Positions 1 to 64,000 of a stretch of 64,000 bases of DNA are shown in pieces. Source of the stretch: an uncultured virus (IMG/VR IMGVR_UViG_3300010356_003090) (Duplodnaviria > Heunggongvirae > Uroviricota > Caudoviricetes); the IMG/VR virus record IMGVR_UViG_3300010356_003090; one strand, 5' to 3'. Within the stretch, counting starts at the first letter, position 1; each line of letters begins with the position of its first letter. The notes below the pieces were generated by a model, which saw only the letters and a list, made by a program, of their open reading frames with translations, did no database searches and was not told where the DNA came from. Both the position numbers and the translations under genes were made by a program.

Positions 1-426
1 CCACCACCCCAACCGCCGCAGATGCCGCAACCACCGCAAGCGCCGATGATGCCGCAACCACCGCAAGCGCCGATGATGCCGCAACCACCGCAAGCGCCGA
101 TGATGCCGAATGTACAAGCAAAACCAAGCTATGTTTTTGACGGTGAGGCAGCGGTGTACAAAGAGATCTTAACACCGCTCTTTGATCGCCTTGTGACCGA
201 GATCCCGCAAGGCGTCCCGCCCGATCTGTTTGTGCGTTCGCTTTCGCAAGAGCAACAAAATATGCTCAGTATGTATGCGATGTTTAACGAAATTCCCGTT
301 GTTGTGCAGACCGTCCAAAAGATGATCCCGAACGATCCGATCATTCAATCCCCCCAAGGTGCGGCGTGGTTGGCCGCCGCCTTCCAAGAAGTTGTGCGAG
401 TCGAAGAGGGGAAAAAGCCGAAATGA
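1..426 (+). CDS. 5'-truncated Pro/Gln/Met-rich hypothetical protein
   Basis: Frame is open from base 1. Contains MPQPPQAPM repeats followed by a helical domain. Stop overlaps the next start (ATGA at 423-426). Confidence 0.7.
   Translation, partial: PPPQPPQMPQPPQAPMMPQPPQAPMMPQPPQAPMMPNVQAKPSYVFDGEAAVYKEILTPLFDRLVTEIPQGVPPDLFVRSLSQEQQNMLSMYAMFNEIPVVVQTVQKMIPNDPIIQSPQGAAWLAAAFQEVVRVEEGKKPK
21..107 (+). repeat. 27-bp tandem repeat x3 (coding)
   Basis: GATGCCGCAACCACCGCAAGCGCCGAT at 21, 48 and 75. Confidence 0.95.
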
Positions 427-1715
427 AAGCAAAAGCCGTGCTTTCAACGACTTGGCATTGTCAAGATTGCCATCGTATCCACAAGAAACCTACAGAGCGT
501 TGCATTTGCGGATCATGGAAGATTGTAGCGGTGGATCGGGCATCTTCCATACAAAAGCACGGTGCGCGAAGTATCGCACAAGTCGATGAACGCGATGCAG
601 CGCGGATCGACACATACGATGCAGAATTAAACCGCGTTCTTGGGGGTGGGATCGTGCTTGGATCGCAGATTGCGATATCGGGTGAACCCGCAGCAGGGAA
701 AAGCACCTTGTTGACACAAGTTTCTCTCGAAATTGCCGAGGGTGATCCTGTCTTGTATGTTTGCGGTGAAGAGACGCCCGCACAAGTGAAAGGTCGGGCT
801 TTGCGGCTAGTGCGGGGATCTTCGATAGATTGGAGCAAGGTTGAACAAAACTTGATCTTGACAGAAACCACGAACATTCTAGGGCTTGAGAAAGAAATTG
901 CCGATACCTCGCCTGTCTTGGTGATCGTGGATTCTATCGCCTCCATGCAAGGCGAGCGCGATGTTGCGGGCGGTGCAAAGGTGTTGGATGCAGCAGAGCA
1001 TCTTGTACGGATCTCCAAAAAAACGAACGTGCCGCTTGTAATCGTCGCTCACGTCACAAAAGATTCTGTCATGGCGGGGCCGCGAGCGTTTGAGCATCTT
1101 GTGGATGTGGCGTTGCATCTTGAGGGGGATCGACGTGAACAGCATCGCTTCTTGCGGGCGTTCAAGAATCGGTTTGGTGCAACGGATGAAGTGGGCTTGT
1201 ACGAGATGACGGCAAACGGCCTACGATCCGCAAAGATCGGCGTTGATCTCGCAGATCGTACCATTCCGCAAACGTCTTGCTTGACGCTTGTTTCGGAGGG
1301 TTCGCGCTTTTTTGTTCACGAGATACAAGCCGCCGTTGGGGGAATGGTGGGAAAAGTCCATGCACGGGGCTTGCGTGGGGATCGCGTGGCGATGCTTGCG
1401 GCGCTCTTGCGCAATCAGCTTTCTTTGATGCTTCAAGAAGAGTTGTTTTTGTCGTGCGTTGGGGGTGGTCGTGTTGATGATCCGCTTGCAGATATGGCGA
1501 TTTGTGCGGCGATCTTGTCAAGCCATCTACGAAAAGTCTTGCCTTGTTCGTGGCTTTGCCTTGGTGAGTTGTCGCCAACGGGCTTTTTCTCAGGTTCGGG
1601 GATCTCAAAGCGTGTAGCGTTTTTGCGTCAACATTTTGAACAAACTATCGAAGCCAAAACACCCAAGGATACGCCGTCTTTGCAAGCGTTGTTTGATCAA
1701 ATTTCGGCGCTGTGA
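423..1715 (+). CDS. radA: DNA repair/branch-migration ATPase RadA/Sms
   Basis: N-terminal C4 zinc finger (CQDC...CICGSW), Walker A GEPAAGKST, LYVCGEE, VIVDSI, KNRFG signature, Lon-like C-terminus (ADMAICAAILSS...GEL). ATG 423 is coupled to the upstream stop. Confidence 0.92.
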   Translation: MKAKAVLSTTWHCQDCHRIHKKPTERCICGSWKIVAVDRASSIQKHGARSIAQVDERDAARIDTYDAELNRVLGGGIVLGSQIAISGEPAAGKSTLLTQVSLEIAEGDPVLYVCGEETPAQVKGRALRLVRGSSIDWSKVEQNLILTETTNILGLEKEIADTSPVLVIVDSIASMQGERDVAGGAKVLDAAEHLVRISKKTNVPLVIVAHVTKDSVMAGPRAFEHLVDVALHLEGDRREQHRFLRAFKNRFGATDEVGLYEMTANGLRSAKIGVDLADRTIPQTSCLTLVSEGSRFFVHEIQAAVGGMVGKVHARGLRGDRVAMLAALLRNQLSLMLQEELFLSCVGGGRVDDPLADMAICAAILSSHLRKVLPCSWLCLGELSPTGFFSGSGISKRVAFLRQHFEQTIEAKTPKDTPSLQALFDQISAL

Positions 1716-1730
1716 TTGCGGGCAAGATCT

Positions 1731-2075
1731 ATGACGAATTTGGAAAATTTGATGAAGCGATGCGGGTGGAATCAAACGGAAACAGCCGAAATTCTAGGCG
1801 TGACTCAGCAAAGTATTAGCGTTTGGGTCAATCAGAAGAGAGAGATCCCAAGCCCGATAAGCGCATTAATTGACGGACTTTGCGCAGTCCTTGATATTTT
1901 GGATGAATCAAAACACACTTACACGTTTGAGGTTATGGAAAAAAATAGCTTCGAAATTCCTACCATTTCCGTTTTTACTCTTTCGCAGGTATTAAAGAAA
2001 TTCGGGTTTGCGATGCTGCTACGTCTTACTGTTCGAGATGTTTGCAAAACACAGGGTATGTGCAAGCAAATTTGA
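1731..2075 (+). CDS. XRE/Cro-like helix-turn-helix regulator
   Basis: WNQTETAEILGVTQQSISVWVNQKREIP. Confidence 0.8.
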   Translation: MTNLENLMKRCGWNQTETAEILGVTQQSISVWVNQKREIPSPISALIDGLCAVLDILDESKHTYTFEVMEKNSFEIPTISVFTLSQVLKKFGFAMLLRLTVRDVCKTQGMCKQI

Positions 2076-2106
2076 CTTTTGTACTCGTTTTGTGTCAGAG
2101 TTGTAC
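2072..2106 (+). promoter_or_regulatory. TTGACT hexamer followed by 11-bp-period TTGT(A/G)Y boxes (putative promoter/operator)
   Basis: TTGACT at 2072; TTGTAC at 2079, TTGTGT at 2090, TTGTAC at 2101. Confidence 0.5.
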
Positions 2107-2165
2107 TTGTTTCGTCGTTCTGTTAGACAGAACGCAATGCAACCCACACAAGAGGAGTTCCCCCC

Positions 2166-3434
2166 ATGAAAAAGCACACCCAAGCCCCCAAAGCGACCGC
2201 AACCAAGCCCCTCCATCATACCCCCTACATTCCCTTTACCACGGGGGAATTGCAATTGATTCTGTCTATTCACGAGAAGATGATCGAAGAGGGGCGGCGT
2301 GGAGAAAGCCCCCTAGAAAAACCCGTTGACGATTGCTTGATACGGCATTTTTCCGAACACGAGGCAACCTTGAGCGTGGAGCCGTCCTTGTTGGGGGCGT
2401 TTTCCAATTCCGCGAAGCAAACGGGCTTTGTGATGCCCTATCCTGTTTTTTGGGTTCCGACCGCAACAAGTGAGGGGATGCCGTTGTTGTTGGCGTCCGA
2501 TCTACGGGCAGAAAACGACGAAAGCACCACGATCATCTTACAAGGCTTCATGTTTATGCGTTATGGCATGGACAAGGGGGATATTTCGTGGAGTGAGGCG
2601 GGCTTATCAGAGAAAGTGCGCTACGGCGCAAAGCTGTACATGGGGCAGCACGGCAAACGCTCGATCTCTGTCTTTGAGGAAGATGAAGGCGAAGACTTCG
2701 ACGCGATGGAGTTCTCCTTGTTGTTCGATGAGAGGGGGCGGCTTCTCTTTGATCCGTCCAACGCCAAAAATGATCGAGAATTGCGAAAAGAAGCCGAAGA
2801 GGGGGAGGCTTTCGCTGTGTTTCGCAGTCGGATCAAGGATGACACCGATCCGGCTGTTTCAGCAACAGAAGACATCGAGGCGGGGATCACGATCTCCATG
2901 ATGGAGGGAACCTCGTATCATCGTTCCCTCCATCTATCAATGAAATTGATGCAGCAAGTAGCGGATCTTGTTTTCCGTGTGGCATCGAATCTTTGTCTTT
3001 TCCTTGAATGTATGGGGGAGGATTGCGAAATGGTGATCGCACCCGAACCCAAGCAGCACCAACGCGCAAAGGATGATGCAAAACGCCTCCTCGCGTCCTG
3101 TTTGGCACACAAGCGCAAGGGTAACGATCTTCTTGCGAAGCGACATGAAACCGCATTGCGCAAGATCCGCGCAAGCCGCGTTGTTGCCGTGGGTGATGAC
3201 GCGGGCAAGAAGATCCGCCAAAAAGACGAAGAGATCCGCTTGCTCAAGGCATCGAGTGGGGAGGGGGAAGACTTTGCAGACTTGCGAGCGCCGATCTCTT
3301 GTCATCTCGTGCGCGGGCATGGGAAGTGGCAACCCCACGGGGAAGGGCGGGCTTTGCGAAAGTGGATCTATCTTGTTCCCTATTTTCGGGGGGTTGGGAC
3401 TTATCGCCCCAAGATTAACATCGTTGAAGAGTGA
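2166..3434 (+). CDS. Hypothetical protein with C-terminal H-x-x-RGH...G-x-G...RK-x-I motif typical of phage proteins
   Basis: RBS AGGAG at 2152; HLVRGHGKWQPHGEGRALRKWIYLVPYFRG. Confidence 0.75.
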   Translation: MKKHTQAPKATATKPLHHTPYIPFTTGELQLILSIHEKMIEEGRRGESPLEKPVDDCLIRHFSEHEATLSVEPSLLGAFSNSAKQTGFVMPYPVFWVPTATSEGMPLLLASDLRAENDESTTIILQGFMFMRYGMDKGDISWSEAGLSEKVRYGAKLYMGQHGKRSISVFEEDEGEDFDAMEFSLLFDERGRLLFDPSNAKNDRELRKEAEEGEAFAVFRSRIKDDTDPAVSATEDIEAGITISMMEGTSYHRSLHLSMKLMQQVADLVFRVASNLCLFLECMGEDCEMVIAPEPKQHQRAKDDAKRLLASCLAHKRKGNDLLAKRHETALRKIRASRVVAVGDDAGKKIRQKDEEIRLLKASSGEGEDFADLRAPISCHLVRGHGKWQPHGEGRALRKWIYLVPYFRGVGTYRPKINIVEE

Positions 3435-3441
3435 ACCCGTT

Positions 3442-3504
3442 TATATTCCGCTTGCTTATATATTCCGCTTGCTTATCTTGACTTGTATTCTTTTTGTATT
3501 CTTT
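3442..3504 (+). repeat. Intergenic 17-bp x2 and 11-bp x2 tandem duplications overlapping a putative promoter
   Basis: TATATTCCGCTTGCTTA x2 (3442-3475), TTGACT (3478), TTGTATTCTTT x2 (3483-3504). Confidence 0.85.
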
Positions 3505-3590
3505 TCACCTGCCTTTTTTCTTATCTTGTTGTAAGAGTCTGATCAGCCCATTGGGGCAACGCAGACCACAACAACAAGAGGAGAAAAGAG

Positions 3591-4592
3591 ATGCTTGCAG
3601 AAATCCGAAAAATCTTGTGCAGCGATCAACCAGACCTTGCGGCCATTGGCCGCGCAATCGCGGCTTGTTCGAGCGAGGAGCAAGCCCAAATCTGCCGCGA
3701 CTATGCGCGGCATCACACCAAGTACACACAATCCTACTTTCCCGCCGAACGGCGGGTCTTTTCGTTCGGCGGTGTGGCGTTTCCGATGCGTTGGATTCCT
3801 GCGGGGTCGTTTTGGATGGGGGCGTCTGAGGATGACGATTTCGCATATCTTGACGAACACCCTCGACATGAAGTGACGATCACGCGGGGCTTTTGGATGA
3901 TGGAAACACCCGTGACACGAGCGCAATACAAAACGCTCACGAATAAGAATCCACCCAAGATAGGGCAGAGTATGCCCGCTGCAAATATCGGATGGTACGA
4001 AGCGGCGGCGTTTGCAAACAAGCTGTCTGCTTTGGAGGGCTTGCCCGCTTCGTTTGTGGGAAGGGGTCGCAAGAGAACGGGCGTTGGGAACAAAGAAAGC
4101 GATTACGCGAAAAGCAAGGGGTGGCGATTGCCAACAGAAGCAGAATGGGAGTTTTCCTGCCGTGCAGGAACCACCACGCCGCACTATGGAAAGTTGAGTG
4201 AGATTGCTTGGTATGGCGAAAACAGCAGCGGCCTATCAAGGCATCCTGTCGGTGAAAAGGAGGCGAACGCTTGGGGTTTGCATGATATGTTGGGCAACGT
4301 GTGGGAATGGGTGTACGACTTTCAACGAGACGCCTACTATCACCGAAACGATCACGGGGCAAAGCGCCCCACCGTTGATCCCTGCGTCAACGAAGACGCC
4401 GATCATGAGTATGAGCGAGCGTTGGTGCGAGGCGGATCTTGTGACTGTACGCCAAGATCTGTACGCCAAGATCTGTACGCGCATCCATGCGCCACACATT
4501 TGAGAAAAACATCGAGGGTACGAATTGGCGCGGAAGCTGCGGTTTTCGCCTTGTTCGGGCGGAGTAGGGCAAAAGCAGAGGGGCGGGGATAA
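3591..4592 (+). CDS. FGE-sulfatase (formylglycine-generating enzyme, C-type-lectin fold) domain protein; C-terminus frameshifted
   Basis: IPAGSFWMG, ETPVT, RLPTEAEWE, NAWGLHDMLGNVWEW, RGGS. The canonical GFRLV ending lies in another frame (stop at 4567) because of a 14-bp duplication. Confidence 0.9.
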   Translation: MLAEIRKILCSDQPDLAAIGRAIAACSSEEQAQICRDYARHHTKYTQSYFPAERRVFSFGGVAFPMRWIPAGSFWMGASEDDDFAYLDEHPRHEVTITRGFWMMETPVTRAQYKTLTNKNPPKIGQSMPAANIGWYEAAAFANKLSALEGLPASFVGRGRKRTGVGNKESDYAKSKGWRLPTEAEWEFSCRAGTTTPHYGKLSEIAWYGENSSGLSRHPVGEKEANAWGLHDMLGNVWEWVYDFQRDAYYHRNDHGAKRPTVDPCVNEDADHEYERALVRGGSCDCTPRSVRQDLYAHPCATHLRKTSRVRIGAEAAVFALFGRSRAKAEGRG

Positions 4593-4602
4593 AAGGGGAT
4601 AA

Positions 4603-4636
4603 AAAAAGGCGATCAACCTACATTGATCGCCTTTTT
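4603..4636. terminator. Bidirectional intrinsic terminator
   Basis: AAAAAGGCGATCAA-cctaca-TTGATCGCCTTTTT between convergent genes. Confidence 0.85.
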
Positions 4637-4722
4637 GCTATCAGGGAAACCATTCCATGCACACACTTCGCCAAGTGTGGCGATCCAGAAGAAACACCAT
4701 GTCTCTTCCGCATCTTCCGCTG

Positions 4723-5067
4723 TCAAGGTTCGTCCTTGCTATGGTTTGCCTCGCAAGACAGCGAATGTTGTTTTTCACAAACCCACGCAATCAGCGCGTT
4801 TTTTTGCAATCGAAACGCACCGTCAATTTGCAATCCAACGCCCGCCAAGATCAAGGACTCCTTGCGCTTTTGCAAGAAATGGTAGGACACCGCCAAGGCT
4901 TGCGCGGCTTGCTTCATGGTAAGCAGTTCGGGGAAGCCTTGCAAGCTGCGTTCTAGGTGCTTTTGTCGGTCAAGGGATAGGGTGGGCTTTCCTTGCATCT
5001 CTTTTTGCGTCCTTGTGGCTTGTTGTGGCTTTCCTTCGCTTTTCTTGGTTTGGTTTGCGCGTTGCAT
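4723..5067 (-). CDS. Excisionase-like (HTH_17/MerR-type) DNA-binding protein
   Basis: PELLTMKQAAQALAVS...LQIDGAFRLQKNALIAWV. Confidence 0.7.
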   Translation of the reverse strand: MQRANQTKKSEGKPQQATRTQKEMQGKPTLSLDRQKHLERSLQGFPELLTMKQAAQALAVSYHFLQKRKESLILAGVGLQIDGAFRLQKNALIAWVCEKQHSLSCEANHSKDEP

Positions 5068-5197
5068 CGCTCACTTTACCCCCGCTTTCTTTGTTTTGCA
5101 AGTGTCTTGGAATTCCTTGCGTTCTTTTGGGTGACTTGCTTTAAGTGGTAGGTGTGCCGAAAGAAACGAGGTTTGCAAGGAAAGCAAGCAAGGAAAG

Positions 5198-5887
5198 ATG
5201 CAGATGTACGGATACAACGGGCCACATTATCCACACTATCCACCGATAATGCCCGTACCTTATCCGCTGCATCCGTCTCCATTTCAACCCATGCAAGCCC
5301 CGATCTCTACGCATTTTGCGCCGTTTGGCGTTGGTGCTTCGCCCATTGCGATCAATGGGCAAGGTGTGAATGTCACACGCACCATTCCCGACAGCACGGC
5401 GCAATGGGTGATCAATGAAGCAAAAGCGGCGTTGCGCGACGTGCAAACGCTCGATCTTGCGCGTCACCTTGTCGCAGACGTGGTAGAAGAACACACCGAT
5501 CCCTCTGTTGCCCGATATAGCGAGATGATGGCGATACATGATTTCGTTTCAACCCGTGTACGCTATACTTCCGATCCGTTCGGAATTGAACTGGTGTATG
5601 GGGCAAAAGCAATCATTGATCGCATTATGCGCGTCGGTAAATTTGCCGAGGATTGCGACGGGTTCACCGTTCTTTCTCTCGCCTTGTTGTTGAGCATCGG
5701 CCATGTCTGCCAAGTCTTGCTTGTGGGATACACGAATATCCAAGGCTGGCAACATATTTTTGTGCAAGACTTTATGCCGTCGTTTGGGTGGGTTACGTTC
5801 GATCCATCCATGAAGCAAAATGTCCGCGACGTGTTGGCAAGCGTGGACAAGGTGAAGGCGTTCCCTGTTAATGCCCATCTTGACTAA
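5198..5887 (+). CDS. Transglutaminase-like cysteine protease
   Basis: VRYTSDPFGIE, EDCDG (Cys), QHIFVQ (His), GWVTFDPS (Asp); P/Y/H-rich N-terminal leader. Confidence 0.8.
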   Translation: MQMYGYNGPHYPHYPPIMPVPYPLHPSPFQPMQAPISTHFAPFGVGASPIAINGQGVNVTRTIPDSTAQWVINEAKAALRDVQTLDLARHLVADVVEEHTDPSVARYSEMMAIHDFVSTRVRYTSDPFGIELVYGAKAIIDRIMRVGKFAEDCDGFTVLSLALLLSIGHVCQVLLVGYTNIQGWQHIFVQDFMPSFGWVTFDPSMKQNVRDVLASVDKVKAFPVNAHLD

Positions 5888-5909
5888 AAACAAACGCGAT
5901 AGGTGATTT

Positions 5910-7025
5910 ATGTACGCAGTACCACAAAGCCCCACGGGTCAATTTGCATACGGTGGCGCGGTCAATCATTTTTTGCCCGATATGAGCGCGTTGAACGCTC
6001 TTTTCCCATTCTTGGTGCAGTATCTTGGGCATTGGCGGCACGGATACCGAACCACCGCGCTCTTGTTTGGTTTGGCCTATCTGGACGGCGATCTTTTGTA
6101 TCAATTTTACCAGTATTGCCTCTACTACTGGCCGATGCTGGACGAACAAGAACGAGATCTCGTGCGCCGTATCGAGTTAAAACTTGGCGGATATGCGGGG
6201 CTGTCGCAAGAAGCGATGCAAGCGATTATGCCTATTGCGGGCTTTGGTTTGGCTATTGAAGACGGCGCACGAATGGCGCACGGGATGCCGACTTATGCCG
6301 ACTATCGCGGGCTTTCGGGGTGGGGGTGTGCGCCTTGCGGTGGCTTGGGGTGCGGCCCGAATCAACCCTGTAATTGTAGCTTGGGATGCGGCCCGAATCA
6401 ACCCTGCAATTGCGGGTGCAACGCACCGCAAGGAATGGGCGGGCTTGGTGCTGCACCGCCACGCCGACAACCCAAAGCCGCCGCAAGCATGGGGCTTCGC
6501 AATCAAGGCGCGGGCTTTGGGTACAATATGCAGCAAGACAGCCCGTGGAGCGGAGGGTATGGCCCCTATACGCTCGGATCAAAAGAAGAAGACGAAGAAC
6601 AAGAAGATCAAGAACAAGAAGCAAAACAAGCAGGAAAGCCCGCAGAAAAGCCCGCAGAAAAGCCCTTCAATTGGGGAGAATTTGCATCAGGACTCGCAAA
6701 GGCGGGGATCGATATTGGTCAAAAGATCGCTTCTGCGCTTGGTGATGTCACGCCCGCGCAATGTATGCAAAACCCCTCAGATGCGCGATGTGCAACGATG
6801 AAATTGCCCGATAGCCCCCTTTGGCGGCAATTCTGCAACACGCCAAACGGTCGCGTCTTTAAACCCTGCATCAACGCGGGTTTTGTTTCCGCCGTTCCGC
6901 CAAGTGGAGCGACGACCCCTCCAGCAGCGGGCGCGGCAAAAGATTCTAACACGATGATCATGATCGGGATTGGGCTTCTTGCGATCTTGGCCCTTGGGAT
7001 GTCCTTTATGCGCGGTGGTATGTGA
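5910..7025 (+). CDS. Putative virion membrane protein (Gly/Cys-rich, C-terminal TM)
   Basis: GCGPNQPCNC x2, repeated xLG motifs, acidic patch, hydrophobic C-terminal anchor; RBS AGGTG. Confidence 0.7.
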   Translation: MYAVPQSPTGQFAYGGAVNHFLPDMSALNALFPFLVQYLGHWRHGYRTTALLFGLAYLDGDLLYQFYQYCLYYWPMLDEQERDLVRRIELKLGGYAGLSQEAMQAIMPIAGFGLAIEDGARMAHGMPTYADYRGLSGWGCAPCGGLGCGPNQPCNCSLGCGPNQPCNCGCNAPQGMGGLGAAPPRRQPKAAASMGLRNQGAGFGYNMQQDSPWSGGYGPYTLGSKEEDEEQEDQEQEAKQAGKPAEKPAEKPFNWGEFASGLAKAGIDIGQKIASALGDVTPAQCMQNPSDARCATMKLPDSPLWRQFCNTPNGRVFKPCINAGFVSAVPPSGATTPPAAGAAKDSNTMIMIGIGLLAILALGMSFMRGGM

Positions 7026-7043
7026 CGAAGGAAGGCTGAGAGG

Positions 7044-7361
7044 ATGCGTTACTTTTATAGCGTTTTCGACGAATACGGCAAGTTTTACAACTACTATTCG
7101 TCCGCACAAAAGCCGTCCCTCTACCTTCTTTCCGATGATGCGCGATTGAAAGACTTTGTGTTGTTGCAAGATATGCGCGTCCCTTTGCCCGATGACGCGG
7201 CGCACCTTGGAAGCGGCCCCTTTGTCAAGGGCGCGGTCGCAACGTCTGGAACAAGACCTGTGATCTTCAACCCTGCGAATTTTGCAATGACCATCGTCAA
7301 TTTTGTCGTGATTTCTAATGTTGTGATGTGGATCAATTCGCTTTGGAATAAGAAGTCATAG
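7044..7361 (+). CDS. Small membrane protein
   Basis: Operonic ORF with RBS and C-terminal hydrophobic segment. Confidence 0.7.
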   Translation: MRYFYSVFDEYGKFYNYYSSAQKPSLYLLSDDARLKDFVLLQDMRVPLPDDAAHLGSGPFVKGAVATSGTRPVIFNPANFAMTIVNFVVISNVVMWINSLWNKKS

Positions 7362-7374
7362 AGAGGCGGTCAAG

Positions 7375-8388
7375 ATGCTTATGGAGCCATGCTACGGGGA
7401 TCAATGTCAGTATATCCCCCCACAATATGCGCCAACATATCAACCTTCACCGCCGATCTATCCGAATCCTGTTTACAATCCAACAAGCCACTACAACCCG
7501 TTACAATACACCTACCATCCCGCAACGGCACTAGGGCAAGCCCCGCGTTATCCGATGCTTGCAGGTGGATTGCTTGCGGGTGCCGTCGTTGCAGATCGGG
7601 AAGTCGCCTTTGTTTGGGAGAAACGCCCCACCAAAGCGGGAATTTACCGCTTCACCATGCAGATCCAAAGCGCGATCCCTTGCGCCAAAGGACAAACACA
7701 ACAAGGGATCTTAACCTGTTTGCCCAAAGAAAGCACACCGCAATTTCCCTTTGAAAGCCCCGTCTTCGCGGGCGCGTTCTTACAGAACATGGGAGACGAT
7801 AAAGCCCAATTGATTCTTGGTGAGGCAATTGAGCAGTCGGTCAACGATGGCTCCGTTTCTTGGGGAACAAACGCGGGGGAAGTCTCTTTTGTCAACCGAC
7901 CTTACATCTACTTTGAGGAGCAAGCAGGACAGCATTACATCAAGGGCTTGTTTGCCTACATCCTCTTGACCGAAGATTTGATCCGCGAAGGTCTCGATCC
8001 TGCTACAACAACCGCGTACTACAACAAGAGCGGCGTGTTGATCTACGAACAAGACGCACAAGGCAACACATGGCACAATCCCGAATTGCAAGGAACCACG
8101 GGGTTTCCACCTGTTTTGTTCGGAATTGGCTTAGCAAAATTGGCGGTGTGGGCGGCAGGTGTTTTGGGGATCTTGGCTTATTTTGGGCTTCTCGGTGGCA
8201 CACCGCAACGCGCTATCACAACGCTTGTCAGTCCCTTGAAAGAAAAGGCTATTGAAGTGATCAACAAGGGAATTCAAGTGGGTGGCGACTTCTTACGCGC
8301 CGCCGCGCCGTGGCTTGTGGGTGGTGTTGTTGGATATCTGTTGTTGAAAGATGTTGTGGGTCGGATCTTTGGTCGGTTTGGAATGTAG
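7375..8388 (+). CDS. Putative virion membrane protein
   Basis: P/Y/Q-rich leader ending ATALG, central beta-like region, two C-terminal hydrophobic segments. Confidence 0.7.
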   Translation: MLMEPCYGDQCQYIPPQYAPTYQPSPPIYPNPVYNPTSHYNPLQYTYHPATALGQAPRYPMLAGGLLAGAVVADREVAFVWEKRPTKAGIYRFTMQIQSAIPCAKGQTQQGILTCLPKESTPQFPFESPVFAGAFLQNMGDDKAQLILGEAIEQSVNDGSVSWGTNAGEVSFVNRPYIYFEEQAGQHYIKGLFAYILLTEDLIREGLDPATTTAYYNKSGVLIYEQDAQGNTWHNPELQGTTGFPPVLFGIGLAKLAVWAAGVLGILAYFGLLGGTPQRAITTLVSPLKEKAIEVINKGIQVGGDFLRAAAPWLVGGVVGYLLLKDVVGRIFGRFGM

Positions 8389-8401
8389 GGAGATCGTAGA
8401 G

Positions 8402-9070
8402 ATGCTTGCGCCGCTCAAAGAGGCCATAGATCAAGAATTGGCCTACTTCACAGAATTCAAAGCCCGCCTTGACGCCCTAAAAGCCCGACAAGGCGCAACG
8501 TCACAGCAAATCGCCTTGTCTGTTGAGGGGGCTTATACAGTCGCGTTTCTGGCCTTGCAGCGGTATATGAGCGACCTTCAACAGATCTCTGATGCAGTCC
8601 AAGGACTCGGTGCTGTACCCGCCGAATTTGCGGGCATCTTACAGCGAGTTCCCAACGAAAAGCGAAACGTGGCGTTGTTTTCAATTGGCGTGGTTCGGGC
8701 ATCACAGCGGCCATCTCTCCAATTACGCGCCGAATTGATCCCTGTCAAAGCCGCGATCATGCAAGCCCTTGTTGAGACCGATCCCATTCGCAGCGGGATC
8801 ACAGCAGAGCAGTATCACGCAGATGTTGAGCGATACGGCGCTTTCTTGATCAATCTGGACGAGTGTTTTTTGGTGACAGGCGAAAAGGCTTCATCTGGTT
8901 TGCCTTGGATCTCGTTTGGCGCGGGCATGGTGGGCGGCTACACCGTCAAAGAAGCCCTTGGGACGAAGGGTTTAGAAGGTTTCTTATCGTCTTTTCTCGG
9001 TGCAAAGGCCCAAGCAAGCGACAAGGGCAGGAAAAAAAAGCGGCGCAATCGTAGAGCAGGGAGCGTGTGA
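8402..9070 (+). CDS. Hypothetical helical membrane-associated protein with basic tail
   Basis: RBS GGGAG before ATG 8402; hydrophobic Gly-rich segment followed by GRKKKRRNRR. Confidence 0.7.
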   Translation: MLAPLKEAIDQELAYFTEFKARLDALKARQGATSQQIALSVEGAYTVAFLALQRYMSDLQQISDAVQGLGAVPAEFAGILQRVPNEKRNVALFSIGVVRASQRPSLQLRAELIPVKAAIMQALVETDPIRSGITAEQYHADVERYGAFLINLDECFLVTGEKASSGLPWISFGAGMVGGYTVKEALGTKGLEGFLSSFLGAKAQASDKGRKKKRRNRRAGSV

Positions 9071-9072
9071 TC

Positions 9073-9225
9073 ATGCAAAATCCATCCGAACAGGCCGTTA
9101 TTGTCGAATTTATGGCTACGAACAGCAAGATGTCGATTTCGGATCTCTTTTCTCTTGAAAATGACCTTAAAGCCGCAATCGAAGATGCAAAGTTGGGCGA
9201 GTATGACGGAAACGAGATCGAGTAG
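9073..9225 (+). CDS. 50-aa ORF, possibly a truncated gene (not in the supplied track)
   Basis: My translation: MQNPSEQAVIVEFMATNSKMSISDLFSLENDLKAAIEDAKLGEYDGNEIE*. Starts 2 nt after the upstream stop. Confidence 0.5.
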   Translation: MQNPSEQAVIVEFMATNSKMSISDLFSLENDLKAAIEDAKLGEYDGNEIE

Positions 9226-9295
9226 TCGATCTATAAACTTCGCGCAAATGCGCCGAATAACGGGCAAGAAGACAGAACTTGTCCACGGGTGAGTC

Positions 9296-9847
9296 ATGGG
9301 TATTCTTGGGCCAAATGGAGCGGTGACGCCCCGCGCACTCGAAGGAATGATCGAAGATGCAGACGATCTCTTTCGATTGTTTCACCAGAAAGAGCCGAAG
9401 AGGGATTATCTCGTACCCGTGATCTGGCCGAAAGAGTGGAGCATTTTAGATTATGCTTCACGGACGGGCTACCTTAGCAACAAATGGCATCGAGATAACA
9501 AGTGGGTCGCTTATACCCACGATCATACGGAGGTTGGAGCGCCCGCCCCCGTGATCTTGATCCCAAGAACGCCCGAACATCGCGGCGTTTTGCAACCTTG
9601 GGGAAAGCGAATTGCGCCGATCCCCGCGCTAACGTGGCTTGCATACTGTCTTGATATAGAATTAGACCGACCCAAGGGGCAAGAAGAACATATCGACTTC
9701 AAAGATATGCCAAAAATGCCCCATCTGTGCGGCGTCAAAAACAAGCGGTATCTGTTTATCGTGTCTCAAGATCCCAAAGATGCGGGAATGATGTTTGCGC
9801 TTTGGTCTCCAAAGATGACAATCACCGCGCATGGCATTGAAAATTAG
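9296..9847 (+). CDS. Conserved-looking hypothetical virion-module protein
   Basis: Globular composition; LFRLFH, YTHDH and terminal GIEN motifs; operonic position. Confidence 0.7.
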   Translation: MGILGPNGAVTPRALEGMIEDADDLFRLFHQKEPKRDYLVPVIWPKEWSILDYASRTGYLSNKWHRDNKWVAYTHDHTEVGAPAPVILIPRTPEHRGVLQPWGKRIAPIPALTWLAYCLDIELDRPKGQEEHIDFKDMPKMPHLCGVKNKRYLFIVSQDPKDAGMMFALWSPKMTITAHGIEN

Positions 9848-9858
9848 GAGAATTCTTT

Positions 9859-10887
9859 ATGGCAAGAGGTTTGTTACCGTTTGGCTACATTTCGGAGGGT
9901 AGAGCGCCAAACCCTGCGCCTATCGGCCAAAGCACTCTTGCTCTTTTGGTGAACCCCTCCGCACCGCCAAAGAGGAAAGGAACAGCGAAAATGGCTGGAA
10001 AAAAAGGCAAAGGCAAGAAGCGCGGTCGTACCCCAAACCAAGAAGCAGCGGCAAAGAAAAAGGGGCGGCCAGCGGGTGCATCAACAAAACATGTCAACAT
10101 CGCCGTTGCCATCGAAGGCACAACCAAGAAGGGCAAGAAGTCGGGAAAAATTGCGGCGTATGAAGCAAAAGGCACTCGTGTCGCCAACGGCAAAAAACGC
10201 GGCAAGCGCAAGAACAACGGCAAAAAACGCGGCAAGCGCAAGAACAACGGTGGTTTGCGTGTCCATAACGTGAACATGGCCGAAATCAAAGCCCTTCTCA
10301 AAGACGATCTTTCAAGCCTCCCCGCTGCACTACCCGCGATCCTTGCGGGCGGCGCTGCATGGGCAACCCCTGGACTGATCTACACCCTGATCCCCAAAGA
10401 AACCCGCGACAACTGGGCAAAAAGCATGGGTGATGGGCAGATGGGGCATGATCGCATGAAAGCGGCGATCTCTGGTGCTGTCTTGATCGCGGCATGGCTT
10501 GGTACAAACAAAGTCGAATTTCTCAAAAAGCAACGTCTGCCTATCGTGTTTGGTTCCGCAATCCGCTTCATCTTCGACCTTGCGGGCGCAATGCTTGGCA
10601 AAGAAGGCATCCAAGGCAACGCCCGCGCATGGATGGGCTTACCGGACGGCAATTACGATCTGCAAGTCGCCGCGACCACAAAAGGCAATTGGGTTCAAAT
10701 GACCCCGCAAGGCGTCGGCGGCAACTTCCAACAGTTTACGCCAAGCCTCGGCGGTTGGGCAAATATGCAGCTCCTCCCGCACGGGATGACGATGCAAGGT
10801 ATGCACAGCGGCATCCGTTCGCAGCACTCACAAGGCGGATATGGCGGCGTTGGTGCGCCTTATTCCGTTCATGGTGGAAGTTTCTAG
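9859..10887 (+). CDS. Basic (histone-like) DNA-binding/membrane core protein
   Basis: RBS AGGAG; K/R-rich N-half with a 30-bp duplication (NGKKRGKRKN x2, 10185-10244), hydrophobic helices, Gly-rich tail. Confidence 0.7.
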   Translation: MARGLLPFGYISEGRAPNPAPIGQSTLALLVNPSAPPKRKGTAKMAGKKGKGKKRGRTPNQEAAAKKKGRPAGASTKHVNIAVAIEGTTKKGKKSGKIAAYEAKGTRVANGKKRGKRKNNGKKRGKRKNNGGLRVHNVNMAEIKALLKDDLSSLPAALPAILAGGAAWATPGLIYTLIPKETRDNWAKSMGDGQMGHDRMKAAISGAVLIAAWLGTNKVEFLKKQRLPIVFGSAIRFIFDLAGAMLGKEGIQGNARAWMGLPDGNYDLQVAATTKGNWVQMTPQGVGGNFQQFTPSLGGWANMQLLPHGMTMQGMHSGIRSQHSQGGYGGVGAPYSVHGGSF

Positions 10888-11068
10888 GCCCGACAACTGA
10901 TCCGTTTCTGATCCGTTTTGCTCTTTCATACGATTCGATAGAAGAGGCCACAAAAAGCCCTTTTCCCAAACATCGGCTTTTTCGCTTGGCAAGGCGCGAG
11001 TGGTCTCTTTTATCGTCCTTTTTCAAACATCCGAGATTTCGGACTCCAACACACGGAGAACATAACAG

Positions 11069-11887
11069 ATGAGCGCATACTCTCCCTATCCTGTCGCTGG
11101 TTTCTATGGCGGCTATCCTTCTCCTGTCCACGGTGGCGCGGCCATGCAGCAAGGGCAAGTTCAGCAGTATATGCCCCAAATGCCCGTTGCGATGCCCCAA
11201 ATTGCGATGCCGATGCGGGTTACAAGCCAAAGCGTCATTCCCGCCTCGCAAACCCCCCGCCTTGGTGATGCAAAAGTCATCCAAAATGAATGGTATGACT
11301 ATCTTCTTTCTGGTTATGGCAAGACCATCTCCGAAGAAGAAGGCATCTTCACAAACCCCGAACGCATCGGCAAGCCACAGCTTACCAACTTCAACAAAGC
11401 GGGCGAATTGTCCAATGACAAGCAATTCGAGATCTGCGCGATCTGGTCGTCGTTTTACTTCGACGATTCCGAAGCCGCCGTCAAGACAGCGGGTGCGCCG
11501 TCTGCAAGCCGTCTGTACGATTTGATCGCGTACTATACGCGGTTGATTCTCCAACAACAAGACTCGTATACAACCGTTTTGCAGGGACATCGTATCCCTG
11601 CGGGTGGTGGCGTGTCGGGTTTTGACGTGAACAGCGGTGCTTTCGTCAAAAACCAAGGCGATGCAAACAGCCAAAACCTCTATCGCTTTGATCAATCCTG
11701 TCGCTACCTCGTTCCCCCTGGACGAACCTTTGCCTTTATCCTCAAGTGGATGTCCCGACTTGACGGCGGCGCGGTGTTCCCCACGGGCTTCAACCCCTTG
11801 CAACGCTTCAACGATGCACTTTCCACCGAAAAGCGCGTTTGTTATGGAGCCGTTGGGATCGAGGTTCGCGACTTCGTGAACGGTTAA
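11069..11887 (+). CDS. Candidate major capsid protein (beta-sandwich/jelly-roll-like, unverified)
   Basis: Strong RBS GGAG and biased codon use; P/Y/Q/M leader then a ~205-aa beta-patterned domain (WYD...IF...TNFNKAGELSNDKQFEICAI). Confidence 0.55.
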   Translation: MSAYSPYPVAGFYGGYPSPVHGGAAMQQGQVQQYMPQMPVAMPQIAMPMRVTSQSVIPASQTPRLGDAKVIQNEWYDYLLSGYGKTISEEEGIFTNPERIGKPQLTNFNKAGELSNDKQFEICAIWSSFYFDDSEAAVKTAGAPSASRLYDLIAYYTRLILQQQDSYTTVLQGHRIPAGGGVSGFDVNSGAFVKNQGDANSQNLYRFDQSCRYLVPPGRTFAFILKWMSRLDGGAVFPTGFNPLQRFNDALSTEKRVCYGAVGIEVRDFVNG

Positions 11888-12049
11888 TTTGCCTTTTGGC
11901 TTTGCCCGCCTCCACGCTCTTTGCCCGCCCCCTTCTCCCTCCTCTTCTCCCTCCCCACCCTTGCCCACCCATCCATCTTGACGCCCAAAGATCCCCGCGA
12001 TATGTGGGGATCTTTGGGGCTTGACTTCACTTCAACGGAGATTTTTAAG

Positions 12050-12928
12050 ATGTCCTTTTATCCTCCATATCCCGTCCAGCCATTCGCGCAAGCGCCGCAA
12101 TATCCGAATCCGATGCAACAGATGCCACAGTATCCGATACCGCAAGCACAGCAGTATCCGATGCCGCAAGCGCCACAGTATCCGATGCCTACGGTCAATC
12201 CTTCACAGCTTGCGCTTGGGCAAAGCCCGCAGCAACAAGCACAGCAAATTATCCAAGGCCAAGCAGACAATCGGATCGAGCGGATTGAAGACTTTATGCG
12301 CCGCCTTGATATGCAGCTTCGCGGGATGCAAGGAAACCTTGCGGGGCCAGCGTTGCGCGTTCGCTTTCCTTCCGAGTACCGTGCAGGGATTATTGAGTAT
12401 CCCGATCTTGTCGCGCATCCCTTCTTTTGGGGGGCGTATGAGATCACGGAAGGCGCACAAGGAAATCTACCCTTTGCAACAGCGGGCGGCCAAGCGTCTT
12501 TTGTGCTGAATCTTGATTTGATTTACAGCTATATCCGACGTGTTCACTTTTTTATGTTTCGATCACAAGCACCAAATGGCGACGGTGCGCCGAATTTGGT
12601 TGTTGGTGATTGGATTCCCGTATCGAGCAAAAACGTGTATGTTCTCGGCCCCACCGACCAAGCGCAAGCCTTTCCGTTTGAATTTCGCCTTCGTTCGGGT
12701 TCAAACGTGGAGCAATGGCAAACGCAATGGATTCCTTCGTCTGTGTTGGAGCGTGTCGATCAAGAGGGTTATCCCCTACCTGTCGAATACAAAGCCTACA
12801 ACAAAGACACGATCACCATCGAAGCGCGGCCCCTTCGCGCACGATTCACGGGCGATACGCAAGATGAGATCGTGCGGTTGTTTGTGGGCTTTTCGGGCTA
12901 TAAGATGTATCAAGAAAAGTCTGCATAA
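12050..12928 (+). CDS. Candidate second capsid protein
   Basis: RBS GGAG before ATG 12050; (PQAPQYPM)n leader, short coiled coil, beta-patterned C-domain (YPLPVEY...DTITIEA...VRLFVGFSGYK). Confidence 0.55.
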   Translation: MSFYPPYPVQPFAQAPQYPNPMQQMPQYPIPQAQQYPMPQAPQYPMPTVNPSQLALGQSPQQQAQQIIQGQADNRIERIEDFMRRLDMQLRGMQGNLAGPALRVRFPSEYRAGIIEYPDLVAHPFFWGAYEITEGAQGNLPFATAGGQASFVLNLDLIYSYIRRVHFFMFRSQAPNGDGAPNLVVGDWIPVSSKNVYVLGPTDQAQAFPFEFRLRSGSNVEQWQTQWIPSSVLERVDQEGYPLPVEYKAYNKDTITIEARPLRARFTGDTQDEIVRLFVGFSGYKMYQEKSA

Positions 12929-12981
12929 GTCGGATTGTTCGCAGGGAACATCGAATTATCAGGCGAAAGGGATAGCTTGCC

Positions 12982-13671
12982 ATGTTGAACCACCCAAGCC
13001 CGCAAACCCTCCAAGCCCCGACTCGTGCAGCGGATCAAGACTGGAAGCAATACCTTGACTTGTCGTATCGAGATTGGCGATGGACAAACGCCCCAAATAG
13101 CCGTCCTTTCTTTGTTCAAGGGCGTGTTGAAGGCATCATTCAAGCTGGTTTGCCCGCGAATGGACGGCGAATTGTGCTTGCAGAGTACAATTGCAACGTG
13201 GGCGAATTTGTGGTTGTGCAACACGCGGGCGTTGAGGCGTATTTTCGCACACCGAATCAAGCCCTTGGAACGCCAAGCACACGCATCCCGCCAGCCGATC
13301 TAGGAATGGGGGTGTTTTGGGAAGTGACATGGCGGCGGATCACGGAAAATGCGGGCTTGCAAGCAAGCGCGGCATTGCGCGATCTTGAGGGGCTTATTTT
13401 GGGCGATCCACAAAACGGCTTCACGCAAATGTCCCATTTGTCGATCAATGAGGGCTGGTTTCCGCTGGACTTTGAAGATAAGGGTGTCTTGTCGCTGACT
13501 TTGAACATCCAAAATCTCGGTGTGTACAGCGAAAACGCAATTTTGTTCTTTCAAGGCCGCATGGGTGGCTATGCCTCGCTTATCCCTTCATCGCGACAAG
13601 ATCGCGCGTACCCTTACGGAAAAAAAGCGGGCGGAACCGTCCCGCAATGGAACCCCCTAGATCGCGGGTAG
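12982..13671 (+). CDS. Candidate minor capsid/penton-like protein
   Basis: Beta-patterned sequence with a similar ending (LSLTLNI...FFQGRMGGY); follows the two capsid candidates. Confidence 0.5.
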   Translation: MLNHPSPQTLQAPTRAADQDWKQYLDLSYRDWRWTNAPNSRPFFVQGRVEGIIQAGLPANGRRIVLAEYNCNVGEFVVVQHAGVEAYFRTPNQALGTPSTRIPPADLGMGVFWEVTWRRITENAGLQASAALRDLEGLILGDPQNGFTQMSHLSINEGWFPLDFEDKGVLSLTLNIQNLGVYSENAILFFQGRMGGYASLIPSSRQDRAYPYGKKAGGTVPQWNPLDRG

Positions 13672-13796
13672 GCGAAAAAGCCTCTTTGCTTGCGATTTGA
13701 GCGCAATTGAATCAAAAACAAACCTTCCCCCTTCTTGTCTCTACAGAAATAGACTCAAGGCGCGGGAAAGCACGAAATACGAAAGGCAAGGAAACA

Positions 13797-14378
13797 ATGG
13801 CAAGACGAAAAAACAAACGGCGCAAGCCGAACGAATCCAAGGGCGGCGGCTTTGGTGTCCTTTTGGCGGTGGTTGGCGTGGGAGCCGTGGCGATGATGGC
13901 GATGAGTGGCGGTGATGCAGGGACACCGATCACAGCACTCACGCCCGAACAACACGCCCGAATCAAGGCCGTTTTGGATGCGTGTATTCCTGCGGGGCTT
14001 GTTCCCGAACCGTGGCGGGCGGCGGTCGCGCAGAATCCGAACTTGCTTCTTGAGATCGGCAAGTCAACGGGAATGACCAATTGGCGGGCGCTTTCGTATC
14101 TTTTCGTGTATCTGATCTTGTATGGTTACGTTGTGGCCGCAAGTGCGGCAAACGCCGAATATACGAACGTCCAGACCGTGATCAATGCTGCAATTGCGGC
14201 ACTCAAAAAACGTGCAGATGCCGAAAAATCATCCTTTCAAGCGATGATGATTTATGAGCTCCGACACGAAAACGACAAGGCGTTGAACGCGCTTGTGGCT
14301 GCAAATGTGATCGATGCAAGCTATGCCGCACAATGGAAGGCGGCAATTCAAAAGATGATCGCGATGGAGCCGCTGTAA
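13797..14378 (+). CDS. Membrane protein with basic N-terminus and signal-anchor
   Basis: MARRKNKRRKPNESK followed by a TM segment; RBS AAGGA. Confidence 0.75.
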   Translation: MARRKNKRRKPNESKGGGFGVLLAVVGVGAVAMMAMSGGDAGTPITALTPEQHARIKAVLDACIPAGLVPEPWRAAVAQNPNLLLEIGKSTGMTNWRALSYLFVYLILYGYVVAASAANAEYTNVQTVINAAIAALKKRADAEKSSFQAMMIYELRHENDKALNALVAANVIDASYAAQWKAAIQKMIAMEPL

Positions 14379-14419
14379 CCGTTGTTTTTGTGCAAAAAGC
14401 AATCTGACAAAAGGAGAGT

Positions 14420-16099
14420 GTGGCGATGGGGCGCAAGCGCAAAAAGAACGAATCCAAGAGCGAAAACACGGCGGCGCTAGGTCTCGGAATTGCGGCGTTA
14501 GCGGTGGGTGGCCTGTTTTTGATGGCGGGTGGTTCGGAAGATTCCAAAGATAAAATCCTTGAAGACGTGAATCAATCGCCCGCAAAGGACTGGTCAAAGG
14601 TGAGCATTGATCCCGACAAAGTGCCAGAACTAGATCAAGCACACTTGCCAAACCACGGGGTAATGCTTGCGCCCAACGGTCAAGCCATTGTGCCGAATGT
14701 CAACGATCAAGGTACACAGGGATCGCTAGAATGGAACGCTGCTCGAACCTACGAGGAGCGATTCATCGACAAATGGAAGATCCCCAAGACTTACAACGCA
14801 AAAGACTTCACCGCATTGATCAAGAACGGCGCAACGGGCGTCTTCAAATTTCCGCTTGTGAACAAGGTACGACTAAACCCCGTCACCGCCGATCTTTATG
14901 GAGACATCGAGGCGAGACGATTCACGATTCTGATCGAGTCGATGGACGATCTCGAACACTTGGAAGTCTTCTTAGCCTGTTTGATGATCGCGACCTTCAA
15001 TCCAACACAAGGCGCACCCGATGCAACCGCGATTGATGGGGTCAAACAGATGTTCGAGTGTTTCGGCTATCATCGCTTTGTTTTGCCCGAAAACACCGCA
15101 ACTTTCCAAACCATGCTAGGGCTATCTCGGATCTTGCCAAGAAGCGAGCAAGCGTGGGTGATGGCGTCTCGCATGGATGCAGCGGGGCAGCGTGTGGATG
15201 ACGAATCGATCAAGCGTTATATCCGCAACGGTTGGGGGTGGGGAATTCCAAGCGAATGTATCCCCTACTTTCGAGAGGGCTTTTTTAACGAGTCCACGTT
15301 TGGACGCGACGAAAACAAACCAACGGGCAAGCGGTTTGCTGAATTGAGCGAACAGGAAGCGCAAGCGGTCAATGCCGCGTTCTTGGACGGCAATATGTTG
15401 ATCCTTGAACGTGCGGCAATTCGTTTTTCTAACGTGGTGATGATGCTTTGCGCGGGTGGCTCGGTATCCAGCGCACAAAACATCTTGGGGCGCGTGGGAA
15501 CAACCTTACTTGCACTTGGCGCAGGGACAGCGGGCGCGTTTGCGGGTGACTTCAAAGGCTTGATCGCAGGAGCGACCGAGGGGATCAAGCTATTGATTGA
15601 TCTCTTTGCGTCAGCGGATAAGGCCGAACAGAACAACAAAGCAGCGCAAAACATGATCGACGCGCACATCCTGCGCGTAATGGAAAAGATGAACCGAAGC
15701 CATACGCAATTCCTCGGCTATCGCTTGCGTACAGAAGCCAATTGGAGCGGATTTCGGATCGGCCCAAGTCGAACGCTTGCCCGCTACTTGCGCAATTTTG
15801 TACTGCAACGAGACGGCTTGTTTGCGGGGTGTGGCGCTGTGTTGTATCCGCAAATTTCCATGTTTTTACGGATGCCCAAATTCGGAGTGATCGCCTATGC
15901 GGGCAATCAAGACAATTTCGGCGTGGTTCTACGCTACGATTCCACCGCAAAACACACGGGGCTTTATCCGATTGGTTGGGTTCCGTTCAAGATCACCCAT
16001 GCCGATCAAATGGTGGAATTCATCGACTACACCGAACCAAAGAGTGTGCGATTGGATGAATTTGATCTTGGCGTCAAGTCTTTGAAGTTTGGAAAATAG
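14420..16099 (+). CDS. Membrane-anchored hypothetical virion protein
   Basis: RKRKKNESK followed by TM; second Gly/Ala hydrophobic hairpin. Confidence 0.75.
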   Translation: MAMGRKRKKNESKSENTAALGLGIAALAVGGLFLMAGGSEDSKDKILEDVNQSPAKDWSKVSIDPDKVPELDQAHLPNHGVMLAPNGQAIVPNVNDQGTQGSLEWNAARTYEERFIDKWKIPKTYNAKDFTALIKNGATGVFKFPLVNKVRLNPVTADLYGDIEARRFTILIESMDDLEHLEVFLACLMIATFNPTQGAPDATAIDGVKQMFECFGYHRFVLPENTATFQTMLGLSRILPRSEQAWVMASRMDAAGQRVDDESIKRYIRNGWGWGIPSECIPYFREGFFNESTFGRDENKPTGKRFAELSEQEAQAVNAAFLDGNMLILERAAIRFSNVVMMLCAGGSVSSAQNILGRVGTTLLALGAGTAGAFAGDFKGLIAGATEGIKLLIDLFASADKAEQNNKAAQNMIDAHILRVMEKMNRSHTQFLGYRLRTEANWSGFRIGPSRTLARYLRNFVLQRDGLFAGCGAVLYPQISMFLRMPKFGVIAYAGNQDNFGVVLRYDSTAKHTGLYPIGWVPFKITHADQMVEFIDYTEPKSVRLDEFDLGVKSLKFGK

Positions 16100-16120
16100 C
16101 AAGCGGTGGAGGTTTTGGCG

Positions 16121-18415
16121 ATGCGTTATGTTGTAAGGCAAGGAAACAAAGAAACGGTGTGCGAATTTCGCGGCGTTGTCGAGACAGATCGCGGGGCAAT
16201 GCTCAAAATGCGCCCTATCAAGGGGAAAAAAGACTTTTTGGCATCCCCTCAAGATGTTTCTACCGAACAGCAAAGGCAGCGCAACCCAAGCCCTACAGGA
16301 GATCAAGAGATGAATACACGGCGCAATAACCCTTACGGCACGTTCAAAGATGGACGCTATGGCTTTTGGGTGCGTGAACTGAAAAAAGGCGAGAAGTCCA
16401 GCAAAGAAGCTGTCTTGAAAGATGGGCGGCGTGTTGTTTTGGTGCGTGAGATCGAACAAGAACTTGAAGATCAAGACTGGGTACAAGATCTTGAGGACGA
16501 ATGGGACAGCAAGATCCAGCGAGGCGGACGGCGCAATAACCCATACGGTGTGTTAAAAGACGGTCGGCCCGTTCTTTACGTCAAAGAGTATCATCCCTCG
16601 GGAGTTTGGATGGATGGCGACACGGTGATCCGCCCCAAAAACACAGGCGACATTCTCACCGAATTGACGGGCTATCCGATCCGATGGTTTCAGGGGATCG
16701 GCTTTGTGATCTTGAGTGGTTTGAGCAAAATTCTACCAAAAGGCGTTGTGACCAAAGTCAACAAAAAGATGGAGTCTGCCACTTATCAAAAGCTGGACGC
16801 GGACGAGAAAGTGCAGGATGTGTACGCGCTGATCAAGGACGAATTGGCGAAGCGTTTGAAGGACGAGCGCAAAGATAAGTTTGCAAAAGGTGTTTGGGCG
16901 ACAACAAAGAAAGAAGAAAAAGACCTGTTTTATCGGGACTTTTTTGGCGAAGCGTTGGCAGGGAGAAACACCACAGAAGCAATCGAACGCATGGGCTACC
17001 ATATTAGCTTGCGTAATCGAATGATTCTCAAAGGTCGCCTTGGTGAATTTTTGCGCGAACATCCCGAAGTGATCGAACAATTGGCGCAAGGTGGACGGAT
17101 CGGCCCTGACACGTTGAGCGACATCGAGCAACACGCTTACAAATTGGGCTATGCAGATGTGCAAGTCAAAAAAGACGCCCGAAACCGTGCGCAAGTCGAA
17201 TTGGTCAAGCCGCGCTACCAAGAACTTGATCGCGATCTTCGTGAAATTATCCCATACATCGCACCCCAACAACCGCCACGCGCAAACAACCCATACATCT
17301 CTTTTATGGCTCCACGCAGCGGGACGGATGGCGGCACACAACACCGAGAACGCGGGTATGTGGACTTTGGATCTAACACTTACACCCCAATTGCGGGATC
17401 AAAGTGGTTTGAAGAAGGGACAAGATTCGACTTTGCGGACAATGTGGACTCTTCGCGCAATTTGCTGAAAGCCGCGTCGTTGCTTGCTTTTGCTGAATCT
17501 TCGATGTCTCCAAAGGCGAAGATGGAGGCAAACCGCCAATTCTTTGAATTCGTCCAGCGCGGTGGAGCCTCCATGACCAACAAGGAATTTACCGAATTTA
17601 TCGCATACTTGGCGCAAAACAGCGAAGGCTTGATCCAAGGCAAAGCAAGCAAACTCAAGAAGTCCGCCAAGTGGGAAGAAGTCGAGGGCGATCCTGTCAC
17701 CATTCTGTCCAGCGTTGGAAGCAAGGCCAAAACGCCACGAGTGAAAAAGGCCGTGGAGAAGGCCGTAGAAGCCGTGGAAGCCGTGGAAGCCGCTACGTCG
17801 GTTGTTGCACAAGCAGCCCAAGAAGTGACCAAGGCAAAGCGCAAGGTCAAGCAAGCCGTGGAAGTGGCGGAAAAGGCCCAAGAAGAAGCGATCAAGGCAG
17901 AGGAAAAGGCAGAGAATGCCCCAACGCCCCAAAACGAAGCCAAGGCCACGGAAAAGAAGACTCGCGCCAAGAAAGCAAAGAAAGTCGTGGAAGAGATCAA
18001 GCAAGAAGTCAAAGAAGCCGTTGCGGATCTGCAAGAAGCCAAGCAAGAGGCGATTGAAGCCAAAGCGGAAGCCGTGGAAGCGGTGGAGAAAGCGGCAGAA
18101 GTGATCGAGGCAAGCGAACCCGCGTTGATCGCGCAGGTTCCCGCACTTGAAGCCGTTGCGCAACAAGTCGAGACTTCAACAGATGCGATGCTTGCAGCAA
18201 GTTTAGGCGGTGGTGGCGCGTCTGCCCCGATCTCTGCATCCGAAGCGATGGCACTTGCCGACGCCGAAGCGAAGGCAAAAACGGCGGCACGATTCAAGAA
18301 GAAGTCACCCGCAACCCCGCTCTCTCCGATCACTCCAACGGTCTATGCTCCACCCGAACCGCAAAAATCACAAGAAGAGATAGACCGCGAAATGTTTGCA
18401 GCCCTTGGATTGTAA
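16121..18415 (+). CDS. Modular protein with four RxxNP motifs and an Ala/Glu/Lys coiled-coil tail
   Basis: RQRNP, RRNNP x2, RANNP; repeated (L/F)KDGR modules; RBS GGAGG. Confidence 0.8.
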   Translation: MRYVVRQGNKETVCEFRGVVETDRGAMLKMRPIKGKKDFLASPQDVSTEQQRQRNPSPTGDQEMNTRRNNPYGTFKDGRYGFWVRELKKGEKSSKEAVLKDGRRVVLVREIEQELEDQDWVQDLEDEWDSKIQRGGRRNNPYGVLKDGRPVLYVKEYHPSGVWMDGDTVIRPKNTGDILTELTGYPIRWFQGIGFVILSGLSKILPKGVVTKVNKKMESATYQKLDADEKVQDVYALIKDELAKRLKDERKDKFAKGVWATTKKEEKDLFYRDFFGEALAGRNTTEAIERMGYHISLRNRMILKGRLGEFLREHPEVIEQLAQGGRIGPDTLSDIEQHAYKLGYADVQVKKDARNRAQVELVKPRYQELDRDLREIIPYIAPQQPPRANNPYISFMAPRSGTDGGTQHRERGYVDFGSNTYTPIAGSKWFEEGTRFDFADNVDSSRNLLKAASLLAFAESSMSPKAKMEANRQFFEFVQRGGASMTNKEFTEFIAYLAQNSEGLIQGKASKLKKSAKWEEVEGDPVTILSSVGSKAKTPRVKKAVEKAVEAVEAVEAATSVVAQAAQEVTKAKRKVKQAVEVAEKAQEEAIKAEEKAENAPTPQNEAKATEKKTRAKKAKKVVEEIKQEVKEAVADLQEAKQEAIEAKAEAVEAVEKAAEVIEASEPALIAQVPALEAVAQQVETSTDAMLAASLGGGGASAPISASEAMALADAEAKAKTAARFKKKSPATPLSPITPTVYAPPEPQKSQEEIDREMFAALGL

Positions 18416-18451
18416 TCTCGGCAAATCCGCTCAATTTGGAAGGTCAAAGGC

Positions 18452-19045
18452 ATGAATTATCGACCATATCGACAAAGTGCATACGATCCGATGCGTTTGA
18501 ACAACCGCTTGCCGAATCAATGGTATGATCCCCGCGCATCGAATCCATACCACCACCGAACCCGCAATTCGTTTGCTTGGAGGATGCGCAACCCGCCAAC
18601 ATTCGCAGATCTTCTCCCTGAAATGCAGGAGGCCGCAAGGGATCAAGTTCAAGAATTTCTGCGCCTTGTTCCCGAAAAGCTGCGCCTTGCCGCAAAAAAC
18701 GAAGCGCACTATCAAGAACTGTTGAGCGCATTTTATCGAAATCAGCAGGTTGTAGAAGAGAAAAAACTTGCGCAAGCTGTCAGCGACGTGATCGAACTCG
18801 CCCGCGAGGGTGGATATCCAGATCACGAGATCTTTCACGTTCCCGCATCTACAACCCCCGCGATGATCGATGTTGCGCCCCCCTATGAAGCCCCACCACC
18901 CATGATGCCAAGTATCTCCGAACCTCCCCCCATCCCCCCACAAACCCTTGAAGGCTTGGATCAAGCCCAACGTGCGTTGCTGGACGCCGTACTGCAAGAG
19001 ATCCCCGTTGTTGTTGCGGAAATGGCTCAAGAGGGGCTTATCTAA
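18452..19045 (+). CDS. Hypothetical protein (RxxNP-tagged N-terminus)
   Basis: RASNP and RMRNP in an R/N/P/Y-rich leader. Confidence 0.75.
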   Translation: MNYRPYRQSAYDPMRLNNRLPNQWYDPRASNPYHHRTRNSFAWRMRNPPTFADLLPEMQEAARDQVQEFLRLVPEKLRLAAKNEAHYQELLSAFYRNQQVVEEKKLAQAVSDVIELAREGGYPDHEIFHVPASTTPAMIDVAPPYEAPPPMMPSISEPPPIPPQTLEGLDQAQRALLDAVLQEIPVVVAEMAQEGLI

Positions 19046-19145
19046 GCAAAGAGAGGGGATTGCAAGATGTTGATGTTGAAAGATGTCTTGACGGCAGCAC
19101 TTGAACACCTTGCTTTGATGACTTGAGTACAAGGGACGAAACAAG

Positions 19146-20846
19146 ATGACACAGGTTGATATGAGGCCCCGTATTGAGCAAATGTTAGCACCCATCGAAA
19201 AGCCCAAGGTGTTAAACATCGAAGGCGATCTTATGCGCAATATGAGAGGCGAAATCGATCCAGGCAAAACCAGTAGGCATCATATCACCCAAACAGAAAG
19301 AGACCACATTAAGCAGGGAATTGAAAGCGGTGCGACAAGCTGGAGGAGTCCACGAAAGTTCTTTAACATTGAGCGACGGTCTGGAAACAAAATCTATCTT
19401 TCGATCTATGATTATCCGCTAAAAGATGGATATAATAAGATCGTGGAAGACTGGCAAGATGCCAAGCGTTCGGGTCGAGCCATTGTAACCATCGAATCCG
19501 AAGAAGAAAACAAGCCAAGTCAACAAGCCGAACAAGCGATCTATCGCGAGAGTGCTGGAATGAAGTACACAGAACTAGAATTTGATTTCTTGGCATTTCG
19601 CGATTTCTTGGAGAAATACGCACTACAAGACCGCAATTTTTATACGGCGGCGGCAAAGAACACCCTTCGCCAGATGTACAATGCAAATCCTCCGCTTTTT
19701 CGCGTTCGTGCAAGCGACTTTTCCAAGGATAGACAATATGCAAAACTTGAGATCGGAGTAAGTATTGACGGCGGCAATCTTTGGAATTGGGTTGATTTAA
19801 CAAAGAAACGATTGCGCCGACTAGAGATAGCCTTTGCCTTGTTTGGTCAAAAAGGAAAACAGCGGTTTGGTGGCGAAACGTACCCAAGCTATCAATACGA
19901 AAAGCCTTTCAAGTATGATCTTGGTTTTTCACGCGGGCGCGATGCCTTCTTGGTTGGGATAGGATTCAACATCGCGAACGATCAACACTCCACGACGCAA
20001 AAGTATTATTTTTCGCTTATTGGAAAGCCAGAAGCGAATGATTACAAGGCGGGCTGGTTGGATGGATGGAAGGACGCAAATCTAGCTTCTGGTGGTCAAT
20101 TTACCCCAAGCGTTCAAACGCTCACATCACAACAAAAGGAAGAGGTCGAGCGACACAAGCAAAAAAGAGCGCAAGTCGAAGGTGCAATTCAATCTCTCAA
20201 AGAGATGTTTAAGCCTTTCATAGAAGCCCAAACATCCGAAGAGAAAGCGCAGCACTTCTTAAAAATTATTGAGTCTCCACCAACAGAAAACGCCTATCGA
20301 AATCGTGTTGTGATCGACTTGCAGCAACAAGAACGCCCGCAAGAATTCGGAGGCTGGACGCTATTCTTGCGGGCTGACGTGTATTTCTCCCCCACAGGCA
20401 GATCTTATCTGTTTGATATACAAGGTGCAAAAAATTGGCTAGGAGAAGGGGGGGCGGGTCGGGTTCCCCTTGTTTTTCCATTGCAATCAAAAATCTCTTT
20501 CTCTTTTCAACCCTCCACTTTTCCCTTTACAAGAGCCGAGCGCGTTGTGTGGGATAAATTGTTTTGTGAAGCGTTCGCTTTGTCGCACTTATCCGACGTG
20601 TATAAGCTACTGCATGACCGTTGGAAAAGATACGACCAACGAAACACCTTTTCACTCGAATCCTTCTTTGATCTTTATCATGGGAATTATCGCACAACGG
20701 AAAACATTTTTCCTAGAGCAAGAGAACTTTCCCCCGTGTATGCTTATCCTCTTGTTATCGACAAGATACAGCAATTAGCGAGAGTGTTTGCAATGTTTCT
20801 TTTGCGCGAAGTGTTCGATCTGATCGGGCAGGAAGCGGCGTATTAA
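19146..20846 (+). CDS. Hypothetical multidomain protein
   Basis: 566-aa ORF in the operon; YKAGWLDGWKD motif. Confidence 0.75.
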   Translation: MTQVDMRPRIEQMLAPIEKPKVLNIEGDLMRNMRGEIDPGKTSRHHITQTERDHIKQGIESGATSWRSPRKFFNIERRSGNKIYLSIYDYPLKDGYNKIVEDWQDAKRSGRAIVTIESEEENKPSQQAEQAIYRESAGMKYTELEFDFLAFRDFLEKYALQDRNFYTAAAKNTLRQMYNANPPLFRVRASDFSKDRQYAKLEIGVSIDGGNLWNWVDLTKKRLRRLEIAFALFGQKGKQRFGGETYPSYQYEKPFKYDLGFSRGRDAFLVGIGFNIANDQHSTTQKYYFSLIGKPEANDYKAGWLDGWKDANLASGGQFTPSVQTLTSQQKEEVERHKQKRAQVEGAIQSLKEMFKPFIEAQTSEEKAQHFLKIIESPPTENAYRNRVVIDLQQQERPQEFGGWTLFLRADVYFSPTGRSYLFDIQGAKNWLGEGGAGRVPLVFPLQSKISFSFQPSTFPFTRAERVVWDKLFCEAFALSHLSDVYKLLHDRWKRYDQRNTFSLESFFDLYHGNYRTTENIFPRARELSPVYAYPLVIDKIQQLARVFAMFLLREVFDLIGQEAAY

Positions 20847-20847
20847 A

Positions 20848-22719
20848 ATGAATCAGATCTCTTCTCAAAAAATAGCGGCGATCATCGCAAGAGTAAAAGA
20901 AGCACTCCACAAGCGAGGATTGCCCGAAGAATCGATCCATTTTTTTGATGATTCGCCAAATGTTCTACGTTGGCTTGTTCACACCATTGAATTTTTATTC
21001 AAGCCATCCGATGCCATCGCACACACAACCCTTGTAATAACAAGCCCCGAAGGTTCGGAGAAATTGCCTTGTCGTTATATGATTGTGGATGCCAAAAATT
21101 TGATCCCGTCGCATATCCCTACAGATGCAGGATTGCTACAGAAAAATTCAAAGTACCCAGACAATCTACAAGAACGATCCTATGAAGGCGACATCATGGA
21201 GGCAGAGAAGGTGCGCAACAACCTTCGCCAATTCTTCCCTCCACTTGTGATCAATACAAATCCCGACGCGGTGAACGGCCCGCCCGTTGCAGATCGCAAT
21301 CTCGTTGTTTTGGGTGGAAACTCACGCGCAATGACGATGCAGCTAATGTACAAACAGAGTCAACATTCTTCTCGATACAGGGAAATTCAAGCAAAGTATA
21401 TCAGCTATTTGATCGAGCGTTCTCTTGACTTTGGCCTGACAATCGGTGATGTGCTTGCGGTTCAACAACCTATCCTGATCCGCGTCTTGGACTTGGATAC
21501 AATGCGCCGATTCAGCGAAGCGCAACGCCTTGTGAGGCTGCTTAACGAAAGCCTAACGCAAAAGATGTCTTACACGCAGGAATTGACCGCCATTGCGCGA
21601 AGTATCCCGCGTGAAGGATGGAACAAGATCGCCAAAGTGATCGCGCTTACGATGGATGTTGAAGATTCAACATTCAACGAGTATATGCAGACGCCAAAGG
21701 CCACGCCATTGATCGATACCTTGCGTCAATTCGGCGTTTTCAGTCTTCGCAATTTCAGCGTGTACTTTGATCAAGAAAACAAGGCACTCAATCGATTAGG
21801 GCGCTTCTTTGTAAAAGACATCTTGCTTGGCCGCGTCTTCCACAATCACCCCGAACAAATCGCCAAATTAACAGACTCGCAATTTGATCTATTCTCGGAT
21901 CTTGCGCCTTTTTTGATTGCATCGTCTTGTTGCGATCTCAGTTTCGATATTTTAAGCGACTTAATGATCGCCGTTCAAGCCGCCGATTATATGAAGAACG
22001 CCAAGCACACGGAAAACAGACAGCAGGTATTGACTTATCCCTCGTTTGTATCGATCCGCAAGGTCGCACAATTCAATCTGTTTTATCAGATACCACCCGA
22101 ATTTGACGATGCACAAAAGACGGTTAGACGGCGTTTTTTGTGGCAATTGTTCTTTGATATGGGAACAAAGCGGCGCTATTTAATGCGCGGCTTTCAACGC
22201 TATGCCATACGCGCCGCACTACGCGATGAATTGCAAGGTGGACTTGCTCTATCAAGTGAAGAATTGAACATTGAACCAGAAAGCGCAAACAGCACGATTC
22301 TTTGGGCCTTTCAAGCAAAGAGATGGCAACAAGAAACAACCGCAGATGCAGCAGAATTTGAACTTGCGGAACAAAATTTACTCGAAAACGCATCAACGCA
22401 CCAACAAGGCTTGCAAGAAGACAAAAAAACAATCGTTCTCTCGCACAAGGACGGCATCTTGACAATCGAGCGAACAATCCGAGGGAAAAGGCACGTCTTT
22501 TCTTATTTTGATAGCTATACGCAACTTGTTCAAAGTGGACAGGCTTTGACAGTAGACAGCGAGCAAGCAAGAGCGTTGCAACCCGCCACATCTACACATT
22601 CTGCGCAAGGCTTGCGTTTGCTGAATCCCCAAGCAAAGACAAGGCAAGAACGGCTTGCCAACGCGCAAGAATTGCGCTTTGATCCAAGGGCTGCTGCATG
22701 GGAAGTTTCGCGTAGATAG
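20848..22719 (+). CDS. DdrB-like ParB-superfamily domain protein
   Basis: YMIVDAKNLIPSH...YPDNLQERSY...DAVNGPPV...VVLGGNSRAM matches the ddrB-ParB pattern of polyvalent proteins. Confidence 0.75.
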   Translation: MNQISSQKIAAIIARVKEALHKRGLPEESIHFFDDSPNVLRWLVHTIEFLFKPSDAIAHTTLVITSPEGSEKLPCRYMIVDAKNLIPSHIPTDAGLLQKNSKYPDNLQERSYEGDIMEAEKVRNNLRQFFPPLVINTNPDAVNGPPVADRNLVVLGGNSRAMTMQLMYKQSQHSSRYREIQAKYISYLIERSLDFGLTIGDVLAVQQPILIRVLDLDTMRRFSEAQRLVRLLNESLTQKMSYTQELTAIARSIPREGWNKIAKVIALTMDVEDSTFNEYMQTPKATPLIDTLRQFGVFSLRNFSVYFDQENKALNRLGRFFVKDILLGRVFHNHPEQIAKLTDSQFDLFSDLAPFLIASSCCDLSFDILSDLMIAVQAADYMKNAKHTENRQQVLTYPSFVSIRKVAQFNLFYQIPPEFDDAQKTVRRRFLWQLFFDMGTKRRYLMRGFQRYAIRAALRDELQGGLALSSEELNIEPESANSTILWAFQAKRWQQETTADAAEFELAEQNLLENASTHQQGLQEDKKTIVLSHKDGILTIERTIRGKRHVFSYFDSYTQLVQSGQALTVDSEQARALQPATSTHSAQGLRLLNPQAKTRQERLANAQELRFDPRAAAWEVSRR

Positions 22720-22778
22720 CCAAAGTTCTCTACAAGAGGCAAGGAAACGGCATAAGAGGCCACGAAACGGAGAAAGCG

Positions 22779-25049
22779 ATGTATCCCCCAAGTCGAATGA
22801 CACACCCCATCCTAAGCGAAGGAAAGCCGCTTTCTCCTCACATTGGCAGAGGGGGAGATCTCAGACAGCGCAACATTGACGCCCGCCTCGTGTTGGGTCG
22901 CACACCGAACCCTCTTGCGGGCGATCCGCTGTATATCCCCGCTGGTGATGGTCATCGCCACAAATACAATCGTTTGCGCTGGGGCAAAGGGCATCGAAGG
23001 ACACCAAACAAGCCGATAGGACAGCTTGTTGATGTGGCCCGTGCAAAGCTACAAGCGCGGCTTTTGTTGCGGTTTGCTGGACAAGAGGCGTTTGTATTAG
23101 AATCGATCAAAAAACGCGCATTGTCTAAGAAGATCGACGCACTCTTGACGCAAGCGATAAGCGAACATCTGCAACGCGCCGCCCTAGATCTTTTCGACAA
23201 TGCCGACGATATAGGCCGTGTTGGGTGGATCAGCATTGAAGGCGCGTTTTTGAAGTGGATCGACGCAGACGAAGAAGAAGGACAAGCAAGCCAAGTCAAG
23301 GTCAAGAATGAGTACGGCCCGAATAAGTTTGATAGAGCGTCGGTTCGCTCGATCTACTCGTTCTTGTCGAAGGTTGAATCCAGCCGCCCCGAAGATATCG
23401 CACAAGGGATCGTGCTATCAGACAGCGAAGCGCAAAAAGCCTATCACTTTTTGCGCAAGTACCGCAAACAACTCCCCCAAATTGGCATCCAGTTTGATCG
23501 GATTATTCCACCGCTTACCGCCGCCGAAAAGAAAATGCTTGCCGAACAAGGCGAGGATGAAGACAGCGAAAAAGACAGCAAAACCGCAAGCATCGAAGAC
23601 TTGATGAAATTGTCTGTAGGAGAACAAACCCACACTCCAACGCGCAGCAAGCAAGATTCTGTGTACTCCATTCCGCGCCGTATTGCCGAACACAAAGGCA
23701 ATGTACAAGCCCAAATGCAGCTTTTGTACGATGAAGCCTTTTCAAGAATCCATTCGATCATTTCGGGCATTTCGCAGCGTATGCAAGAAAAGGCATCGCT
23801 TACAAACCTTGAAGCAAAGCCAATCGCCCCCGTCCTTTCGTTTATGTATCAATGCCATGAACTGTACTACCTCGGCAACCGTGCCGATATCGCAGCATTG
23901 GCGGAACTACGAGCAGAGAACGAAGATGCCCCTATTCCAAAAGGATACAAGGGCGTTCCAAAAGGATACAAGGGCGTTTTGGGGATCTTGCTCGAACAAA
24001 TGAACGTAGGAACCCCCGCCGATCCCACAAAGAGAATCAAGTACAACGAAAAACAGGGCTATGGCTTGTTTTCGCTAGATGGTGTCTTTGAAAAATACGC
24101 CAACGGAGAGACACGACGCACCCCCGAAGATCTGGACGGACTTAACCCATCCATGCGCGATCTTGACTTGGTAAGCGAACGCTACGCCGCGATCTTGTCG
24201 AACTTCTTGCGCTATGCCCTGATCCTTTTTGATATTGATCACTACGACCAATTAAAGCCTAGCAAGTTTCGCTTGGCGCTCGAAGCCTACAACGCCCAAC
24301 ACCCCGACCAAAAACTCCAGCCCTATCAAGTCCAGATCGATCCAACGCAAATCAGCGGCTTTGTGAAGGATATGATTGAAAAGGCGTTGAAGCATCCAAA
24401 AGTGATCCCATGCGGCGTGATGCAAAACGGCGATCTTCTGCTTTCGCTCACGAAAGACGACAAGGGAAAGCTGCAATATATCCATGTGTACGAGGTGGAT
24501 GCTTCGCTGTCCGATGTCGCGAAAACGGAAAAGTTTATGCGCGAAGTTTATGCCCACAAGATGAGGCGGTTTGCAGAAGGCGATAAATACGCAATGGATT
24601 ATTTTTCAAATCATCTCGTGCAAGGCATCGACATTGGAAGTGTACGGGCTTTCTACTCACATAGTGGCTTGCGTGTTTTATCTCCACAAGGCGATTTGAT
24701 TACAGACAAGGGGGAAGCTGAAAGTTCAAGCCTGATCGGGATGGGCTTGCGTAAAGTCCTTGAATGGACTGCTCAAAAAGACCCGATCCGATTCTTTACC
24801 AACGACGAACAGGCGGTCATCGACACCGATCCCGCGTTTCGCTTGATCCGTGATCGATTCACTCCAAGCAATTTGATCAAAAAACTGCACAATCACGGAT
24901 TCGCAAAGCTGTTTCTCTTCTTGCATAGCCTCGGTGTGCCGCTTATTGGCGACGAATACACGAAAGAACGCGACACGATCCGCAAGGTCGCAGCCAAGAC
25001 CAAAGCCGAAAAAGACGGCAACGAAAGAAGAAATAAATCCAGCGAATAA
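22779..25049 (+). CDS. Large hypothetical protein
   Basis: 756-aa ORF with RBS GGAG; RTPNP in the basic leader; LSDSEAQKAYHFLRKYRKQL motif; 21-bp duplication at 23935-23976. Confidence 0.75.
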   Translation: MYPPSRMTHPILSEGKPLSPHIGRGGDLRQRNIDARLVLGRTPNPLAGDPLYIPAGDGHRHKYNRLRWGKGHRRTPNKPIGQLVDVARAKLQARLLLRFAGQEAFVLESIKKRALSKKIDALLTQAISEHLQRAALDLFDNADDIGRVGWISIEGAFLKWIDADEEEGQASQVKVKNEYGPNKFDRASVRSIYSFLSKVESSRPEDIAQGIVLSDSEAQKAYHFLRKYRKQLPQIGIQFDRIIPPLTAAEKKMLAEQGEDEDSEKDSKTASIEDLMKLSVGEQTHTPTRSKQDSVYSIPRRIAEHKGNVQAQMQLLYDEAFSRIHSIISGISQRMQEKASLTNLEAKPIAPVLSFMYQCHELYYLGNRADIAALAELRAENEDAPIPKGYKGVPKGYKGVLGILLEQMNVGTPADPTKRIKYNEKQGYGLFSLDGVFEKYANGETRRTPEDLDGLNPSMRDLDLVSERYAAILSNFLRYALILFDIDHYDQLKPSKFRLALEAYNAQHPDQKLQPYQVQIDPTQISGFVKDMIEKALKHPKVIPCGVMQNGDLLLSLTKDDKGKLQYIHVYEVDASLSDVAKTEKFMREVYAHKMRRFAEGDKYAMDYFSNHLVQGIDIGSVRAFYSHSGLRVLSPQGDLITDKGEAESSSLIGMGLRKVLEWTAQKDPIRFFTNDEQAVIDTDPAFRLIRDRFTPSNLIKKLHNHGFAKLFLFLHSLGVPLIGDEYTKERDTIRKVAAKTKAEKDGNERRNKSSE

Positions 25050-25079
25050 GCCCGAACATCGGACAAAAGGAGCCTCTTT

Positions 25080-28000
25080 ATGTTCCCACGCCATCCAAGA
25101 TCGCCCTTAAAGATGTTTGCGATGCCACACGCTGATCGCTATCAGCCAAGACGCTACAATCCGCAAAGTTCGCTTGATCTAAGCGTAGATGAAGCGATGA
25201 ACACAACCTCAAGACAGGCAAGCAAGCAAGAGATCCTTGCGCGAAGCATCGAGATCTTGATTGATCGTGTCGCAAGCGAAATGCTCAAAGTCGCGAATGA
25301 TGCGGGTATCAATGCGAAAGTGATGCCGATGATCGCAGATCAAGAAGCCTTCTTGAAAGAAGCCCGCACATTTTGCCAAGCAGAGCCGCGCTATAGCGAA
25401 TTGATCGACCGCTTATCCGCTGAATTGGGCGTTGAATTCTCCTACGGGCTGTCTGGTGAATACCTTGCCTTCTTTGAAGACTTACGAAGCAAGCTAAAAG
25501 AGATCCCGAAAGAAGATATCTCTGCCCGCTTGCGCATGATCAAAGAAGCCATTGCAAGAAACAGGAACCTCAACCTTTCTCAAGCCCTAAACGACCTGCC
25601 CACGGTCTTTTCCATCCGATCCGCCGTCCTTGGTGAAGAAGTCGAAGTTTTGCAATTTTACATTGCGTGGGGTGTGCCAAAAGAAGACTTTGAACACTTC
25701 GCAAACAAACAACAAAACAAGCGCGAGTATGCAGATCGCCAACAAGAGATCAAAGTCTACCAAGAGAACGCAAAAACCATCCTGTCCGAACTCTACGAAA
25801 GCCAAGATGCCGACAACAAGAAGATCATTGACGACGAAATGATCCGCGCTCGTATGCAGATCACGGAAACAGATCGGCGCAACGGTGAGAGTGTAGAAAC
25901 ACTTGCACTCGAAAAACTACTTGCCCAACGTGCGCTTTTGCTTGGTTCTGCACCCGAAAAAGAAAGCAAAAAGAAGGCGACAAAAATTGCTGTTAAGGTA
26001 CAGCAAGAATACCTGCGCAATAAAGCCTACACCTTGAACCATCTGCCCGCCTTCATCGAAGCCGATCTAAAAGATTCGCAGGAAAAACGCTTGCTGTATG
26101 CGCTGCTTGCACCGTATTCTTGCTTTATTGGAAAGATGCGCTGGACGAAAAACACGTTCAACGTGTACACGTTGACTGGTTCTGAAGTGTTGCGCGTGGG
26201 CAATTGGCCGCTTGTTTCTCCGAAGTCGGTTGACGTGTATCACGAAGCACTCGGAGCAGCGTTTGAATCCATCGAATTGACGCGCAAAAACCTTGCGCGA
26301 TACAACGCCGATATCATCCCATCATCCCCACCACTTCGACGACAAGAGCAGCTTATGATCAGCCTGTTGACAGCGGCAAACGCTCGACAGCATCAACGAA
26401 GCCTTGCCTCTGCCCGCAACCTCGAATTGTCGGATCAAGTGGACGTAGAATTGAGCGAAACGGAATGGATGGATCGGCTTGGTGGCTTGGTTGATCCGAG
26501 ACCGTGGCAGCTTGCAGCAACCGAAGTCGCAGCAAACAACCCTCGTGTGTTTTTGGCTGACCCAACAGGTTTCGGAAAAACAGGACAAGCCTTGTTGATC
26601 CTTGAGCGGAACCTTGCTTATCCAGCGGTGATCGTCTGCCCACCTGGGGTCTTTCAAAATTGGGCCGCCGCTGTCAAGCAATGGCTGCCGCACCGATCCG
26701 TCTCGCTTCTTGAGGGGGGCATGGCGCAAAGCCTGACAGTCGGGGGGAAAACACTCAAAGCCTCCGATGTGTGGAAGGCATACGACCAACAAGAAACAAA
26801 CAGAGGCGGAAGCCTTGCATCTTTCATCTCCTCCCTACCTTCCGAGATGAAGCCCAAATTTGTAACCGTGTCGGTTGAAAAGGCGCAAAGAGACTCTTCC
26901 CGCCGTGAATTCGACAAAGCGGAGATACCCATTGATCGATATGATGTGGACATTGTGATCGTATCCAAAGACTCGCTAAAAATCGACGTTGGGCGGGGCT
27001 TGGAGGGGAGATTGATCCCACCGATCCTAAGTCGAGTCAACAAGGGGTTTGTGTTCGATGAATCGCACTATTTGAAGAACCGACGCACGGCTACTTACCA
27101 AGCCGCGAAGGTCGTTGCCTCCCAAGCAAGCACACGGCTTTTGTTGAGCGCAACCATCCTAACCAACAATGCCGAAGAATTGAGAAACCAACTGGACATT
27201 CTGGGGCAGCTTTACGACTTCTTTGGATCGCCGCAAGAATTTTATGAAGCCTTTGAATCGTTGAAGGGCGGGGGTATGCGTGGGGGCGTCACAAGCAATC
27301 TTTCCGAGGCAAACATTGCAAAGTCGGAGAAGGTGAACGAGATCTTGCGCCGTTGTTGCTATGTGCGCCGATTCCCCGAACAATTGCAAGCAATGGGCGC
27401 GATGCCCAAGCCACACCGCCAAACCCTGCCCGTCTTGCTCGATCATGCGTGGGCCGATGCCTACGAGGGAAGTATCAAGGATTTCAAAGATGCGGTGCTT
27501 GAATACTCCGCAGGGATCGCACAAATGATCTTTTCGGGTATCTTGCAAATTGCCTCCGATGTGATGAGACAGATCTTGACAACACGCGACCTATCCGAAC
27601 TCAAAGGGCAGTTTGAAAGACTCCTTGATTATGCCCAAGGCAAGGGAAAAAACACCAAAGACTACAAAGGGCAAAGCGCCGAAGAGGTTAAGCTGATCGC
27701 CTATCATAAAGCCGTGGACGCGGAGATCAGAAGCACTCTTACACACAGCATTGACCGCGCAATGATCGAGATCGAGCGGGTGGGTAGAACCATCACCGAG
27801 CGATTGAACGCGAAACTTGCAGAGCGGAATGAAGAATTTTCCGAATTGATGGAACTGGAAAGCGAAGACAGCGACGAAGACAGCGACGAAGACAAAGAAG
27901 CGGCCAAGGCAAAGGCCAAGGCAAAGGCCGAAGCCAAGGCGAAAGCCGAAGAAGAGAAGCGGCCCGAACTTACATCCTCCCAAAAGAAGCTATTTCAAAG

Positions 28001-29318
28001 CTGCTTTTATACGTTCTTTGATCTTGCGATGGACGGCTATCTAGCCGATCAATCGGGAGAATACAAGAAGGTCTTGGAAGCAGACATCGACTTTGGCGGG
28101 GATGTTCGCCTATTGATCGACGCTTTCGCTAAGCGGATCGCACAATCTCGCCTACAGAGCGCCACACTCACGCGGATCTTGAAACTTCGCCAACTGACAT
28201 CCCTTGCAAAAGCCCCGTATGCGTCGGCTTTATTGCTCAACCTGTTACATCGGGTATCGCTTGCGCCGTTGTCGTACAACAACGAAAAGACCAAACAAGA
28301 AGCGTTGAAGCGTTCGCAGTATCCGATAACAGAGAAAGACGGAAGACTCTACGAGCAACGACCGACCAAGATTGTGTTCTTTACGCTCTTTGATACAACC
28401 TTGCGCTATGTTGCCGATGTATTGGAAAAAAACGGCGTCAATTATGTGCGCATCACGGGCAAGAACACGAAGCCCCAAAAAGCCGCCGCACAAGTCGCGT
28501 TTGCGTCTGATCCAGACGTGCGCGTGTGCTTGTGTAGCATCGGAGCCGCAAGGGAAGGCTTAAACCTCCAAGTATCCGATCAAGCGATCTTTACAGATAC
28601 AGCGTACACCGCCGCCGCAACAGAACAAGCCGAGGGGAGAATCAAGCGTCTTGGTAGCCCATTTACCGACGTTTTTATGACCTACTTTGTCATCCCCGAC
28701 ACCGTGGACACCCTGATCACCGCGCTAATGGAGCGAAAGCGCGAATTGATGCTTGGTACACAAGAAGGCGTTCGCTCGATCAAGCGCCGATTTACTCCGC
28801 TTGAGCATGGGACGTTTGCCTTGCGCTACGATCTCAAAGTCGATGGCGGGCGCGTCGATCCATTCAGCCTAGAAACCAAAGGGCCGCTCGATCTGCACAA
28901 AAAATTAGAGATATGGGATCATCTCGGATACTACACGGAAATTGGGAAACAAGCCCTTGAGCATTGGAAGGCAACAGGCACAACCGACGAAGTGATCGGC
29001 GTGTTGAAAAAGTGGGATGATCTGCTTGCGCCTATCTCCGAAAAGATCAAGCGCGAAGCCGAAAGCAAGAGAATCCAAACCCACGGAACTAGCCTAGAAA
29101 GCCTTGACGAAGACGAAGAAGCCCAAGAAGCATCCGAACAAGAGAACTCCGAAGAAGCGTTAATGGATTCGATCCTGTCCACAATCTCAGACCTTCCCAC
29201 GCTTCACATTACAGAAAATGAGCATCTTTCGGCTTTACGCGCAATCTACGACTTCAAGAATGTGAGAAGCCTTTTTACGAAACAAGAAACGCTGCAAAAG
29301 ATCGGATTCTACGACTAA
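25080..29318 (+). CDS. SNF2-family (SF2) helicase/translocase with long N-terminal extension and inter-lobe insertion
   Basis: PRPWQ, LADPTGFGKT, VIVCP, FDESH, LLSAT, AAREGLNLQ, QAEGRIKRLG. Confidence 0.9.
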   Translation: MFPRHPRSPLKMFAMPHADRYQPRRYNPQSSLDLSVDEAMNTTSRQASKQEILARSIEILIDRVASEMLKVANDAGINAKVMPMIADQEAFLKEARTFCQAEPRYSELIDRLSAELGVEFSYGLSGEYLAFFEDLRSKLKEIPKEDISARLRMIKEAIARNRNLNLSQALNDLPTVFSIRSAVLGEEVEVLQFYIAWGVPKEDFEHFANKQQNKREYADRQQEIKVYQENAKTILSELYESQDADNKKIIDDEMIRARMQITETDRRNGESVETLALEKLLAQRALLLGSAPEKESKKKATKIAVKVQQEYLRNKAYTLNHLPAFIEADLKDSQEKRLLYALLAPYSCFIGKMRWTKNTFNVYTLTGSEVLRVGNWPLVSPKSVDVYHEALGAAFESIELTRKNLARYNADIIPSSPPLRRQEQLMISLLTAANARQHQRSLASARNLELSDQVDVELSETEWMDRLGGLVDPRPWQLAATEVAANNPRVFLADPTGFGKTGQALLILERNLAYPAVIVCPPGVFQNWAAAVKQWLPHRSVSLLEGGMAQSLTVGGKTLKASDVWKAYDQQETNRGGSLASFISSLPSEMKPKFVTVSVEKAQRDSSRREFDKAEIPIDRYDVDIVIVSKDSLKIDVGRGLEGRLIPPILSRVNKGFVFDESHYLKNRRTATYQAAKVVASQASTRLLLSATILTNNAEELRNQLDILGQLYDFFGSPQEFYEAFESLKGGGMRGGVTSNLSEANIAKSEKVNEILRRCCYVRRFPEQLQAMGAMPKPHRQTLPVLLDHAWADAYEGSIKDFKDAVLEYSAGIAQMIFSGILQIASDVMRQILTTRDLSELKGQFERLLDYAQGKGKNTKDYKGQSAEEVKLIAYHKAVDAEIRSTLTHSIDRAMIEIERVGRTITERLNAKLAERNEEFSELMELESEDSDEDSDEDKEAAKAKAKAKAEAKAKAEEEKRPELTSSQKKLFQSCFYTFFDLAMDGYLADQSGEYKKVLEADIDFGGDVRLLIDAFAKRIAQSRLQSATLTRILKLRQLTSLAKAPYASALLLNLLHRVSLAPLSYNNEKTKQEALKRSQYPITEKDGRLYEQRPTKIVFFTLFDTTLRYVADVLEKNGVNYVRITGKNTKPQKAAAQVAFASDPDVRVCLCSIGAAREGLNLQVSDQAIFTDTAYTAAATEQAEGRIKRLGSPFTDVFMTYFVIPDTVDTLITALMERKRELMLGTQEGVRSIKRRFTPLEHGTFALRYDLKVDGGRVDPFSLETKGPLDLHKKLEIWDHLGYYTEIGKQALEHWKATGTTDEVIGVLKKWDDLLAPISEKIKREAESKRIQTHGTSLESLDEDEEAQEASEQENSEEALMDSILSTISDLPTLHITENEHLSALRAIYDFKNVRSLFTKQETLQKIGFYD

Positions 29319-29352
29319 AACAGCGCAGCAAAACCAAAAGAAAGACACAACC

Positions 29353-29751
29353 ATGTCAGCTCGACACATGAACCCACCCGACGTTACGCCGATCACAATG
29401 CGCGACTTGGAGCAAGGAGAGAACGTCTTGCGCGTCTTGCAGACGGCACTTCTGTTTGGAGAATTGGACTTGAACCAAGTCTTATCCGAATTTCGCGAGG
29501 AATTCCCCAGAATGGATATCGGCTTTGTCCAAGTCGCGATCCAACTTGCAAGCGCAGGACACTTGATCGCGGCATTCCATCTGGTGAAACGGCAAGAAGC
29601 AAATGAAGCGCGGCGCTATCGTATGGAAATTGGAGCCGCGATGGGCTTGGGCCTTGATGAAATTCTTGCGTTCTTGTCGGACTTTGCGAAGCGAAGCCTA
29701 ACCGCGATGCGCCGCCGCCTTGAGGCGGACTTCCCAAAGTCCACTTTTTAA
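29353..29751 (+). CDS. Hypothetical protein (RHMNP N-terminus)
   Basis: Operonic ORF starting MSARHMNPP. Confidence 0.7.
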   Translation: MSARHMNPPDVTPITMRDLEQGENVLRVLQTALLFGELDLNQVLSEFREEFPRMDIGFVQVAIQLASAGHLIAAFHLVKRQEANEARRYRMEIGAAMGLGLDEILAFLSDFAKRSLTAMRRRLEADFPKSTF

Positions 29752-29783
29752 CCGAACCACTCAACCCACAAGGAGGGGTGAAC

Positions 29784-30335
29784 ATGCAACCCACCGAGAT
29801 CGCCCCATCCCACATCCCACCAGACCAAGCATCCACAGAAGCAAGCGGAGGCGCAATTCGAACGCTTAACGTGGAGATCCCGACCTCCCCCCTTCATCTC
29901 CCCACAAACGCGCAAGGAAGCGCAAGCGAGGACGGAATGAAAAGCCCTATTTCCGATGGCTCCCTAGAGACAATCAAAGAAAAGGTACAATTCGGGATCT
30001 TGCGGGGCGTTGCGGGCTGGACAGCAACACTCTTTCCTGTCTTGGCAGGAGTGGCCGTTTTTATGGTGTGGCTTTTCAGCCTCGCACCGAAAAGCCACGT
30101 TGATCAACAAAACACCAAGATCGAGCAAAAGATCCAAGCGTTATCGAAAGAGATCAAAGAGCAACAATCCGCACTCAAGAACGAACTAAAGGAGATGTTG
30201 AACGAGAAATTCGGGCTTGTCTGGAAAAACCTTGGAAAGATGGAGGAGCGGATCGACAAACTGCGCGATAGGATGAGCGCGAGCGAAGAGACGCCAAAGC
30301 CCAAGAAGCAAAAGAGGCCATCCCAAGGGGAATAG
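29784..30335 (+). CDS. Single-TM coiled-coil protein
   Basis: RBS AGGAGG; hydrophobic segment followed by a heptad-rich region. Confidence 0.7.
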   Translation: MQPTEIAPSHIPPDQASTEASGGAIRTLNVEIPTSPLHLPTNAQGSASEDGMKSPISDGSLETIKEKVQFGILRGVAGWTATLFPVLAGVAVFMVWLFSLAPKSHVDQQNTKIEQKIQALSKEIKEQQSALKNELKEMLNEKFGLVWKNLGKMEERIDKLRDRMSASEETPKPKKQKRPSQGE

Positions 30336-30346
30336 AGGTTGACACC

Positions 30347-31588
30347 GTGAAAGCGTCAAAGCAGAAGATACAGAAGATCAAGAACAATCCAAAATACAAA
30401 AGCCTCGTCAAATTGGCGCTTTCCGCGATCAATATCTCCATCCCAGATGATATATTGAATGTCTTGCTTGCCATTGGCCCCGCCTATACGATTCCTGCCG
30501 ATCTCTTACAGAATGAAATTCTTGGTAAAAAGGTTCCAAAATGTTTTCTTAAAAGTCACCATTCACTCTTGAATACTTGCAAACTTCACTACCATTCCGA
30601 CGCTTTGCATTTGATACTTATTGACAGCGATACACCCCCAAGCGTTGCGTTTGTTGGAGAAAACACCGCGATCCTTTTTTTCAAAACCAAATATACTGAT
30701 CCTCTTGTCGCCAAAAGAGGAAAAACTTTTTTTCCACAAACGTATTTTATAGCAGATGGCGCACTCCTTGCGCAAGTAGGCGGTTCCTATGCACGTTCTT
30801 TTTCGGTTTATGATTTCTTGGTGACAACGCTTTCGGAGCGTGATCACTTTCCCTTGTTTTTATTTGATCGAGTCGCGCTAAATAGCAGCGTAACGCCTTG
30901 GTCAATTGTCTATGAAGAAAATGCGATAGCCTTAATTCAATCTCCAACTATTCCCGATATCAGCTTAAACGATATTTTCAAATATGTGCAGGGTGGGTAT
31001 GTGAACCCAGAGATTGAAGGTGTTCTGCGATACGCAGAGCGTTCATATAGACGATACTACAACGCCTTAGAAAAAATATACCTTGAAAGCGTTGGAGCAA
31101 TGCCGCAAAGCGCAGTAAAGGAAATTATTGATAAAGGGGAGGGTGGTTATACTAGCGAATTGATGATACTGAAAGCCGTCTTAGATGAATTTGCCTTTGG
31201 ATATGTGGACGGAAACGGAAACGAACTACCAGAACCCGAATTCATAGCAAAGCACACTCCCAACACTCCCGATCCACTTTGGCCTTTTATCAAAAAATAC
31301 GGTAAGATCATCCCCACAACAAGCCCCGCGTTAGAACATGAAGCCCTTGCGCGAGATGTCATCTTTCGCGCATCCGATACGCTACTTGACGCCGAAGAAC
31401 GCGCACAATTGCGCGAAGATCCAAACCTTGACGAATTGGACATACGACGGGACTTGTCCAAAAAATACGGCTTGTTTTCCACGCTCTCAGCGAACGCCAT
31501 CTTGCGAAATCACCCGCTATTCTCGCACCTTTTGCAATATGTGGATCAGCTTATTCAACAAGCCAAGCAAGGGAGGGCAAAGTATTGA
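30347..31588 (+). CDS. Hypothetical protein
   Basis: 413-aa ORF with RBS GAGG; IKNNP near the N-terminus. Confidence 0.7.
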   Translation: MKASKQKIQKIKNNPKYKSLVKLALSAINISIPDDILNVLLAIGPAYTIPADLLQNEILGKKVPKCFLKSHHSLLNTCKLHYHSDALHLILIDSDTPPSVAFVGENTAILFFKTKYTDPLVAKRGKTFFPQTYFIADGALLAQVGGSYARSFSVYDFLVTTLSERDHFPLFLFDRVALNSSVTPWSIVYEENAIALIQSPTIPDISLNDIFKYVQGGYVNPEIEGVLRYAERSYRRYYNALEKIYLESVGAMPQSAVKEIIDKGEGGYTSELMILKAVLDEFAFGYVDGNGNELPEPEFIAKHTPNTPDPLWPFIKKYGKIIPTTSPALEHEALARDVIFRASDTLLDAEERAQLREDPNLDELDIRRDLSKKYGLFSTLSANAILRNHPLFSHLLQYVDQLIQQAKQGRAKY

Positions 31589-31785
31589 CGCACTACCGCT
31601 TTTTGCAGAGAAGGGCAAACATCGACATTGATCAAGCGGTGGTCGATATCTACCCACCCACAGACGGCAAAGCCTTTGATGTTGGCGAGCAAGAGACCGA
31701 GATCTTTGTCAAGAGTCTGCAATTTTCGCCTACGCCGCACGGAATGAAGCTAATTGCGTTGGCTTACAGGATGGAGCGTGTTTAA
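31585..31785 (+). CDS. Small hypothetical protein
   Basis: TTGA overlap upstream and TAATG overlap downstream. Confidence 0.5.
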   Translation: MTHYRFLQRRANIDIDQAVVDIYPPTDGKAFDVGEQETEIFVKSLQFSPTPHGMKLIALAYRMERV

Positions 31786-32999
31786 TGACAAAACGAGAAC
31801 ATCTGAAATTTCGGCGATTTATCAGCGAAAAAGAACTCTCCGACGTGGTAGAACAAGAGATAGAGAGACAAATAGACGAAACCATCACGAAGAAAGCGGC
31901 CTTATGCTTGGAAGCGATAGGGTTTCAAGCCTGTTACGTCTATGGGAAAAAATGGCTTTCAGAACGCGCTTTTTATGGCCTTTTGTTGCTTCTTGGAGAT
32001 GAAGGTGATTTTTGGGTGAAAGAGAAGGATAGTCCAAGCAAAAAGAAAGAAGATGGAATTCAAACCATTCGATCTACCTACACCATCCAAGCAAAAAAAA
32101 CAAAGATGTTTGCCGATGAAGAACGGGAAGATCTTGAACGCTTGCGAATCATTCGCCGCTTTGATGACAGCGCAAAATTTGAAAAGGAATTAGCAGCGTT
32201 GCGAAAGGTTCCCTACTTTTCAAAGGAAATGCCTTTTAAGCTGAGAGATATAGACACAATCGCAGAGATCTACAAAAAGAACATGGACGATTTCGCATGG
32301 GCGGTGAAACTTCTACAACACAAAGAAAAATATGCACAGGGAACGACCGTTGCAGAGGACGGGACACCGATCACAGAAAAAGGCAAGCCCTTGAAAGTGA
32401 TCATTCTTTCAAAACTAAACTATCTTTGCGATCCAACGATTCAGCTTATTACCACGAAAGACCTTGAGGAGATTGATCAATTTATCAAAACGATCTTGCT
32501 CTTTTTTTATGATAAATCTCCACAAAAAAGATATTTGATGCAGTACATAAAAAAGCTAATTCGCTCCACTCTTCTTGCAAAAGGAGTGGATCTAAGAAAA
32601 AACATTGAGAAATCAACACGAGAATACATGAAAACCAAAGACCTACGCGAGATGCTACCAAGCGCAAAGACGCTTAATGCGCTTATCTCGCAAGGCTATA
32701 CGATTGTTACTGCAACAAGAGCAAGGGTGGCTACTATAGATTCTACCGATACGAAATCAAACGATCCAGCGGTGCAAGCGTGGTATGACAAGCATCCTCT
32801 ATTCATAGAAGATGCAAGAGGACAGATAGCCTATCGAGAATCGCGAAGGCTGAAATATGGCGACGATGTAAAGGAAGGCATCATAACGAAGCCAAATTAT
32901 ATCACGATTACGGGCAGTTTTCGCGTACCGATGATCGCGGTTGAAATATACGATCCAGAAGAAGACGTAAAATCCATAATGCGCAAGAAAGCGCGATAG
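31785..32999 (+). CDS. Hypothetical Lys/Glu-rich protein
   Basis: 404-aa ORF with RBS GGAG. Confidence 0.75.
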   Translation: MTKREHLKFRRFISEKELSDVVEQEIERQIDETITKKAALCLEAIGFQACYVYGKKWLSERAFYGLLLLLGDEGDFWVKEKDSPSKKKEDGIQTIRSTYTIQAKKTKMFADEEREDLERLRIIRRFDDSAKFEKELAALRKVPYFSKEMPFKLRDIDTIAEIYKKNMDDFAWAVKLLQHKEKYAQGTTVAEDGTPITEKGKPLKVIILSKLNYLCDPTIQLITTKDLEEIDQFIKTILLFFYDKSPQKRYLMQYIKKLIRSTLLAKGVDLRKNIEKSTREYMKTKDLREMLPSAKTLNALISQGYTIVTATRARVATIDSTDTKSNDPAVQAWYDKHPLFIEDARGQIAYRESRRLKYGDDVKEGIITKPNYITITGSFRVPMIAVEIYDPEEDVKSIMRKKAR

Positions 33000-33007
33000 G
33001 AAAAGCA

Positions 33008-34082
33008 ATGGCAAAACAAAAGCAAACCACTCTGGATCTTCTGGAACTACAGAAAGACGTGATACAAGGCGAATTGTCGCGCTTGTTGTGGTTGAATCAC
33101 GCATTAGGCTTTGTGTATCAAATACACGATAAAGACCCCAAGCATCTTCGCGTATCAGCACGAGACAATCAAAAACGAGATGATTACATCTGGCACTTTC
33201 GAGACTCGATCAAAGAATTTTTTGGATACAAACCCAAACAATTATTTGATAGCCTAGACGTTGTGTATCCTACACGACTTCTTGTCGATAACTTAAAAGC
33301 ATTGTTTTATGCCCAATTTCTCTATCGTTTCTTTTTCTCGAAATTTAGCACAGCACAACAAACGCATATTCCCTCTTTAGTGAAGGCTTGGAATAACAGC
33401 GCCGCAAAGATGATCTTCTCCAACATGGAGATCCCTTTGTTTGTCAATGATAATATCATTGATCAATCCGTTCCGCTCAATAAAAACGGATGCGCGAAAG
33501 GGGATATCCAATTCAAGAAATTGACCATCGAAACAACAAAGGCATCTGTGAAAGAAGGGGGAGGCGTCACGGTTTCGTTCTTTCTTGATGCAACGATTCG
33601 CTTTTACACAGGAAGAACCATTGACGGCAAGCCATTCACAATAGACAGACACACCTTGCTTTCAGAGAGAATACGCGCAACGGGCGAAGATGCAGATGAG
33701 GGAGGCCATCTATAAGCTAATGCAATGGCTCCAAATGATTGAAAACCTGCCCTACTCACGATCCGATATCGCGAATCTTTCCCCCGATTTCCTAAAGAGG
33801 CTTGTTACCCCAAGTCTTGCATCTTTTGCAGATCGGAAAAGAAAACACGCCGCAAGTATCATCGAAAGGCGAGCAGCTTCCAACGCGATCAAGAAGCTGG
33901 CAGAAATAAAAAGCAAGAAACAACTAGAGGATAAGTATAGTGCAGAATATCGACGCTATGAGGGGCTTTTCCTTTATTACGTCAAAAGCGAAGAGGTAAA
34001 GCACCTAGTGAATCAAACGATCCATAGCATCCTTGATCAACGTGGAGAAACACCCGATAAGATCGGCTTTATTGACAAGTAA
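33008..34082 (+). pseudogene. Frameshifted gene (ORFs 33008-33715 and 33690-34082), paralog of 38072-39160
   Basis: GAGG-GAGG at 33698-33705; removing 4 nt gives one 356-aa frame whose two halves align by eye with the 362-aa paralog. Confidence 0.65.
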
Positions 34083-34092
34083 AGGAAAAGCC

Positions 34093-36516
34093 ATGTCCAA
34101 ACACCTTCCAAGTCCAAGCCTCTCGATTGAAGCCATGATCCCGCGATTGACGGAACTTCTACAACAGAAAGAACCAGACGGAACCCCCCGCTTTGATCGC
34201 ATCGATCTTTTGCAATCCATGCACGAACGCGCAATTTCTGGACAAGTCGAATTCTCCAAAGAATACAAGCGAAGAGATGAGGAATTTGTTGACGATCCGA
34301 TCTTGAAAGACGGCGAAGAAACAGCAGCACTCTTTTATTGGAAGGCGATTATCTATGCAAGAGCCGAATCTGACAAAAACTATTCCTACCGAATTGATCG
34401 CGTCTTTTCAAATTATGTGGTAAATTACAGGCACGGAAGACTGACTACTGGAAGCTATGAGATCTATCCAGAAAAAAAGAGAAGGGATGGGACAAGCGAT
34501 GGAATTTGGGCCAGATTGCCAAATGGATATTGGCTAAATGAACAATCTTTTGAGCCGCATTTTGACTATAGGCACGATGATGATTTCCGCCGCTACATTC
34601 ACCATGCGCACGGAATGGCAGAAATGGCAAAAGTCGTTGGTGTTGCACGGCTAATTGATTCCATTAAGCGGCCCTTCCTAACGTATTACTACAATCGAAT
34701 TCGTGCAACGCATCCAAGAACGGACGAATACGGAAACGCAACGGAACGCTTCACCCTACAAGACTTGATCAACTATACCTATCCAAACAGTCTAGAGCCT
34801 TGGGCTTATCAAAACTTTCTTTATTCAGAAGAACAACGACGCGAAAAAAAAACAAAAATTGAAACGCCTTACAAATACCATGAAGACCAACAAGGCAAGA
34901 ACTCCGTGCGCAATGCTTGGCAATTGTACAAGATTGATCCGCTTGCATACATTGAACAATTTGAAAAACACTACCCCATTGAATGTCTTTATCAAATAAC
35001 ACAGGCTATTTTTATTGCAAACCAACAGCAGATCGAAAACCTTTTACTTACTGCATTTAAGGAACGGATGCAAAAAGATCCGAAATACTGGAAGCCATTA
35101 GAAGGAACAGAAACCTATTCCCTCAAAAAACTCAAGATGCCGAATTCTATCAAAGACTATCAAAACCTTGCAAAAGACCTTTATGACAAATCAACGACCT
35201 ATCAACTTGAAGCAAAAGCACTTCTTAACAAAGAATATGGCAACATTACAAACAAACGCGCAACGCAAAGAGAAATTGATCAAGAGAAAGCAAAAGAATT
35301 GATCATGTACTCTTATATCTTCCGAAGACTTGGCGATATGGCAAAGGCGCGGGCAATTGATCCGATTGTTTCTGTTTTACGCAACCAAGGAGCAATTGAT
35401 CTGTTCATCAAAAATTCCATGCCGCCCTTGACAATGGACTTATATTCTCTTCATATCTTCATAAGAAAAGCCACTCACCAACTTGACGAATTCAAAAGAA
35501 GATATAAAGATTTAGATGAATATCCTCACATCCAAAAGCAAGCAAAATACGTTAAAGATTTCATCGTCAAATATCTTCATTTCTACCAATTTACAAATAC
35601 TGGAAACTATGTGGAAAGATACCGCAAAGGTTCCAATGAGCGCGAAACTGTCGAGACTGAGGATGGACACGTTGGGATTGATTACCTCGAACATCTTGAC
35701 GAACTGCACACAATAGACAAGATCTTCAAAGAGCATAAAAACCGAACAATGGGAGACCTTGTTGAATACGAAAACGCAAAGCGCATCTTGAAGATCGGCG
35801 CTGTCACAATGCGCCAATTCCAACAGATCCGCCGCTTGCTCTTTCGCATCCTTGAGGAGCCAGAGTATAAAAATTACATACGCAAAATGGAGCAAGAAAT
35901 GGCCGCACAAAACGCAGTCAACGAGATCGCCTTGACCAACAAAAACGACTTCTTTCCAACACCCCCCTCTTTGTTTCAAGAGACCATCGCACCCGCAATT
36001 GCAGACTGGATCAGCGGCTATCCACGACCTGCAAACAAACCCTTTCGCATCCTTGAACCGAGCGCGGGCGTGGCAACCCTCGCAAAAGAGGTCTTGCGTC
36101 TCATGGAGTCCCTGCTTGGGTACGGATCGCCGATTCACCTACAGCTTGTTGAATTCTCTTCAAAGGCTTGCCAATTCCTTCACGATCAAGGCTACAATGT
36201 AGCGTGTGGAGACTTCTTAGACTACGAAGCCTCCGAACCTTTTGACTTGATCGTGATGAATCCCCCTTTCAGCAAAGAGCAAGATATCGATCACGTTCTC
36301 CACGCATGGAAGATGTTGCGCCTTGGTGGTTTGCTTGTTGCGATTATGTCGAGCGGTGCGGTGCAGCGAAGCAACACAAAGAAAGTGTTGGCCTTTCGGG
36401 ACTGGATCAATCAAGTAGGTGGGAGCATTATCGAAAACGAAGCGGGCGCGTTTGAGCGATCAGATGCCCTTGTCAAAACAGGCGTCAACACGATTACGCT
36501 TGTTGTCTACAAATAA
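34093..36516 (+). CDS. Large protein with C-terminal N6-adenine DNA methyltransferase domain
   Basis: DFFPTPP, ILEPSAG (motif I), GDFL, FDLIVMNPPF (motif IV), GGLLVAIM. Confidence 0.88.
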   Translation: MSKHLPSPSLSIEAMIPRLTELLQQKEPDGTPRFDRIDLLQSMHERAISGQVEFSKEYKRRDEEFVDDPILKDGEETAALFYWKAIIYARAESDKNYSYRIDRVFSNYVVNYRHGRLTTGSYEIYPEKKRRDGTSDGIWARLPNGYWLNEQSFEPHFDYRHDDDFRRYIHHAHGMAEMAKVVGVARLIDSIKRPFLTYYYNRIRATHPRTDEYGNATERFTLQDLINYTYPNSLEPWAYQNFLYSEEQRREKKTKIETPYKYHEDQQGKNSVRNAWQLYKIDPLAYIEQFEKHYPIECLYQITQAIFIANQQQIENLLLTAFKERMQKDPKYWKPLEGTETYSLKKLKMPNSIKDYQNLAKDLYDKSTTYQLEAKALLNKEYGNITNKRATQREIDQEKAKELIMYSYIFRRLGDMAKARAIDPIVSVLRNQGAIDLFIKNSMPPLTMDLYSLHIFIRKATHQLDEFKRRYKDLDEYPHIQKQAKYVKDFIVKYLHFYQFTNTGNYVERYRKGSNERETVETEDGHVGIDYLEHLDELHTIDKIFKEHKNRTMGDLVEYENAKRILKIGAVTMRQFQQIRRLLFRILEEPEYKNYIRKMEQEMAAQNAVNEIALTNKNDFFPTPPSLFQETIAPAIADWISGYPRPANKPFRILEPSAGVATLAKEVLRLMESLLGYGSPIHLQLVEFSSKACQFLHDQGYNVACGDFLDYEASEPFDLIVMNPPFSKEQDIDHVLHAWKMLRLGGLLVAIMSSGAVQRSNTKKVLAFRDWINQVGGSIIENEAGAFERSDALVKTGVNTITLVVYK

Positions 36517-36528
36517 GGATTATCCGTC

Positions 36529-38058
36529 ATGTTGGACAGGGAAACAGAGGAAAGGTATCTATCAAGATCACTCGATAGAGCAGAACGAAAACTGAACAAA
36601 GAGATCGACCAACAAACCGCGCTAAGCGACGAACAAATCAAGACGTTGCGCGATGAATTGAAGAACAACACCGCTGGTCTTTACGATGCGATGATCGATG
36701 ATTCTTCGTCTGATTACCCCTATAACGTGATGATTCGAGAGATTCGCGGGCGCTTACACGAAGAGATCAACAAGCTGCAATCATCGAGATCTAGCGATCC
36801 GCTGGATTCTTTGTCGTTGGATATCTTGTCTATACCGATACCAACCACTCCATCCAAAGCACCCACCGCGCCGAAGTCTTCCATCCCATCGACGCTCGAA
36901 GCAGATGCCGCATTTCTTGAACTTGCCGATCTTGTCGCATCAAGCAAAGTCAAGCAACTCGCCAAGATCGGAGATTGGCTTTTAAATTGTCCAGCTTATC
37001 GATCAGGCAACTACAAAAACTGGATGGCGCGGTGGTCAACCTCGACAGGGAAAGCGATAGAATTTTACAACGATCCAAAGCGAGCCAAAGCCCCCGAAAA
37101 AGTGGAATCAAGAAAACTAGAAGACAAATACGGAGATCCCGTAAAATACGACGCATACTATCAAATTCCAGACAATAACCTGAGAATTGGGAGTGTGGTG
37201 CAGTTTGCCTCAGATAGCTATCGGGGCGACGATAAGGTTAGAATATACGGTGTGTTTCTCGGCATGACACCGAGCCGCTTTGAACCGAGCGACCCCAAAG
37301 AGGACGCGGGATCGTTTCTGTATATTCATCTTAGCGTAAACAAGGACTTTGGGGGTAAATGGGATGCTGCTGCAAAAGCAGCGGAAAAACTTGCGCAACA
37401 AATCAAGAGTCTATTCGACAAGCAAACGCTCTTAGCAAACCCCTATCTAGGGCTTCTTGCGCCGATCCCTGACACAAACAGCCCGTTGTTGCATGAAGAT
37501 CTGGGATACCGTGTCGAATCTCTTGCAAGCGTTCCCTTTTGGGAATACGCCAAGAACCGCAAGAAACGGATGGAGGAGGCCGCGAAAGCGGCAAGCGAAA
37601 GCAGCGAGGAGCGAACCACAAACCCCAAGCGACGGCTTGGGTATTGGACAGATACGCGGTTTCCATATCTCCCCCTCGAATACATCAACGCGCTGGAGCC
37701 TCTTGCAAGGGCTTTGGGCGTTTCAGAAGTCGCAAGAGGGGTGTCACCTTCTGGACGTGGAGATCGTGGCTTTTTGGTGGCTTTCCGTGACGCAGACGGC
37801 AAGCCGTCAAATTTGGACGATATCTCTATCCAAGACGGCAAGCAAGAAGGCTATTGGATCAACAAGCGCGAAGACTTCAACACCCGACACCTTGCGCAGA
37901 TCCGCAAGAACAAACGCCCCTTGTGGACAACTTGGAAGGGGCAAGCGATCCCAACACGTCAACACCTTGCGCTTGCAATGTGGGCCTATTCCCCCGAAGC
38001 AAGGCGGCTTGAGCGATGGGTTGAACAAAACGAATCCTTTTTAGAATCGCTTGAATAA
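36529..38058 (+). CDS. Multidomain hypothetical protein
   Basis: A distinct C-terminal domain begins after RTTNP: GVSEVARG...W..KR..F..RH...PTRQHLALAMWAYSP. Confidence 0.75.
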   Translation: MLDRETEERYLSRSLDRAERKLNKEIDQQTALSDEQIKTLRDELKNNTAGLYDAMIDDSSSDYPYNVMIREIRGRLHEEINKLQSSRSSDPLDSLSLDILSIPIPTTPSKAPTAPKSSIPSTLEADAAFLELADLVASSKVKQLAKIGDWLLNCPAYRSGNYKNWMARWSTSTGKAIEFYNDPKRAKAPEKVESRKLEDKYGDPVKYDAYYQIPDNNLRIGSVVQFASDSYRGDDKVRIYGVFLGMTPSRFEPSDPKEDAGSFLYIHLSVNKDFGGKWDAAAKAAEKLAQQIKSLFDKQTLLANPYLGLLAPIPDTNSPLLHEDLGYRVESLASVPFWEYAKNRKKRMEEAAKAASESSEERTTNPKRRLGYWTDTRFPYLPLEYINALEPLARALGVSEVARGVSPSGRGDRGFLVAFRDADGKPSNLDDISIQDGKQEGYWINKREDFNTRHLAQIRKNKRPLWTTWKGQAIPTRQHLALAMWAYSPEARRLERWVEQNESFLESLE

Positions 38059-38071
38059 GGGGGGGGATACA

Positions 38072-39160
38072 ATGGATTACAAAAAAGATCTCTACTCGCT
38101 ACTGCGAAACCTTCAAAAGCTGCAAAGCTGGTATGTTGTAACCCTCAAAAAGCAAGCCGAAGAAGCAGACAGGGAAAGCGCATTGCTTGCGCATGAATTT
38201 GTAGGTACATCAAAACAAATGTCTCCCGAACGCGCCAAGTGGAAAGCAACCGAACATCATAAGATCGGATACTTAGAGCAATTGTTTGTTTGTCAATTCT
38301 TTCACAAGCATTTCTTTAACAACCAATTCCCATTCCAAGAAATACGGAATTGGAAAAAAAAGGACACGCCAACTGCTACATCTATCGCTCAAGCCTTCAA
38401 AACACAAAACTTTTCCGCCTATGACTTCGCATTACCGACTTTTTGGACGTTTGTTCTTGCGGAAAGAATTGCAGGGATTGACAGCGTTGGAAATATCGCC
38501 AACATTGCGCCTTTTTTTGAACTTGAAAAAACAAAAAAAACAAAATCAAATCCCGTCCAAAAATATCAAATTCGCTTTTTTCTGCGATTCGCAATAAAGA
38601 AAAAAACAACGGGATTTATAGCCCAACACTTCCCCGAACGAACAAAAGAATTGTGCCATCCGATCACCACAAAGGAAGCAGACGGCCTAGAATTCCTATT
38701 GAAAGTGATCGCCAATTTTTCGGATATTCTGGATGTTTATCACTTGCCAGATCAAGCGTTCTCGCTGCATGAAGATTTCTTATTTGAAATGGTTCACGCT
38801 ATCAAAAACAGCAACACAAAAACGCGGCCCTTTATGCAGATCTTTGAAACAGAGAAGCGTGAACTTGCGATTGGTACTGTCTCAGCAGAAGCCTTGCGCC
38901 GCTCCATGATCAAGGCCATCGGCAAAAGAAAAGGAAAAGCCCTTCGCTTTGAGGATGCAGGAAACCTATTGAATCAGGGAGATCCAGACGCCGTAGAGAT
39001 CTCCGAGAAGGGACACGCTTTGCTTGACACACAATTGGATCTGTTGCGCAGAATGGCAAAACGCGCCATAACAGCAGAGATCGGAGATCGACCCATCAGC
39101 AACAAGATCGCCTTTGGTGAAATCGATCCCGAACTGCAACAGATCCTCTCTCAAAGATAG
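38072..39160 (+). CDS. Hypothetical protein, intact paralog of 33008-34082
   Basis: G-rich RBS before ATG 38072; shared LF..QF...FF and DFL..(L/M)V motifs. Confidence 0.75.
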   Translation: MDYKKDLYSLLRNLQKLQSWYVVTLKKQAEEADRESALLAHEFVGTSKQMSPERAKWKATEHHKIGYLEQLFVCQFFHKHFFNNQFPFQEIRNWKKKDTPTATSIAQAFKTQNFSAYDFALPTFWTFVLAERIAGIDSVGNIANIAPFFELEKTKKTKSNPVQKYQIRFFLRFAIKKKTTGFIAQHFPERTKELCHPITTKEADGLEFLLKVIANFSDILDVYHLPDQAFSLHEDFLFEMVHAIKNSNTKTRPFMQIFETEKRELAIGTVSAEALRRSMIKAIGKRKGKALRFEDAGNLLNQGDPDAVEISEKGHALLDTQLDLLRRMAKRAITAEIGDRPISNKIAFGEIDPELQQILSQR

Positions 39161-39168
39161 GAGATCCG

Positions 39169-39618
39169 ATGCCTACAACCATCACCCCACAAGAAAACAA
39201 ACGCGGCATCAACCAAAGCGAAGCCTTGTTCTATATCTATCGGAATCTCCGAACGGGCGGCTTTTCCGTGCAGCGTAGGGGGATTGTTGTGGATCGCTTG
39301 CGATCAGACGAGTGCATATTGCTCTACAACGTCAAGCCACATATTCGACAAGCTGGCAGAGAGCGGGCGCAACGCGAAAAGCAGCGCAATGTTCACGCCT
39401 TTCTTTGCTGCGAGCGATACACTATCCTCTCAGATCCGCTAACAAAAGCAGAAGAAAGCGGCTTGCGCGTCGTTTCTTATGCACCTTTCGATGATCGGGC
39501 GTGGCACTACAAAGACACAAGCGAAGCCTTCAAAGGGGCGGGCTTTTGCGTTCTGGCAAAAAATCGCGTGTTTGCCTTGCCTTCTGGATCGGTGTTTCTT
39601 GTTCCGAACTCACCTTGA
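39169..39618 (+). CDS. Widespread phage hypothetical protein (YxNL...AGRxR...NVHA family)
   Basis: IYRNLRTGGFSV...RQAGRERAQREKQRNVHAFL; RBS AGGAG. Confidence 0.75.
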   Translation: MPTTITPQENKRGINQSEALFYIYRNLRTGGFSVQRRGIVVDRLRSDECILLYNVKPHIRQAGRERAQREKQRNVHAFLCCERYTILSDPLTKAEESGLRVVSYAPFDDRAWHYKDTSEAFKGAGFCVLAKNRVFALPSGSVFLVPNSP

Positions 39619-39644
39619 ATTCAACCACCAAAGGAGATCGCCCC

Positions 39645-40118
39645 ATGCAACGACAAATTCGCCCCTCCCTTGTGTTTGATCTCGATCAAACCCTTGTCAA
39701 TCTACACGAACAAGCCCGCCCACCGTTGGCAGAAAGCAGACAGATCGGACAAGGGCTTTGGTTGTCAAAACGCCCCTATCTACGGCGTACACTCAGCTAT
39801 CTAAGCCAATTTTACGATCTCTTTATCCTGTCTGCGGGCTCCCAAGGATGGGTGAACCAAGCCGTTGCAACCTTCCAACTGGACGGCTTGTTTCAAGCCG
39901 CTCTTAGCGTGGACGCAGTGGATCGCCTATCACTTCGCGGGCCGTGGGTATTGATCGACGATCTGCCCTTTGAGCATCCCAACACACAGCGCAAACTTCG
40001 CATCCTTGGGGACGTGTCGCGCTATCGGATGATTCAAGCCCCTCCGTTTCTTGGCGATCCAAACGATGCTTTCTTGTCGAATGTTGCAAGAGTCTTCTTG
40101 GATAATTTGAACCGATAA
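39645..40118 (+). CDS. HAD-superfamily NIF/FCP1-like phosphatase
   Basis: LVFDLDQTLV, KRPYL, ILSAG, VLIDD; RBS AGGAG. Confidence 0.8.
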   Translation: MQRQIRPSLVFDLDQTLVNLHEQARPPLAESRQIGQGLWLSKRPYLRRTLSYLSQFYDLFILSAGSQGWVNQAVATFQLDGLFQAALSVDAVDRLSLRGPWVLIDDLPFEHPNTQRKLRILGDVSRYRMIQAPPFLGDPNDAFLSNVARVFLDNLNR

Positions 40119-40132
40119 AAAAGAGGCCCATA

Positions 40133-40840
40133 ATGGCAAAGAAGCGCAAAAAGAACAGAAGCAAGACCAAGGACTTTTTTGACGAATACGGCGGGTTGAT
40201 CATGCTTGGGCTTGGTGGGGCCGCAATTATCGCTGTCGCAACAAGCGCAACAAGCGCCTACGCATACAGCGAAGACAACGAACCAACGGACGTTTTTGAC
40301 TTTTTCGGTGATGGTGGATCGTGGGATCTTGGAGAAGTCACCAAGCCCGTTGAAGTCTCCCCCAAGACCGCACAGGAAGCCCCCGCCGTTGCAAAAAGCG
40401 GAACCAACAAGGGCGCGGATCTTGTGGAGTCTGCAAAGACGTTGATCGGCACAGAATACGGCCCCGACGTTGGCGGCCCAACAAGAGCGGGCTTTGAGAA
40501 GTACCTTGACTGCTCAGGCACAATCTTTCAAGCAGCGCGAAGATTGGGCATCACGATACCGCGCAACGCAACGGGGCAATACCTACGCGCAAAAGCGTTT
40601 CGTATGTTGGACGAAGAGACCGCCAAAAACACGGCGGGCGCGTTGGTCTTCTTCCACAAGCCCAACACCGAGGGCGTAAGTGCTTTTCACGTTGAATTGT
40701 CCCTTGGAGATGGCCGCGTTTTGCACAATCATCAACCAGATACACGAGTCGAAATCAGCAAGTGGGGCTGGTGGCGCAACTGGATCAAACGCAAAGGTTA
40801 TACTGTCAGCTTTGGCGTATTGCCCGAATTTGCAGCATAA
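40133..40840 (+). CDS. Membrane-anchored NlpC/P60 peptidoglycan hydrolase
   Basis: AKTLIGTEY, LDCSG, IPRNATGQY, GALVFF, FHVELSLGDGRVLH; basic N-terminus plus TM. Confidence 0.88.
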   Translation: MAKKRKKNRSKTKDFFDEYGGLIMLGLGGAAIIAVATSATSAYAYSEDNEPTDVFDFFGDGGSWDLGEVTKPVEVSPKTAQEAPAVAKSGTNKGADLVESAKTLIGTEYGPDVGGPTRAGFEKYLDCSGTIFQAARRLGITIPRNATGQYLRAKAFRMLDEETAKNTAGALVFFHKPNTEGVSAFHVELSLGDGRVLHNHQPDTRVEISKWGWWRNWIKRKGYTVSFGVLPEFAA

Positions 40841-40855
40841 AGGAAAAAAAACATC

Positions 40856-42337
40856 GTGTCAAATAGCAATCAAAAATTGACGCAAACAGGCATCACGCCC
40901 TTGATCGACGTGGCGGGATTAGGCAATGAAAGACGGGTGATCGATCCCGACTTGGTGAATGAAAAAGGCGAACGCATCGCGCCAAACAACATCTCTGTGA
41001 GCGACGGCTTCCACGTTGCGAGCATCGACACAAACCCGCTTTCTCCGACGTTCGGGACGTTTAGCGTACAGAATCGCTTGTCTGTCGCTGCACAATGCCG
41101 CTGGCAAGCCCAACACATCCACTCTGTCCAGCGTCCTACAAATCAAGCAACATCCGCAACTTTTGGCCCCATCGGTGGCGCGGTATTGCCTCCCTTGCCG
41201 TTTGGCGGTGGTTCGGGATCGTACAACGACACACTCTTTCCTCGCTATGGCAATCCGATCCCCGTGGCGACGTTGCAAGCAGCCCTTGACGCCAACAAGA
41301 AGGCGATCCGCACACTTGTTTTTCGTCCAAACCTCCCCACATCGACCCCCCCCGCTCCAAACACCTTTACCAATTGGGCGGATCTCTATGCCGCATATCA
41401 AGCCCAAGCCAACGCGGGCGCGTGTCAAATTGTCTTTGAAGCAGAACGCCCCATCTCTGCCCCGATCACGATTCCTGCGGGTGTGTGGGAATTTAAATAC
41501 GGGGACTCGTTCACAGGCCCATCACTCGGCCCCCAAATTCCCGTGATCTTGGTGGATGGCTGTCAAATCAAAAACGTCTTTCTCTTTGATAACGGATTGA
41601 TGCTTGTTGGGCAAACGACGGGCGCACCGCAGCTTGTGTGGGATTCGCTTTTGGGAACGGGTGCGCCAACGGTTCCAATTTTCCAAAACGCCGCCGTTAT
41701 CCGCAACGATGGCAGCGCACCTATGATCGTTTGGGATCAAGACGCCGCAACCGACTTTCTGGGGATCGGCCTTGGCTTCGCATCGCGTTTTGACGATAGC
41801 ACCTTTGAAATCCTTGAACTGCAAGATCCCGGTGGTGGCGGGTTTGCGGTGATGCAATTTTTCATGCAAGGCGGGGGGGCTTACATTGGCCCAAACACAA
41901 TCCGAGGGGCTGGAAACGTCGGGTATCGCGTGGAATTGAACGCGCAAGGCGTCAATGTTTCACTCGAACAAACCAATTATGCGGGCCTCCCTGTCACTCC
42001 TCCCGACACCTTCGCGCAACGCGCACACCGACGCTTGATCTTGACCGAGTCGCTTGACAATGGAGCCACGCCAACACTCGAACCTTCGCAATTTGCGCGT
42101 ATTGCGCCAAGCGTGGACGGTGGAGCGCCGATTGTGATCACGTTGCCACGCGCTGAATTCTTCCCTTCGATCATTTGTGGAGGAAAGAAGATCAACGGTG
42201 ACGTGAACACTCCTGTTTCGTTTATCCCACAAGGTGCAGAAACCATCGAAGGAGCGTTTGTGTATGCCCTTCCCTTGGGCGCTTATGAAGGGGTGCAATT
42301 CTTCTCAGACGGGGCAAATTGGTTTGTTCTGCCATAA
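40856..42337 (+). CDS. Spike/fibre-like protein A
   Basis: P/G/T-rich. C-terminal ITLP...ETIEG...Y..V...SDGANW module typical of phage fibres. First 116 aa are shared with the next gene. Confidence 0.65.
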   Translation: MSNSNQKLTQTGITPLIDVAGLGNERRVIDPDLVNEKGERIAPNNISVSDGFHVASIDTNPLSPTFGTFSVQNRLSVAAQCRWQAQHIHSVQRPTNQATSATFGPIGGAVLPPLPFGGGSGSYNDTLFPRYGNPIPVATLQAALDANKKAIRTLVFRPNLPTSTPPAPNTFTNWADLYAAYQAQANAGACQIVFEAERPISAPITIPAGVWEFKYGDSFTGPSLGPQIPVILVDGCQIKNVFLFDNGLMLVGQTTGAPQLVWDSLLGTGAPTVPIFQNAAVIRNDGSAPMIVWDQDAATDFLGIGLGFASRFDDSTFEILELQDPGGGGFAVMQFFMQGGGAYIGPNTIRGAGNVGYRVELNAQGVNVSLEQTNYAGLPVTPPDTFAQRAHRRLILTESLDNGATPTLEPSQFARIAPSVDGGAPIVITLPRAEFFPSIICGGKKINGDVNTPVSFIPQGAETIEGAFVYALPLGAYEGVQFFSDGANWFVLP

Positions 42338-42713
42338 CCCATAAAGCGTAAAGAAAGAAAAAACCATGTCCAACAGCCCCCAAAAACTGACACAAACAGG
42401 CATCACGCCGTTGATCGACGTGGCGGGATCGGGCAACGAAAGACGGGTGATTGACCCCGAGTTGGTGAACGAAAAGGGCGAACGCATCGCGCCAAACAAC
42501 ATTTCTGTGAGCGATGGCTTCCATGTTGCAAGCATCGACACAAACCCGCTTTCCCCTACGTTCGGGACGTTTAGCGTACAGAATCGCTTGTCTGTCCCTG
42601 CGCGATGTCGTTGGCAAGCGCAACGCATCCACTCCGTCCAACGACCCACAAACCAAGCAGAATCCGCAACCTTTGGCCCCATCGGTGGCGCGGTCTTGCC
42701 TCCCTTGCCGTTT
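40856..42713 (+). repeat. ~348-bp dispersed direct repeat (40856-41203 and 42366-42713)
   Basis: Near-identical coding starts; 7 aa differences in 116. Confidence 0.92.
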
Positions 42714-43553
42714 GTTGGTGGCGGTGGCGGTGAAGTGAACACCGCGTCAAATGTGGGGATCGGGACAGGGATCTTTGACGCAAAGGTCGGAACGGACTTG
42801 CAATTCAAGAGCCTTCTTGCGGGCGCGGGGATCGCGTTGGCGGATCTCGGAGACGAGATCCAGATCACGAACGCGGGCGGTGGCTACACGGGGCCACAAA
42901 CACCGCTCACAACGGGCGCTTTTGCTTACTATCCACTTCAGGAAGGCCAAGGCGCTATCACCATCACCGACGCAATCGGCGGACGCAATCTCACAGGCTC
43001 AACACTCAACATTATCTCGCGACACCCGCTCTTTCCAGCGCGTACCATGTTGCGCTTTTCGGGCGGCAACTTTACAAGCCCCATCGATCCGCTTTGGGGT
43101 TCCGTCGATCAAACCTTTGAAGTGATTGTATGGCCCGCAAACACGGGCGTTGGTCAACTTTGGTTCACACAAAACGGCATTGCGACAACGGGCGCTTGTC
43201 AATGGGATGGGGGTGCTGGTCGGTATGCCTTCTCTTGGAATGGCCTTGCGGCATTATCAACCCCCGCAAACTACTATTTCGGCGGAAAAGACGGAACACT
43301 TGCACCCGAAATGCGCCCTTACCTTTTGCGCGTGGAGCGCGAAAATATCGCAGGAACGATCAACGTGCGTGTGTACGTCAACGGATATCTACACAGCACG
43401 TTGACAACGGCGGTTGTCCCCCCCCTTGCAGATCGCTTGATCCTTGGGAACGCTTGCCCCGTTTTTATGTCCGATATGATCGTCTGGCAAACCGCGAATC
43501 CTCCCGTATCGGCCCTTGCGCAAGCGCAGCGTGTACTTCCCTATCTGTTCTGA
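42366..43553 (+). CDS. Spike/fibre-like protein B with LamG/concanavalin-like C-domain
   Basis: GEVNTASNVG...LQFKSL fibre module; AYYPLQEGQG...D, VRVYVNG. Confidence 0.65.
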   Translation: MSNSPQKLTQTGITPLIDVAGSGNERRVIDPELVNEKGERIAPNNISVSDGFHVASIDTNPLSPTFGTFSVQNRLSVPARCRWQAQRIHSVQRPTNQAESATFGPIGGAVLPPLPFVGGGGGEVNTASNVGIGTGIFDAKVGTDLQFKSLLAGAGIALADLGDEIQITNAGGGYTGPQTPLTTGAFAYYPLQEGQGAITITDAIGGRNLTGSTLNIISRHPLFPARTMLRFSGGNFTSPIDPLWGSVDQTFEVIVWPANTGVGQLWFTQNGIATTGACQWDGGAGRYAFSWNGLAALSTPANYYFGGKDGTLAPEMRPYLLRVERENIAGTINVRVYVNGYLHSTLTTAVVPPLADRLILGNACPVFMSDMIVWQTANPPVSALAQAQRVLPYLF

Positions 43554-43585
43554 GAATCCTTCAAACCAACGCGGAGATCACCCCA

Positions 43586-44155
43586 TTGAAGCGCAAAGCA
43601 ACAGACCCCCTAGAAATCGCTTACAAGCGAGGATTGAAGGAATACCAAGCCTCCCCTATAGGCAAGGGTAGATCTTCGCAAAATTGGGGCATCTCTCGCG
43701 CTTACACGCTGGCGAAGAAAAGCGACGGCTCCAAAGACAAAGACCTCTTTGACGCGATCCCCGATCCAACCCCGCCAAGACTCCACACCCAAGCGATCTC
43801 GCTCGACACCGTGACAACGTGGGTTTCACAGATCAATGATGCGATGATTGACGCGGGCCTTGCGCCTTTGCGATTGGAGGTTTGCGGCCTTGCAGACAAA
43901 GACAACAAGCAAGATCCGCGTGTTTTTGCCCACACAAACCACAAAGACCGCGTGATCTGTGTCTCGAAAGCATGGCTACACCTGCCTATTGACCATGCGT
44001 TCGGCGTGTTGGTGCATGAAGCGGGACACGAGGCCGCGTTTCAAGCATGGGATAACTACGACGAAGAGGCCGCAGACGTGGCTTGTTTGGAATTGTTGGG
44101 GTGGGAGATTCGATACAAACCGCCGTCTTTGCTACAGATTGCCAAAAGACGCTAG
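43586..44155 (+). CDS. Zincin-like metallopeptidase with small N-terminal domain
   Basis: TTG 43586 with GGAG 9 nt upstream; HEAGH followed by EEAAD; N-domain AYKRG...QNWGISRA...KDKDL. Confidence 0.7.
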   Translation: MKRKATDPLEIAYKRGLKEYQASPIGKGRSSQNWGISRAYTLAKKSDGSKDKDLFDAIPDPTPPRLHTQAISLDTVTTWVSQINDAMIDAGLAPLRLEVCGLADKDNKQDPRVFAHTNHKDRVICVSKAWLHLPIDHAFGVLVHEAGHEAAFQAWDNYDEEAADVACLELLGWEIRYKPPSLLQIAKRR

Positions 44156-44252
44156 AGCGAAAGGAACAAGCAAGCGATGGCTTTGAGTGATAGCAGCGAA
44201 AAAAAATTGCTTGTGCTTACGGGTAGCAAACAGGGTGGATGGGTGAAATGCG

Positions 44253-44287
44253 AAAAGCCCCGACCGCGTGAAGCAATCGGGGCTTTT
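44253..44287. terminator. Bidirectional terminator ending the long + strand block
   Basis: AAAAGCCCCGA...TCGGGGCTTTT between convergent genes. Confidence 0.8.
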
Positions 44288-44310
44288 GTTGGGGAAAGAT
44301 GGGGGGGGGG

Positions 44311-45120
44311 TTAGTCGATCTTTGTTGCCGCGAAGTCCCATGTGGGTTCACGGCGGCCCAATTTGATCTCAAACCACCCGCGCCCCGCAACAACGGGGTG
44401 TGTCTTGGGAACGTGGACAGCGCGGGGGTTACGCGCAAACAGACGCTTGCCGTTTGTGCGGATTTCGTCTGCCTCGATCTGGTGGCTACCTGCGATCTCG
44501 ACTTGCCCGCCGTTGGGGTGTTCTTCTCCACGGGGGGAACGAACGGGAATAAGGGCGAGATCGCCTTGGCGGATAATCTTTGAATAATCGCACCCAAAGA
44601 TCCAGTCTTGCGCCGCCTTGACGGGGCATTTCTGCGCACGAATCGCGGCGTGGATCTTGGCGGGCGAGATAGCATGAGCGAATGGGCTATTATCCTCGTT
44701 GGTTCCGATAAGAAAGTAATTCTTGTGAACGCTTGTGTAGTGGCTTGCCTTCGCTTTGAAGGCTTCGCGAACTTGAACGACGGCAAGGGGCTCGGTGTCG
44801 TGCATATCGAAGGCGAACCCGTACCAATCGAAATTGACGGCGTGAAATCCGCCTTTCCCGTATCGGCCAATGTTCTCGATCCCGAAATTCCATCCATGTT
44901 CGTCCACTTCACGCCCCAAGCGGTCAAGAATCTTTTCTCCCCACACCTTCCACGCCTTCCACTCGGAAGGCGTGAATTCGCGGGGGCAGCACAAAGCGCC
45001 GTATCCATCGCGGCGGAAATCGAGGGGAAAGGGCGGAAGGGCGGGGGCTTGTTGGGCTTGTTGTTGGGCTTGTTGTTGGGCTTGTTGTTGGGCTTGTTGG
45101 GCTTGTTGTTGCGTGGTCAT
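44311..45120 (-). CDS. Hypothetical protein (RQGD motif family), Gln/Ala repeat N-terminus
   Basis: RBS AGGAG; IRQGDLALIP...H...HP; 12-bp tandem repeats at about 45045-45110. Confidence 0.75.
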   Translation of the reverse strand: MTTQQQAQQAQQQAQQQAQQQAQQAPALPPFPLDFRRDGYGALCCPREFTPSEWKAWKVWGEKILDRLGREVDEHGWNFGIENIGRYGKGGFHAVNFDWYGFAFDMHDTEPLAVVQVREAFKAKASHYTSVHKNYFLIGTNEDNSPFAHAISPAKIHAAIRAQKCPVKAAQDWIFGCDYSKIIRQGDLALIPVRSPRGEEHPNGGQVEIAGSHQIEADEIRTNGKRLFARNPRAVHVPKTHPVVAGRGWFEIKLGRREPTWDFAATKID

Positions 45121-45245
45121 GGGTGGACTCCTTTTTTGTTGGCGAGGGCTTGTTGCTACCCTCGCTTGCCCCGTGGGGCGGGTTGTTTCGCGGTAACTTC
45201 TTGCAAAAAGAGGCCCGCGAAGGCCAGAAACAGGGAGGGGAAGAG

Positions 45246-45593
45246 TTAGCGGTTCGGATTAAACCGTTCGCGATCATCGCATCGTAAGCGGTGGTCGCCA
45301 TACAAACCACCGCTAAAATCATCTCCATCGTCATCATCGCCTTCTTCTTCCCACGAAAGGAAGATGTCTTCTTCTTCGCCTTCTTCGCCTTCGCGAGAAA
45401 AGCGGTATGTACCGCCCTTTCCGCCCACGCTTTCCCATCCGTTCGGGATGTAGGCCGCGAACGAAAAGAAATTAGCAACCTCCAACAAGATATCTTCGAT
45501 TGTCTCTTTTTCGTCGTCCATCTGGACGACCTCAAGACGTGAGATGGGTTGTCCTGTTTTTGTTGTTTTCCACACGGAAATTTTCTTGTTCAT
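45246..45593 (-). CDS. Small acidic protein
   Basis: ATG 45593 with AAGGA RBS; D/E-rich C-half. Confidence 0.6.
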   Translation of the reverse strand: MNKKISVWKTTKTGQPISRLEVVQMDDEKETIEDILLEVANFFSFAAYIPNGWESVGGKGGTYRFSREGEEGEEEDIFLSWEEEGDDDDGDDFSGGLYGDHRLRCDDRERFNPNR

Positions 45594-45645
45594 CTTCTTT
45601 TGTCCTTTTTTGTTGTCGTTGCGCCCCGTTTCGGGGTTGATCACT

Positions 45646-45709
45646 CTAATACCCCAAGCCCCACAATCTGTCAATAAAAAAGATACAAAACGAGTACAGA
45701 ATCTTACAA
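45646..45709 (-). promoter_or_regulatory. Putative sigma70 promoter with upstream TTGTAY-like boxes
   Basis: Minus strand: TTGTAA, CTGTAC, TTGTAT, then TTGACA (45674-45669); the -10 match is weak. Confidence 0.5.
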
Positions 45710-45736
45710 GCCATTGAAAGCACGAGAGAAAAAAGA

Positions 45737-46075
45737 TCACTTCTCCACGTCAAAGAGATCCATTTGACGGCGTATCAATCGCCCTTGTTCTTCAATGCGC
45801 TGCTCTATTCGAGACAACCGATCTTTTGCGTCTTGCAGATCGCCGATCATCTCGGAAGATGCTTTGCTTGCCTCGCTCAAATCAGTCGAGGCCGCGTTTA
45901 ACTCCTCCATCCACCACAAGAGATCGTGATACGTTGGTTATGATGAAAGCGTCTTTTTGATCTTCCGATACACCGACAAGATCGCACGATTCGCTTGATC
46001 AATGCGTCTCTTCTGCTCTCTAAGTGACGCTGTGACGGTCTGCTTTTGCGGCTTTCGCTTGTTCTTTTTGATCAC
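45737..46075 (-). pseudogene. Coiled-coil gene interrupted by an in-frame TAA
   Basis: GGAGGT RBS and GTG 46075 overlapping the upstream TGA; TAA at 45940-45938; same frame continues to 45737. Confidence 0.55.
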
Positions 46076-46650
46076 GTTGTACCTCCACCGTTGCCCAATT
46101 TGCCCAATTCATCACCAAAACAATCCCATCCAACACGATAACGACGCGCAAAGAATTCCGCTTTTGTGGCGTCTGGATACATTCGCTCGATCCGCTCTTG
46201 CACGGCGTCGGGCTTTTGGCTATGCCGTCCACCGATAAAGCGAACGTGTGGGGATAGCACAAATTGACCGATGTTTTCGGCGTGTAGCGGCATCGGTCGC
46301 CCCTTTTCCACATAGGATGCAGAGATCACAAATTCCGCCAACGGCTTAACGATAGAAGGCCGCACACCCACCGCTCCAACGGGCGTGACACCATCTTTTT
46401 TTGTCTTCACCCAAACGAACGCAACACCCCGATAATGCAGCCCGTGTGCGCGTATGCAGTTCAACGAGAATTCCAGCTTTGGCCCCGTTGTCCACATAAA
46501 CAAGATGCCCTTCTTGTCGAGTGGATAGCGATAGTCCAGCAATTCTTGTTCGCTCATGGTCTTGTACTCTTTGCCAACATCTCCCATCCCATCGGTTGAT
46601 CCGTAGTAGCCCCACGGTGGATCAGTCAAGATTACTTGATATGTTTTCAA
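46072..46650 (-). CDS. MT-A70-family N6-adenine methyltransferase
   Basis: YQVILTDPPW, LFMWTT, FVWVK, HSQKP, EFFAR...GW..FGDE; TTG start coupled to the upstream TGA with GGAGG. Confidence 0.9.
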   Translation of the reverse strand: MKTYQVILTDPPWGYYGSTDGMGDVGKEYKTMSEQELLDYRYPLDKKGILFMWTTGPKLEFSLNCIRAHGLHYRGVAFVWVKTKKDGVTPVGAVGVRPSIVKPLAEFVISASYVEKGRPMPLHAENIGQFVLSPHVRFIGGRHSQKPDAVQERIERMYPDATKAEFFARRYRVGWDCFGDELGKLGNGGGTT

Positions 46651-47252
46651 AACAAAGCCTCCTCTAAGTTTTTCGCAAAAGACGGGGCGGCTTGCATCCT
46701 CGCACCTCGCTCCCGAAAGCACAAAAGCAAGGTGCTTCGGGCTTGTTCGTGTTGTTCGATAAGTAGGCGAAGGTGCGCAACCTGCCATGCTTTCACTTTT
46801 TCCCTTGCTTCTCTTGCTTCTTTTTTCCGTCCTACTCCCTCTTCTACCGTCCAAATTGCCCATTCTCCTAGCGTATCCGCAGCACAAATCGCCGCGTTAT
46901 CCGCAAACAACATCGCTGCTGAGTAAGCCGCTTGTGCAGCCCAATAAGCCCTTTCTGCTGCATAACTCTTTCTATTCACGACCCAATCCATGCAATAAGC
47001 CGCTATTCTCGCCGCCTTATACGCTTTTCTTAAGTCCCCCTCTGTTGCCCGCCCTTCCGCAAAGAGACGCGCAACACGCACAGCGAGCCAACTAGCCCGA
47101 AGCGGATCTTTTCCCGCCGCTACTTCCCCCAACAAAGCCCGCTCCGCACAGTCACAGGCAAAGTGCCGTTGTACCGAGGGGGGGGCTATATTTATTAAGC
47201 CCTTGAGTGTTAAAAGGTGCTTTGCGCTCAATTTTTCAAATGCTGCTGTCAA
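46647..47252 (-). CDS. Ala-rich helical phage protein (FACDCAE / Imm5-like)
   Basis: RHFACDCAERAL...AVRVARLFAEG; own RBS GGAGG with TTG at 47252, in frame with the upstream fragment. Confidence 0.6.
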   Translation of the reverse strand: MTAAFEKLSAKHLLTLKGLINIAPPSVQRHFACDCAERALLGEVAAGKDPLRASWLAVRVARLFAEGRATEGDLRKAYKAARIAAYCMDWVVNRKSYAAERAYWAAQAAYSAAMLFADNAAICAADTLGEWAIWTVEEGVGRKKEAREAREKVKAWQVAHLRLLIEQHEQARSTLLLCFRERGARMQAAPSFAKNLEEALF

Positions 47253-47762
47253 AACAAAACCTCCTCTTCGATGGGTACTTGAGCAACAAGCGCCGAAGCT
47301 AGGATGCAGCCCCCCACGTTTGGGGGATCTTATCACCGTCATGTCAAATTCCCCCAAAATTTCCCCCATTGCCACGCGGACACCGCGATCAAAGTCCCCT
47401 TTCGTGGCTTTCAATTGATCAAACAAGGTAATTGTAACAGGTGTTTCACCTATCCAAAAACCTTGTTTGATCGTCACTTCATGCTTTGGCCCTTCGTTTT
47501 CGTAGCCACGAAATGCGTTGTACCCTGCCCAAAATTGGCCCGCAGGAATCCAACGCATCGGAATTTCAACACCGATCAAATTGAAGACTTGCCGTTGTCC
47601 CGCAAACCATCCCCCGTCATATAGGGGAAAATGACTGTTGAGATAGCGAAGCAATAATTGTAATTCGTCCTCTTTGGAGGAAAGCAACATGGAGGCAATT
47701 GCAGAAAGATCGAGATCTTCTGCACATAAAAGTTTGCGAAGTGCGGCAAGTGAAATGTCCAT
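47253..47762 (-). pseudogene. Truncated FGE-sulfatase paralog of 3591-4592, reading into the next gene
   Basis: LAALRKLLC...MRWIPAGQFW...HEVTIKQGFWIGETPVT; lacks RLPTEAEWE and GNVWEW. Confidence 0.65.
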
Positions 47763-48009
47763 CTGTTTTCTTCTCCAAATTTTTGTTCTTGCCAAAAGCA
47801 ACAAAAGATGCTTTGCTTGCTTTTGTTTAACAGACTTGATCGCATAGGTCAAGATCTACTAACCTTGTCACAAAGTAGCTATCTTGTCGCTCTTTGTTCT
47901 CTTCGCGATAGTAGCCCTTATCGCGGCAAAGCAGGACAGGCAAAAACAGACAAGAGCGATCCCAACAGACAAGAGCGATCAAGAAGGACAAGAAAGGCAA
48001 GAAGCGGCC

Positions 48010-48237
48010 ATGCAGCGAGCAAAGTGCAAGTCTTGTGGAGCCTTTATTTTCTGGATCACCACACCAAGCGGAAAGAAGACCCCGATTGACGCCAACAAGA
48101 GCAACGGATCGGCGGTGTGGGTACTGGATGCGAACGCAAGCGGCGGCCTTTCGTGGCGATTGACAAGCGGGGTCGGCCACGCATCGCACTTTGCAACCTG
48201 CCCAAACGCCGAACAGCACAGGAAGTCAACAAGATGA
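48010..48237 (+). CDS. Small Zn-finger phage protein
   Basis: CKSCGAFIFW...SHFATCP; start may be upstream (47884). Confidence 0.7.
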   Translation: MQRAKCKSCGAFIFWITTPSGKKTPIDANKSNGSAVWVLDANASGGLSWRLTSGVGHASHFATCPNAEQHRKSTR

Positions 48238-48773
48238 ATTGGAAAAATTGGAAAGAAGAATTTGAACGGCTAAAGACAAGCCAAACCGCCGAAGATCGGC
48301 TTATTCGTTTTCAAGTCCTATCAATAGAGTCTATGCGAGCGCCAGAGCCAGAAGCCCGCATTTTTCAAGAACATTCCTTGACTTCTCCCCCTTCGCTGAC
48401 GTTTCAGATATCCCAACCTTGGGATATCCACGCGATCCCTATCCCTCGCTTGTCCTCGAAGGCGCTTCAAAGACTGGCAAGCGATCTTGCTCAAGGAAGC
48501 CTTTACACGTCAAACCATATACGCAAAGAAACAGGTTCTTTCGATGCGTACCAGTCAAAAATTTACGCGGTCTTTCCTGTTCTCTTCTCTCTCCAAGTCC
48601 TTGATCCCATCGGCTTGATCTACGAATACAAAAGCAAAGCAACAGGACAACTTGAAGACGGATCGCCGACCTTTGGCTCTGTTTGCCTCTTGCACCGCGA
48701 AGATCTCCCCGAACTATCGCTTGTGTGTGCAAACGACGAAGAGACCGACCGCGCACAAAAAAACGGATCATAA
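48234..48773 (+). CDS. Hypothetical protein
   Basis: ATGA-coupled ORF; IYEYKSKA...G.P.F.S...LH. Confidence 0.7.
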   Translation: MNWKNWKEEFERLKTSQTAEDRLIRFQVLSIESMRAPEPEARIFQEHSLTSPPSLTFQISQPWDIHAIPIPRLSSKALQRLASDLAQGSLYTSNHIRKETGSFDAYQSKIYAVFPVLFSLQVLDPIGLIYEYKSKATGQLEDGSPTFGSVCLLHREDLPELSLVCANDEETDRAQKNGS

Positions 48774-48776
48774 GAC

Positions 48777-49208
48777 ATGGAAAAACTTGCACAAATTGAA
48801 TCCTGTCACCGAGATCACCCACGCACACTCAACATCTTTTCCGACGATGAAAGCAATACGCTGAACGCAGAGCTGGTGTGGCGAGATGCTGAGAAAAGAA
48901 TCGGTGAGTGGATAGAAGTGGATCGCGATGGCGTTGAAAGCCTTCGCGACACGTTGACCGCGTGGCTTGAACGCAAAGACAAGCCACGCGGTCAAGAGAT
49001 CGACGAAAGACGATTAAAAGAAGCATTAACCGTTGCTTGCGGAATGATACGCCAAGCAAACAGCAAACTAGATCCGATCAATGCGGTGTGTTCGGTACGC
49101 ATCCTCTTTCGCGATCTGAATTTTGTCATCGAACTTGATCTGAAAAAAACCCAACTTTTCGACCCAACAAAAGCTGCAAATTCTTTGGAAGATGCGCTTT
49201 TTAAGTAA
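48777..49208 (+). CDS. Hypothetical protein
   Basis: Operonic ORF. Confidence 0.65.
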   Translation: MEKLAQIESCHRDHPRTLNIFSDDESNTLNAELVWRDAEKRIGEWIEVDRDGVESLRDTLTAWLERKDKPRGQEIDERRLKEALTVACGMIRQANSKLDPINAVCSVRILFRDLNFVIELDLKKTQLFDPTKAANSLEDALFK

Positions 49209-49226
49209 AAAGAAAGAGCGTGCAAC

Positions 49227-49574
49227 ATGATCGAAGACTTTGATACTTCCCAATTCAACGAGGCAACCAAGATCATCGCAAAGATCGCAAACGCTGGGAT
49301 CTGGTATCAACAGGGCGGTGCTTTCGAGATAGACGGCGAACCTGTTGCGCTTGCAAGCAAAAAACTTGCGGCATTTGTGCAGGTTGATCCGAACGCAACG
49401 GATGTCTTTAATCTTGCAATTGGCAAATTTAACCGAACAGACGGCAATTTTGCCCTACTCAAACTGCTCACGCTACGCGGTGAAGTGTTGATCGAGTATG
49501 CCCTACCCCTTGTGACGATCAAAGTACACGATGACGACGGAGACGATGACGACGGAGAATTTGACGATGACTAA
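49227..49574 (+). CDS. Hypothetical protein with acidic tail
   Basis: Operonic ORF. Confidence 0.65.
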   Translation: MIEDFDTSQFNEATKIIAKIANAGIWYQQGGAFEIDGEPVALASKKLAAFVQVDPNATDVFNLAIGKFNRTDGNFALLKLLTLRGEVLIEYALPLVTIKVHDDDGDDDDGEFDDD

Positions 49575-50604
49575 GCAGATCCAGCAATCAACCTACGAAG
49601 GCCATTTCTCAACAGAAGAAGCAAAAAAATTGCTTGAACAACCCGCGCTCCCCTACAAGATCCAGCAGATTGAATGGGATCAGATTGTACGCTATGCACC
49701 GTTCTTGCAGAATCGCGAAGACCTACGCGAAAAAGCCGAAAGCGGCGTTGACGTGTGGGACTATGTGGAGCGTGGAAGCCTGTACCCAATCCTCCGCAAA
49801 AACAAAGGACTTGCGGCGATATGGCTACCAAGTCCCGCCCTTGATGGTTCGTTTGAATGGCGTCACGTTTATGCACGAAAAATGGCCGTGAATGAATTTT
49901 TCAATTTGATCCAGCCTACGGGCTTTTTGAGTGCTGCACTTGCAGATCACGAAGAAATTTGGATCTTCACCCAACGCGAACCCTCCCCCGTGCGTTGGCA
50001 AGAATTCTTTTTGCATGATCGGGCAATTTTGCCGTTGGTTTCGCATAGTCCAAGCGATACAGCCTACAGAATTCACCTTTCACCCAAAGCCTATCTTGCT
50101 TGGCTCTTGACGCTACCGACGATCAAGATGCACCCAGAAGAACTCGACGCTATGCCCGAAACAACGGACGGAAAGTCTCGTTTAGTGACCAATTCTATCT
50201 TTCAAGAAAAGCAACGCTTTGATCCGTGGTGGCGTTGGAACATCGGCAAAGCAACCCCACAACTCGGCTCACAATGGCTTGTTGCTCGGTTTAGCGGTGG
50301 AGTACAGCATAGCGTAACATGGATGCGCTTTATCCCCGAAGGCTTCGACGTTGACGCATTGATCTTTGATCACGGAAACCGCGTAGGCGTAGATCCTCGC
50401 TTTACGCAACAATTCCCCCCAAAAAATGCCGATGTCGAATACGGGAAACAAGAACTCCTCGCGCTAAGCGGCCCCGAAGATGATCCGCCAACGCCGCCCC
50501 AAAAGCCCAAGAAGTCCAAGAAGCCCAAGCCGCAAGAAAGCGCAAGAGCGTTCGATCCCTCCGACGCAATAGACGCCGAATTCACCGAAGGGGACAAACC
50601 ATGA
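49567..50604 (+). CDS. Hypothetical protein
   Basis: RBS GGAG; overlaps both neighbours. Confidence 0.7.
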   Translation: MTKQIQQSTYEGHFSTEEAKKLLEQPALPYKIQQIEWDQIVRYAPFLQNREDLREKAESGVDVWDYVERGSLYPILRKNKGLAAIWLPSPALDGSFEWRHVYARKMAVNEFFNLIQPTGFLSAALADHEEIWIFTQREPSPVRWQEFFLHDRAILPLVSHSPSDTAYRIHLSPKAYLAWLLTLPTIKMHPEELDAMPETTDGKSRLVTNSIFQEKQRFDPWWRWNIGKATPQLGSQWLVARFSGGVQHSVTWMRFIPEGFDVDALIFDHGNRVGVDPRFTQQFPPKNADVEYGKQELLALSGPEDDPPTPPQKPKKSKKPKPQESARAFDPSDAIDAEFTEGDKP

Positions 50605-51065
50605 AGCACCGAAGGGAAGATCTCGAACCCTATCTAAACAAAAGCAATTTTCCCTTGTCTGAAAAGGCAATTGCACAAATACGATCCAAGTATCCCTTTG
50701 CTTCGCGATCAAGAGTGGTTTCGCTCCTGATCAAGCAAGGCTTGGACTCTGCACTTGCAAACACCGACCGTTTGCAATACGACGCAAGCACCGACCGCTT
50801 GCAATGTGACACAAGCGCCGCTCCCGCCGAAGGGAAATCAAAAAACATCTCTTTTCGTCCCGATCAAAATGGTGTCACGTTCGAGATGATCGAGGAAATC
50901 TTTGCAAAACATCCCTATCTATGGGGAATTAAAGTCTCTAAATTCTATCGGTTGTTTTTGTTTCGTGCGGTTGACCAACTTTTCACAGAAGACGCGACGG
51001 CTACCGCAAGCGTAAGCGAAGAGACCCCCCCCTCCCTTTCTCCGTTGACAGGTCAAGACGATTGA
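50601..51065 (+). CDS. Putative ribbon-helix-helix-like DNA-binding protein (two repeats)
   Basis: SNFPL...SRSRVVSLLIKQGL and KNISF...VSKFYRLFLFRAV; ATGA-coupled. Confidence 0.5.
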   Translation: MKHRREDLEPYLNKSNFPLSEKAIAQIRSKYPFASRSRVVSLLIKQGLDSALANTDRLQYDASTDRLQCDTSAAPAEGKSKNISFRPDQNGVTFEMIEEIFAKHPYLWGIKVSKFYRLFLFRAVDQLFTEDATATASVSEETPPSLSPLTGQDD

Positions 51066-51286
51066 TCTTTTTGTCAGAACCCACCGCGCCGCCACGTTAT
51101 ACCTTTATGCCTCAGAGAAACAAAGCGACGGCATGACAAATAAATGATGCCTATCAAGGAGATATAAAATACTTCTTGCGCTTTGTATTCGTTTCGTATA
51201 AGAAAGAAACCACGTTGCAAGCAACGCACCAGAACAACCGCCGCAAAAAGCGGCAAACCCGCGCAACACGCGCAACGGAGTCTCCC

Positions 51287-52117
51287 ATGAAATTGATGAA
51301 ATTGATCAACGCAACCCAACATGACCAAACCTCTTCCCCTTGGAGCGATCTTGGTGTCTCTTTCCATGATCCCGCGTTCTGTCCCTACACAGCCTTTTCC
51401 CCCCAACAGCCCACCCGCGCTCAAGTGGTGAGCGCGTGGCGCTCTCTCCTCGCTCGCTTTGATCGTGTTCTCGCGCTCGGTGAGCGCGTGGATGGCTTTT
51501 TGTTGGGGGGCTATGCCCCCGCTGTGATCGGCCTGTACCAATTCCTTTCGCAGTTTCGCCAAACGTCGTTCGTCGCGGTGATGGGGCCAGCCCCCATCGT
51601 GGACGGACAACGCCGTGGATTCGTGCTGCAAGGCTTGCGTCAAATCCCAACTCCTCGCTCCCTTCGCGCCGAAGTGGTGCGCGAAGGCGCAATCCTCCCA
51701 CCCGAACAAGACGATCTTGACGTTCCCACCACACACTCTGCTTTTGTGCTTCCCACCATCACCCCCCAACAGATGAAAGCGGATCGTCTGATCCATGTGA
51801 GCGCACGACCGCTCACAGACGCACGACGCGCTGAGATCTCCACCGTTTCCCCCTATACCCTGATCGCATCCACCCCCGCGCTTCCCCCGCCCGCTGGACA
51901 CGATATGGGCGACTTCCTTGAAGCCATCGAAGATATCGCCCGCCAAGCCGCAACCGAAAAGTGCGGCATCCTGCTCGACGGCCCCCCCGCCGAAACGCTC
52001 TTGCACCTGTACGCGCAACTGGGGCATCAACACCCCTTCTTTTTTGCAAAAACCGAGGTTGTGGAAGCGGGCAAACCCGCGCAGATCGTAGCGGTTGAAA
52101 AAGTACCTCGCTTCTAA
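51287..52117 (+). CDS. Two-domain protein resembling Csx15/Csx20-type ring nucleases
   Basis: Domain 1: LINATQH...F...PT...FLLGG...F.LQGLR. Domain 2: LIHVSARPLT...ILLDG. RBS GGAG. Confidence 0.5.
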   Translation: MKLMKLINATQHDQTSSPWSDLGVSFHDPAFCPYTAFSPQQPTRAQVVSAWRSLLARFDRVLALGERVDGFLLGGYAPAVIGLYQFLSQFRQTSFVAVMGPAPIVDGQRRGFVLQGLRQIPTPRSLRAEVVREGAILPPEQDDLDVPTTHSAFVLPTITPQQMKADRLIHVSARPLTDARRAEISTVSPYTLIASTPALPPPAGHDMGDFLEAIEDIARQAATEKCGILLDGPPAETLLHLYAQLGHQHPFFFAKTEVVEAGKPAQIVAVEKVPRF

Positions 52118-52175
52118 GCCCCCCCCCTTGACTCCCTCTCAAGCCCCCCCTACAATCACCCCATCATACATAGTG

Positions 52176-52212
52176 AAAAAGCCCGTTGTACTGGCATTAC
52201 AACGGGCTTTTT
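52176..52212. terminator. Bidirectional intrinsic terminator
   Basis: AAAAAGCCCGTTGTA-ctggcat-TACAACGGGCTTTTT. Confidence 0.9.
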
Positions 52213-52246
52213 TTATGCCTCTTCCCCCTCCCCTTCCCCCTCCCAT

Positions 52247-53056
52247 TTAATCAGCGAAATCAAACGAACGGATCAAGAGATCGGTGGGCATCGTTGCCCA
52301 AAGATCGCCAAGCCGTGCGCCGCGCTCCATCGCGGGCGAAAAGTCCAACAAGGACAGGTCAAAGATCTCGTTGTAGCCGTCCTTGTTTTTGTAGCTCAGA
52401 AAGCACTTTGCGCCTTGCTCATAAAGCGAGGAAAGCACCGTGGGATGCGCCGTTGTGACAAAAATCTGCTTGCCCAAGCGTTCGGATGGATCGGCTTCCC
52501 ACGCGGCGATGTTTTCACCGATTCCCTCGATCTTCCACGGCGGCAGGCGCTGCTCTGGATACTGAATCTCAAAGGCAAGATCTCGCTGATCCTTTCGGAT
52601 GATAGCGCCCTTTGAGATGGATAGCGTTTCGCCTTCTTTCGTCGGGATGATCGAAAGATAGGGAGTGGTGGAGATAGAAAGCGGGCTTGCGAGAGACCAT
52701 AAAGCATCGAAGGGATCGTCATTGCACGTCACCACAAAGCGACTTCCAATGGGGCGGCTTCGCTCAAAGTCGAACGCAAGCGACTCCCCAAGAATACGCG
52801 CCCCACCGCAAAACATCGGTTGAAAAATTTGCGATTCAAACCCCGAAGCGAGCGCCGCTTGCACGTTTTCTGCTTGGGACAAAAACGAGAGATTGCGTCG
52901 TAGGTGATAACTCGCTTGTCGCAAGCAATACAAAAAGCCGATAACGGCGGAGGGTTCGACGTTTCCATCTCCAACAAATACGTTGATCTTGTCAAGCGAG
53001 ATCGCCGATGCTCGGAATCCCGCGAAGTGATCAAACCACAATTCTTGCACTACCAT
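52247..53056 (-). CDS. Degenerate ABC/AAA_21-type ATPase
   Basis: FAGF...INVFVGDGNVEPS (Walker A position, no GKS), QIFVTTAHP (H-loop position), LGDLW ending; RBS AGGAG. Confidence 0.6.
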   Translation of the reverse strand: MVVQELWFDHFAGFRASAISLDKINVFVGDGNVEPSAVIGFLYCLRQASYHLRRNLSFLSQAENVQAALASGFESQIFQPMFCGGARILGESLAFDFERSRPIGSRFVVTCNDDPFDALWSLASPLSISTTPYLSIIPTKEGETLSISKGAIIRKDQRDLAFEIQYPEQRLPPWKIEGIGENIAAWEADPSERLGKQIFVTTAHPTVLSSLYEQGAKCFLSYKNKDGYNEIFDLSLLDFSPAMERGARLGDLWATMPTDLLIRSFDFAD

Positions 53057-53181
53057 CTTTCTTGCTCCTCTTTGTGTTGTTGCAGATGCTGCAAGCGTTG
53101 CACTTGCCCGCAGCATCGAACAAAAAGAATACAAAACGCTTACAAAAAGAGCAAGAGAAAAGTACAGCGAAAGAATAGATT

Positions 53182-53604
53182 TTAATTGTTGTTGTGTTGC
53201 GTGGTGGGTGTGGGCAGGACAAGCGGCGTATGATCGGAAGACTGGACGGGCTGGACTTGCTGTAATTGCGCCTCCACAAAGCCTTGATTCTTCGCGGCTT
53301 GCGTGGCGGTGTGGAGATTCTTTGCGTATTCGTGCGTTGTCAACTTGGGGCGCAACAGATCAAACCCCTTGCCGATCCCATTCAACAAGGGGCAAAACAT
53401 CTGTTCTGGTGCTTGATCTGGATCAACACCCGTGCGCCGTCCTTTCCAGTCCTTTGCCATAGGGTGAGGGTGATTGCAGCGAAAAGATATGTGCAGCCCG
53501 ACCTTTTCAACAAAGATCGGCTCCGCATCGGAACAGAAATTACAGTCTCCGCAGCGTTTCGGGATTGATTCAGGGTGTCGATTTGTTAAAATTCCAAAGG
53601 CCAT
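53182..53604 (-). CDS. Cys-rich hypothetical protein
   Basis: CGDCNFC...C...FCPL; RBS GAGGAG. Confidence 0.65.
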   Translation of the reverse strand: MAFGILTNRHPESIPKRCGDCNFCSDAEPIFVEKVGLHISFRCNHPHPMAKDWKGRRTGVDPDQAPEQMFCPLLNGIGKGFDLLRPKLTTHEYAKNLHTATQAAKNQGFVEAQLQQVQPVQSSDHTPLVLPTPTTQHNNN

Positions 53605-53636
53605 TTCTCTAACTCCTCAAAAAAAAAGGATAAACA

Positions 53637-54071
53637 ATGCACCAAGCGCAACATAACCCACACCACGCGAACAATCAAGACTTTTGGGGACAAGTGTACT
53701 CGTATCTCTTTCACCATCCACCGCGCACCGTGATCCGCTTTTATGCACCGTATCACCCGCAATTCGAAGGCGCGGTCAAGTCTACGGGCTTGAATGTGGG
53801 ACAACTGAGCGACTGGAGGTTCCCCCCCGATGTTTTCAAGCGCGGCTTGCACGTTCAACAATTTTCCGATGGATCGTGGGCTGCGCACATCGACAAGATC
53901 CACCCCGAAATCTCGCTGATCGGACACCTGCGCGAAGACGCCCCGCAAGTGTACAAAGCCTTGACCACAGGAGCAGGAGCCTTATTGAGCAAAGCCCTTG
54001 GGGGGTCATCCGTTGCGGGGGCCGTGGCGGGATGGATCATCGGTGCGTTCACCCAAGGGGACGGAAAATGA
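53637..54071 (+). CDS. Hypothetical membrane-associated protein
   Basis: GLHV...HID..HP...GHL..DAP followed by a Gly-rich hydrophobic tail. Confidence 0.7.
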   Translation: MHQAQHNPHHANNQDFWGQVYSYLFHHPPRTVIRFYAPYHPQFEGAVKSTGLNVGQLSDWRFPPDVFKRGLHVQQFSDGSWAAHIDKIHPEISLIGHLREDAPQVYKALTTGAGALLSKALGGSSVAGAVAGWIIGAFTQGDGK

Positions 54072-55093
54072 TCAAGCACCCTCAAACTTTGCAAACCAAT
54101 CTACCCCGATCCCTCCCACCAACAACCATCACAGAAAAGATGCGATCTGTCGAAGCTGTCGAAGAATTGTGGAAGCACTTTTTGCAAGAGCGCAAGCCCA
54201 CAACGCAACAAACCTACACAAAGTCCTTTGAAAAATTGCGTCAACATCTTGGCAAAGCAAGCATTTCCGAAACGTTGCAGCATCTCGCATCGCTGGACGC
54301 CGCAAACGCGAATCTGCTTGCGCTTGAATGGAAAAACGCCCTTGATAGCGCAAACCACGCACCCGCAACCGTCAACCTCCATCTTTCAACCCTCAAGAGC
54401 GCCGTTCGATTCTTGCGGATGATCGGGGCTGTCTCGTGGACGATAGAGATCCGCAACAAGAAAGCGGAAACCTATCGCGACACACGCGGGCCTTCTCTCG
54501 ACACGATCAAGCAAGCCATCGCGTACCTACGAAGCCCACAAGCCAGCAAGATCGGGGAAGACTGGCAGATCATGCAGCTAGAAACTTTGGTTGTGCTTCT
54601 GTTTTCGCTTGGCTTGCGACGGGGCGAAGTGATCGCCTTGACGGTGGACGATATCGACAACGGAACAAGCGCGGTATGGATTACGGGGAAGGGCAGGGAT
54701 GCAAGGGAACGCTTGGACTTGCCGCCAAACGCACAGAAAGCCCTTTTGCGGTGGCTTTCTGAGAGAACGCGACTTCTCACCCTCACCCCACACCCCAACG
54801 CGCTCAAAAGCCTCTTCTTGAATCGCGACGGGCATCCTCTTAACGCCGCCGCGCTCTACCACCAGATCGCGCAGCTTGGCAAACAGATCGGCGCAACCCT
54901 ACGACCCCACGGGTTGAGACACGCAGCCATCACCCAAGCCTTTGAACGCGCCAAGACCGATCCCTCCGTTGGCTTGGCACAGATTCAACGCTTCTCAAGA
55001 CACGCAAAAGCCGATACGCTCTTGATATACAAAGACAATCACGACAATGAAGCGTTGCGCGTTGCCTCTTCGTTGGACAATCTGCTTGATTGA
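54068..55093 (+). CDS. Tyrosine recombinase (integrase/resolvase)
   Basis: APATVN, GLRRGE (R), GKG (K), HGLRH (HxxR), SRH (H), LLIY (Y); ATGA-coupled. Confidence 0.92.
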   Translation: MIKHPQTLQTNLPRSLPPTTITEKMRSVEAVEELWKHFLQERKPTTQQTYTKSFEKLRQHLGKASISETLQHLASLDAANANLLALEWKNALDSANHAPATVNLHLSTLKSAVRFLRMIGAVSWTIEIRNKKAETYRDTRGPSLDTIKQAIAYLRSPQASKIGEDWQIMQLETLVVLLFSLGLRRGEVIALTVDDIDNGTSAVWITGKGRDARERLDLPPNAQKALLRWLSERTRLLTLTPHPNALKSLFLNRDGHPLNAAALYHQIAQLGKQIGATLRPHGLRHAAITQAFERAKTDPSVGLAQIQRFSRHAKADTLLIYKDNHDNEALRVASSLDNLLD

Positions 55094-55104
55094 TTAAGAA
55101 TCGG

Positions 55105-55611
55105 CTAAGTGGTTGATAGTTTTGCCCCTATTCGTGTTTTTGACCCCGTAAAGCCTCCCTCCACCCCTCCTCGATGCGACAAGCCAACACCGCAAGCCTC
55201 CACGCAAGCTAAGTGGTTGATAGTTTTGCCCCTATTCGTGTTTTTGACCCCGTAAAGCACGCACCCACCCCTCCTCGATGCGACAAGCCAACACCGCAAG
55301 CCTCCACGCAAGCTAAGTGGTTGATAGTTTTGCCCCTATTCGTGTTTTTGACCCCGTAAAGCCTCCCTCCACCCCTCCTCGATGCGACAAGCCAACACCG
55401 CAAGCCTCCACGCAAGCTAAGTGGTTGATAGTTTTGCCCCTATTCGTGTTTTTGACCCCGTAAAGCACGCACCCACCCCTCCTCGATGCGACAAGCCAAC
55501 ACCGCAAGCCTCCACGCAAGCTAAGTGGTTGATAGTTTTGCCCCTATTCGTGTTTTTGACCCCGTAAAGCACGCACCCACAAGCCCGAATTCTGCAAGCC
55601 AACACCGCAAG
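55105..55611 (+). repeat. 104-bp tandem repeat array, 4 full copies plus 1 degenerate
   Basis: Units start at 55105, 55209, 55313, 55417 and 55521; variants A (CCTCCCTCC) and B (CACGCACCC) occur in order A-B-A-B-B'. Confidence 0.97.
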
Positions 55612-55826
55612 ACACCAAACAGATCGACTCGTCACAGATCGCTTAAGTGGTTGATAGATATGGTTTATACTCGAAAACGCTTTGTTGTGAGTGTGCAAAT
55701 GGCCTTCTCTTGGGAGTAACAGGGGGGCTGTATGCCCTTGCTCCGTCTCTTCACGAATAGATGACTCAAAAAGGCAAAAAAACAATGTATAACAAACACT
55801 TACAAGATGCGAAATTTCCGAGTAGA

Positions 55827-56003
55827 AAGAATAGGGCATCCCCCCGCTTCGCTTTTCATTCAAATGTTCAGTATGCACGAAAACAACCGAAAAAACGATA
55901 TAAGTATTTGATTTTATTGATGTTTTTGCTTTCTACTGAATAGATGATTATTACTGTACAAAAGAAATTAGAAATTTACTTTCTAAGGGGATGCCCTATT
56001 CTT
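55827..56003. repeat. 17-bp perfect inverted repeat flanking an AT-rich spacer (candidate origin or recombination site)
   Basis: AAGAATAGGGCATCCCC (55827-55843) and GGGGATGCCCTATTCTT (55987-56003). Confidence 0.85.
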
Positions 56004-56272
56004 CTACGATGATTATTAAGTACCTGAAAAGATAGATGCTTTTTGAATAGGGAAGTGTTTTATATTCGATCTACTCTTTTTATATCAAGCACTTAGCTTG
56101 TCTATGAAAGAAAAGGCCGATGCAAGGGGCTTGTTGAATCTCTGGCAGGATGCCCCTTTTTTTTTGTTGGCTTTCTTGTCAAATCTCGTTATGTTTGCCT
56201 CTTCTTGGCAAACCTGCTTTGTCACCCATAGCCCCAAACGGAGATATCCAATGCCTCCAACGGAGATATCCA

Positions 56273-56443
56273 ATGCCTCCAACGGAAGAACAGAAGCAGA
56301 TCACAGAGAAGATTGCCCGCTTGGAAGAGGAGATCGTCCGCTTGCAATGGAAACGCGATAGAGACGCCCATCTGGAGGTTGTCAGCTTGAAGGAAGCGAT
56401 CGCCCGCTTGCAGGAACGATTGTCAGCTTTGTCGCTTCCATAA
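56273..56443 (+). CDS. 56-aa coiled-coil protein
   Basis: RBS GGAG; starts MPPTEEQKQI, identical to the next gene; a 22-bp tandem duplication spans the RBS and ATG. Confidence 0.6.
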   Translation: MPPTEEQKQITEKIARLEEEIVRLQWKRDRDAHLEVVSLKEAIARLQERLSALSLP

Positions 56444-56481
56444 CCCACTTTGTCACCCGCAACCCCAAACGGAGATATCCA

Positions 56482-57207
56482 ATGCCTCCAACAGAAGAAC
56501 AGAAGCAGATCCCCGAAGAGATCCAAGACGATCCGCGCTTTTTTGTGGATCGGGTCGCTGTACTGTCCATCCCCTCCGAATCTACACAGCAAGTCTCTTC
56601 TTCGCCTGTCATCCCAAGCCCGCTCGCAAGCGACCAACTCGGAGAGATTGCCCGCTTGACCGAAGAGATTGCCCGCTTGACCGAAGAGCGCCAACAGGAA
56701 CAACAAGGCAAGACCCCCCTAGAACATTGCATCGAACATTGCATCGATCAACGTACAAAGGAGATTACCCGCTTGATCGATGCGGGCCAACAAAGCAAGA
56801 CCGCAACAGAGCAAGAATTGTTGCGCGAATTAGACGCCGAAGTGAGAGCGCGTTTTGTTGTGTTGGGGGACAAGCTGCTTGTGCGCCTTGTGCAAGAAGA
56901 CGCGCAAAAGTCCAAGGGTGGGATCTTTTTGGTGGACGAGAACGCGCAAACAGATCGCGCCGTTCTCGTTGGTGTGGGGACTGTCAGTTATCGCAATCAG
57001 TTCGCTGAGCCGATCCTATCGCGATTGATGCAGATCGCCGAATCGTCGGGAGTAAAGAAGCTAGATCGCGTTGAATTGCTACTGTCGAAGTCGCGCCAAG
57101 ACTCCCACGAGTACCGATACAAAGGGCAAACCTATCTCTTTGTGCCGTGTGTGTTTGCTTTGGCCGCTGATCCGTTTTATGTAGTAGAAGCCGAAGTATC
57201 GGAATAA
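56482..57207 (+). CDS. Coiled-coil plus GroES/Cpn10-like co-chaperonin fusion
   Basis: FVVLGDKLLVR...KSKGGIFL...AVLVGVG; EIARLTE repeats in the N-half. Confidence 0.7.
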   Translation: MPPTEEQKQIPEEIQDDPRFFVDRVAVLSIPSESTQQVSSSPVIPSPLASDQLGEIARLTEEIARLTEERQQEQQGKTPLEHCIEHCIDQRTKEITRLIDAGQQSKTATEQELLRELDAEVRARFVVLGDKLLVRLVQEDAQKSKGGIFLVDENAQTDRAVLVGVGTVSYRNQFAEPILSRLMQIAESSGVKKLDRVELLLSKSRQDSHEYRYKGQTYLFVPCVFALAADPFYVVEAEVSE

Positions 57208-57242
57208 TCCGAACAAATCAAGAAGAAATCGAAAGGGAAACG

Positions 57243-57758
57243 ATGAAAACACGAGTCCTCAATCTGCTGTCTGATGAAGATGCAAAAGCCCGTGTTGCGG
57301 GCAAAAGTTTCTTGTCGTATGGTGAACCCGAATGTTGGAAAAAGATCGCGCTCACCTGCTCGGAATCGGAGCAATGGAACGACGTTACAGAAGCCATGCA
57401 AGTCCCGCACGGCGTTGTTTTGCGAACGCGCACAACGCAAAAGAACGGTGACGGAACCTATCATTTAACCGATGCGATGGTGTTTCTGCCCGCGCTGCTG
57501 ATCGTACACAACGAACAGACGGGCTTGTTTACGCTTGTCATGGCACAAACAGGCCCATTTGTTGCGCCTCCACAAGCCGCCCAAGCGCAACCCTCCCCCG
57601 CTGGTGCGCCGAATCGTGAAGCGCCCAATTTTCCCAACGCACACGCAAACCCGATGGGTGTTAAACCCCAAGCCCCACCCCCACCCCCCGGCCCCATCTT
57701 TCCAAACGCAAGAAACATCACCATCACCGAAGACACCCCCGGCCACGTCCAAGGCTAA
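57243..57758 (+). CDS. Hypothetical phage protein with Pro-rich tail
   Basis: TEAMQVPHGVVLRT.TTQ...DAMVFLP. Confidence 0.7.
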   Translation: MKTRVLNLLSDEDAKARVAGKSFLSYGEPECWKKIALTCSESEQWNDVTEAMQVPHGVVLRTRTTQKNGDGTYHLTDAMVFLPALLIVHNEQTGLFTLVMAQTGPFVAPPQAAQAQPSPAGAPNREAPNFPNAHANPMGVKPQAPPPPPGPIFPNARNITITEDTPGHVQG

Positions 57759-57812
57759 CCCTCCCCCGTTCATCCTCCCCTTTTCGCTTTTTTGACCCCT
57801 TCCCGACCCCTT

Positions 57813-59384
57813 CTAATCGTTGCGCAAGAGTCGCCACACGTCAACGCGCTTCTTGCCGTCAATCGTTGCCTCACCGACCGCAACAACGGCCCCATTTTGG
57901 CGGAGGCTTTCAAGGACGGCTTTTGCGGCTTTTACGTTGTTGATCTTGCCGCAAGCACGGACAAGATCGGACGGCGTGAATTCGTCGTATTCAAGGCGAT
58001 CAGCGCGGCGTAGCATCGTATCATAAACCTCTTGCAGCTTGCGATCTTCCGAAGTGACGGGCGCTTGCATCATACGCACCGCGCTTTGCAAGTACCAACG
58101 GATCAGCAAGATCGCTTGCTCCATCTCCTCTTGTCCAATTTTGTCGAATTGCTCGGCCTTTCCTTCGTTCATAAGGACGTGAAAATTAGCCGCAAGGCGG
58201 GCGGCGTGTTCTGCGGCTTTGTTGGAAAGCCCGCGTATTTCGGCGTATTCGCCAAAAATGCCGCCCTTTCTTTCACATTCATCTGCAAAGGCAATCCAAG
58301 CATCAACGGCCTTTTCTGTCATTTCTAGCACCTTGGGATCAAGGGCTTTGCCGTTCTCGCTCAAAGGTTGGGGTTGTTGGGCGATCTTCTTTGTCAGATC
58401 TTGCCAGATCTGCAAAATCTGTAACGAGCGTTGCAATTTCTCGCGTTCTTGGGCGTCATAGTGGCGCGGCGCAATTTCGCGTGTTCCCCAAAGGCTTTCG
58501 GGGCAAGCGACCAAAAAACGACCCCAAAAGCCGTTCCCTTGGAGGTCTTCGTCTTTCCACGCTTCTTCGATTACGGACGGTTGAATCAAAAGGTGCATCG
58601 AAAGGCGATATCCGCGCAAGATCACCGCCCCATCACCTTTGCGCAGAGAATTGATCTGTTTTGCCCCCCAAGCCTCGTTGTAAAAGGCCGTTGCAGCACG
58701 TTTGCGCTGCGCGTCTGCCATGCTGTAACCCCCGAAAAAAGCGCCGCCTTCGTCGGTGGATAGAATCATTGATCGCTGTCCATGTAATAATTCTTTGAAC
58801 AAGCCTTCTGGCGTGGCGTTGTTCGTTATCGCTATCGGAGATCGCGGGGCAACGGGCTTGACGGCAGCGTGTGCCGCGATCTCCGCTTGGAGGGTTTCGG
58901 GATCTTCTTTGTGTTCGCGCAAGATCTCTTTGCGTTGTAGTTCCCACGCTTCTTGCGTCATTTCATACGCAACCCGCGCATCTTCCCATCCGTCGATCTG
59001 TTCGGCTTGGTGGTCGCGTATGCCCTTTGTTGCAAGGGCATCACAAGCCGACTTGCGATCCCCCGATTGCGCCACGGATAAGAGGTAAAGACTGATCGGA
59101 ACGCGATAACCCCCATTGACGGGGATCATAACGTCTGCGTGTGCTTGCGCGGCGCTAGCGAGCGATCCTAAAAGGGCGTTCATGGCAAGACTTGTGGGGG
59201 CTTGAACGACGTGCGCAAGGGCTTTTGCAAACGCTGTCAAGTGGGTGTCGGGGAGGGTAGGTTCGGGCGATCTTTCCCGCGCAATCGGAACAAGATCGGG
59301 TTCGGGTTCGCGACGGTCTGCAAGAAGATCGCTCATCTCTTGGACAAGCGATTTCGGGCCAAAGATCGACGTTTTTACCATCAT
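57813..59384 (-). CDS. DUF3987/YfjI-family replication protein (putative helicase)
   Basis: PISLYLLSVAQSGDRKS, ATPEGL, TDEGG, LSMHLLIQP, GFWGRFL, EHAARLA; ATGA-coupled to the primase. Confidence 0.88.
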   Translation of the reverse strand: MMVKTSIFGPKSLVQEMSDLLADRREPEPDLVPIARERSPEPTLPDTHLTAFAKALAHVVQAPTSLAMNALLGSLASAAQAHADVMIPVNGGYRVPISLYLLSVAQSGDRKSACDALATKGIRDHQAEQIDGWEDARVAYEMTQEAWELQRKEILREHKEDPETLQAEIAAHAAVKPVAPRSPIAITNNATPEGLFKELLHGQRSMILSTDEGGAFFGGYSMADAQRKRAATAFYNEAWGAKQINSLRKGDGAVILRGYRLSMHLLIQPSVIEEAWKDEDLQGNGFWGRFLVACPESLWGTREIAPRHYDAQEREKLQRSLQILQIWQDLTKKIAQQPQPLSENGKALDPKVLEMTEKAVDAWIAFADECERKGGIFGEYAEIRGLSNKAAEHAARLAANFHVLMNEGKAEQFDKIGQEEMEQAILLIRWYLQSAVRMMQAPVTSEDRKLQEVYDTMLRRADRLEYDEFTPSDLVRACGKINNVKAAKAVLESLRQNGAVVAVGEATIDGKKRVDVWRLLRND

Positions 59385-60631
59385 TGATCCACCCCGATCT
59401 TGTCCGCCAAGATGTCGCAAACTTCATCGTGCCAATCTCTCGACACGTCGGGGCTATTTGAAGCCGTGGGAGAGAGAAACACAGTACAGGAGACGTTGCT
59501 TTTTTCAAATTGGGCCGCTGCTTGGGCCGCTGCTTTCAGTCCAGCCCGCGAAGGTTCTACATCTGCAAAGATGTGGATGCGTTCGATGCCAAGCGGCGCA
59601 ACGATCTTCGCCATATTCACGGCGCTCAAACACGCCACAAATTGCACATCGCTTGGTGTAGGCCCAAACAACGGGCGGTATCCAGCGAGATCTAGACAAT
59701 TCGGCGTCAAGTCAGGCCACGACCACGCTTGCTTATACAATTCATGCAACGCAATTGCGGTCTCGATCCCTTCGCATAAGACAAGTGTTTTGTACGGTTC
59801 TTTCGGCTTTTGCGGATACAACCACACACCCCCCCCGCTTACCGTTTTTTGTGGCAAGCGATAGGTCTTTTTTTGATCTTCCTTGGCGATAGGGGCTTTT
59901 CGATACTCTCGCCACGTTGTCCCCGTCCTTTCGAGATCTTCGCGGTCTTGCGTGTTGGGTGTGCGGGTTGTGGGGCAAGACTCCAAGAAGATCACATGAT
60001 ACCCGCGCAATTCCCCCAAAACATCGCGGATCTCAGCAACGATGCCGCTCCATGTTTTTTTTTCTTTGGACACAGGGATCTGCTCGATCCCTCGGATGGA
60101 CGGGAAAGCCCGTGTGCGGGCAAACAGTAGCCCGCGTGTCCACATATATCCAAACAAGATCCAGTCTTTGAGATTGCTTGCTTGCCTTGCGGCTTTCCAA
60201 GCGTTATAGAACGCCCATCCAAGGGCGTTTGTTGTACGTTGACGCCACGGGTCGGACTTGTCGGGCATGGTGTCGGGATCGGCTTGGGGGGGAGGCGTGG
60301 CGGGCTTCTGGTCGCTGTCTCGTTTGTACGTCCACCCATTCTTGAACGCGACGGCGATCAAGAAGTCAAACGAGACCGAACCTGTTGCGAAAGACTTCCA
60401 TTTCCCCCGCATGATCGAGGGATCATAAGTGGAACCTTGTGCGCTCCAATCATTCCAAAGGTCGAAGCCGCGAGAAAAATCCCACGACTTGAGGGCAGTT
60501 CCTACCTTGATCCAGTCCTCGTATGACTCGACAAGATGCGAGAGATAGTGCAGTAAAACGGACATATCAATTTCGTCGAGATCGGCGGGTTGGATGCGTT
60601 GTCGGGGTTTGGATGCGTTGCGCTGATCCAT
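59381..60631 (-). CDS. PriCT-2 plus Toprim primase-like protein
   Basis: YEDWIKVGTALK...W.DWS...Y......KWKSF (PriCT-2); LVLCEGIETAIAL and IFADVE..AG (Toprim). Confidence 0.85.
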   Translation of the reverse strand: MDQRNASKPRQRIQPADLDEIDMSVLLHYLSHLVESYEDWIKVGTALKSWDFSRGFDLWNDWSAQGSTYDPSIMRGKWKSFATGSVSFDFLIAVAFKNGWTYKRDSDQKPATPPPQADPDTMPDKSDPWRQRTTNALGWAFYNAWKAARQASNLKDWILFGYMWTRGLLFARTRAFPSIRGIEQIPVSKEKKTWSGIVAEIRDVLGELRGYHVIFLESCPTTRTPNTQDREDLERTGTTWREYRKAPIAKEDQKKTYRLPQKTVSGGGVWLYPQKPKEPYKTLVLCEGIETAIALHELYKQAWSWPDLTPNCLDLAGYRPLFGPTPSDVQFVACLSAVNMAKIVAPLGIERIHIFADVEPSRAGLKAAAQAAAQFEKSNVSCTVFLSPTASNSPDVSRDWHDEVCDILADKIGVDQ

Positions 60632-60837
60632 CTGCTTACGTCCTTTCTGTGCGATGTTTGGCCGCTTGGTGTGATCTTGGTGTGATCATCGGCTTGATCA
60701 TCGCGTGGGGGGTTGTTGCAAGCAGAAGATAGCAAAAAAAGAAAGGCGAGCGCAAGGGGTTTGTGTTGCTTTCGCCTTGTATAGCAAGGTGTTTGTTCTA
60801 TATCTCGTTGTTTTGGAATGAAGTTTGCTTTTGTGTG

Positions 60838-60865
60838 TTGTATCTTTTTTGTATCTTTTTTGACG
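60838..60865 (+). promoter_or_regulatory. 11-bp-period TTGTAT boxes followed by TTGACG
   Basis: TTGTAT at 60838 and 60849, TTGACG at 60860, in the divergent intergenic region. Confidence 0.5.
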
Positions 60866-60973
60866 CAACAACAAAAGCGCGATACAGTACAAACACAAAC
60901 GCCCAAGGGGGGTGTATCCCTTGGGCGTCTGCTGCAACAACAATCAATCCCAGACCAAAAAGGAGTCTGTCGT

Positions 60974-61291
60974 ATGGATCAACGACACCCCCAAGATAGC
61001 CGAATTCAAAAACAATGGCAAGTGTATTCTCTCTTTTTTTCGATGCGATCTCTTCATACAGGCGATCTATTCAAGTATTTCGCAAGCGAAGATACGCCAA
61101 AAGACGCAATCGAAGGGCTTTTTGACGTGTTGGAGGGGTGCTGCAAGCAAGCCGTCTTGCCTTGCGAAAAAGCGGCTTGTGCGGTCGTTTTGGAGCAAGC
61201 TATCGATCAAGTCAAAAAGCGTGGTTGGACGGGGTGTTTTGCTCGAAATGTGATGCGTTGTTGTTTTTGGTTGAAAAAGCAGGGAGGTTGA
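60974..61291 (+). CDS. Hypothetical protein
   Basis: RBS AGGAG before ATG 60974. Confidence 0.5.
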   Translation: MDQRHPQDSRIQKQWQVYSLFFSMRSLHTGDLFKYFASEDTPKDAIEGLFDVLEGCCKQAVLPCEKAACAVVLEQAIDQVKKRGWTGCFARNVMRCCFWLKKQGG

Positions 61292-61402
61292 CCAAAGATC
61301 AAAAAAGAGGGGGGGCTTGACGTGAAAGGGGGAATGTGCAGAAGATCCAGCGATCTTTGTTTTGCGCCTTGCCAAGCGTAAGCCTCTCCTTTGAGGAAAA
61401 AA

Positions 61403-62239
61403 ATGTCTCAATCTACTCAAAAGCTGGTGTACCAAAACCGCGTTACACTCGCATCTGGTGAACAAATCACCCTGCTTCCCGCAGTTCTTGGGCTTCAATT
61501 GCAAAATCAAAAGGCTGCCCGCGTGACACAGGTTGACGTTGCCCAAGGTCTCGAATACGAACTGAACGAGACCTTGGGCGTGACGGATAGCGTCGTGATC
61601 TACAACCCCACACCCAACGAGATCGAAAACGCCCATATCAACATCACGGCGCAACACTCCATTGAATACAAACCTGTCACCGAAGTCGCCGTTCCCGCCG
61701 CCGTCCCGATTGCCGACTCCTCCAAGATCACGGGCAAAGAGGAGCGCACGTTTGCCGTCCTTTCGCCCGAATTGAACGCCGTAGCATCTCGCCTTCCCTT
61801 CGATACAGCGGGAGAGTCCACGCTTCCCGCTGGCACGATCTCTTGGGATCTTGTCAACACGGGCCGCTTCACGCTCGAACGTGCGGGAAAATACCAGATC
61901 TCTGTCTTGGCGTCTCTTTCAGCAGACGCCGTGGCCTTGGTCGCTTGCAGTCTCGTTCGCGATCCCGCGAACGCTGGTTCTGGCCCCGTGATCGAACAGC
62001 AAACGGGTACGGTGTTTCCCGACGTGACGATCCCCGACGATATCAGCGTATTTTCGGGCAATCTTCTGTTGCAAGAGATTGTTGAGATCACCGCGCTTCA
62101 AGCGGCGGGCGCTGCGCCTGATCGCACGTTTCAATGCAGCGTGACTCCTGCCCCTGATACGGTCGTTTTGACTCGTGGCTTTACGAGTCAAGCAGCCGCC
62201 GCGAAGTGCGCGAATATCATCATCGAAAAAATTTCCTAA
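61403..62239 (+). CDS. Putative structural beta-protein with C1q/BclA-like C-domain
   Basis: RBS GAGG; FTLERAGKYQISVLAS...ANIIIEKI. Confidence 0.55.
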   Translation: MSQSTQKLVYQNRVTLASGEQITLLPAVLGLQLQNQKAARVTQVDVAQGLEYELNETLGVTDSVVIYNPTPNEIENAHINITAQHSIEYKPVTEVAVPAAVPIADSSKITGKEERTFAVLSPELNAVASRLPFDTAGESTLPAGTISWDLVNTGRFTLERAGKYQISVLASLSADAVALVACSLVRDPANAGSGPVIEQQTGTVFPDVTIPDDISVFSGNLLLQEIVEITALQAAGAAPDRTFQCSVTPAPDTVVLTRGFTSQAAAAKCANIIIEKIS

Positions 62240-62367
62240 CCTCACCGCTTCTGCTCTACTTTTTTCTTCTTGCCTTTTTTTATCAAATCTGCTTTGCTGT
62301 TTTTTCTTGTTATCGCCCAAGGACGGGTGCGATAACGAATTCTATTTTTGGAAAAGAGAGGCAAGAA

Positions 62368-62994
62368 ATGCAGCAAACAGAACAGCTAGATCGGCATCTT
62401 TGGCATGTTGCAGATCGTTATGTGATCCCAAACGCAATACAAGGACGCTATGACGCGCAAGGTAACGGTGTCCCGTTGGATGTGGTATGGGGAGAACATA
62501 CGCTTTTGCAGTCGGACGGGCGGCAATTTTGCAGCGGGGCGGCGTGGTGGCTTCTTGTCGAATTGTTGCGCCTTGCTGGTCTTGAGGCGCATCCTGCGAT
62601 CACGAAAAGCGTTTTGATGGATCTGCGCAAATTTGCGTGGGTGTGGAGTGATCAAGAGCATCATGGAGGCTTGCCCGAAGGCTTGGTAAAACATGGCTTG
62701 GGGGTGTGGGTTTGCGAGGGGGAAACCTACCCCGATCCGTCGCTTTTTGTCGAAGGTCGCTTTTTCCAGTATTGGTCTTCTTGGTCGAATACATCGGGGG
62801 GGGCCGTTGGACACAAAGGACACACGGGGATCATTGCAGATCGATCCGATTCGTCGGGAAATTTTGCGGAGTGGTCGAGCAGTCCACTTCTTGCGCTGTC
62901 ACCCGATAAAAAGCCGCAAAGCATCGGTAGAAGTAAGTGGTTTATCGCTTCGCTGCATCCCGATATTTCGAGTCTTTTGCAAAAAATTCAGTAA
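62368..62994 (+). CDS. Putative papain-fold (NlpC/P60 or CHAP-like) hydrolase
   Basis: QFCSG (Cys) and GHTGII (His); RBS GAGG. Confidence 0.5.
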   Translation: MQQTEQLDRHLWHVADRYVIPNAIQGRYDAQGNGVPLDVVWGEHTLLQSDGRQFCSGAAWWLLVELLRLAGLEAHPAITKSVLMDLRKFAWVWSDQEHHGGLPEGLVKHGLGVWVCEGETYPDPSLFVEGRFFQYWSSWSNTSGGAVGHKGHTGIIADRSDSSGNFAEWSSSPLLALSPDKKPQSIGRSKWFIASLHPDISSLLQKIQ

Positions 62995-63036
62995 GCAACA
63001 ACAAGCAACAACAAGCAACAACAAAAGGAGCCGATT

Positions 63037-64000
63037 GTGTGGAGTAAAGCGAGATCTGTGCTGTCCGTATTGAGAGAGATGAAAGATGGTTTGAAAGATG
63101 CGATCATTGCTTGGTTTGTGATCTATGTGATGCGTGTTCGCGATTGGATCGGTGATACGTTGAACGAGATCTTGTTGCATAGCGAGAAAGATGCAGCGGC
63201 GATCAAGGAAGGTGGACGGTTCTTGCTCTTGGGGCGTCGAATCTTTCGGATTTTTCGGCGTGTTCGTAATTTCTTTTATCACCCGATCTTTGATCGGGAT
63301 GTCCCTGTCTATTCCATTTCTGAATTTGTTCACAGCGAAACAGGCGAGATCGATCATATCTCGCTGTCTTTGTTTGACGACTCGGTGCTTGTGGCGGTTT
63401 ATGACGGCGACGATATCGAAGATGTTGCCAAGCGAAAAGCGGAGTTGGGGGATTGGTGTATGCAGCCCGTCAAGGTGACGCCTTACGGAGCCAAACTATC
63501 CAGAAGGCGGCTTTTTTGGGTGTCTTTGCGCTATCGCAACGTTTTTCGTTTGCGAGCAGTTTTGGGGAGAGACAAGATCGGACGAATGGCTTTTTCTGGT
63601 CGAGAATTGGCCGCGTCGGAGAAGGAGATCATCAGAAAAGAGATGCTTAGTGTGGAGGCATCAGCAGAAATTGTGCGCTATCTTGCGCGGGCGGAGTCGG
63701 ATCAAGTGTGGTTGGGGGATGGGGAATTTATGCAGATCAAAGAATCCATCTCGCGTCATTTTTGGCTAGATATTCCCCTGCGCTCGGTCGCAACGCCGAA
63801 TTACTGGTTAGATTACTGCGGGTTCCGTCGTTTCACTTCGCTCTTTCCCACGCGGGCGCTTTTGTTTGAATTGATCCGCTTGGAGTGCTTAGAGGGTTCG
63901 GGGATGCCGCCTTATCCGCTTCTTTCTTGTGCGGCAAATGTGACGGGTTCGGATATCGGCAATCTGGACAGGGTGATCGAGGGTATGGATGGATTGTATC
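63037..64000 (+). CDS. 3'-truncated hypothetical protein (not in the supplied track)
   Basis: RBS AGGAG then GTG 63037; by my translation the frame stays open to the window end. Confidence 0.65.
   Translation, partial: MWSKARSVLSVLREMKDGLKDAIIAWFVIYVMRVRDWIGDTLNEILLHSEKDAAAIKEGGRFLLLGRRIFRIFRRVRNFFYHPIFDRDVPVYSISEFVHSETGEIDHISLSLFDDSVLVAVYDGDDIEDVAKRKAELGDWCMQPVKVTPYGAKLSRRRLFWVSLRYRNVFRLRAVLGRDKIGRMAFSGRELAASEKEIIRKEMLSVEASAEIVRYLARAESDQVWLGDGEFMQIKESISRHFWLDIPLRSVATPNYWLDYCGFRRFTSLFPTRALLFELIRLECLEGSGMPPYPLLSCAANVTGSDIGNLDRVIEGMDGLY

What the first reader, a model, noticed from the sequence alone, without database searches (positions are those of the whole stretch)
9859..38058. Recurrent R-x-x-N-P peptide tag across unrelated proteins: candidate virion-cargo address or cleavage code
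Seen: 12 exact RxxNP motifs in 8 otherwise unrelated proteins: 9859 (RAPNP), 16121 (RQRNP, RRNNP x2, RANNP), 18452 (RASNP, RMRNP), 20848 (RLLNP), 22779 (RTPNP), 25080 (RRYNP), 29353 (RHMNP) and 36529 (RTTNP). They sit mainly in short basic N-terminal leaders or at domain borders. Variants RVANG, RKNNG x2, RTPNQ and RTPNK accompany them. With ordinary residue frequencies roughly one would be expected in this span (my rough estimate). I did not notice the motif in the 44-64 kb genes. Known analogies: the T4 capsid-targeting sequence and virion maturation-protease sites. Inference: a modular tag that lets the virus recruit arbitrary enzymes into the particle and/or cut polyproteins into units.
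Basis: partly seen in the sequence, partly recalled or inferred. Interest (0 to 1): 0.9.

Follow-up and report, generated by a model that had tools for sequence, protein, structure and literature searches.

The report
Asn-Pro cut marks in viral proteins
In an uncultured tail-less sludge virus, a five-residue mark (Arg-x-x-Asn-Pro) recurs at the starts and joints of eight late proteins and is kept in relatives; it most likely tells a viral protease where to cut, but no cutting has been shown.

Summary
There are 12 RxxNP in 8 of 20 ORFs against 1.1-1.3 expected, the top pattern of 128,000 tested. All six Arg codons are used, so it is a protein signal.

The window is most of a probably circular 71-kb sludge virus with a single jelly-roll capsid candidate. 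In three homologs of the 16121 protein (39-50% identity), R, N and P are invariant at two sites while the x positions vary; one homolog starts at the motif.

Extended copies have Asn-Pro/Asn-Gly where standalone copies start (9 of 10 vs 0 of 4); the window's own copy is the miss.

Best reading (0.5): a cleavage seam, with the zincin as lead cutter. The transglutaminase-fold 5198 and the fold-less 9296 remain candidates. Docking address: 0.25.

Against: 12 of 20 block ORFs lack the motif, strict RxxNP is lineage-limited, and an unbiased boundary test in distant relatives was flat. This scan found such seams before on other viruses; my paper searches did not find them.

The parts
9901..9915 (+). 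RAPNP, residues 15-19 of basic protein 9859; a second NP (LLVNP) follows at residue 32
   Evidence: kept in the relative L024
16274..16288 (+). RQRNP in the 16106/16121 protein
   Evidence: RQHNP in P0083
16319..16333 (+). RRNNP, opens the first copy of an internally repeated ~45-aa module
   Evidence: RTGNP in P0083; module absent in P0084 and P0085
16529..16543 (+). RRNNP, opens the second copy of the module; R, N, P invariant in 4 of 4 homologs; P0085 begins 2 residues before it
   Evidence: R137, N140, P141
17279..17293 (+). RANNP; R, N, P invariant in 4 of 4; 10- and 14-residue insertions directly upstream in two homologs
   Evidence: R387, N390, P391
18533..18547 (+). RASNP, residue 28 of ORF 18452
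18581..18595 (+). RMRNP, residue 44 of ORF 18452
22615..22629 (+). RLLNP, 34 residues from the C-end of the DdrB-ParB protein 20848
22899..22913 (+). RTPNP, residue 41 of ORF 22779
25149..25163 (+). RRYNP, residue 24 of the SNF2 helicase 25080
29362..29376 (+). RHMNP, residue 4 of ORF 29353
37612..37626 (+). RTTNP after a charged linker, before the last 148 aa of ORF 36529
   Evidence: no relatives retrieved for the distal part
43586..44155 (+). Zincin metallopeptidase (H144-E-x-x-H148, E160; R112, D164, Y177 also invariant), last gene of the + strand late block; lead candidate cutter. The start codon is inferred
   Evidence: 8 invariant columns in 10 sequences; HHalign probability 81, E 1e-5
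5198..5887 (+). Transglutaminase-fold protein with C153-H186-D202; candidate protease or cross-linker
   Evidence: PF01841, E 6e-4, under the cut-off; triad in 8 of 8 aligned, homologs in 9 of 9 genomes
9296..9847 (+). Conserved protein with no fold match; Y59, K63, H75, G180 invariant in A3; position 61 is Ser, Thr or Cys; candidate reader or cutter
   Evidence: pLDDT 93; best Z 2.5
9859..10887 (+). Basic (net +38) core-protein candidate; 6 of its first 11 Asn have Arg at -3
   Evidence: link to relatives' basic proteins rests on position and leader pattern only, no HMM hit
11069..11887 (+). Single jelly-roll major capsid candidate
   Evidence: pLDDT 51; best Z 6.7, rmsd 4.5, 149 aligned; homologs in 9 of 9 related genomes

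Best explanation
RxxNP is this lineage's form of an Asn-Pro/Asn-Gly seam signal that marks where late proteins are cut by a virus-encoded protease.

Steps: (1) shown: the motif is selected at protein level and sits in leaders and module joints. (2) shown: modules are duplicated, lost or fused at it. (3) shown: three candidate enzymes are conserved in all ten genomes examined. (4) inferred: tagged precursors (basic core protein, ParB nuclease, SNF2 helicase, unknowns) co-assemble inside a membrane-containing jelly-roll particle. (5) inferred: they are trimmed and split into units for DNA condensation or delivery into the next host. (6) inferred, weakest: the cutter is the zincin at about 43586-44155 (about 0.27 of the 0.5), cutting before the Asn so that products start with Asn-Pro; the transglutaminase-fold 5198 and the 9296 protein share the remainder.
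For: Enrichment 12 vs 1.1-1.3 with strict register. Six Arg and four Pro codons are used and no DNA repeat family covers the sites.

R, N and P are invariant at two sites in 4 of 4 homologs of 16121 while xx varies. 8 of 9 NP in the three homologs have Arg at -3. P0085 starts at the motif and P0084 lacks the module between two sites. N-terminal extensions of 9296 homologs hold RxxNP 9 times vs 0.47 expected, against 2 vs 1.5 in the domain cores.

The zincin is in 9 of 9 related genomes and is fused to variable partners (ART-PolyVal, kinase-like, DUF5661, DUF1391). N[PG] lies 70-92 residues before HExxH in 9 of 10 extended copies and 0 of 4 standalone or N-terminal ones (expected 1.65, Fisher P=0.005). 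Three of the 9 (L102, L105, L108) were retrieved after the idea was formed.

Precedent: MPTase zincins are predicted to process polyvalent phage proteins, and P1 DdrB is cleaved before packaging (PMC5512222, section 8). Short shared motifs with several cuts per propeptide are shown for SPN3US (PMC10052503).
Against: No cleavage, neo-terminus or virion data. 12 of 20 block ORFs lack the motif. The window's own zincin has no N[PG] seam before its domain and has no Pfam match better than E 0.1.

In 9 distant genomes strict RxxNP is not enriched (best P 0.04); only NP is (P<0.01 in 6 of 9, with a lossy gene caller that recovered 8 of 14 window motifs). An unbiased test on 112 internal module starts in those genomes was flat: NP 11 vs 9.6, N[PG] 25 vs 19.6, RxxNP 0 vs 0.6.

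The 70-92 window was set after seeing the first nine zincins, and these are related sequences (median identity 25%, maximum 75%). The nine genomes were selected through the 9296 pattern. PMC5512222 also lists MPTase-bearing proteins that are packaged or transferred uncut.
Confidence: 0.5

Rival explanations
1. Docking or packaging address: the peptide binds a reader (9296, capsid inner face or a scaffold) and recruits cargo without being cut; internal copies are left over from fusions of tagged genes.
For: 8 of 12 copies lie in the first 80 aa. 29353 and P0085 have only 2-3 residues before the motif, little to remove. 9296 has a conserved polar patch, no enzyme-like fold match and sits next to the first tagged gene.
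Against: The seam is present in fused zincins and absent in standalone ones, whereas an address should stay on standalone cargo. Internal copies are invariant at 39-50% identity. 12 of 20 block ORFs are untagged.
Confidence: 0.25
2. Structural or evolutionary by-product: Asn-Pro/Asn-Gly is a turn or helix cap that suits domain starts and is carried along when modules fuse, with no reader.
For: NP as a capping motif (recalled). The unbiased boundary test was flat, and the residue at -3 differs between lineages.
Against: Standalone zincins fold without it (0 of 4). A cap does not explain Arg and never Lys at -3 (12 vs 0) in proteins with different Pfam matches.
Confidence: 0.11
3. Asn-Pro self-cleavage by Asn side-chain attack, as in RsgI and reovirus mu1, perhaps triggered by a bound cofactor such as 9296.
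For: Asn and Pro are the constant pair, and autocleavage at Asn-Pro is established (PMC10328401 passages).
Against: Known cases need a fixed folded setting. Here the pair sits in hydrophilic leaders and linkers of different proteins, and conserved peptidases are at hand.
Confidence: 0.08
4. Modification or cross-linking site: the transglutaminase-fold 5198 deamidates, ligates or cross-links at the Asn rather than releasing units.
For: 5198 has an intact Cys-His-Asp triad and is conserved. TG-fold enzymes act on side-chain amides (recalled).
Against: 5198 lies among the membrane and shell genes, where a different phi-x-G-phi-G pattern is mildly enriched (8 vs 2.8, P=0.008 uncorrected). Module loss at the motif fits cutting better.
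Confidence: 0.05
5. Chance or a DNA-level repeat.
For: The block edges were chosen after the fact.
Against: It survives look-elsewhere correction in the block and across all 61 ORFs. Codons are fully degenerate and the motif is conserved in homologs.
Confidence: 0.01

Closest known systems
Polyvalent proteins of phages and conjugative elements with zincin MPTase (Iyer et al. 2017, PMC5512222; passages and section 8 read, supplements not seen)
   Same: Same cargo types (DdrB-ParB, SNF2, methylase; ART-PolyVal in a relative) in a late-gene context, and a HExxH+Glu zincin fused to variable modules in relatives.
   Different: No cleavage motif appears in the passages read. Here the enzymes are mostly separate ORFs, the zincin stands alone and would act in trans, and the virus has a jelly-roll capsid candidate.
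Prohead-protease maturation of T4 (gp21, capsid targeting sequence) and SPN3US (gp245, AXE motif) (PMC10052503, passages read)
   Same: A short degenerate motif shared by many internal proteins, mostly near N-termini, sometimes several per protein.
   Different: Those are tailed HK97 phages cutting after Glu. No terminase, portal, HK97 capsid or prohead protease was matched here, and the motif also marks internal joints.
Asn-Pro autoproteolysis (RsgI; reovirus mu1/VP5) (PMC10328401, passages read)
   Same: A conserved Asn-Pro pair; used in virion activation in reoviruses.
   Different: One site in one fixed fold there; here many sites in different proteins with an upstream Arg, and Asn-Gly in distant relatives.
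Single jelly-roll tailless viruses (Sphaerolipoviridae, Simuloviridae; PMC12643093, PMC12642351, search listing and abstract start only)
   Same: Single jelly-roll capsid candidate and predicted membrane proteins.
   Different: Genomes here are 71 kb (relatives 72-298 kb) against 16-30 kb, and no packaging ATPase was recognised by a Walker A scan.

Membership tests
Polyvalent proteins (Iyer 2017) | Characteristic domains (DdrB-ParB, SNF2, methylase, ART-PolyVal) | tested here: met
   PF18763 E 5e-11 in 20848; SNF2 in 25080; methylase PHROG hits in 34033; ART-PolyVal E 6e-7 in G006, just under its cut-off
Polyvalent proteins (Iyer 2017) | Several unrelated enzymatic domains in one polypeptide | tested here: inconclusive
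   Each window ORF shows at most one recognised enzyme, with large unassigned parts; zincin fusions occur in relatives
Polyvalent proteins (Iyer 2017) | Zincin MPTase with HExxH and a downstream Glu | tested here: met
   H, E, H and E invariant in 10 of 10
Polyvalent proteins (Iyer 2017) | Zincin belongs to one of the MPTase clades | tested here: inconclusive
   No polyvalent-MPTase model was listed at E<=1 for 10 proteins, only weak generic zincin hits; no tree was built
Prohead-protease maturation (T4 gp21 / SPN3US gp245) | Short shared motif near N-termini of several internal proteins | tested here: met
   8 of 12 within the first 80 aa, P=0.0002
Prohead-protease maturation (T4 gp21 / SPN3US gp245) | HK97 head module with a prohead protease | tested here: not met
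   No such match in Pfam (39+36+10 ORFs), PHROGs (39 ORFs) or NCBIfam (29 virus ORFs); the capsid candidate is a jelly roll
Prohead-protease maturation (T4 gp21 / SPN3US gp245) | Cleavage at the motif shown by virion mass spectrometry | not testable with these tools
   No isolate; no match among 50,697 phage records for 9296, 11069 or 36529
Asn-Pro autoproteolytic domains (RsgI, mu1) | Asn-Pro held in one conserved folded setting | tested here: not met
   Sites are in leaders and linkers of proteins with different or no family matches; flanks share nothing beyond the motif. No structure was predicted for the tagged proteins
Single jelly-roll viruses (Sphaerolipoviridae, Simuloviridae) | Single jelly-roll major capsid protein | tested here: inconclusive
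   Model pLDDT 51; top matches are jelly rolls but Z is 6.7 or less (orf virus scaffold 6.7, SPV1 5.0, HHIV-2 4.5); nearest named Atlas clusters are PF18628/PF25513 at 0.76-0.77
Single jelly-roll viruses (Sphaerolipoviridae, Simuloviridae) | Two major capsid proteins | not tested
   11921 and 12982 were not folded; 11921 gave only E 0.03 to the relatives' neighbouring family
Single jelly-roll viruses (Sphaerolipoviridae, Simuloviridae) | FtsK/A32-type packaging ATPase (recalled feature) | tested here: inconclusive
   A Walker A scan found only RadA as a credible ATPase in the window and contig tail, and no shared candidate in 9 relatives; divergent motifs would be missed

The most novel reading that the evidence does not exclude
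An undescribed group of large (70-300 kb) single jelly-roll viruses without a recognisable packaging ATPase uses a small zincin as an Asn-specific N-side endopeptidase. It reads an x|Asn-Pro/Gly code, tuned per lineage (Arg at -3 here), that lets any enzyme be appended to a virion polyprotein and released.
Probability: 0.25. Interest if true: 0.85.

Novelty: new variant of a known kind. Interest (0 to 1): 0.62.

Why it matters
Zincin processing of polyvalent phage proteins was predicted in 2017, and no cut site appears in the passages I read. This virus supplies a concrete five-residue candidate site, a 189-aa standalone candidate enzyme and two alternates, all testable in E. coli without culturing the virus. 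If true, it gives a new protease specificity (Asn next to Pro), a maturation pathway for a large unclassified virus group common enough to recur across this scan, and a portable tag. The 9296 family is also a confident model with no fold match. Interest is tempered because the scan has noted the seam phenomenon on many other viruses and nothing functional is shown.

Tried and rejected
- Co-folding of the zincin (A6) with Zn and residues 125-158 of A5 gave no answer (score 0.01, controls not run). It is not used for or against. A 9296+peptide job was never run, so binding by 9296, 5198 or the capsid is untested.
- Fold searches of the 9296 model found nothing clear: best Z 2.5, no E<=0.001; Atlas hits were under 0.9. 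This does not prove a new fold.
- 'Invariant Ser61 means serine protease' was dropped: among 11 distinct locus copies the position is Thr in 7, Ser in 3 and Cys in 1.
- A DNA repeat or recombination site behind the motif was rejected.
- 2A-type ribosomal skipping and sortase signals (recalled motifs) were rejected, since none of the 12 sites has NPGP or NPxTN.
- Close relatives were not retrieved from viral contigs, genome contigs or named phages. Metagenome contigs gave one near-identical contig (L023) and one 1.5-kb relative (L024). Seven of the eight tagged proteins therefore have little or no homolog test.
- 0 of 4 new zincin contigs matched 9296, but they are 32-76% complete, so this is uninformative. 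L108 lies on the same contig as the 9296 locus L017.
- lost 16 locus proteins to a wrong anchor. It was redone: N[PG] in 6 of 10 extensions vs 2.4 expected, RxxN[PG] in 0 of 10.
- No RNA holder was listed. Laid contigs showed only 40 of 302 variant places, none at a motif.
- Paper searches found no description of the motif. In some searches I saw only 40 of 261 and 15 of 230 listings, all unrelated. PMC5894146 has no mention of protease, transglutaminase or polyprotein in its main text. Supplements of all papers were not read and may bear on this.
Full report
CONTEXT. The window matches contig C251 (71,159 nt) of G001, a 3.6-Mb binned genome that need not be the host. Both contig ends lie in one coding tandem repeat, so the element is probably circular. 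It is held by activated-sludge and wastewater runs; leaving out the possible source, three studies hold half or more of its sampled words. From 5198 to 44155 the genes run on the + strand: a transglutaminase-fold protein (5198), predicted membrane proteins, 9296, a basic protein (9859), a jelly-roll capsid candidate (11069; low-confidence model, best Z 6.7), then a block with DdrB-ParB, SNF2 and methylase genes, an NlpC/P60 hydrolase, two spike-like genes and a zincin. No tailed-phage head gene was matched.

OBSERVATION. All 12 motifs are present. On 61 hand-picked ORFs (shadow frames dropped), the 20 block ORFs give 12 against 1.13 (whole shuffle) or 1.26 (local shuffle). RxxNP is the best of 128,000 gapped triplets (Bonferroni 5e-4). 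KxxNP and RxxxNP are 0. The other 41 ORFs give 2 vs 1.2, and all 61 give 14 vs 2.4. Eight of 12 lie within the first 80 residues (expected 2.6), and all six Arg and four Pro codons are used.

CONSERVATION IN CLOSE RELATIVES. Only two tagged proteins could be tested. The 16121 protein has three non-self homologs at 50, 42 and 39% identity. R137/N140/P141 and R387/N390/P391 are invariant while the two middle residues vary, and insertions of 10 and 14 residues fall just before the second site. An internally repeated module opens at the motif in both copies. P0084 lacks the first copy and P0085 starts two residues before the motif. Eight of 9 NP pairs in the homologs have Arg at -3. A 1.5-kb relative keeps the first sites of 9859 and loses the Arg at one NNG site.

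WIDER GROUP. A profile of 9296 found 71 proteins. In their N-terminal extensions RxxNP occurs 9 times in 7 proteins vs 0.47 expected, against 2 vs 1.5 in the cores; the 776-aa P0076 has six NP, none with Arg at -3. A degenerate DNA pattern gave 19 viral loci, all true members. I read nine of their genomes (72-298 kb) in pieces. All nine carry the capsid candidate and the transglutaminase. Those inspected keep the order 9296, basic protein, capsid, and the basic protein opens with a double NP like 9859. That last homology is positional only. In these distant genomes strict RxxNP is not enriched, NP is enriched in 6 of 9, and an unbiased test on 112 internal module starts was flat. So the Arg at -3 is lineage-specific, and the seam rule is not genome-wide.

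THE ZINCIN. All-against-all clustering showed a further family in 9 of 9 genomes: a HExGH zincin. It is standalone in some genomes and in others fused to basic repeats, kinase-like, DUF5661, DUF1391 or ART-PolyVal modules. The window ORF at about 43586-44155 is its homolog: best HMM hit among the virus's ORFs (E 1.4e-4), HHalign probability 81, eight invariant columns in ten sequences. A second pattern scan added four contigs and the contig of L017. Among 14 distinct zincins, N[PG] lies 70-92 residues before HExxH, where standalone copies start, in 9 of 10 extended copies and 0 of 4 standalone or N-terminal ones (expected 1.65). In G006 an NG follows the zincin just before the ART domain. The miss is the window's own zincin. 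The range was set after seeing the first set, and the sequences are related. The 9296 family shows the same trend more weakly (6 of 10 vs 2.4; 8 of 14 NP vs 2.2).

MECHANISM. A signal that appears when a module is fused and is absent when it stands alone fits a cut site better than a cap or an address. So do the internal invariant copies and the repeated Asn punctuation of the basic protein. Leaders of only 2-3 residues fit an address better, and the two roles can coexist, as with T4 propeptides (PMC10052503 passages). The zincin leads as cutter because it is universal in the sample, sits inside seam-marked polyproteins, and its class is predicted to process such proteins (PMC5512222 section 8; the same section lists uncut exceptions). 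Many zincins choose the residue after the cut (recalled), which would give x|Asn-Pro rather than N|P. 5198 has an intact triad but lies among shell genes with a weak Gly pattern of their own. 9296 has a Ser/Thr/Cys-Lys-His-Tyr patch and no fold match. None of these assignments is tested. Odds: cleavage 0.5, docking 0.25, by-product 0.11, self-cleavage 0.08, modification 0.05, chance 0.01.

KNOWN AND NEW. It works like prohead-protease maturation and like the predicted processing of polyvalent proteins. It is not a member of the first (no HK97 head module) and only partly meets the second. Ten paper searches did not find the motif (large listings were seen only in part, supplements not read). 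This scan reported Asn-Pro seams on at least ten other viral sequences. One of them (e1-6077131) mentions a small zinc protease among the polyproteins. I took the word 'seam', and the idea that modules begin at NP, from those notes; they are unchecked leads, not support. Added here: the strict Arg register with homolog proof, the Asn-Gly form, and the fused-versus-standalone zincin contrast.

VERDICT. A real, selected signal; new variant of a known kind; interest 0.62.

Noticed in passing
window 55100-55660: About five head-to-tail copies of a 104-bp unit directly after the tyrosine integrase 53684-55093; G001 aligns here in two overlapping pieces, so the copy number may differ. Possible origin or attachment region.
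   Followed up: no
L001:1-132 and L003:8965-9160: Both ends of the 71,159-nt contig lie in the same 30-nt repeat, which codes for a Pro/Gln-rich repeat in one ORF, so the genome is probably circular.
   Followed up: partly
window 9296-9847: Family of 71 aligned members with a confident model (pLDDT 93) and no fold match; conserved Y-x-[STC]-[DN]-K-W, Y-x-H-x-H and a C-terminal G-I-x-[NG].
   Followed up: yes
window 5198-16099: A second pattern, phi-x-G-phi-G, is mildly enriched in the membrane and shell genes (8 vs 2.8) and above expectation in all 9 relatives; possible substrate code of 5198.
   Followed up: partly
window and 9 related genomes: No FtsK/A32-type packaging ATPase was recognised by a Walker A scan.
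   Followed up: partly
L024:420-422: The relative's 9859 homolog has an in-frame TAG in the basic region next to an NNG site, and its last site reads GKNNG (read). It may be a sequencing error or a real split; relatives also split this gene.
   Followed up: no
window 10008, 10208, 21610-22256: Wastewater contigs show a 12-nt insertion and a 24-nt deletion in the basic region of 9859, and one contig skips 645 nt (a multiple of three) inside ORF 20848, not at a motif.
   Followed up: no
window 13707-16099 and 40133-40840: Three predicted membrane proteins begin with a basic leader ending in RxxN (RKPNE, RKKNE, RKKNR) before the hydrophobic helix; 40133 is an NlpC/P60 hydrolase.
   Followed up: no
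window 40840-41139 and 42350-42649: Two spike-like ORFs share an 87% identical 300-nt start and then diverge.
   Followed up: no
window 3591-4592 and 46647-47852: Two FGE-sulfatase-like genes on opposite strands with related DNA; RadA at 366, MT-A70 methyltransferase at 46072 and a split primase/DUF3987 pair at 57813-60631.
   Followed up: no

Follow-up and report, generated by a model that had tools for sequence, protein, structure and literature searches.

Most descriptions of injected anti-defense proteins come from tailed, portal-packaging phages and conjugative elements. In phage P1, a short N-terminal signal, the first 30 residues, is enough to load DarB, and in phage T4 a short portable capsid-targeting signal carries unrelated proteins into the head (both from the available excerpts of PMC9024508). 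The P1 protein DdrB is also packaged, and solo DdrB-ParB genes typically adjoin virion genes, according to the accessible part of PMC5512222. Here, the same domain types are found in a likely single jelly-roll virus without a recognizable packaging motor. The window, the whole stretch of 64,000 nt that was analyzed, carries a co-oriented block of about 39 kb in which all 34 genes called between 5204 and 44155 lie on the + strand, with intergenic gaps of ≤59 bp inside 20848 to 44155. As the preliminary description had it, the enzymes stand apart from the replication genes, the primase and helicase being encoded at 57813 to 60631 on the other strand, and polyvalent-protein-type domains are encoded as separate genes in the virion operon, one recognizable enzyme per gene. 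Its placement of the four enzymes between the capsid and the spikes held for the co-orientation and failed for the zincin, which comes after both spike candidates. The features are as follows.

5204 to 5887, + strand: transglutaminase-like protein, candidate maturation protease (Transglut_core, E 6e-4; homologs in 20 of 22 relatives; outside the finding)
9859 to 10887, + strand: predicted core (DNA-packing) protein, Lys/Arg-rich (pI 10.7), with RAPNP, LLVNP, and KRKNN motifs
11069 to 11887, + strand: predicted single jelly-roll major capsid protein (beta-sandwich; model pLDDT 64.5)
16121 to 19045, + strand: two upstream tagged proteins, one of 764 aa with 4 tags between small modules and one of 197 aa with 2 tags
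20848 to 22719, + strand: DdrB-like ParB (domain at aa 44 to 253; C-terminal RLLNP tag at 22615 to 22629)
22779 to 25049, + strand: 756-aa uncharacterized protein (N-terminal RTPNP tag at 22899 to 22913; no family at E ≤0.001)
25080 to 29318, + strand: 1412-aa SNF2-type ATPase (N-terminal RRYNP tag at 25149 to 25163)
29353 to 29751, + strand: 132-aa uncharacterized protein (RHMNP at aa 4 to 8 if the upstream ATG is the start)
29784 to 30335, + strand: coiled-coil protein, membrane-anchored, untagged
30347 to 31588, + strand: 413-aa uncharacterized protein (N-terminal KNNP), truncated by the strain deletion
30894 to 36318, no strand: AT-richer island of 5425 bp (GC 0.42 to 0.44 in its larger genes; 9-bp direct repeat at both ends)
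31585 to 34082, + strand: four untagged uncharacterized genes in the island (66, 404, 235, and 130 aa)
34093 to 36516, + strand: 807-aa N6-adenine methyltransferase, untagged (catalytic part at aa ~617 to 807; FFPTP, EPSAG, NPPF)
36529 to 38058, + strand: 509-aa protein (RTTNP tag at 37612 to 37626 starts a ~140-aa module)
38072 to 40118, + strand: 362-aa uncharacterized protein (internal KSNP), L5 gp82-like protein, and FCP1-like HAD phosphatase
40133 to 40840, + strand: NlpC/P60 cell-wall peptidase (Pfam E 1.4e-9; basic N terminus, predicted membrane anchor)
40856 to 43553, + strand: two spike candidates with a common N terminus (role inferred from position and composition)
43586 to 44155, + strand: 189-aa minigluzincin/Wss1-like zinc protease, last gene of the block, untagged

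The virus is likely a tailless, single jelly-roll bacterial virus. No HK97 capsid, portal, terminase, packaging-ATPase, or tail-module match emerged from 56 Pfam and 59 PHROG scans, the sole tail-labeled rows being the NlpC/P60 domain, and the earlier assumption of a tailless virus is supported as likely. The biggest P-loop clusters across 23 genomes resemble replication proteins, in a motif scan that could miss a degenerate packaging ATPase. The capsid model best matched SPV1 (6oj0; Foldseek E 5.7e-3, prob 0.91; Z 6.1, rmsd 3.7, 129 aligned), near-tied with other jelly rolls (Z 5.9 for HHIV-2); this is a moderate fold match, with all Z scores under 8 and no Foldseek match at E ≤0.001. The nearest atlas clusters of the capsid protein are viral and unnamed. 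In SPV1, the circular genome is condensed as a nucleoprotein, with no known packaging ATPase. Because the family studied here shows no conserved packaging ATPase, its genome is probably condensed by the Arg-rich core protein. The NlpC/P60 peptidase is likely the entry enzyme, and the spike candidates gave a weak match to PRD1 P5 (E 0.36). For comparison, 22 distant relatives were used, the JGI relatives being covered to 10 kb on each side. The viral_contigs scans with the capsid protein, the ParB protein, two close alignments, and one distant three-sequence alignment yielded no close relatives with genomic context. ENA contigs of 24,008 bp are recorded for both a capsid relative (P0058) and a tagged ParB (P0019), an agreement in size alone. 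The literature searched, which covered few subscription journals, described neither this virus family nor the RxxNP tag.

On sequence grounds, the most probable reading, and one to which we give moderate confidence, is that the capsid genes are followed by a variable array of enzyme genes, the tagged members of which would be loaded into the particle through the basic-Asn-Pro motif of the core protein. The core protein is the likely source of the tag, and in many relatives the gene before the capsid gene encodes a basic protein with RRNP or RRN repeats. Several trends support the view that the tag is real and would indicate virion cargo. First, RxxNP is concentrated in the block. Against 1000 shuffles, 11 were observed versus 1.6 expected in 5204 to 44155, 5 versus 0.9 in the 19 genes of 20848 to 44155 (p 0.004), and 0 versus 0.9 in the 36 genes outside the block; the p-values are post hoc, the motif having been chosen on this same sequence. 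RYGNP in the spike candidate at 40856, one of the 5, may be chance. Second, RL[LF]NP is kept near the C terminus in 4 of 4 close ParB homologs (49 to 56% identity) despite gapped flanks; the next four aligned homologs stop short of the tag. Third, tags are found at either terminus, at internal module joints, and as repeats. For instance, tags separate successive modules in G002 (642 aa, 6 tags) and G003 (729 aa, 3 tags), both of which end in the same zincin. Farther afield, the capsid blocks of 21 distant relatives show no RxxNP enrichment and have other motif forms or none. Proteins with at least 3 tags number 4 versus 1.9 expected among 4092, and all 42 ParB homologs together hold 8 versus 3.9 expected, half of them from the four close ones. 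The suggestion that some of the four enzymes are RxxNP-tagged was borne out for ParB and SNF2 and not for the methyltransferase and the zincin, both untagged here. The presence of the tag on two of the four, together with its lack in about half of the 19 genes, counts against the reading given above.

All four domains named in the preliminary description were confirmed by profile, motif, or fold evidence. The ParB protein matched Pfam ddrB-ParB (PF18763) at aa 71 to 214 (E 4.8e-11, 43.3 bits versus a cutoff of 27.6) and P1 DdrB at aa 13 to 201 (25% identity, E 5.6e-9), the similarity stopping at aa 253. Its GGNSR, with the conserved catalytic arginine, is invariant in 9 of 9 aligned sequences. 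It contains no HExxH and lacks the C-terminal peptidase domain of DdrB, and therefore it is not a DdrB ortholog by architecture; close relatives of it occur in fusions with LPD1, InPase, ART, and methyltransferase domains. The SNF2 protein matched SNF2-rel_dom (E 2.3e-14) and Helicase_C (E 3.8e-8) and has PTGFGKT and DESH motifs. Its homologs in the relatives lack RxxNP, and neither their place nor their strand is constant. The methyltransferase matched PHROG profiles, mostly long ones, to E 1e-39, and its FFPTP and NPPF fit the gamma-class N6 TP and NPP(Y/F) motifs as defined in the accessible part of PMC5512222. Its N region of ~600 aa matched no family at E ≤0.05 and neither a family nor a fold in the atlas; of its 5 non-self representatives, one is a spurious SprB-repeat protein. 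PADLOC matches were set aside as generic helicase/methyltransferase similarity. The zincin has HEAGH and a downstream Glu, the third ligand (model pLDDT 82.8), and its best fold match was the minigluzincin abylysin (prob 1.00, E 7.5e-3), followed by selecase (0.97) and Wss1 (0.85), none at E ≤0.001. It has the HExxH helix alone in common with the DdrB peptidase (18 columns, probability 12%). A start at 43130 was rejected, as it would overlap the spike candidate at 42366 to 43553 in a different frame. Profile searches for the families suggested earlier recovered ddrB-ParB and SNF2 and gave no LPD-type Pfam row, including the LPD36-type N-terminal domain of the DarB dyad, and no MPTase-PolyVal row, the zincin included, at E ≤1.

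The methyltransferase lies in an island that appears to be deletable. A strain contig in run X4 skips it (joint from 30893 to 36319), and cover of 31028 to 35675 is low in runs X4 to X6, the joining contig being the one basis of this reading; four runs flagged as possible RNA, which consist of contigs, are probably DNA. In P0083, a protein without genomic context, the order is methyltransferase, KRTPNPKKR, and a module 66% identical to aa 361 to 509 of the protein at 36529, and this ~140-aa module stands alone in G018 and G020. Readthrough or an altered code that would fuse neighboring genes into polyvalent proteins was considered and rejected: in-frame neighbors (8 of 33 pairs) do not exceed the chance level, stop codons of all three types are in use, and most genes come with a ribosome site of their own. 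The methyltransferase gene and the gene at 36529 share a frame across a TAA, an unexplained exception.

In the array reading, the block genes would be expressed late from the virion operon, and the core-condensed DNA would be enclosed together with whatever bears the core's motif. Scans for promoters and terminators gave matches at shuffle level. Tagged ParB and SNF2 would then arrive DNA-bound and act ahead of viral gene expression, ParB as a DNA-bound nuclease or NTPase and SNF2 as a translocase clearing proteins from, or escorting, the incoming genome. The methyltransferase, tag-joined in P0083, would be an accessory that probably marks viral DNA against restriction. The zincin would be a family-wide protease that likely trims or strips tagged proteins.

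Alternatively, the region may be a landing zone for accessory genes that use the transcription of the operon, their products staying intracellular and unpackaged and the tag being a DNA-binding tail or a recombination relic. The lower GC content of many block genes (0.42 to 0.46 versus 0.50 to 0.55), the deletable island, the lack of homologs in the 22 relatives for most block genes, and the glycosyltransferases, integrases, and transposases in the relatives' same zone all fit this. However, a relic is not expected to persist in 4 of 4 homologs at ~50% identity, the tag is missing from all 36 genes outside the block, and in other phages DdrB-ParB shows linkage to virion genes (accessible part of PMC5512222), which makes this explanation unlikely. 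Still less probable is the first proposal, a single injected anti-restriction system made up of the four enzymes, with P1 DarB and DdrB divided over separate genes. The ParB is a true DdrB homolog, P0056 fuses a ParB to this methyltransferase type, and the domain set is that of the commonest polyvalent-protein domains (PMC5512222, as far as its available text goes). However, the ParB is the only one to resemble a P1 protein, and the SNF2 and the methyltransferase are not DarB halves (E 0.01 across 80 aa for the former, no match at E ≤0.05 for the latter), and a search of 70 proteins against 6 P1 proteins found no credible counterpart of DarA, DdrA, Hdf, or Ulx, the lone Hdf match (29 aa, E 0.009) being outside the block. 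Moreover, SNF2 and methyltransferase are separated by 4.8 kb and seven genes, with the helicase first; the strain contig drops the methyltransferase island; and the four genes do not travel together as a unit in the 22 relatives, of which none has the ParB (custom profile), 2 the methyltransferase, 7 the SNF2, and 15 the zincin, nearly always at another position. Finally, that the cargo serves the virus's own nucleoprotein and not host defenses, with the zincin cutting the core at the tags, SNF2 removing the core after entry, and ParB organizing the released circle, would agree with the zincin's fold (like minigluzincins and the Wss1/SprT proteases, which have a role in stripping proteins off DNA), its occurrence in 16 of 23 genomes and fusion to tagged modules in G002 and G003, and a core protein full of the motif, but it is quite improbable since SNF2 and ParB are not family-wide, yet all members would need uncoating, and the transglutaminase-like protein is just as good a candidate for the protease.

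If the motif loads proteins, as the array reading holds, it would be a sequence rule for early-acting effectors across the family, with genomes to ~180 kb, and possibly a portable loading signal. A short visible motif would then predict which proteins are cargo, and at least six tagged uncharacterized proteins would be ranked candidates for anti-defense function. A bolder version, unlikely in its entirety, is an undescribed large tailless family with a protamine-like core, in which enzymes would be recruited by a grafted five-residue motif that is also the cut site of the Wss1-like zincin, a virion-borne protease/SNF2/ParB/methyltransferase kit would unpack and shield the genome, and the tagged unknowns would be new anti-defense effectors.

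By analogy, the locus is best read as working like the phage internal head proteins, such as those of P1 Dar and T4, and not as a member of the P1 Dar system. As in P1, a DdrB-like ParB homolog and SF2 ATPase and N6-methyltransferase genes are found alongside virion genes. However, DarB is a methyltransferase-SF2 helicase fusion whereas the two are separate genes here, without DarB orthology; DdrB has a peptidase, which the ParB here lacks; and P1 is a tailed, portal-packaging phage whereas this virus is likely tailless. The P1 Dar proteins have no consensus signal in common, in the available excerpts of PMC9024508, whereas here one motif recurs. The locus also has the domain vocabulary of the polyvalent proteins (Iyer et al. 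2017, PMC5512222), the accessible part of which already describes solo DdrB-ParB genes by virion genes and, for most phage cases, a portal-terminase. Polyvalent proteins carry several effectors per polypeptide, whereas here the enzymes are single, with fusions in the relatives P0083, G002, and G003, and a basic-Asn-Pro motif joins modules; there was no LPD or MPTase-PolyVal Pfam match here. The nearest capsid folds, at a moderate match only, are those of the single jelly-roll membrane viruses SPV1 (Portogloboviridae), HHIV-2, SH1, and P23-77, from which this virus differs in its bacterial-type genes (NlpC/P60 and integrase), genomes of ~70 to 180 kb, Arg-rich tagged core, and large enzyme cargo. 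Lastly, the T4 signal is N-terminal, whereas the motif here is N- or C-terminal, sits at internal joints, or is repeated.

The window covers the first 64,000 bases of a virus record 71,577 bp long, and a home-made caller gave 70 genes. The record showed no exact terminal repeat. A Pro/Gln repeat protein leaves the contig end (G000:C1 69318-71577) and resumes at its start (window 1-426), and therefore the genome is likely circular. By label, the runs containing the virus came from activated sludge and a wastewater metagenome. The main features are as follows.

5204-44155, plus strand, block in which all 34 called genes are co-oriented
43586-44155, plus strand, zincin gene, after the spike candidates
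57813-60631, strand opposite to the block, PriCT-2/Toprim primase and DUF3987 helicase genes
3591-4592 and 46647-47762, two FGE-sulfatase-domain genes
46072-46650, MT-A70 methyltransferase gene
54068-55093, tyrosine integrase gene, which suggests a temperate lifestyle

The FGE-sulfatase fold is frequent in diversity-generating retroelements, and no reverse transcriptase was matched in the scans. Directly ahead of the block is a RadA/Sms-like ATPase gene (531-1715; TIGR00416 E 5e-80), and a database protein, P0047, joins LPD1, ddrB-ParB, and a RecA-type ATPase in a single chain.

The 11069 product was modeled as a beta-sandwich (pLDDT 64.5) with the SPV1 single jelly-roll capsid protein as its top match (Foldseek E 5.7e-3, prob 0.91; superposition Z 6.1, rmsd 3.7, 129 aligned) and Z 5.9 to that of HHIV-2, a moderate likeness between a model and single jelly-roll capsid proteins. 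Pfam scans (56) and PHROG scans (59) found no terminase, portal, or HK97 capsid. Because of this and the capsid fold matches, the virus is likely tailless and single jelly-roll. We infer packaging by co-assembly of the genome with the core protein; SPV1 reportedly packs its genome in this manner. The two spike candidates (40856-43553) have ∼115 N-terminal residues in common, and a contig from metagenome run X4 links 41202 to 42787 inside them (short side, 34 letters), which suggests spike swapping.

The capsid homolog search gave 13 JGI loci beyond the same virus and 31 IMG/VR loci on contigs of up to 179 kb. Twenty-two of 28 records were compared, three of them lacking the last 0.1-5 kb, and in G011 the caller missed the capsid gene. 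These relatives are distant (capsid identity about 25%) and show a recurrent order: coiled-coil protein, transglutaminase-like protein (20 of 22), small conserved genes, very basic protein, and capsid gene. The basic protein has RRNP or RRN repeats, and its LLxVNP start was found also at 9859, the predicted Lys/Arg-rich core protein. For P-loop proteins of 23 genomes, the largest clusters resemble replication proteins, and no protein of this genome falls in them. At L011:9309-9926 and G026:14456-15127, an ORF that we take to be LAGLIDADG-like lies between the core and capsid genes and the following capsid ORF is shortened, possibly by an intron in the capsid gene. Glycosyltransferase genes lie downstream of the capsid gene on the same strand in G002, G003, G006, G008, G023, and G025. 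In G012 (L124:7443-11233), genes for SprT-like and PcfJ proteins follow the capsid gene at a distance of a few kb; the PcfJ protein has a C-terminal arginine-serine tail opened by PNRR, a mirror form of the motif described next.

The RxxNP motif (tag), a form shared with the core protein, occurred 11 times in the block compared to 1.6 expected, 5 times in 20848-44155 compared to 0.9, and 0 times in the other 36 genes compared to 0.9, counts that depend on the pattern having been picked on this same sequence. It lies near the N-terminus of 22779, 25080, and 29353, near the C-terminus of 20848, and at joints in 16121 and 36529. Three tests were independent of the pattern choice. First, RL[LF]NP near the C-terminus was kept, with gapped flanks, in four of four close ParB homologs; the next four aligned end before the site, and all 42 showed a modest excess of RxxNP (8 versus 3.9 expected). 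Second, database protein P0083, known without genomic context, joins a 34093-type methyltransferase through KRTPNPKKR to a module that has 66% identity with the post-tag part of 36529, the gene after the methyltransferase here; this module is free-standing in G018 and G020. Third, G002 and G003 have strings of small modules with 6 and 3 tags between them and the same zincin at the end. Speaking against the tag, capsid blocks of 21 distant relatives showed no RxxNP enrichment, the related forms RRN and NRR were enriched in some relatives only, and multi-tag proteins numbered 4 of 4092 (1.9 expected). G-L-G-type motifs occur in upstream virion proteins (5910-9070 and 12050-12928), GLG ranks with the most enriched motifs of G018, G019, G020, and G028, and this genome may contain two motif systems side by side. 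At the N-termini of the 13797, 14426, and 40133 proteins, a run of basic residues closed by Asn (KRKKNE, KRKKNR) precedes a predicted membrane helix, possibly a membrane-protein form of the tag.

The preliminary description had placed four domains between the capsid and spike genes, and all four were matched; the zincin, however, follows the spikes. ParB 20848 scored above the Pfam cut-off and retained GGNSR. In one X5 contig, 21611-22255 (645 bp, 215 codons, in frame) is missing from this gene, leaving the ParB domain and C-terminal tag, with similar short sequences at the deletion flanks. SNF2 25080 has Walker motifs (top match PHROG 62, E 5e-59). The zincin model (pLDDT 82.8) matched abylysin (prob 1.00), selecase (0.97), and Wss1 (0.85) with a best E of 7.5e-3, and proabylysin came first, weakly (E 0.1), when solved structures were searched by profile. 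Its N-terminus (43586-43720) matched DUF5824 below the cut-off (E 0.014). Methyltransferase 34093 contains the motifs FFPTP, EPSAG, and NPPF, and long PHROG profiles hit it with E values down to 1e-39. For its first 600 residues no family or fold was found, and a search of 1.84 billion representatives gave 5 relatives other than the protein itself, one of them spurious.

From the observed domains, order, tag placement, and tag conservation, we infer a working model, with about an even chance of being right, in which enzymes with the core motif are taken into the particle and act on incoming DNA. Block genes would be expressed late, the core protein would condense the genome, proteins bearing its motif would be captured, and these would work on incoming DNA ahead of viral expression. 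ParB would be a DNA-bound nuclease or NTPase, activities proposed for its family (PMC5512222), SNF2 a translocase, the methyltransferase an optional shield against restriction, and the zincin the family protease acting on tagged proteins. In P1, 30 N-terminal residues loaded a reporter into heads (PMC9024508). Unpackaged accessory genes are an unlikely alternative. The methyltransferase island is likely dispensable because one X4 contig (depth 12.6, short side 115 letters) skips it, joining 30893 to 36319 at a 9-bp direct repeat; one X6 piece starts at the same base. The deletion cuts into 30347 and removes four untagged genes, three of which are AT-rich, along with 742 of 807 codons of the methyltransferase. 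A kit to uncoat the virus's own nucleoprotein is somewhat less probable still.

The preliminary description had also read the region as P1 DarB and DdrB split into separate injected genes. When 70 proteins were compared to six P1 proteins, the one meaningful match was ParB to DdrB (residues 13-201, E 5.6e-9); two short matches outside the region were chance-like. SNF2 matched DarB at E 0.01 over 80 aa and the methyltransferase gave no match at E≤0.05, which does not bear out their reading as DarB halves. In the definition of the DarB type, an SF2 helicase is fused to a methyltransferase and LPD36 is at the N-terminus (PMC5512222, Iyer et al.), whereas here methyltransferase and SNF2 are seven genes apart. 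P1 DdrB has a peptidase, with 18 columns in common with the zincin and no more, whereas ParB 20848 has no HExxH peptidase. Nor was the toolkit linked in the 22 relatives, in which our profiles found ParB in 0, SNF2 in 7 (on either strand and lacking RxxNP), the 34093-type methyltransferase in 2 (short and distant from the capsid gene), and the zincin in 15. Of these zincin genes, 13 lie 27-80 kb away on the other strand, and 11 of 15 inspected are beside GLG-motif or membrane proteins. Judged by sequence, the region is not a split Dar system, and a single concerted Dar-like system is as improbable as the uncoating kit. The earlier observation was confirmed in part, and its interpretation partly supported.

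The packaging model has precedents. P1 DdrB is both processed and packaged, and solo DdrB-ParB genes adjoin virion genes (PMC5512222). ParB, helicase, and methyltransferase domains carried in virions are already known, and most of the phage cases described have portal and terminase (PMC5512222). No description of this virus family or the tag was found in the literature covered, which leaves out most subscription journals. What differs here is the likely tailless carrier and a short common motif, which marks modules and is seen again in the core protein.
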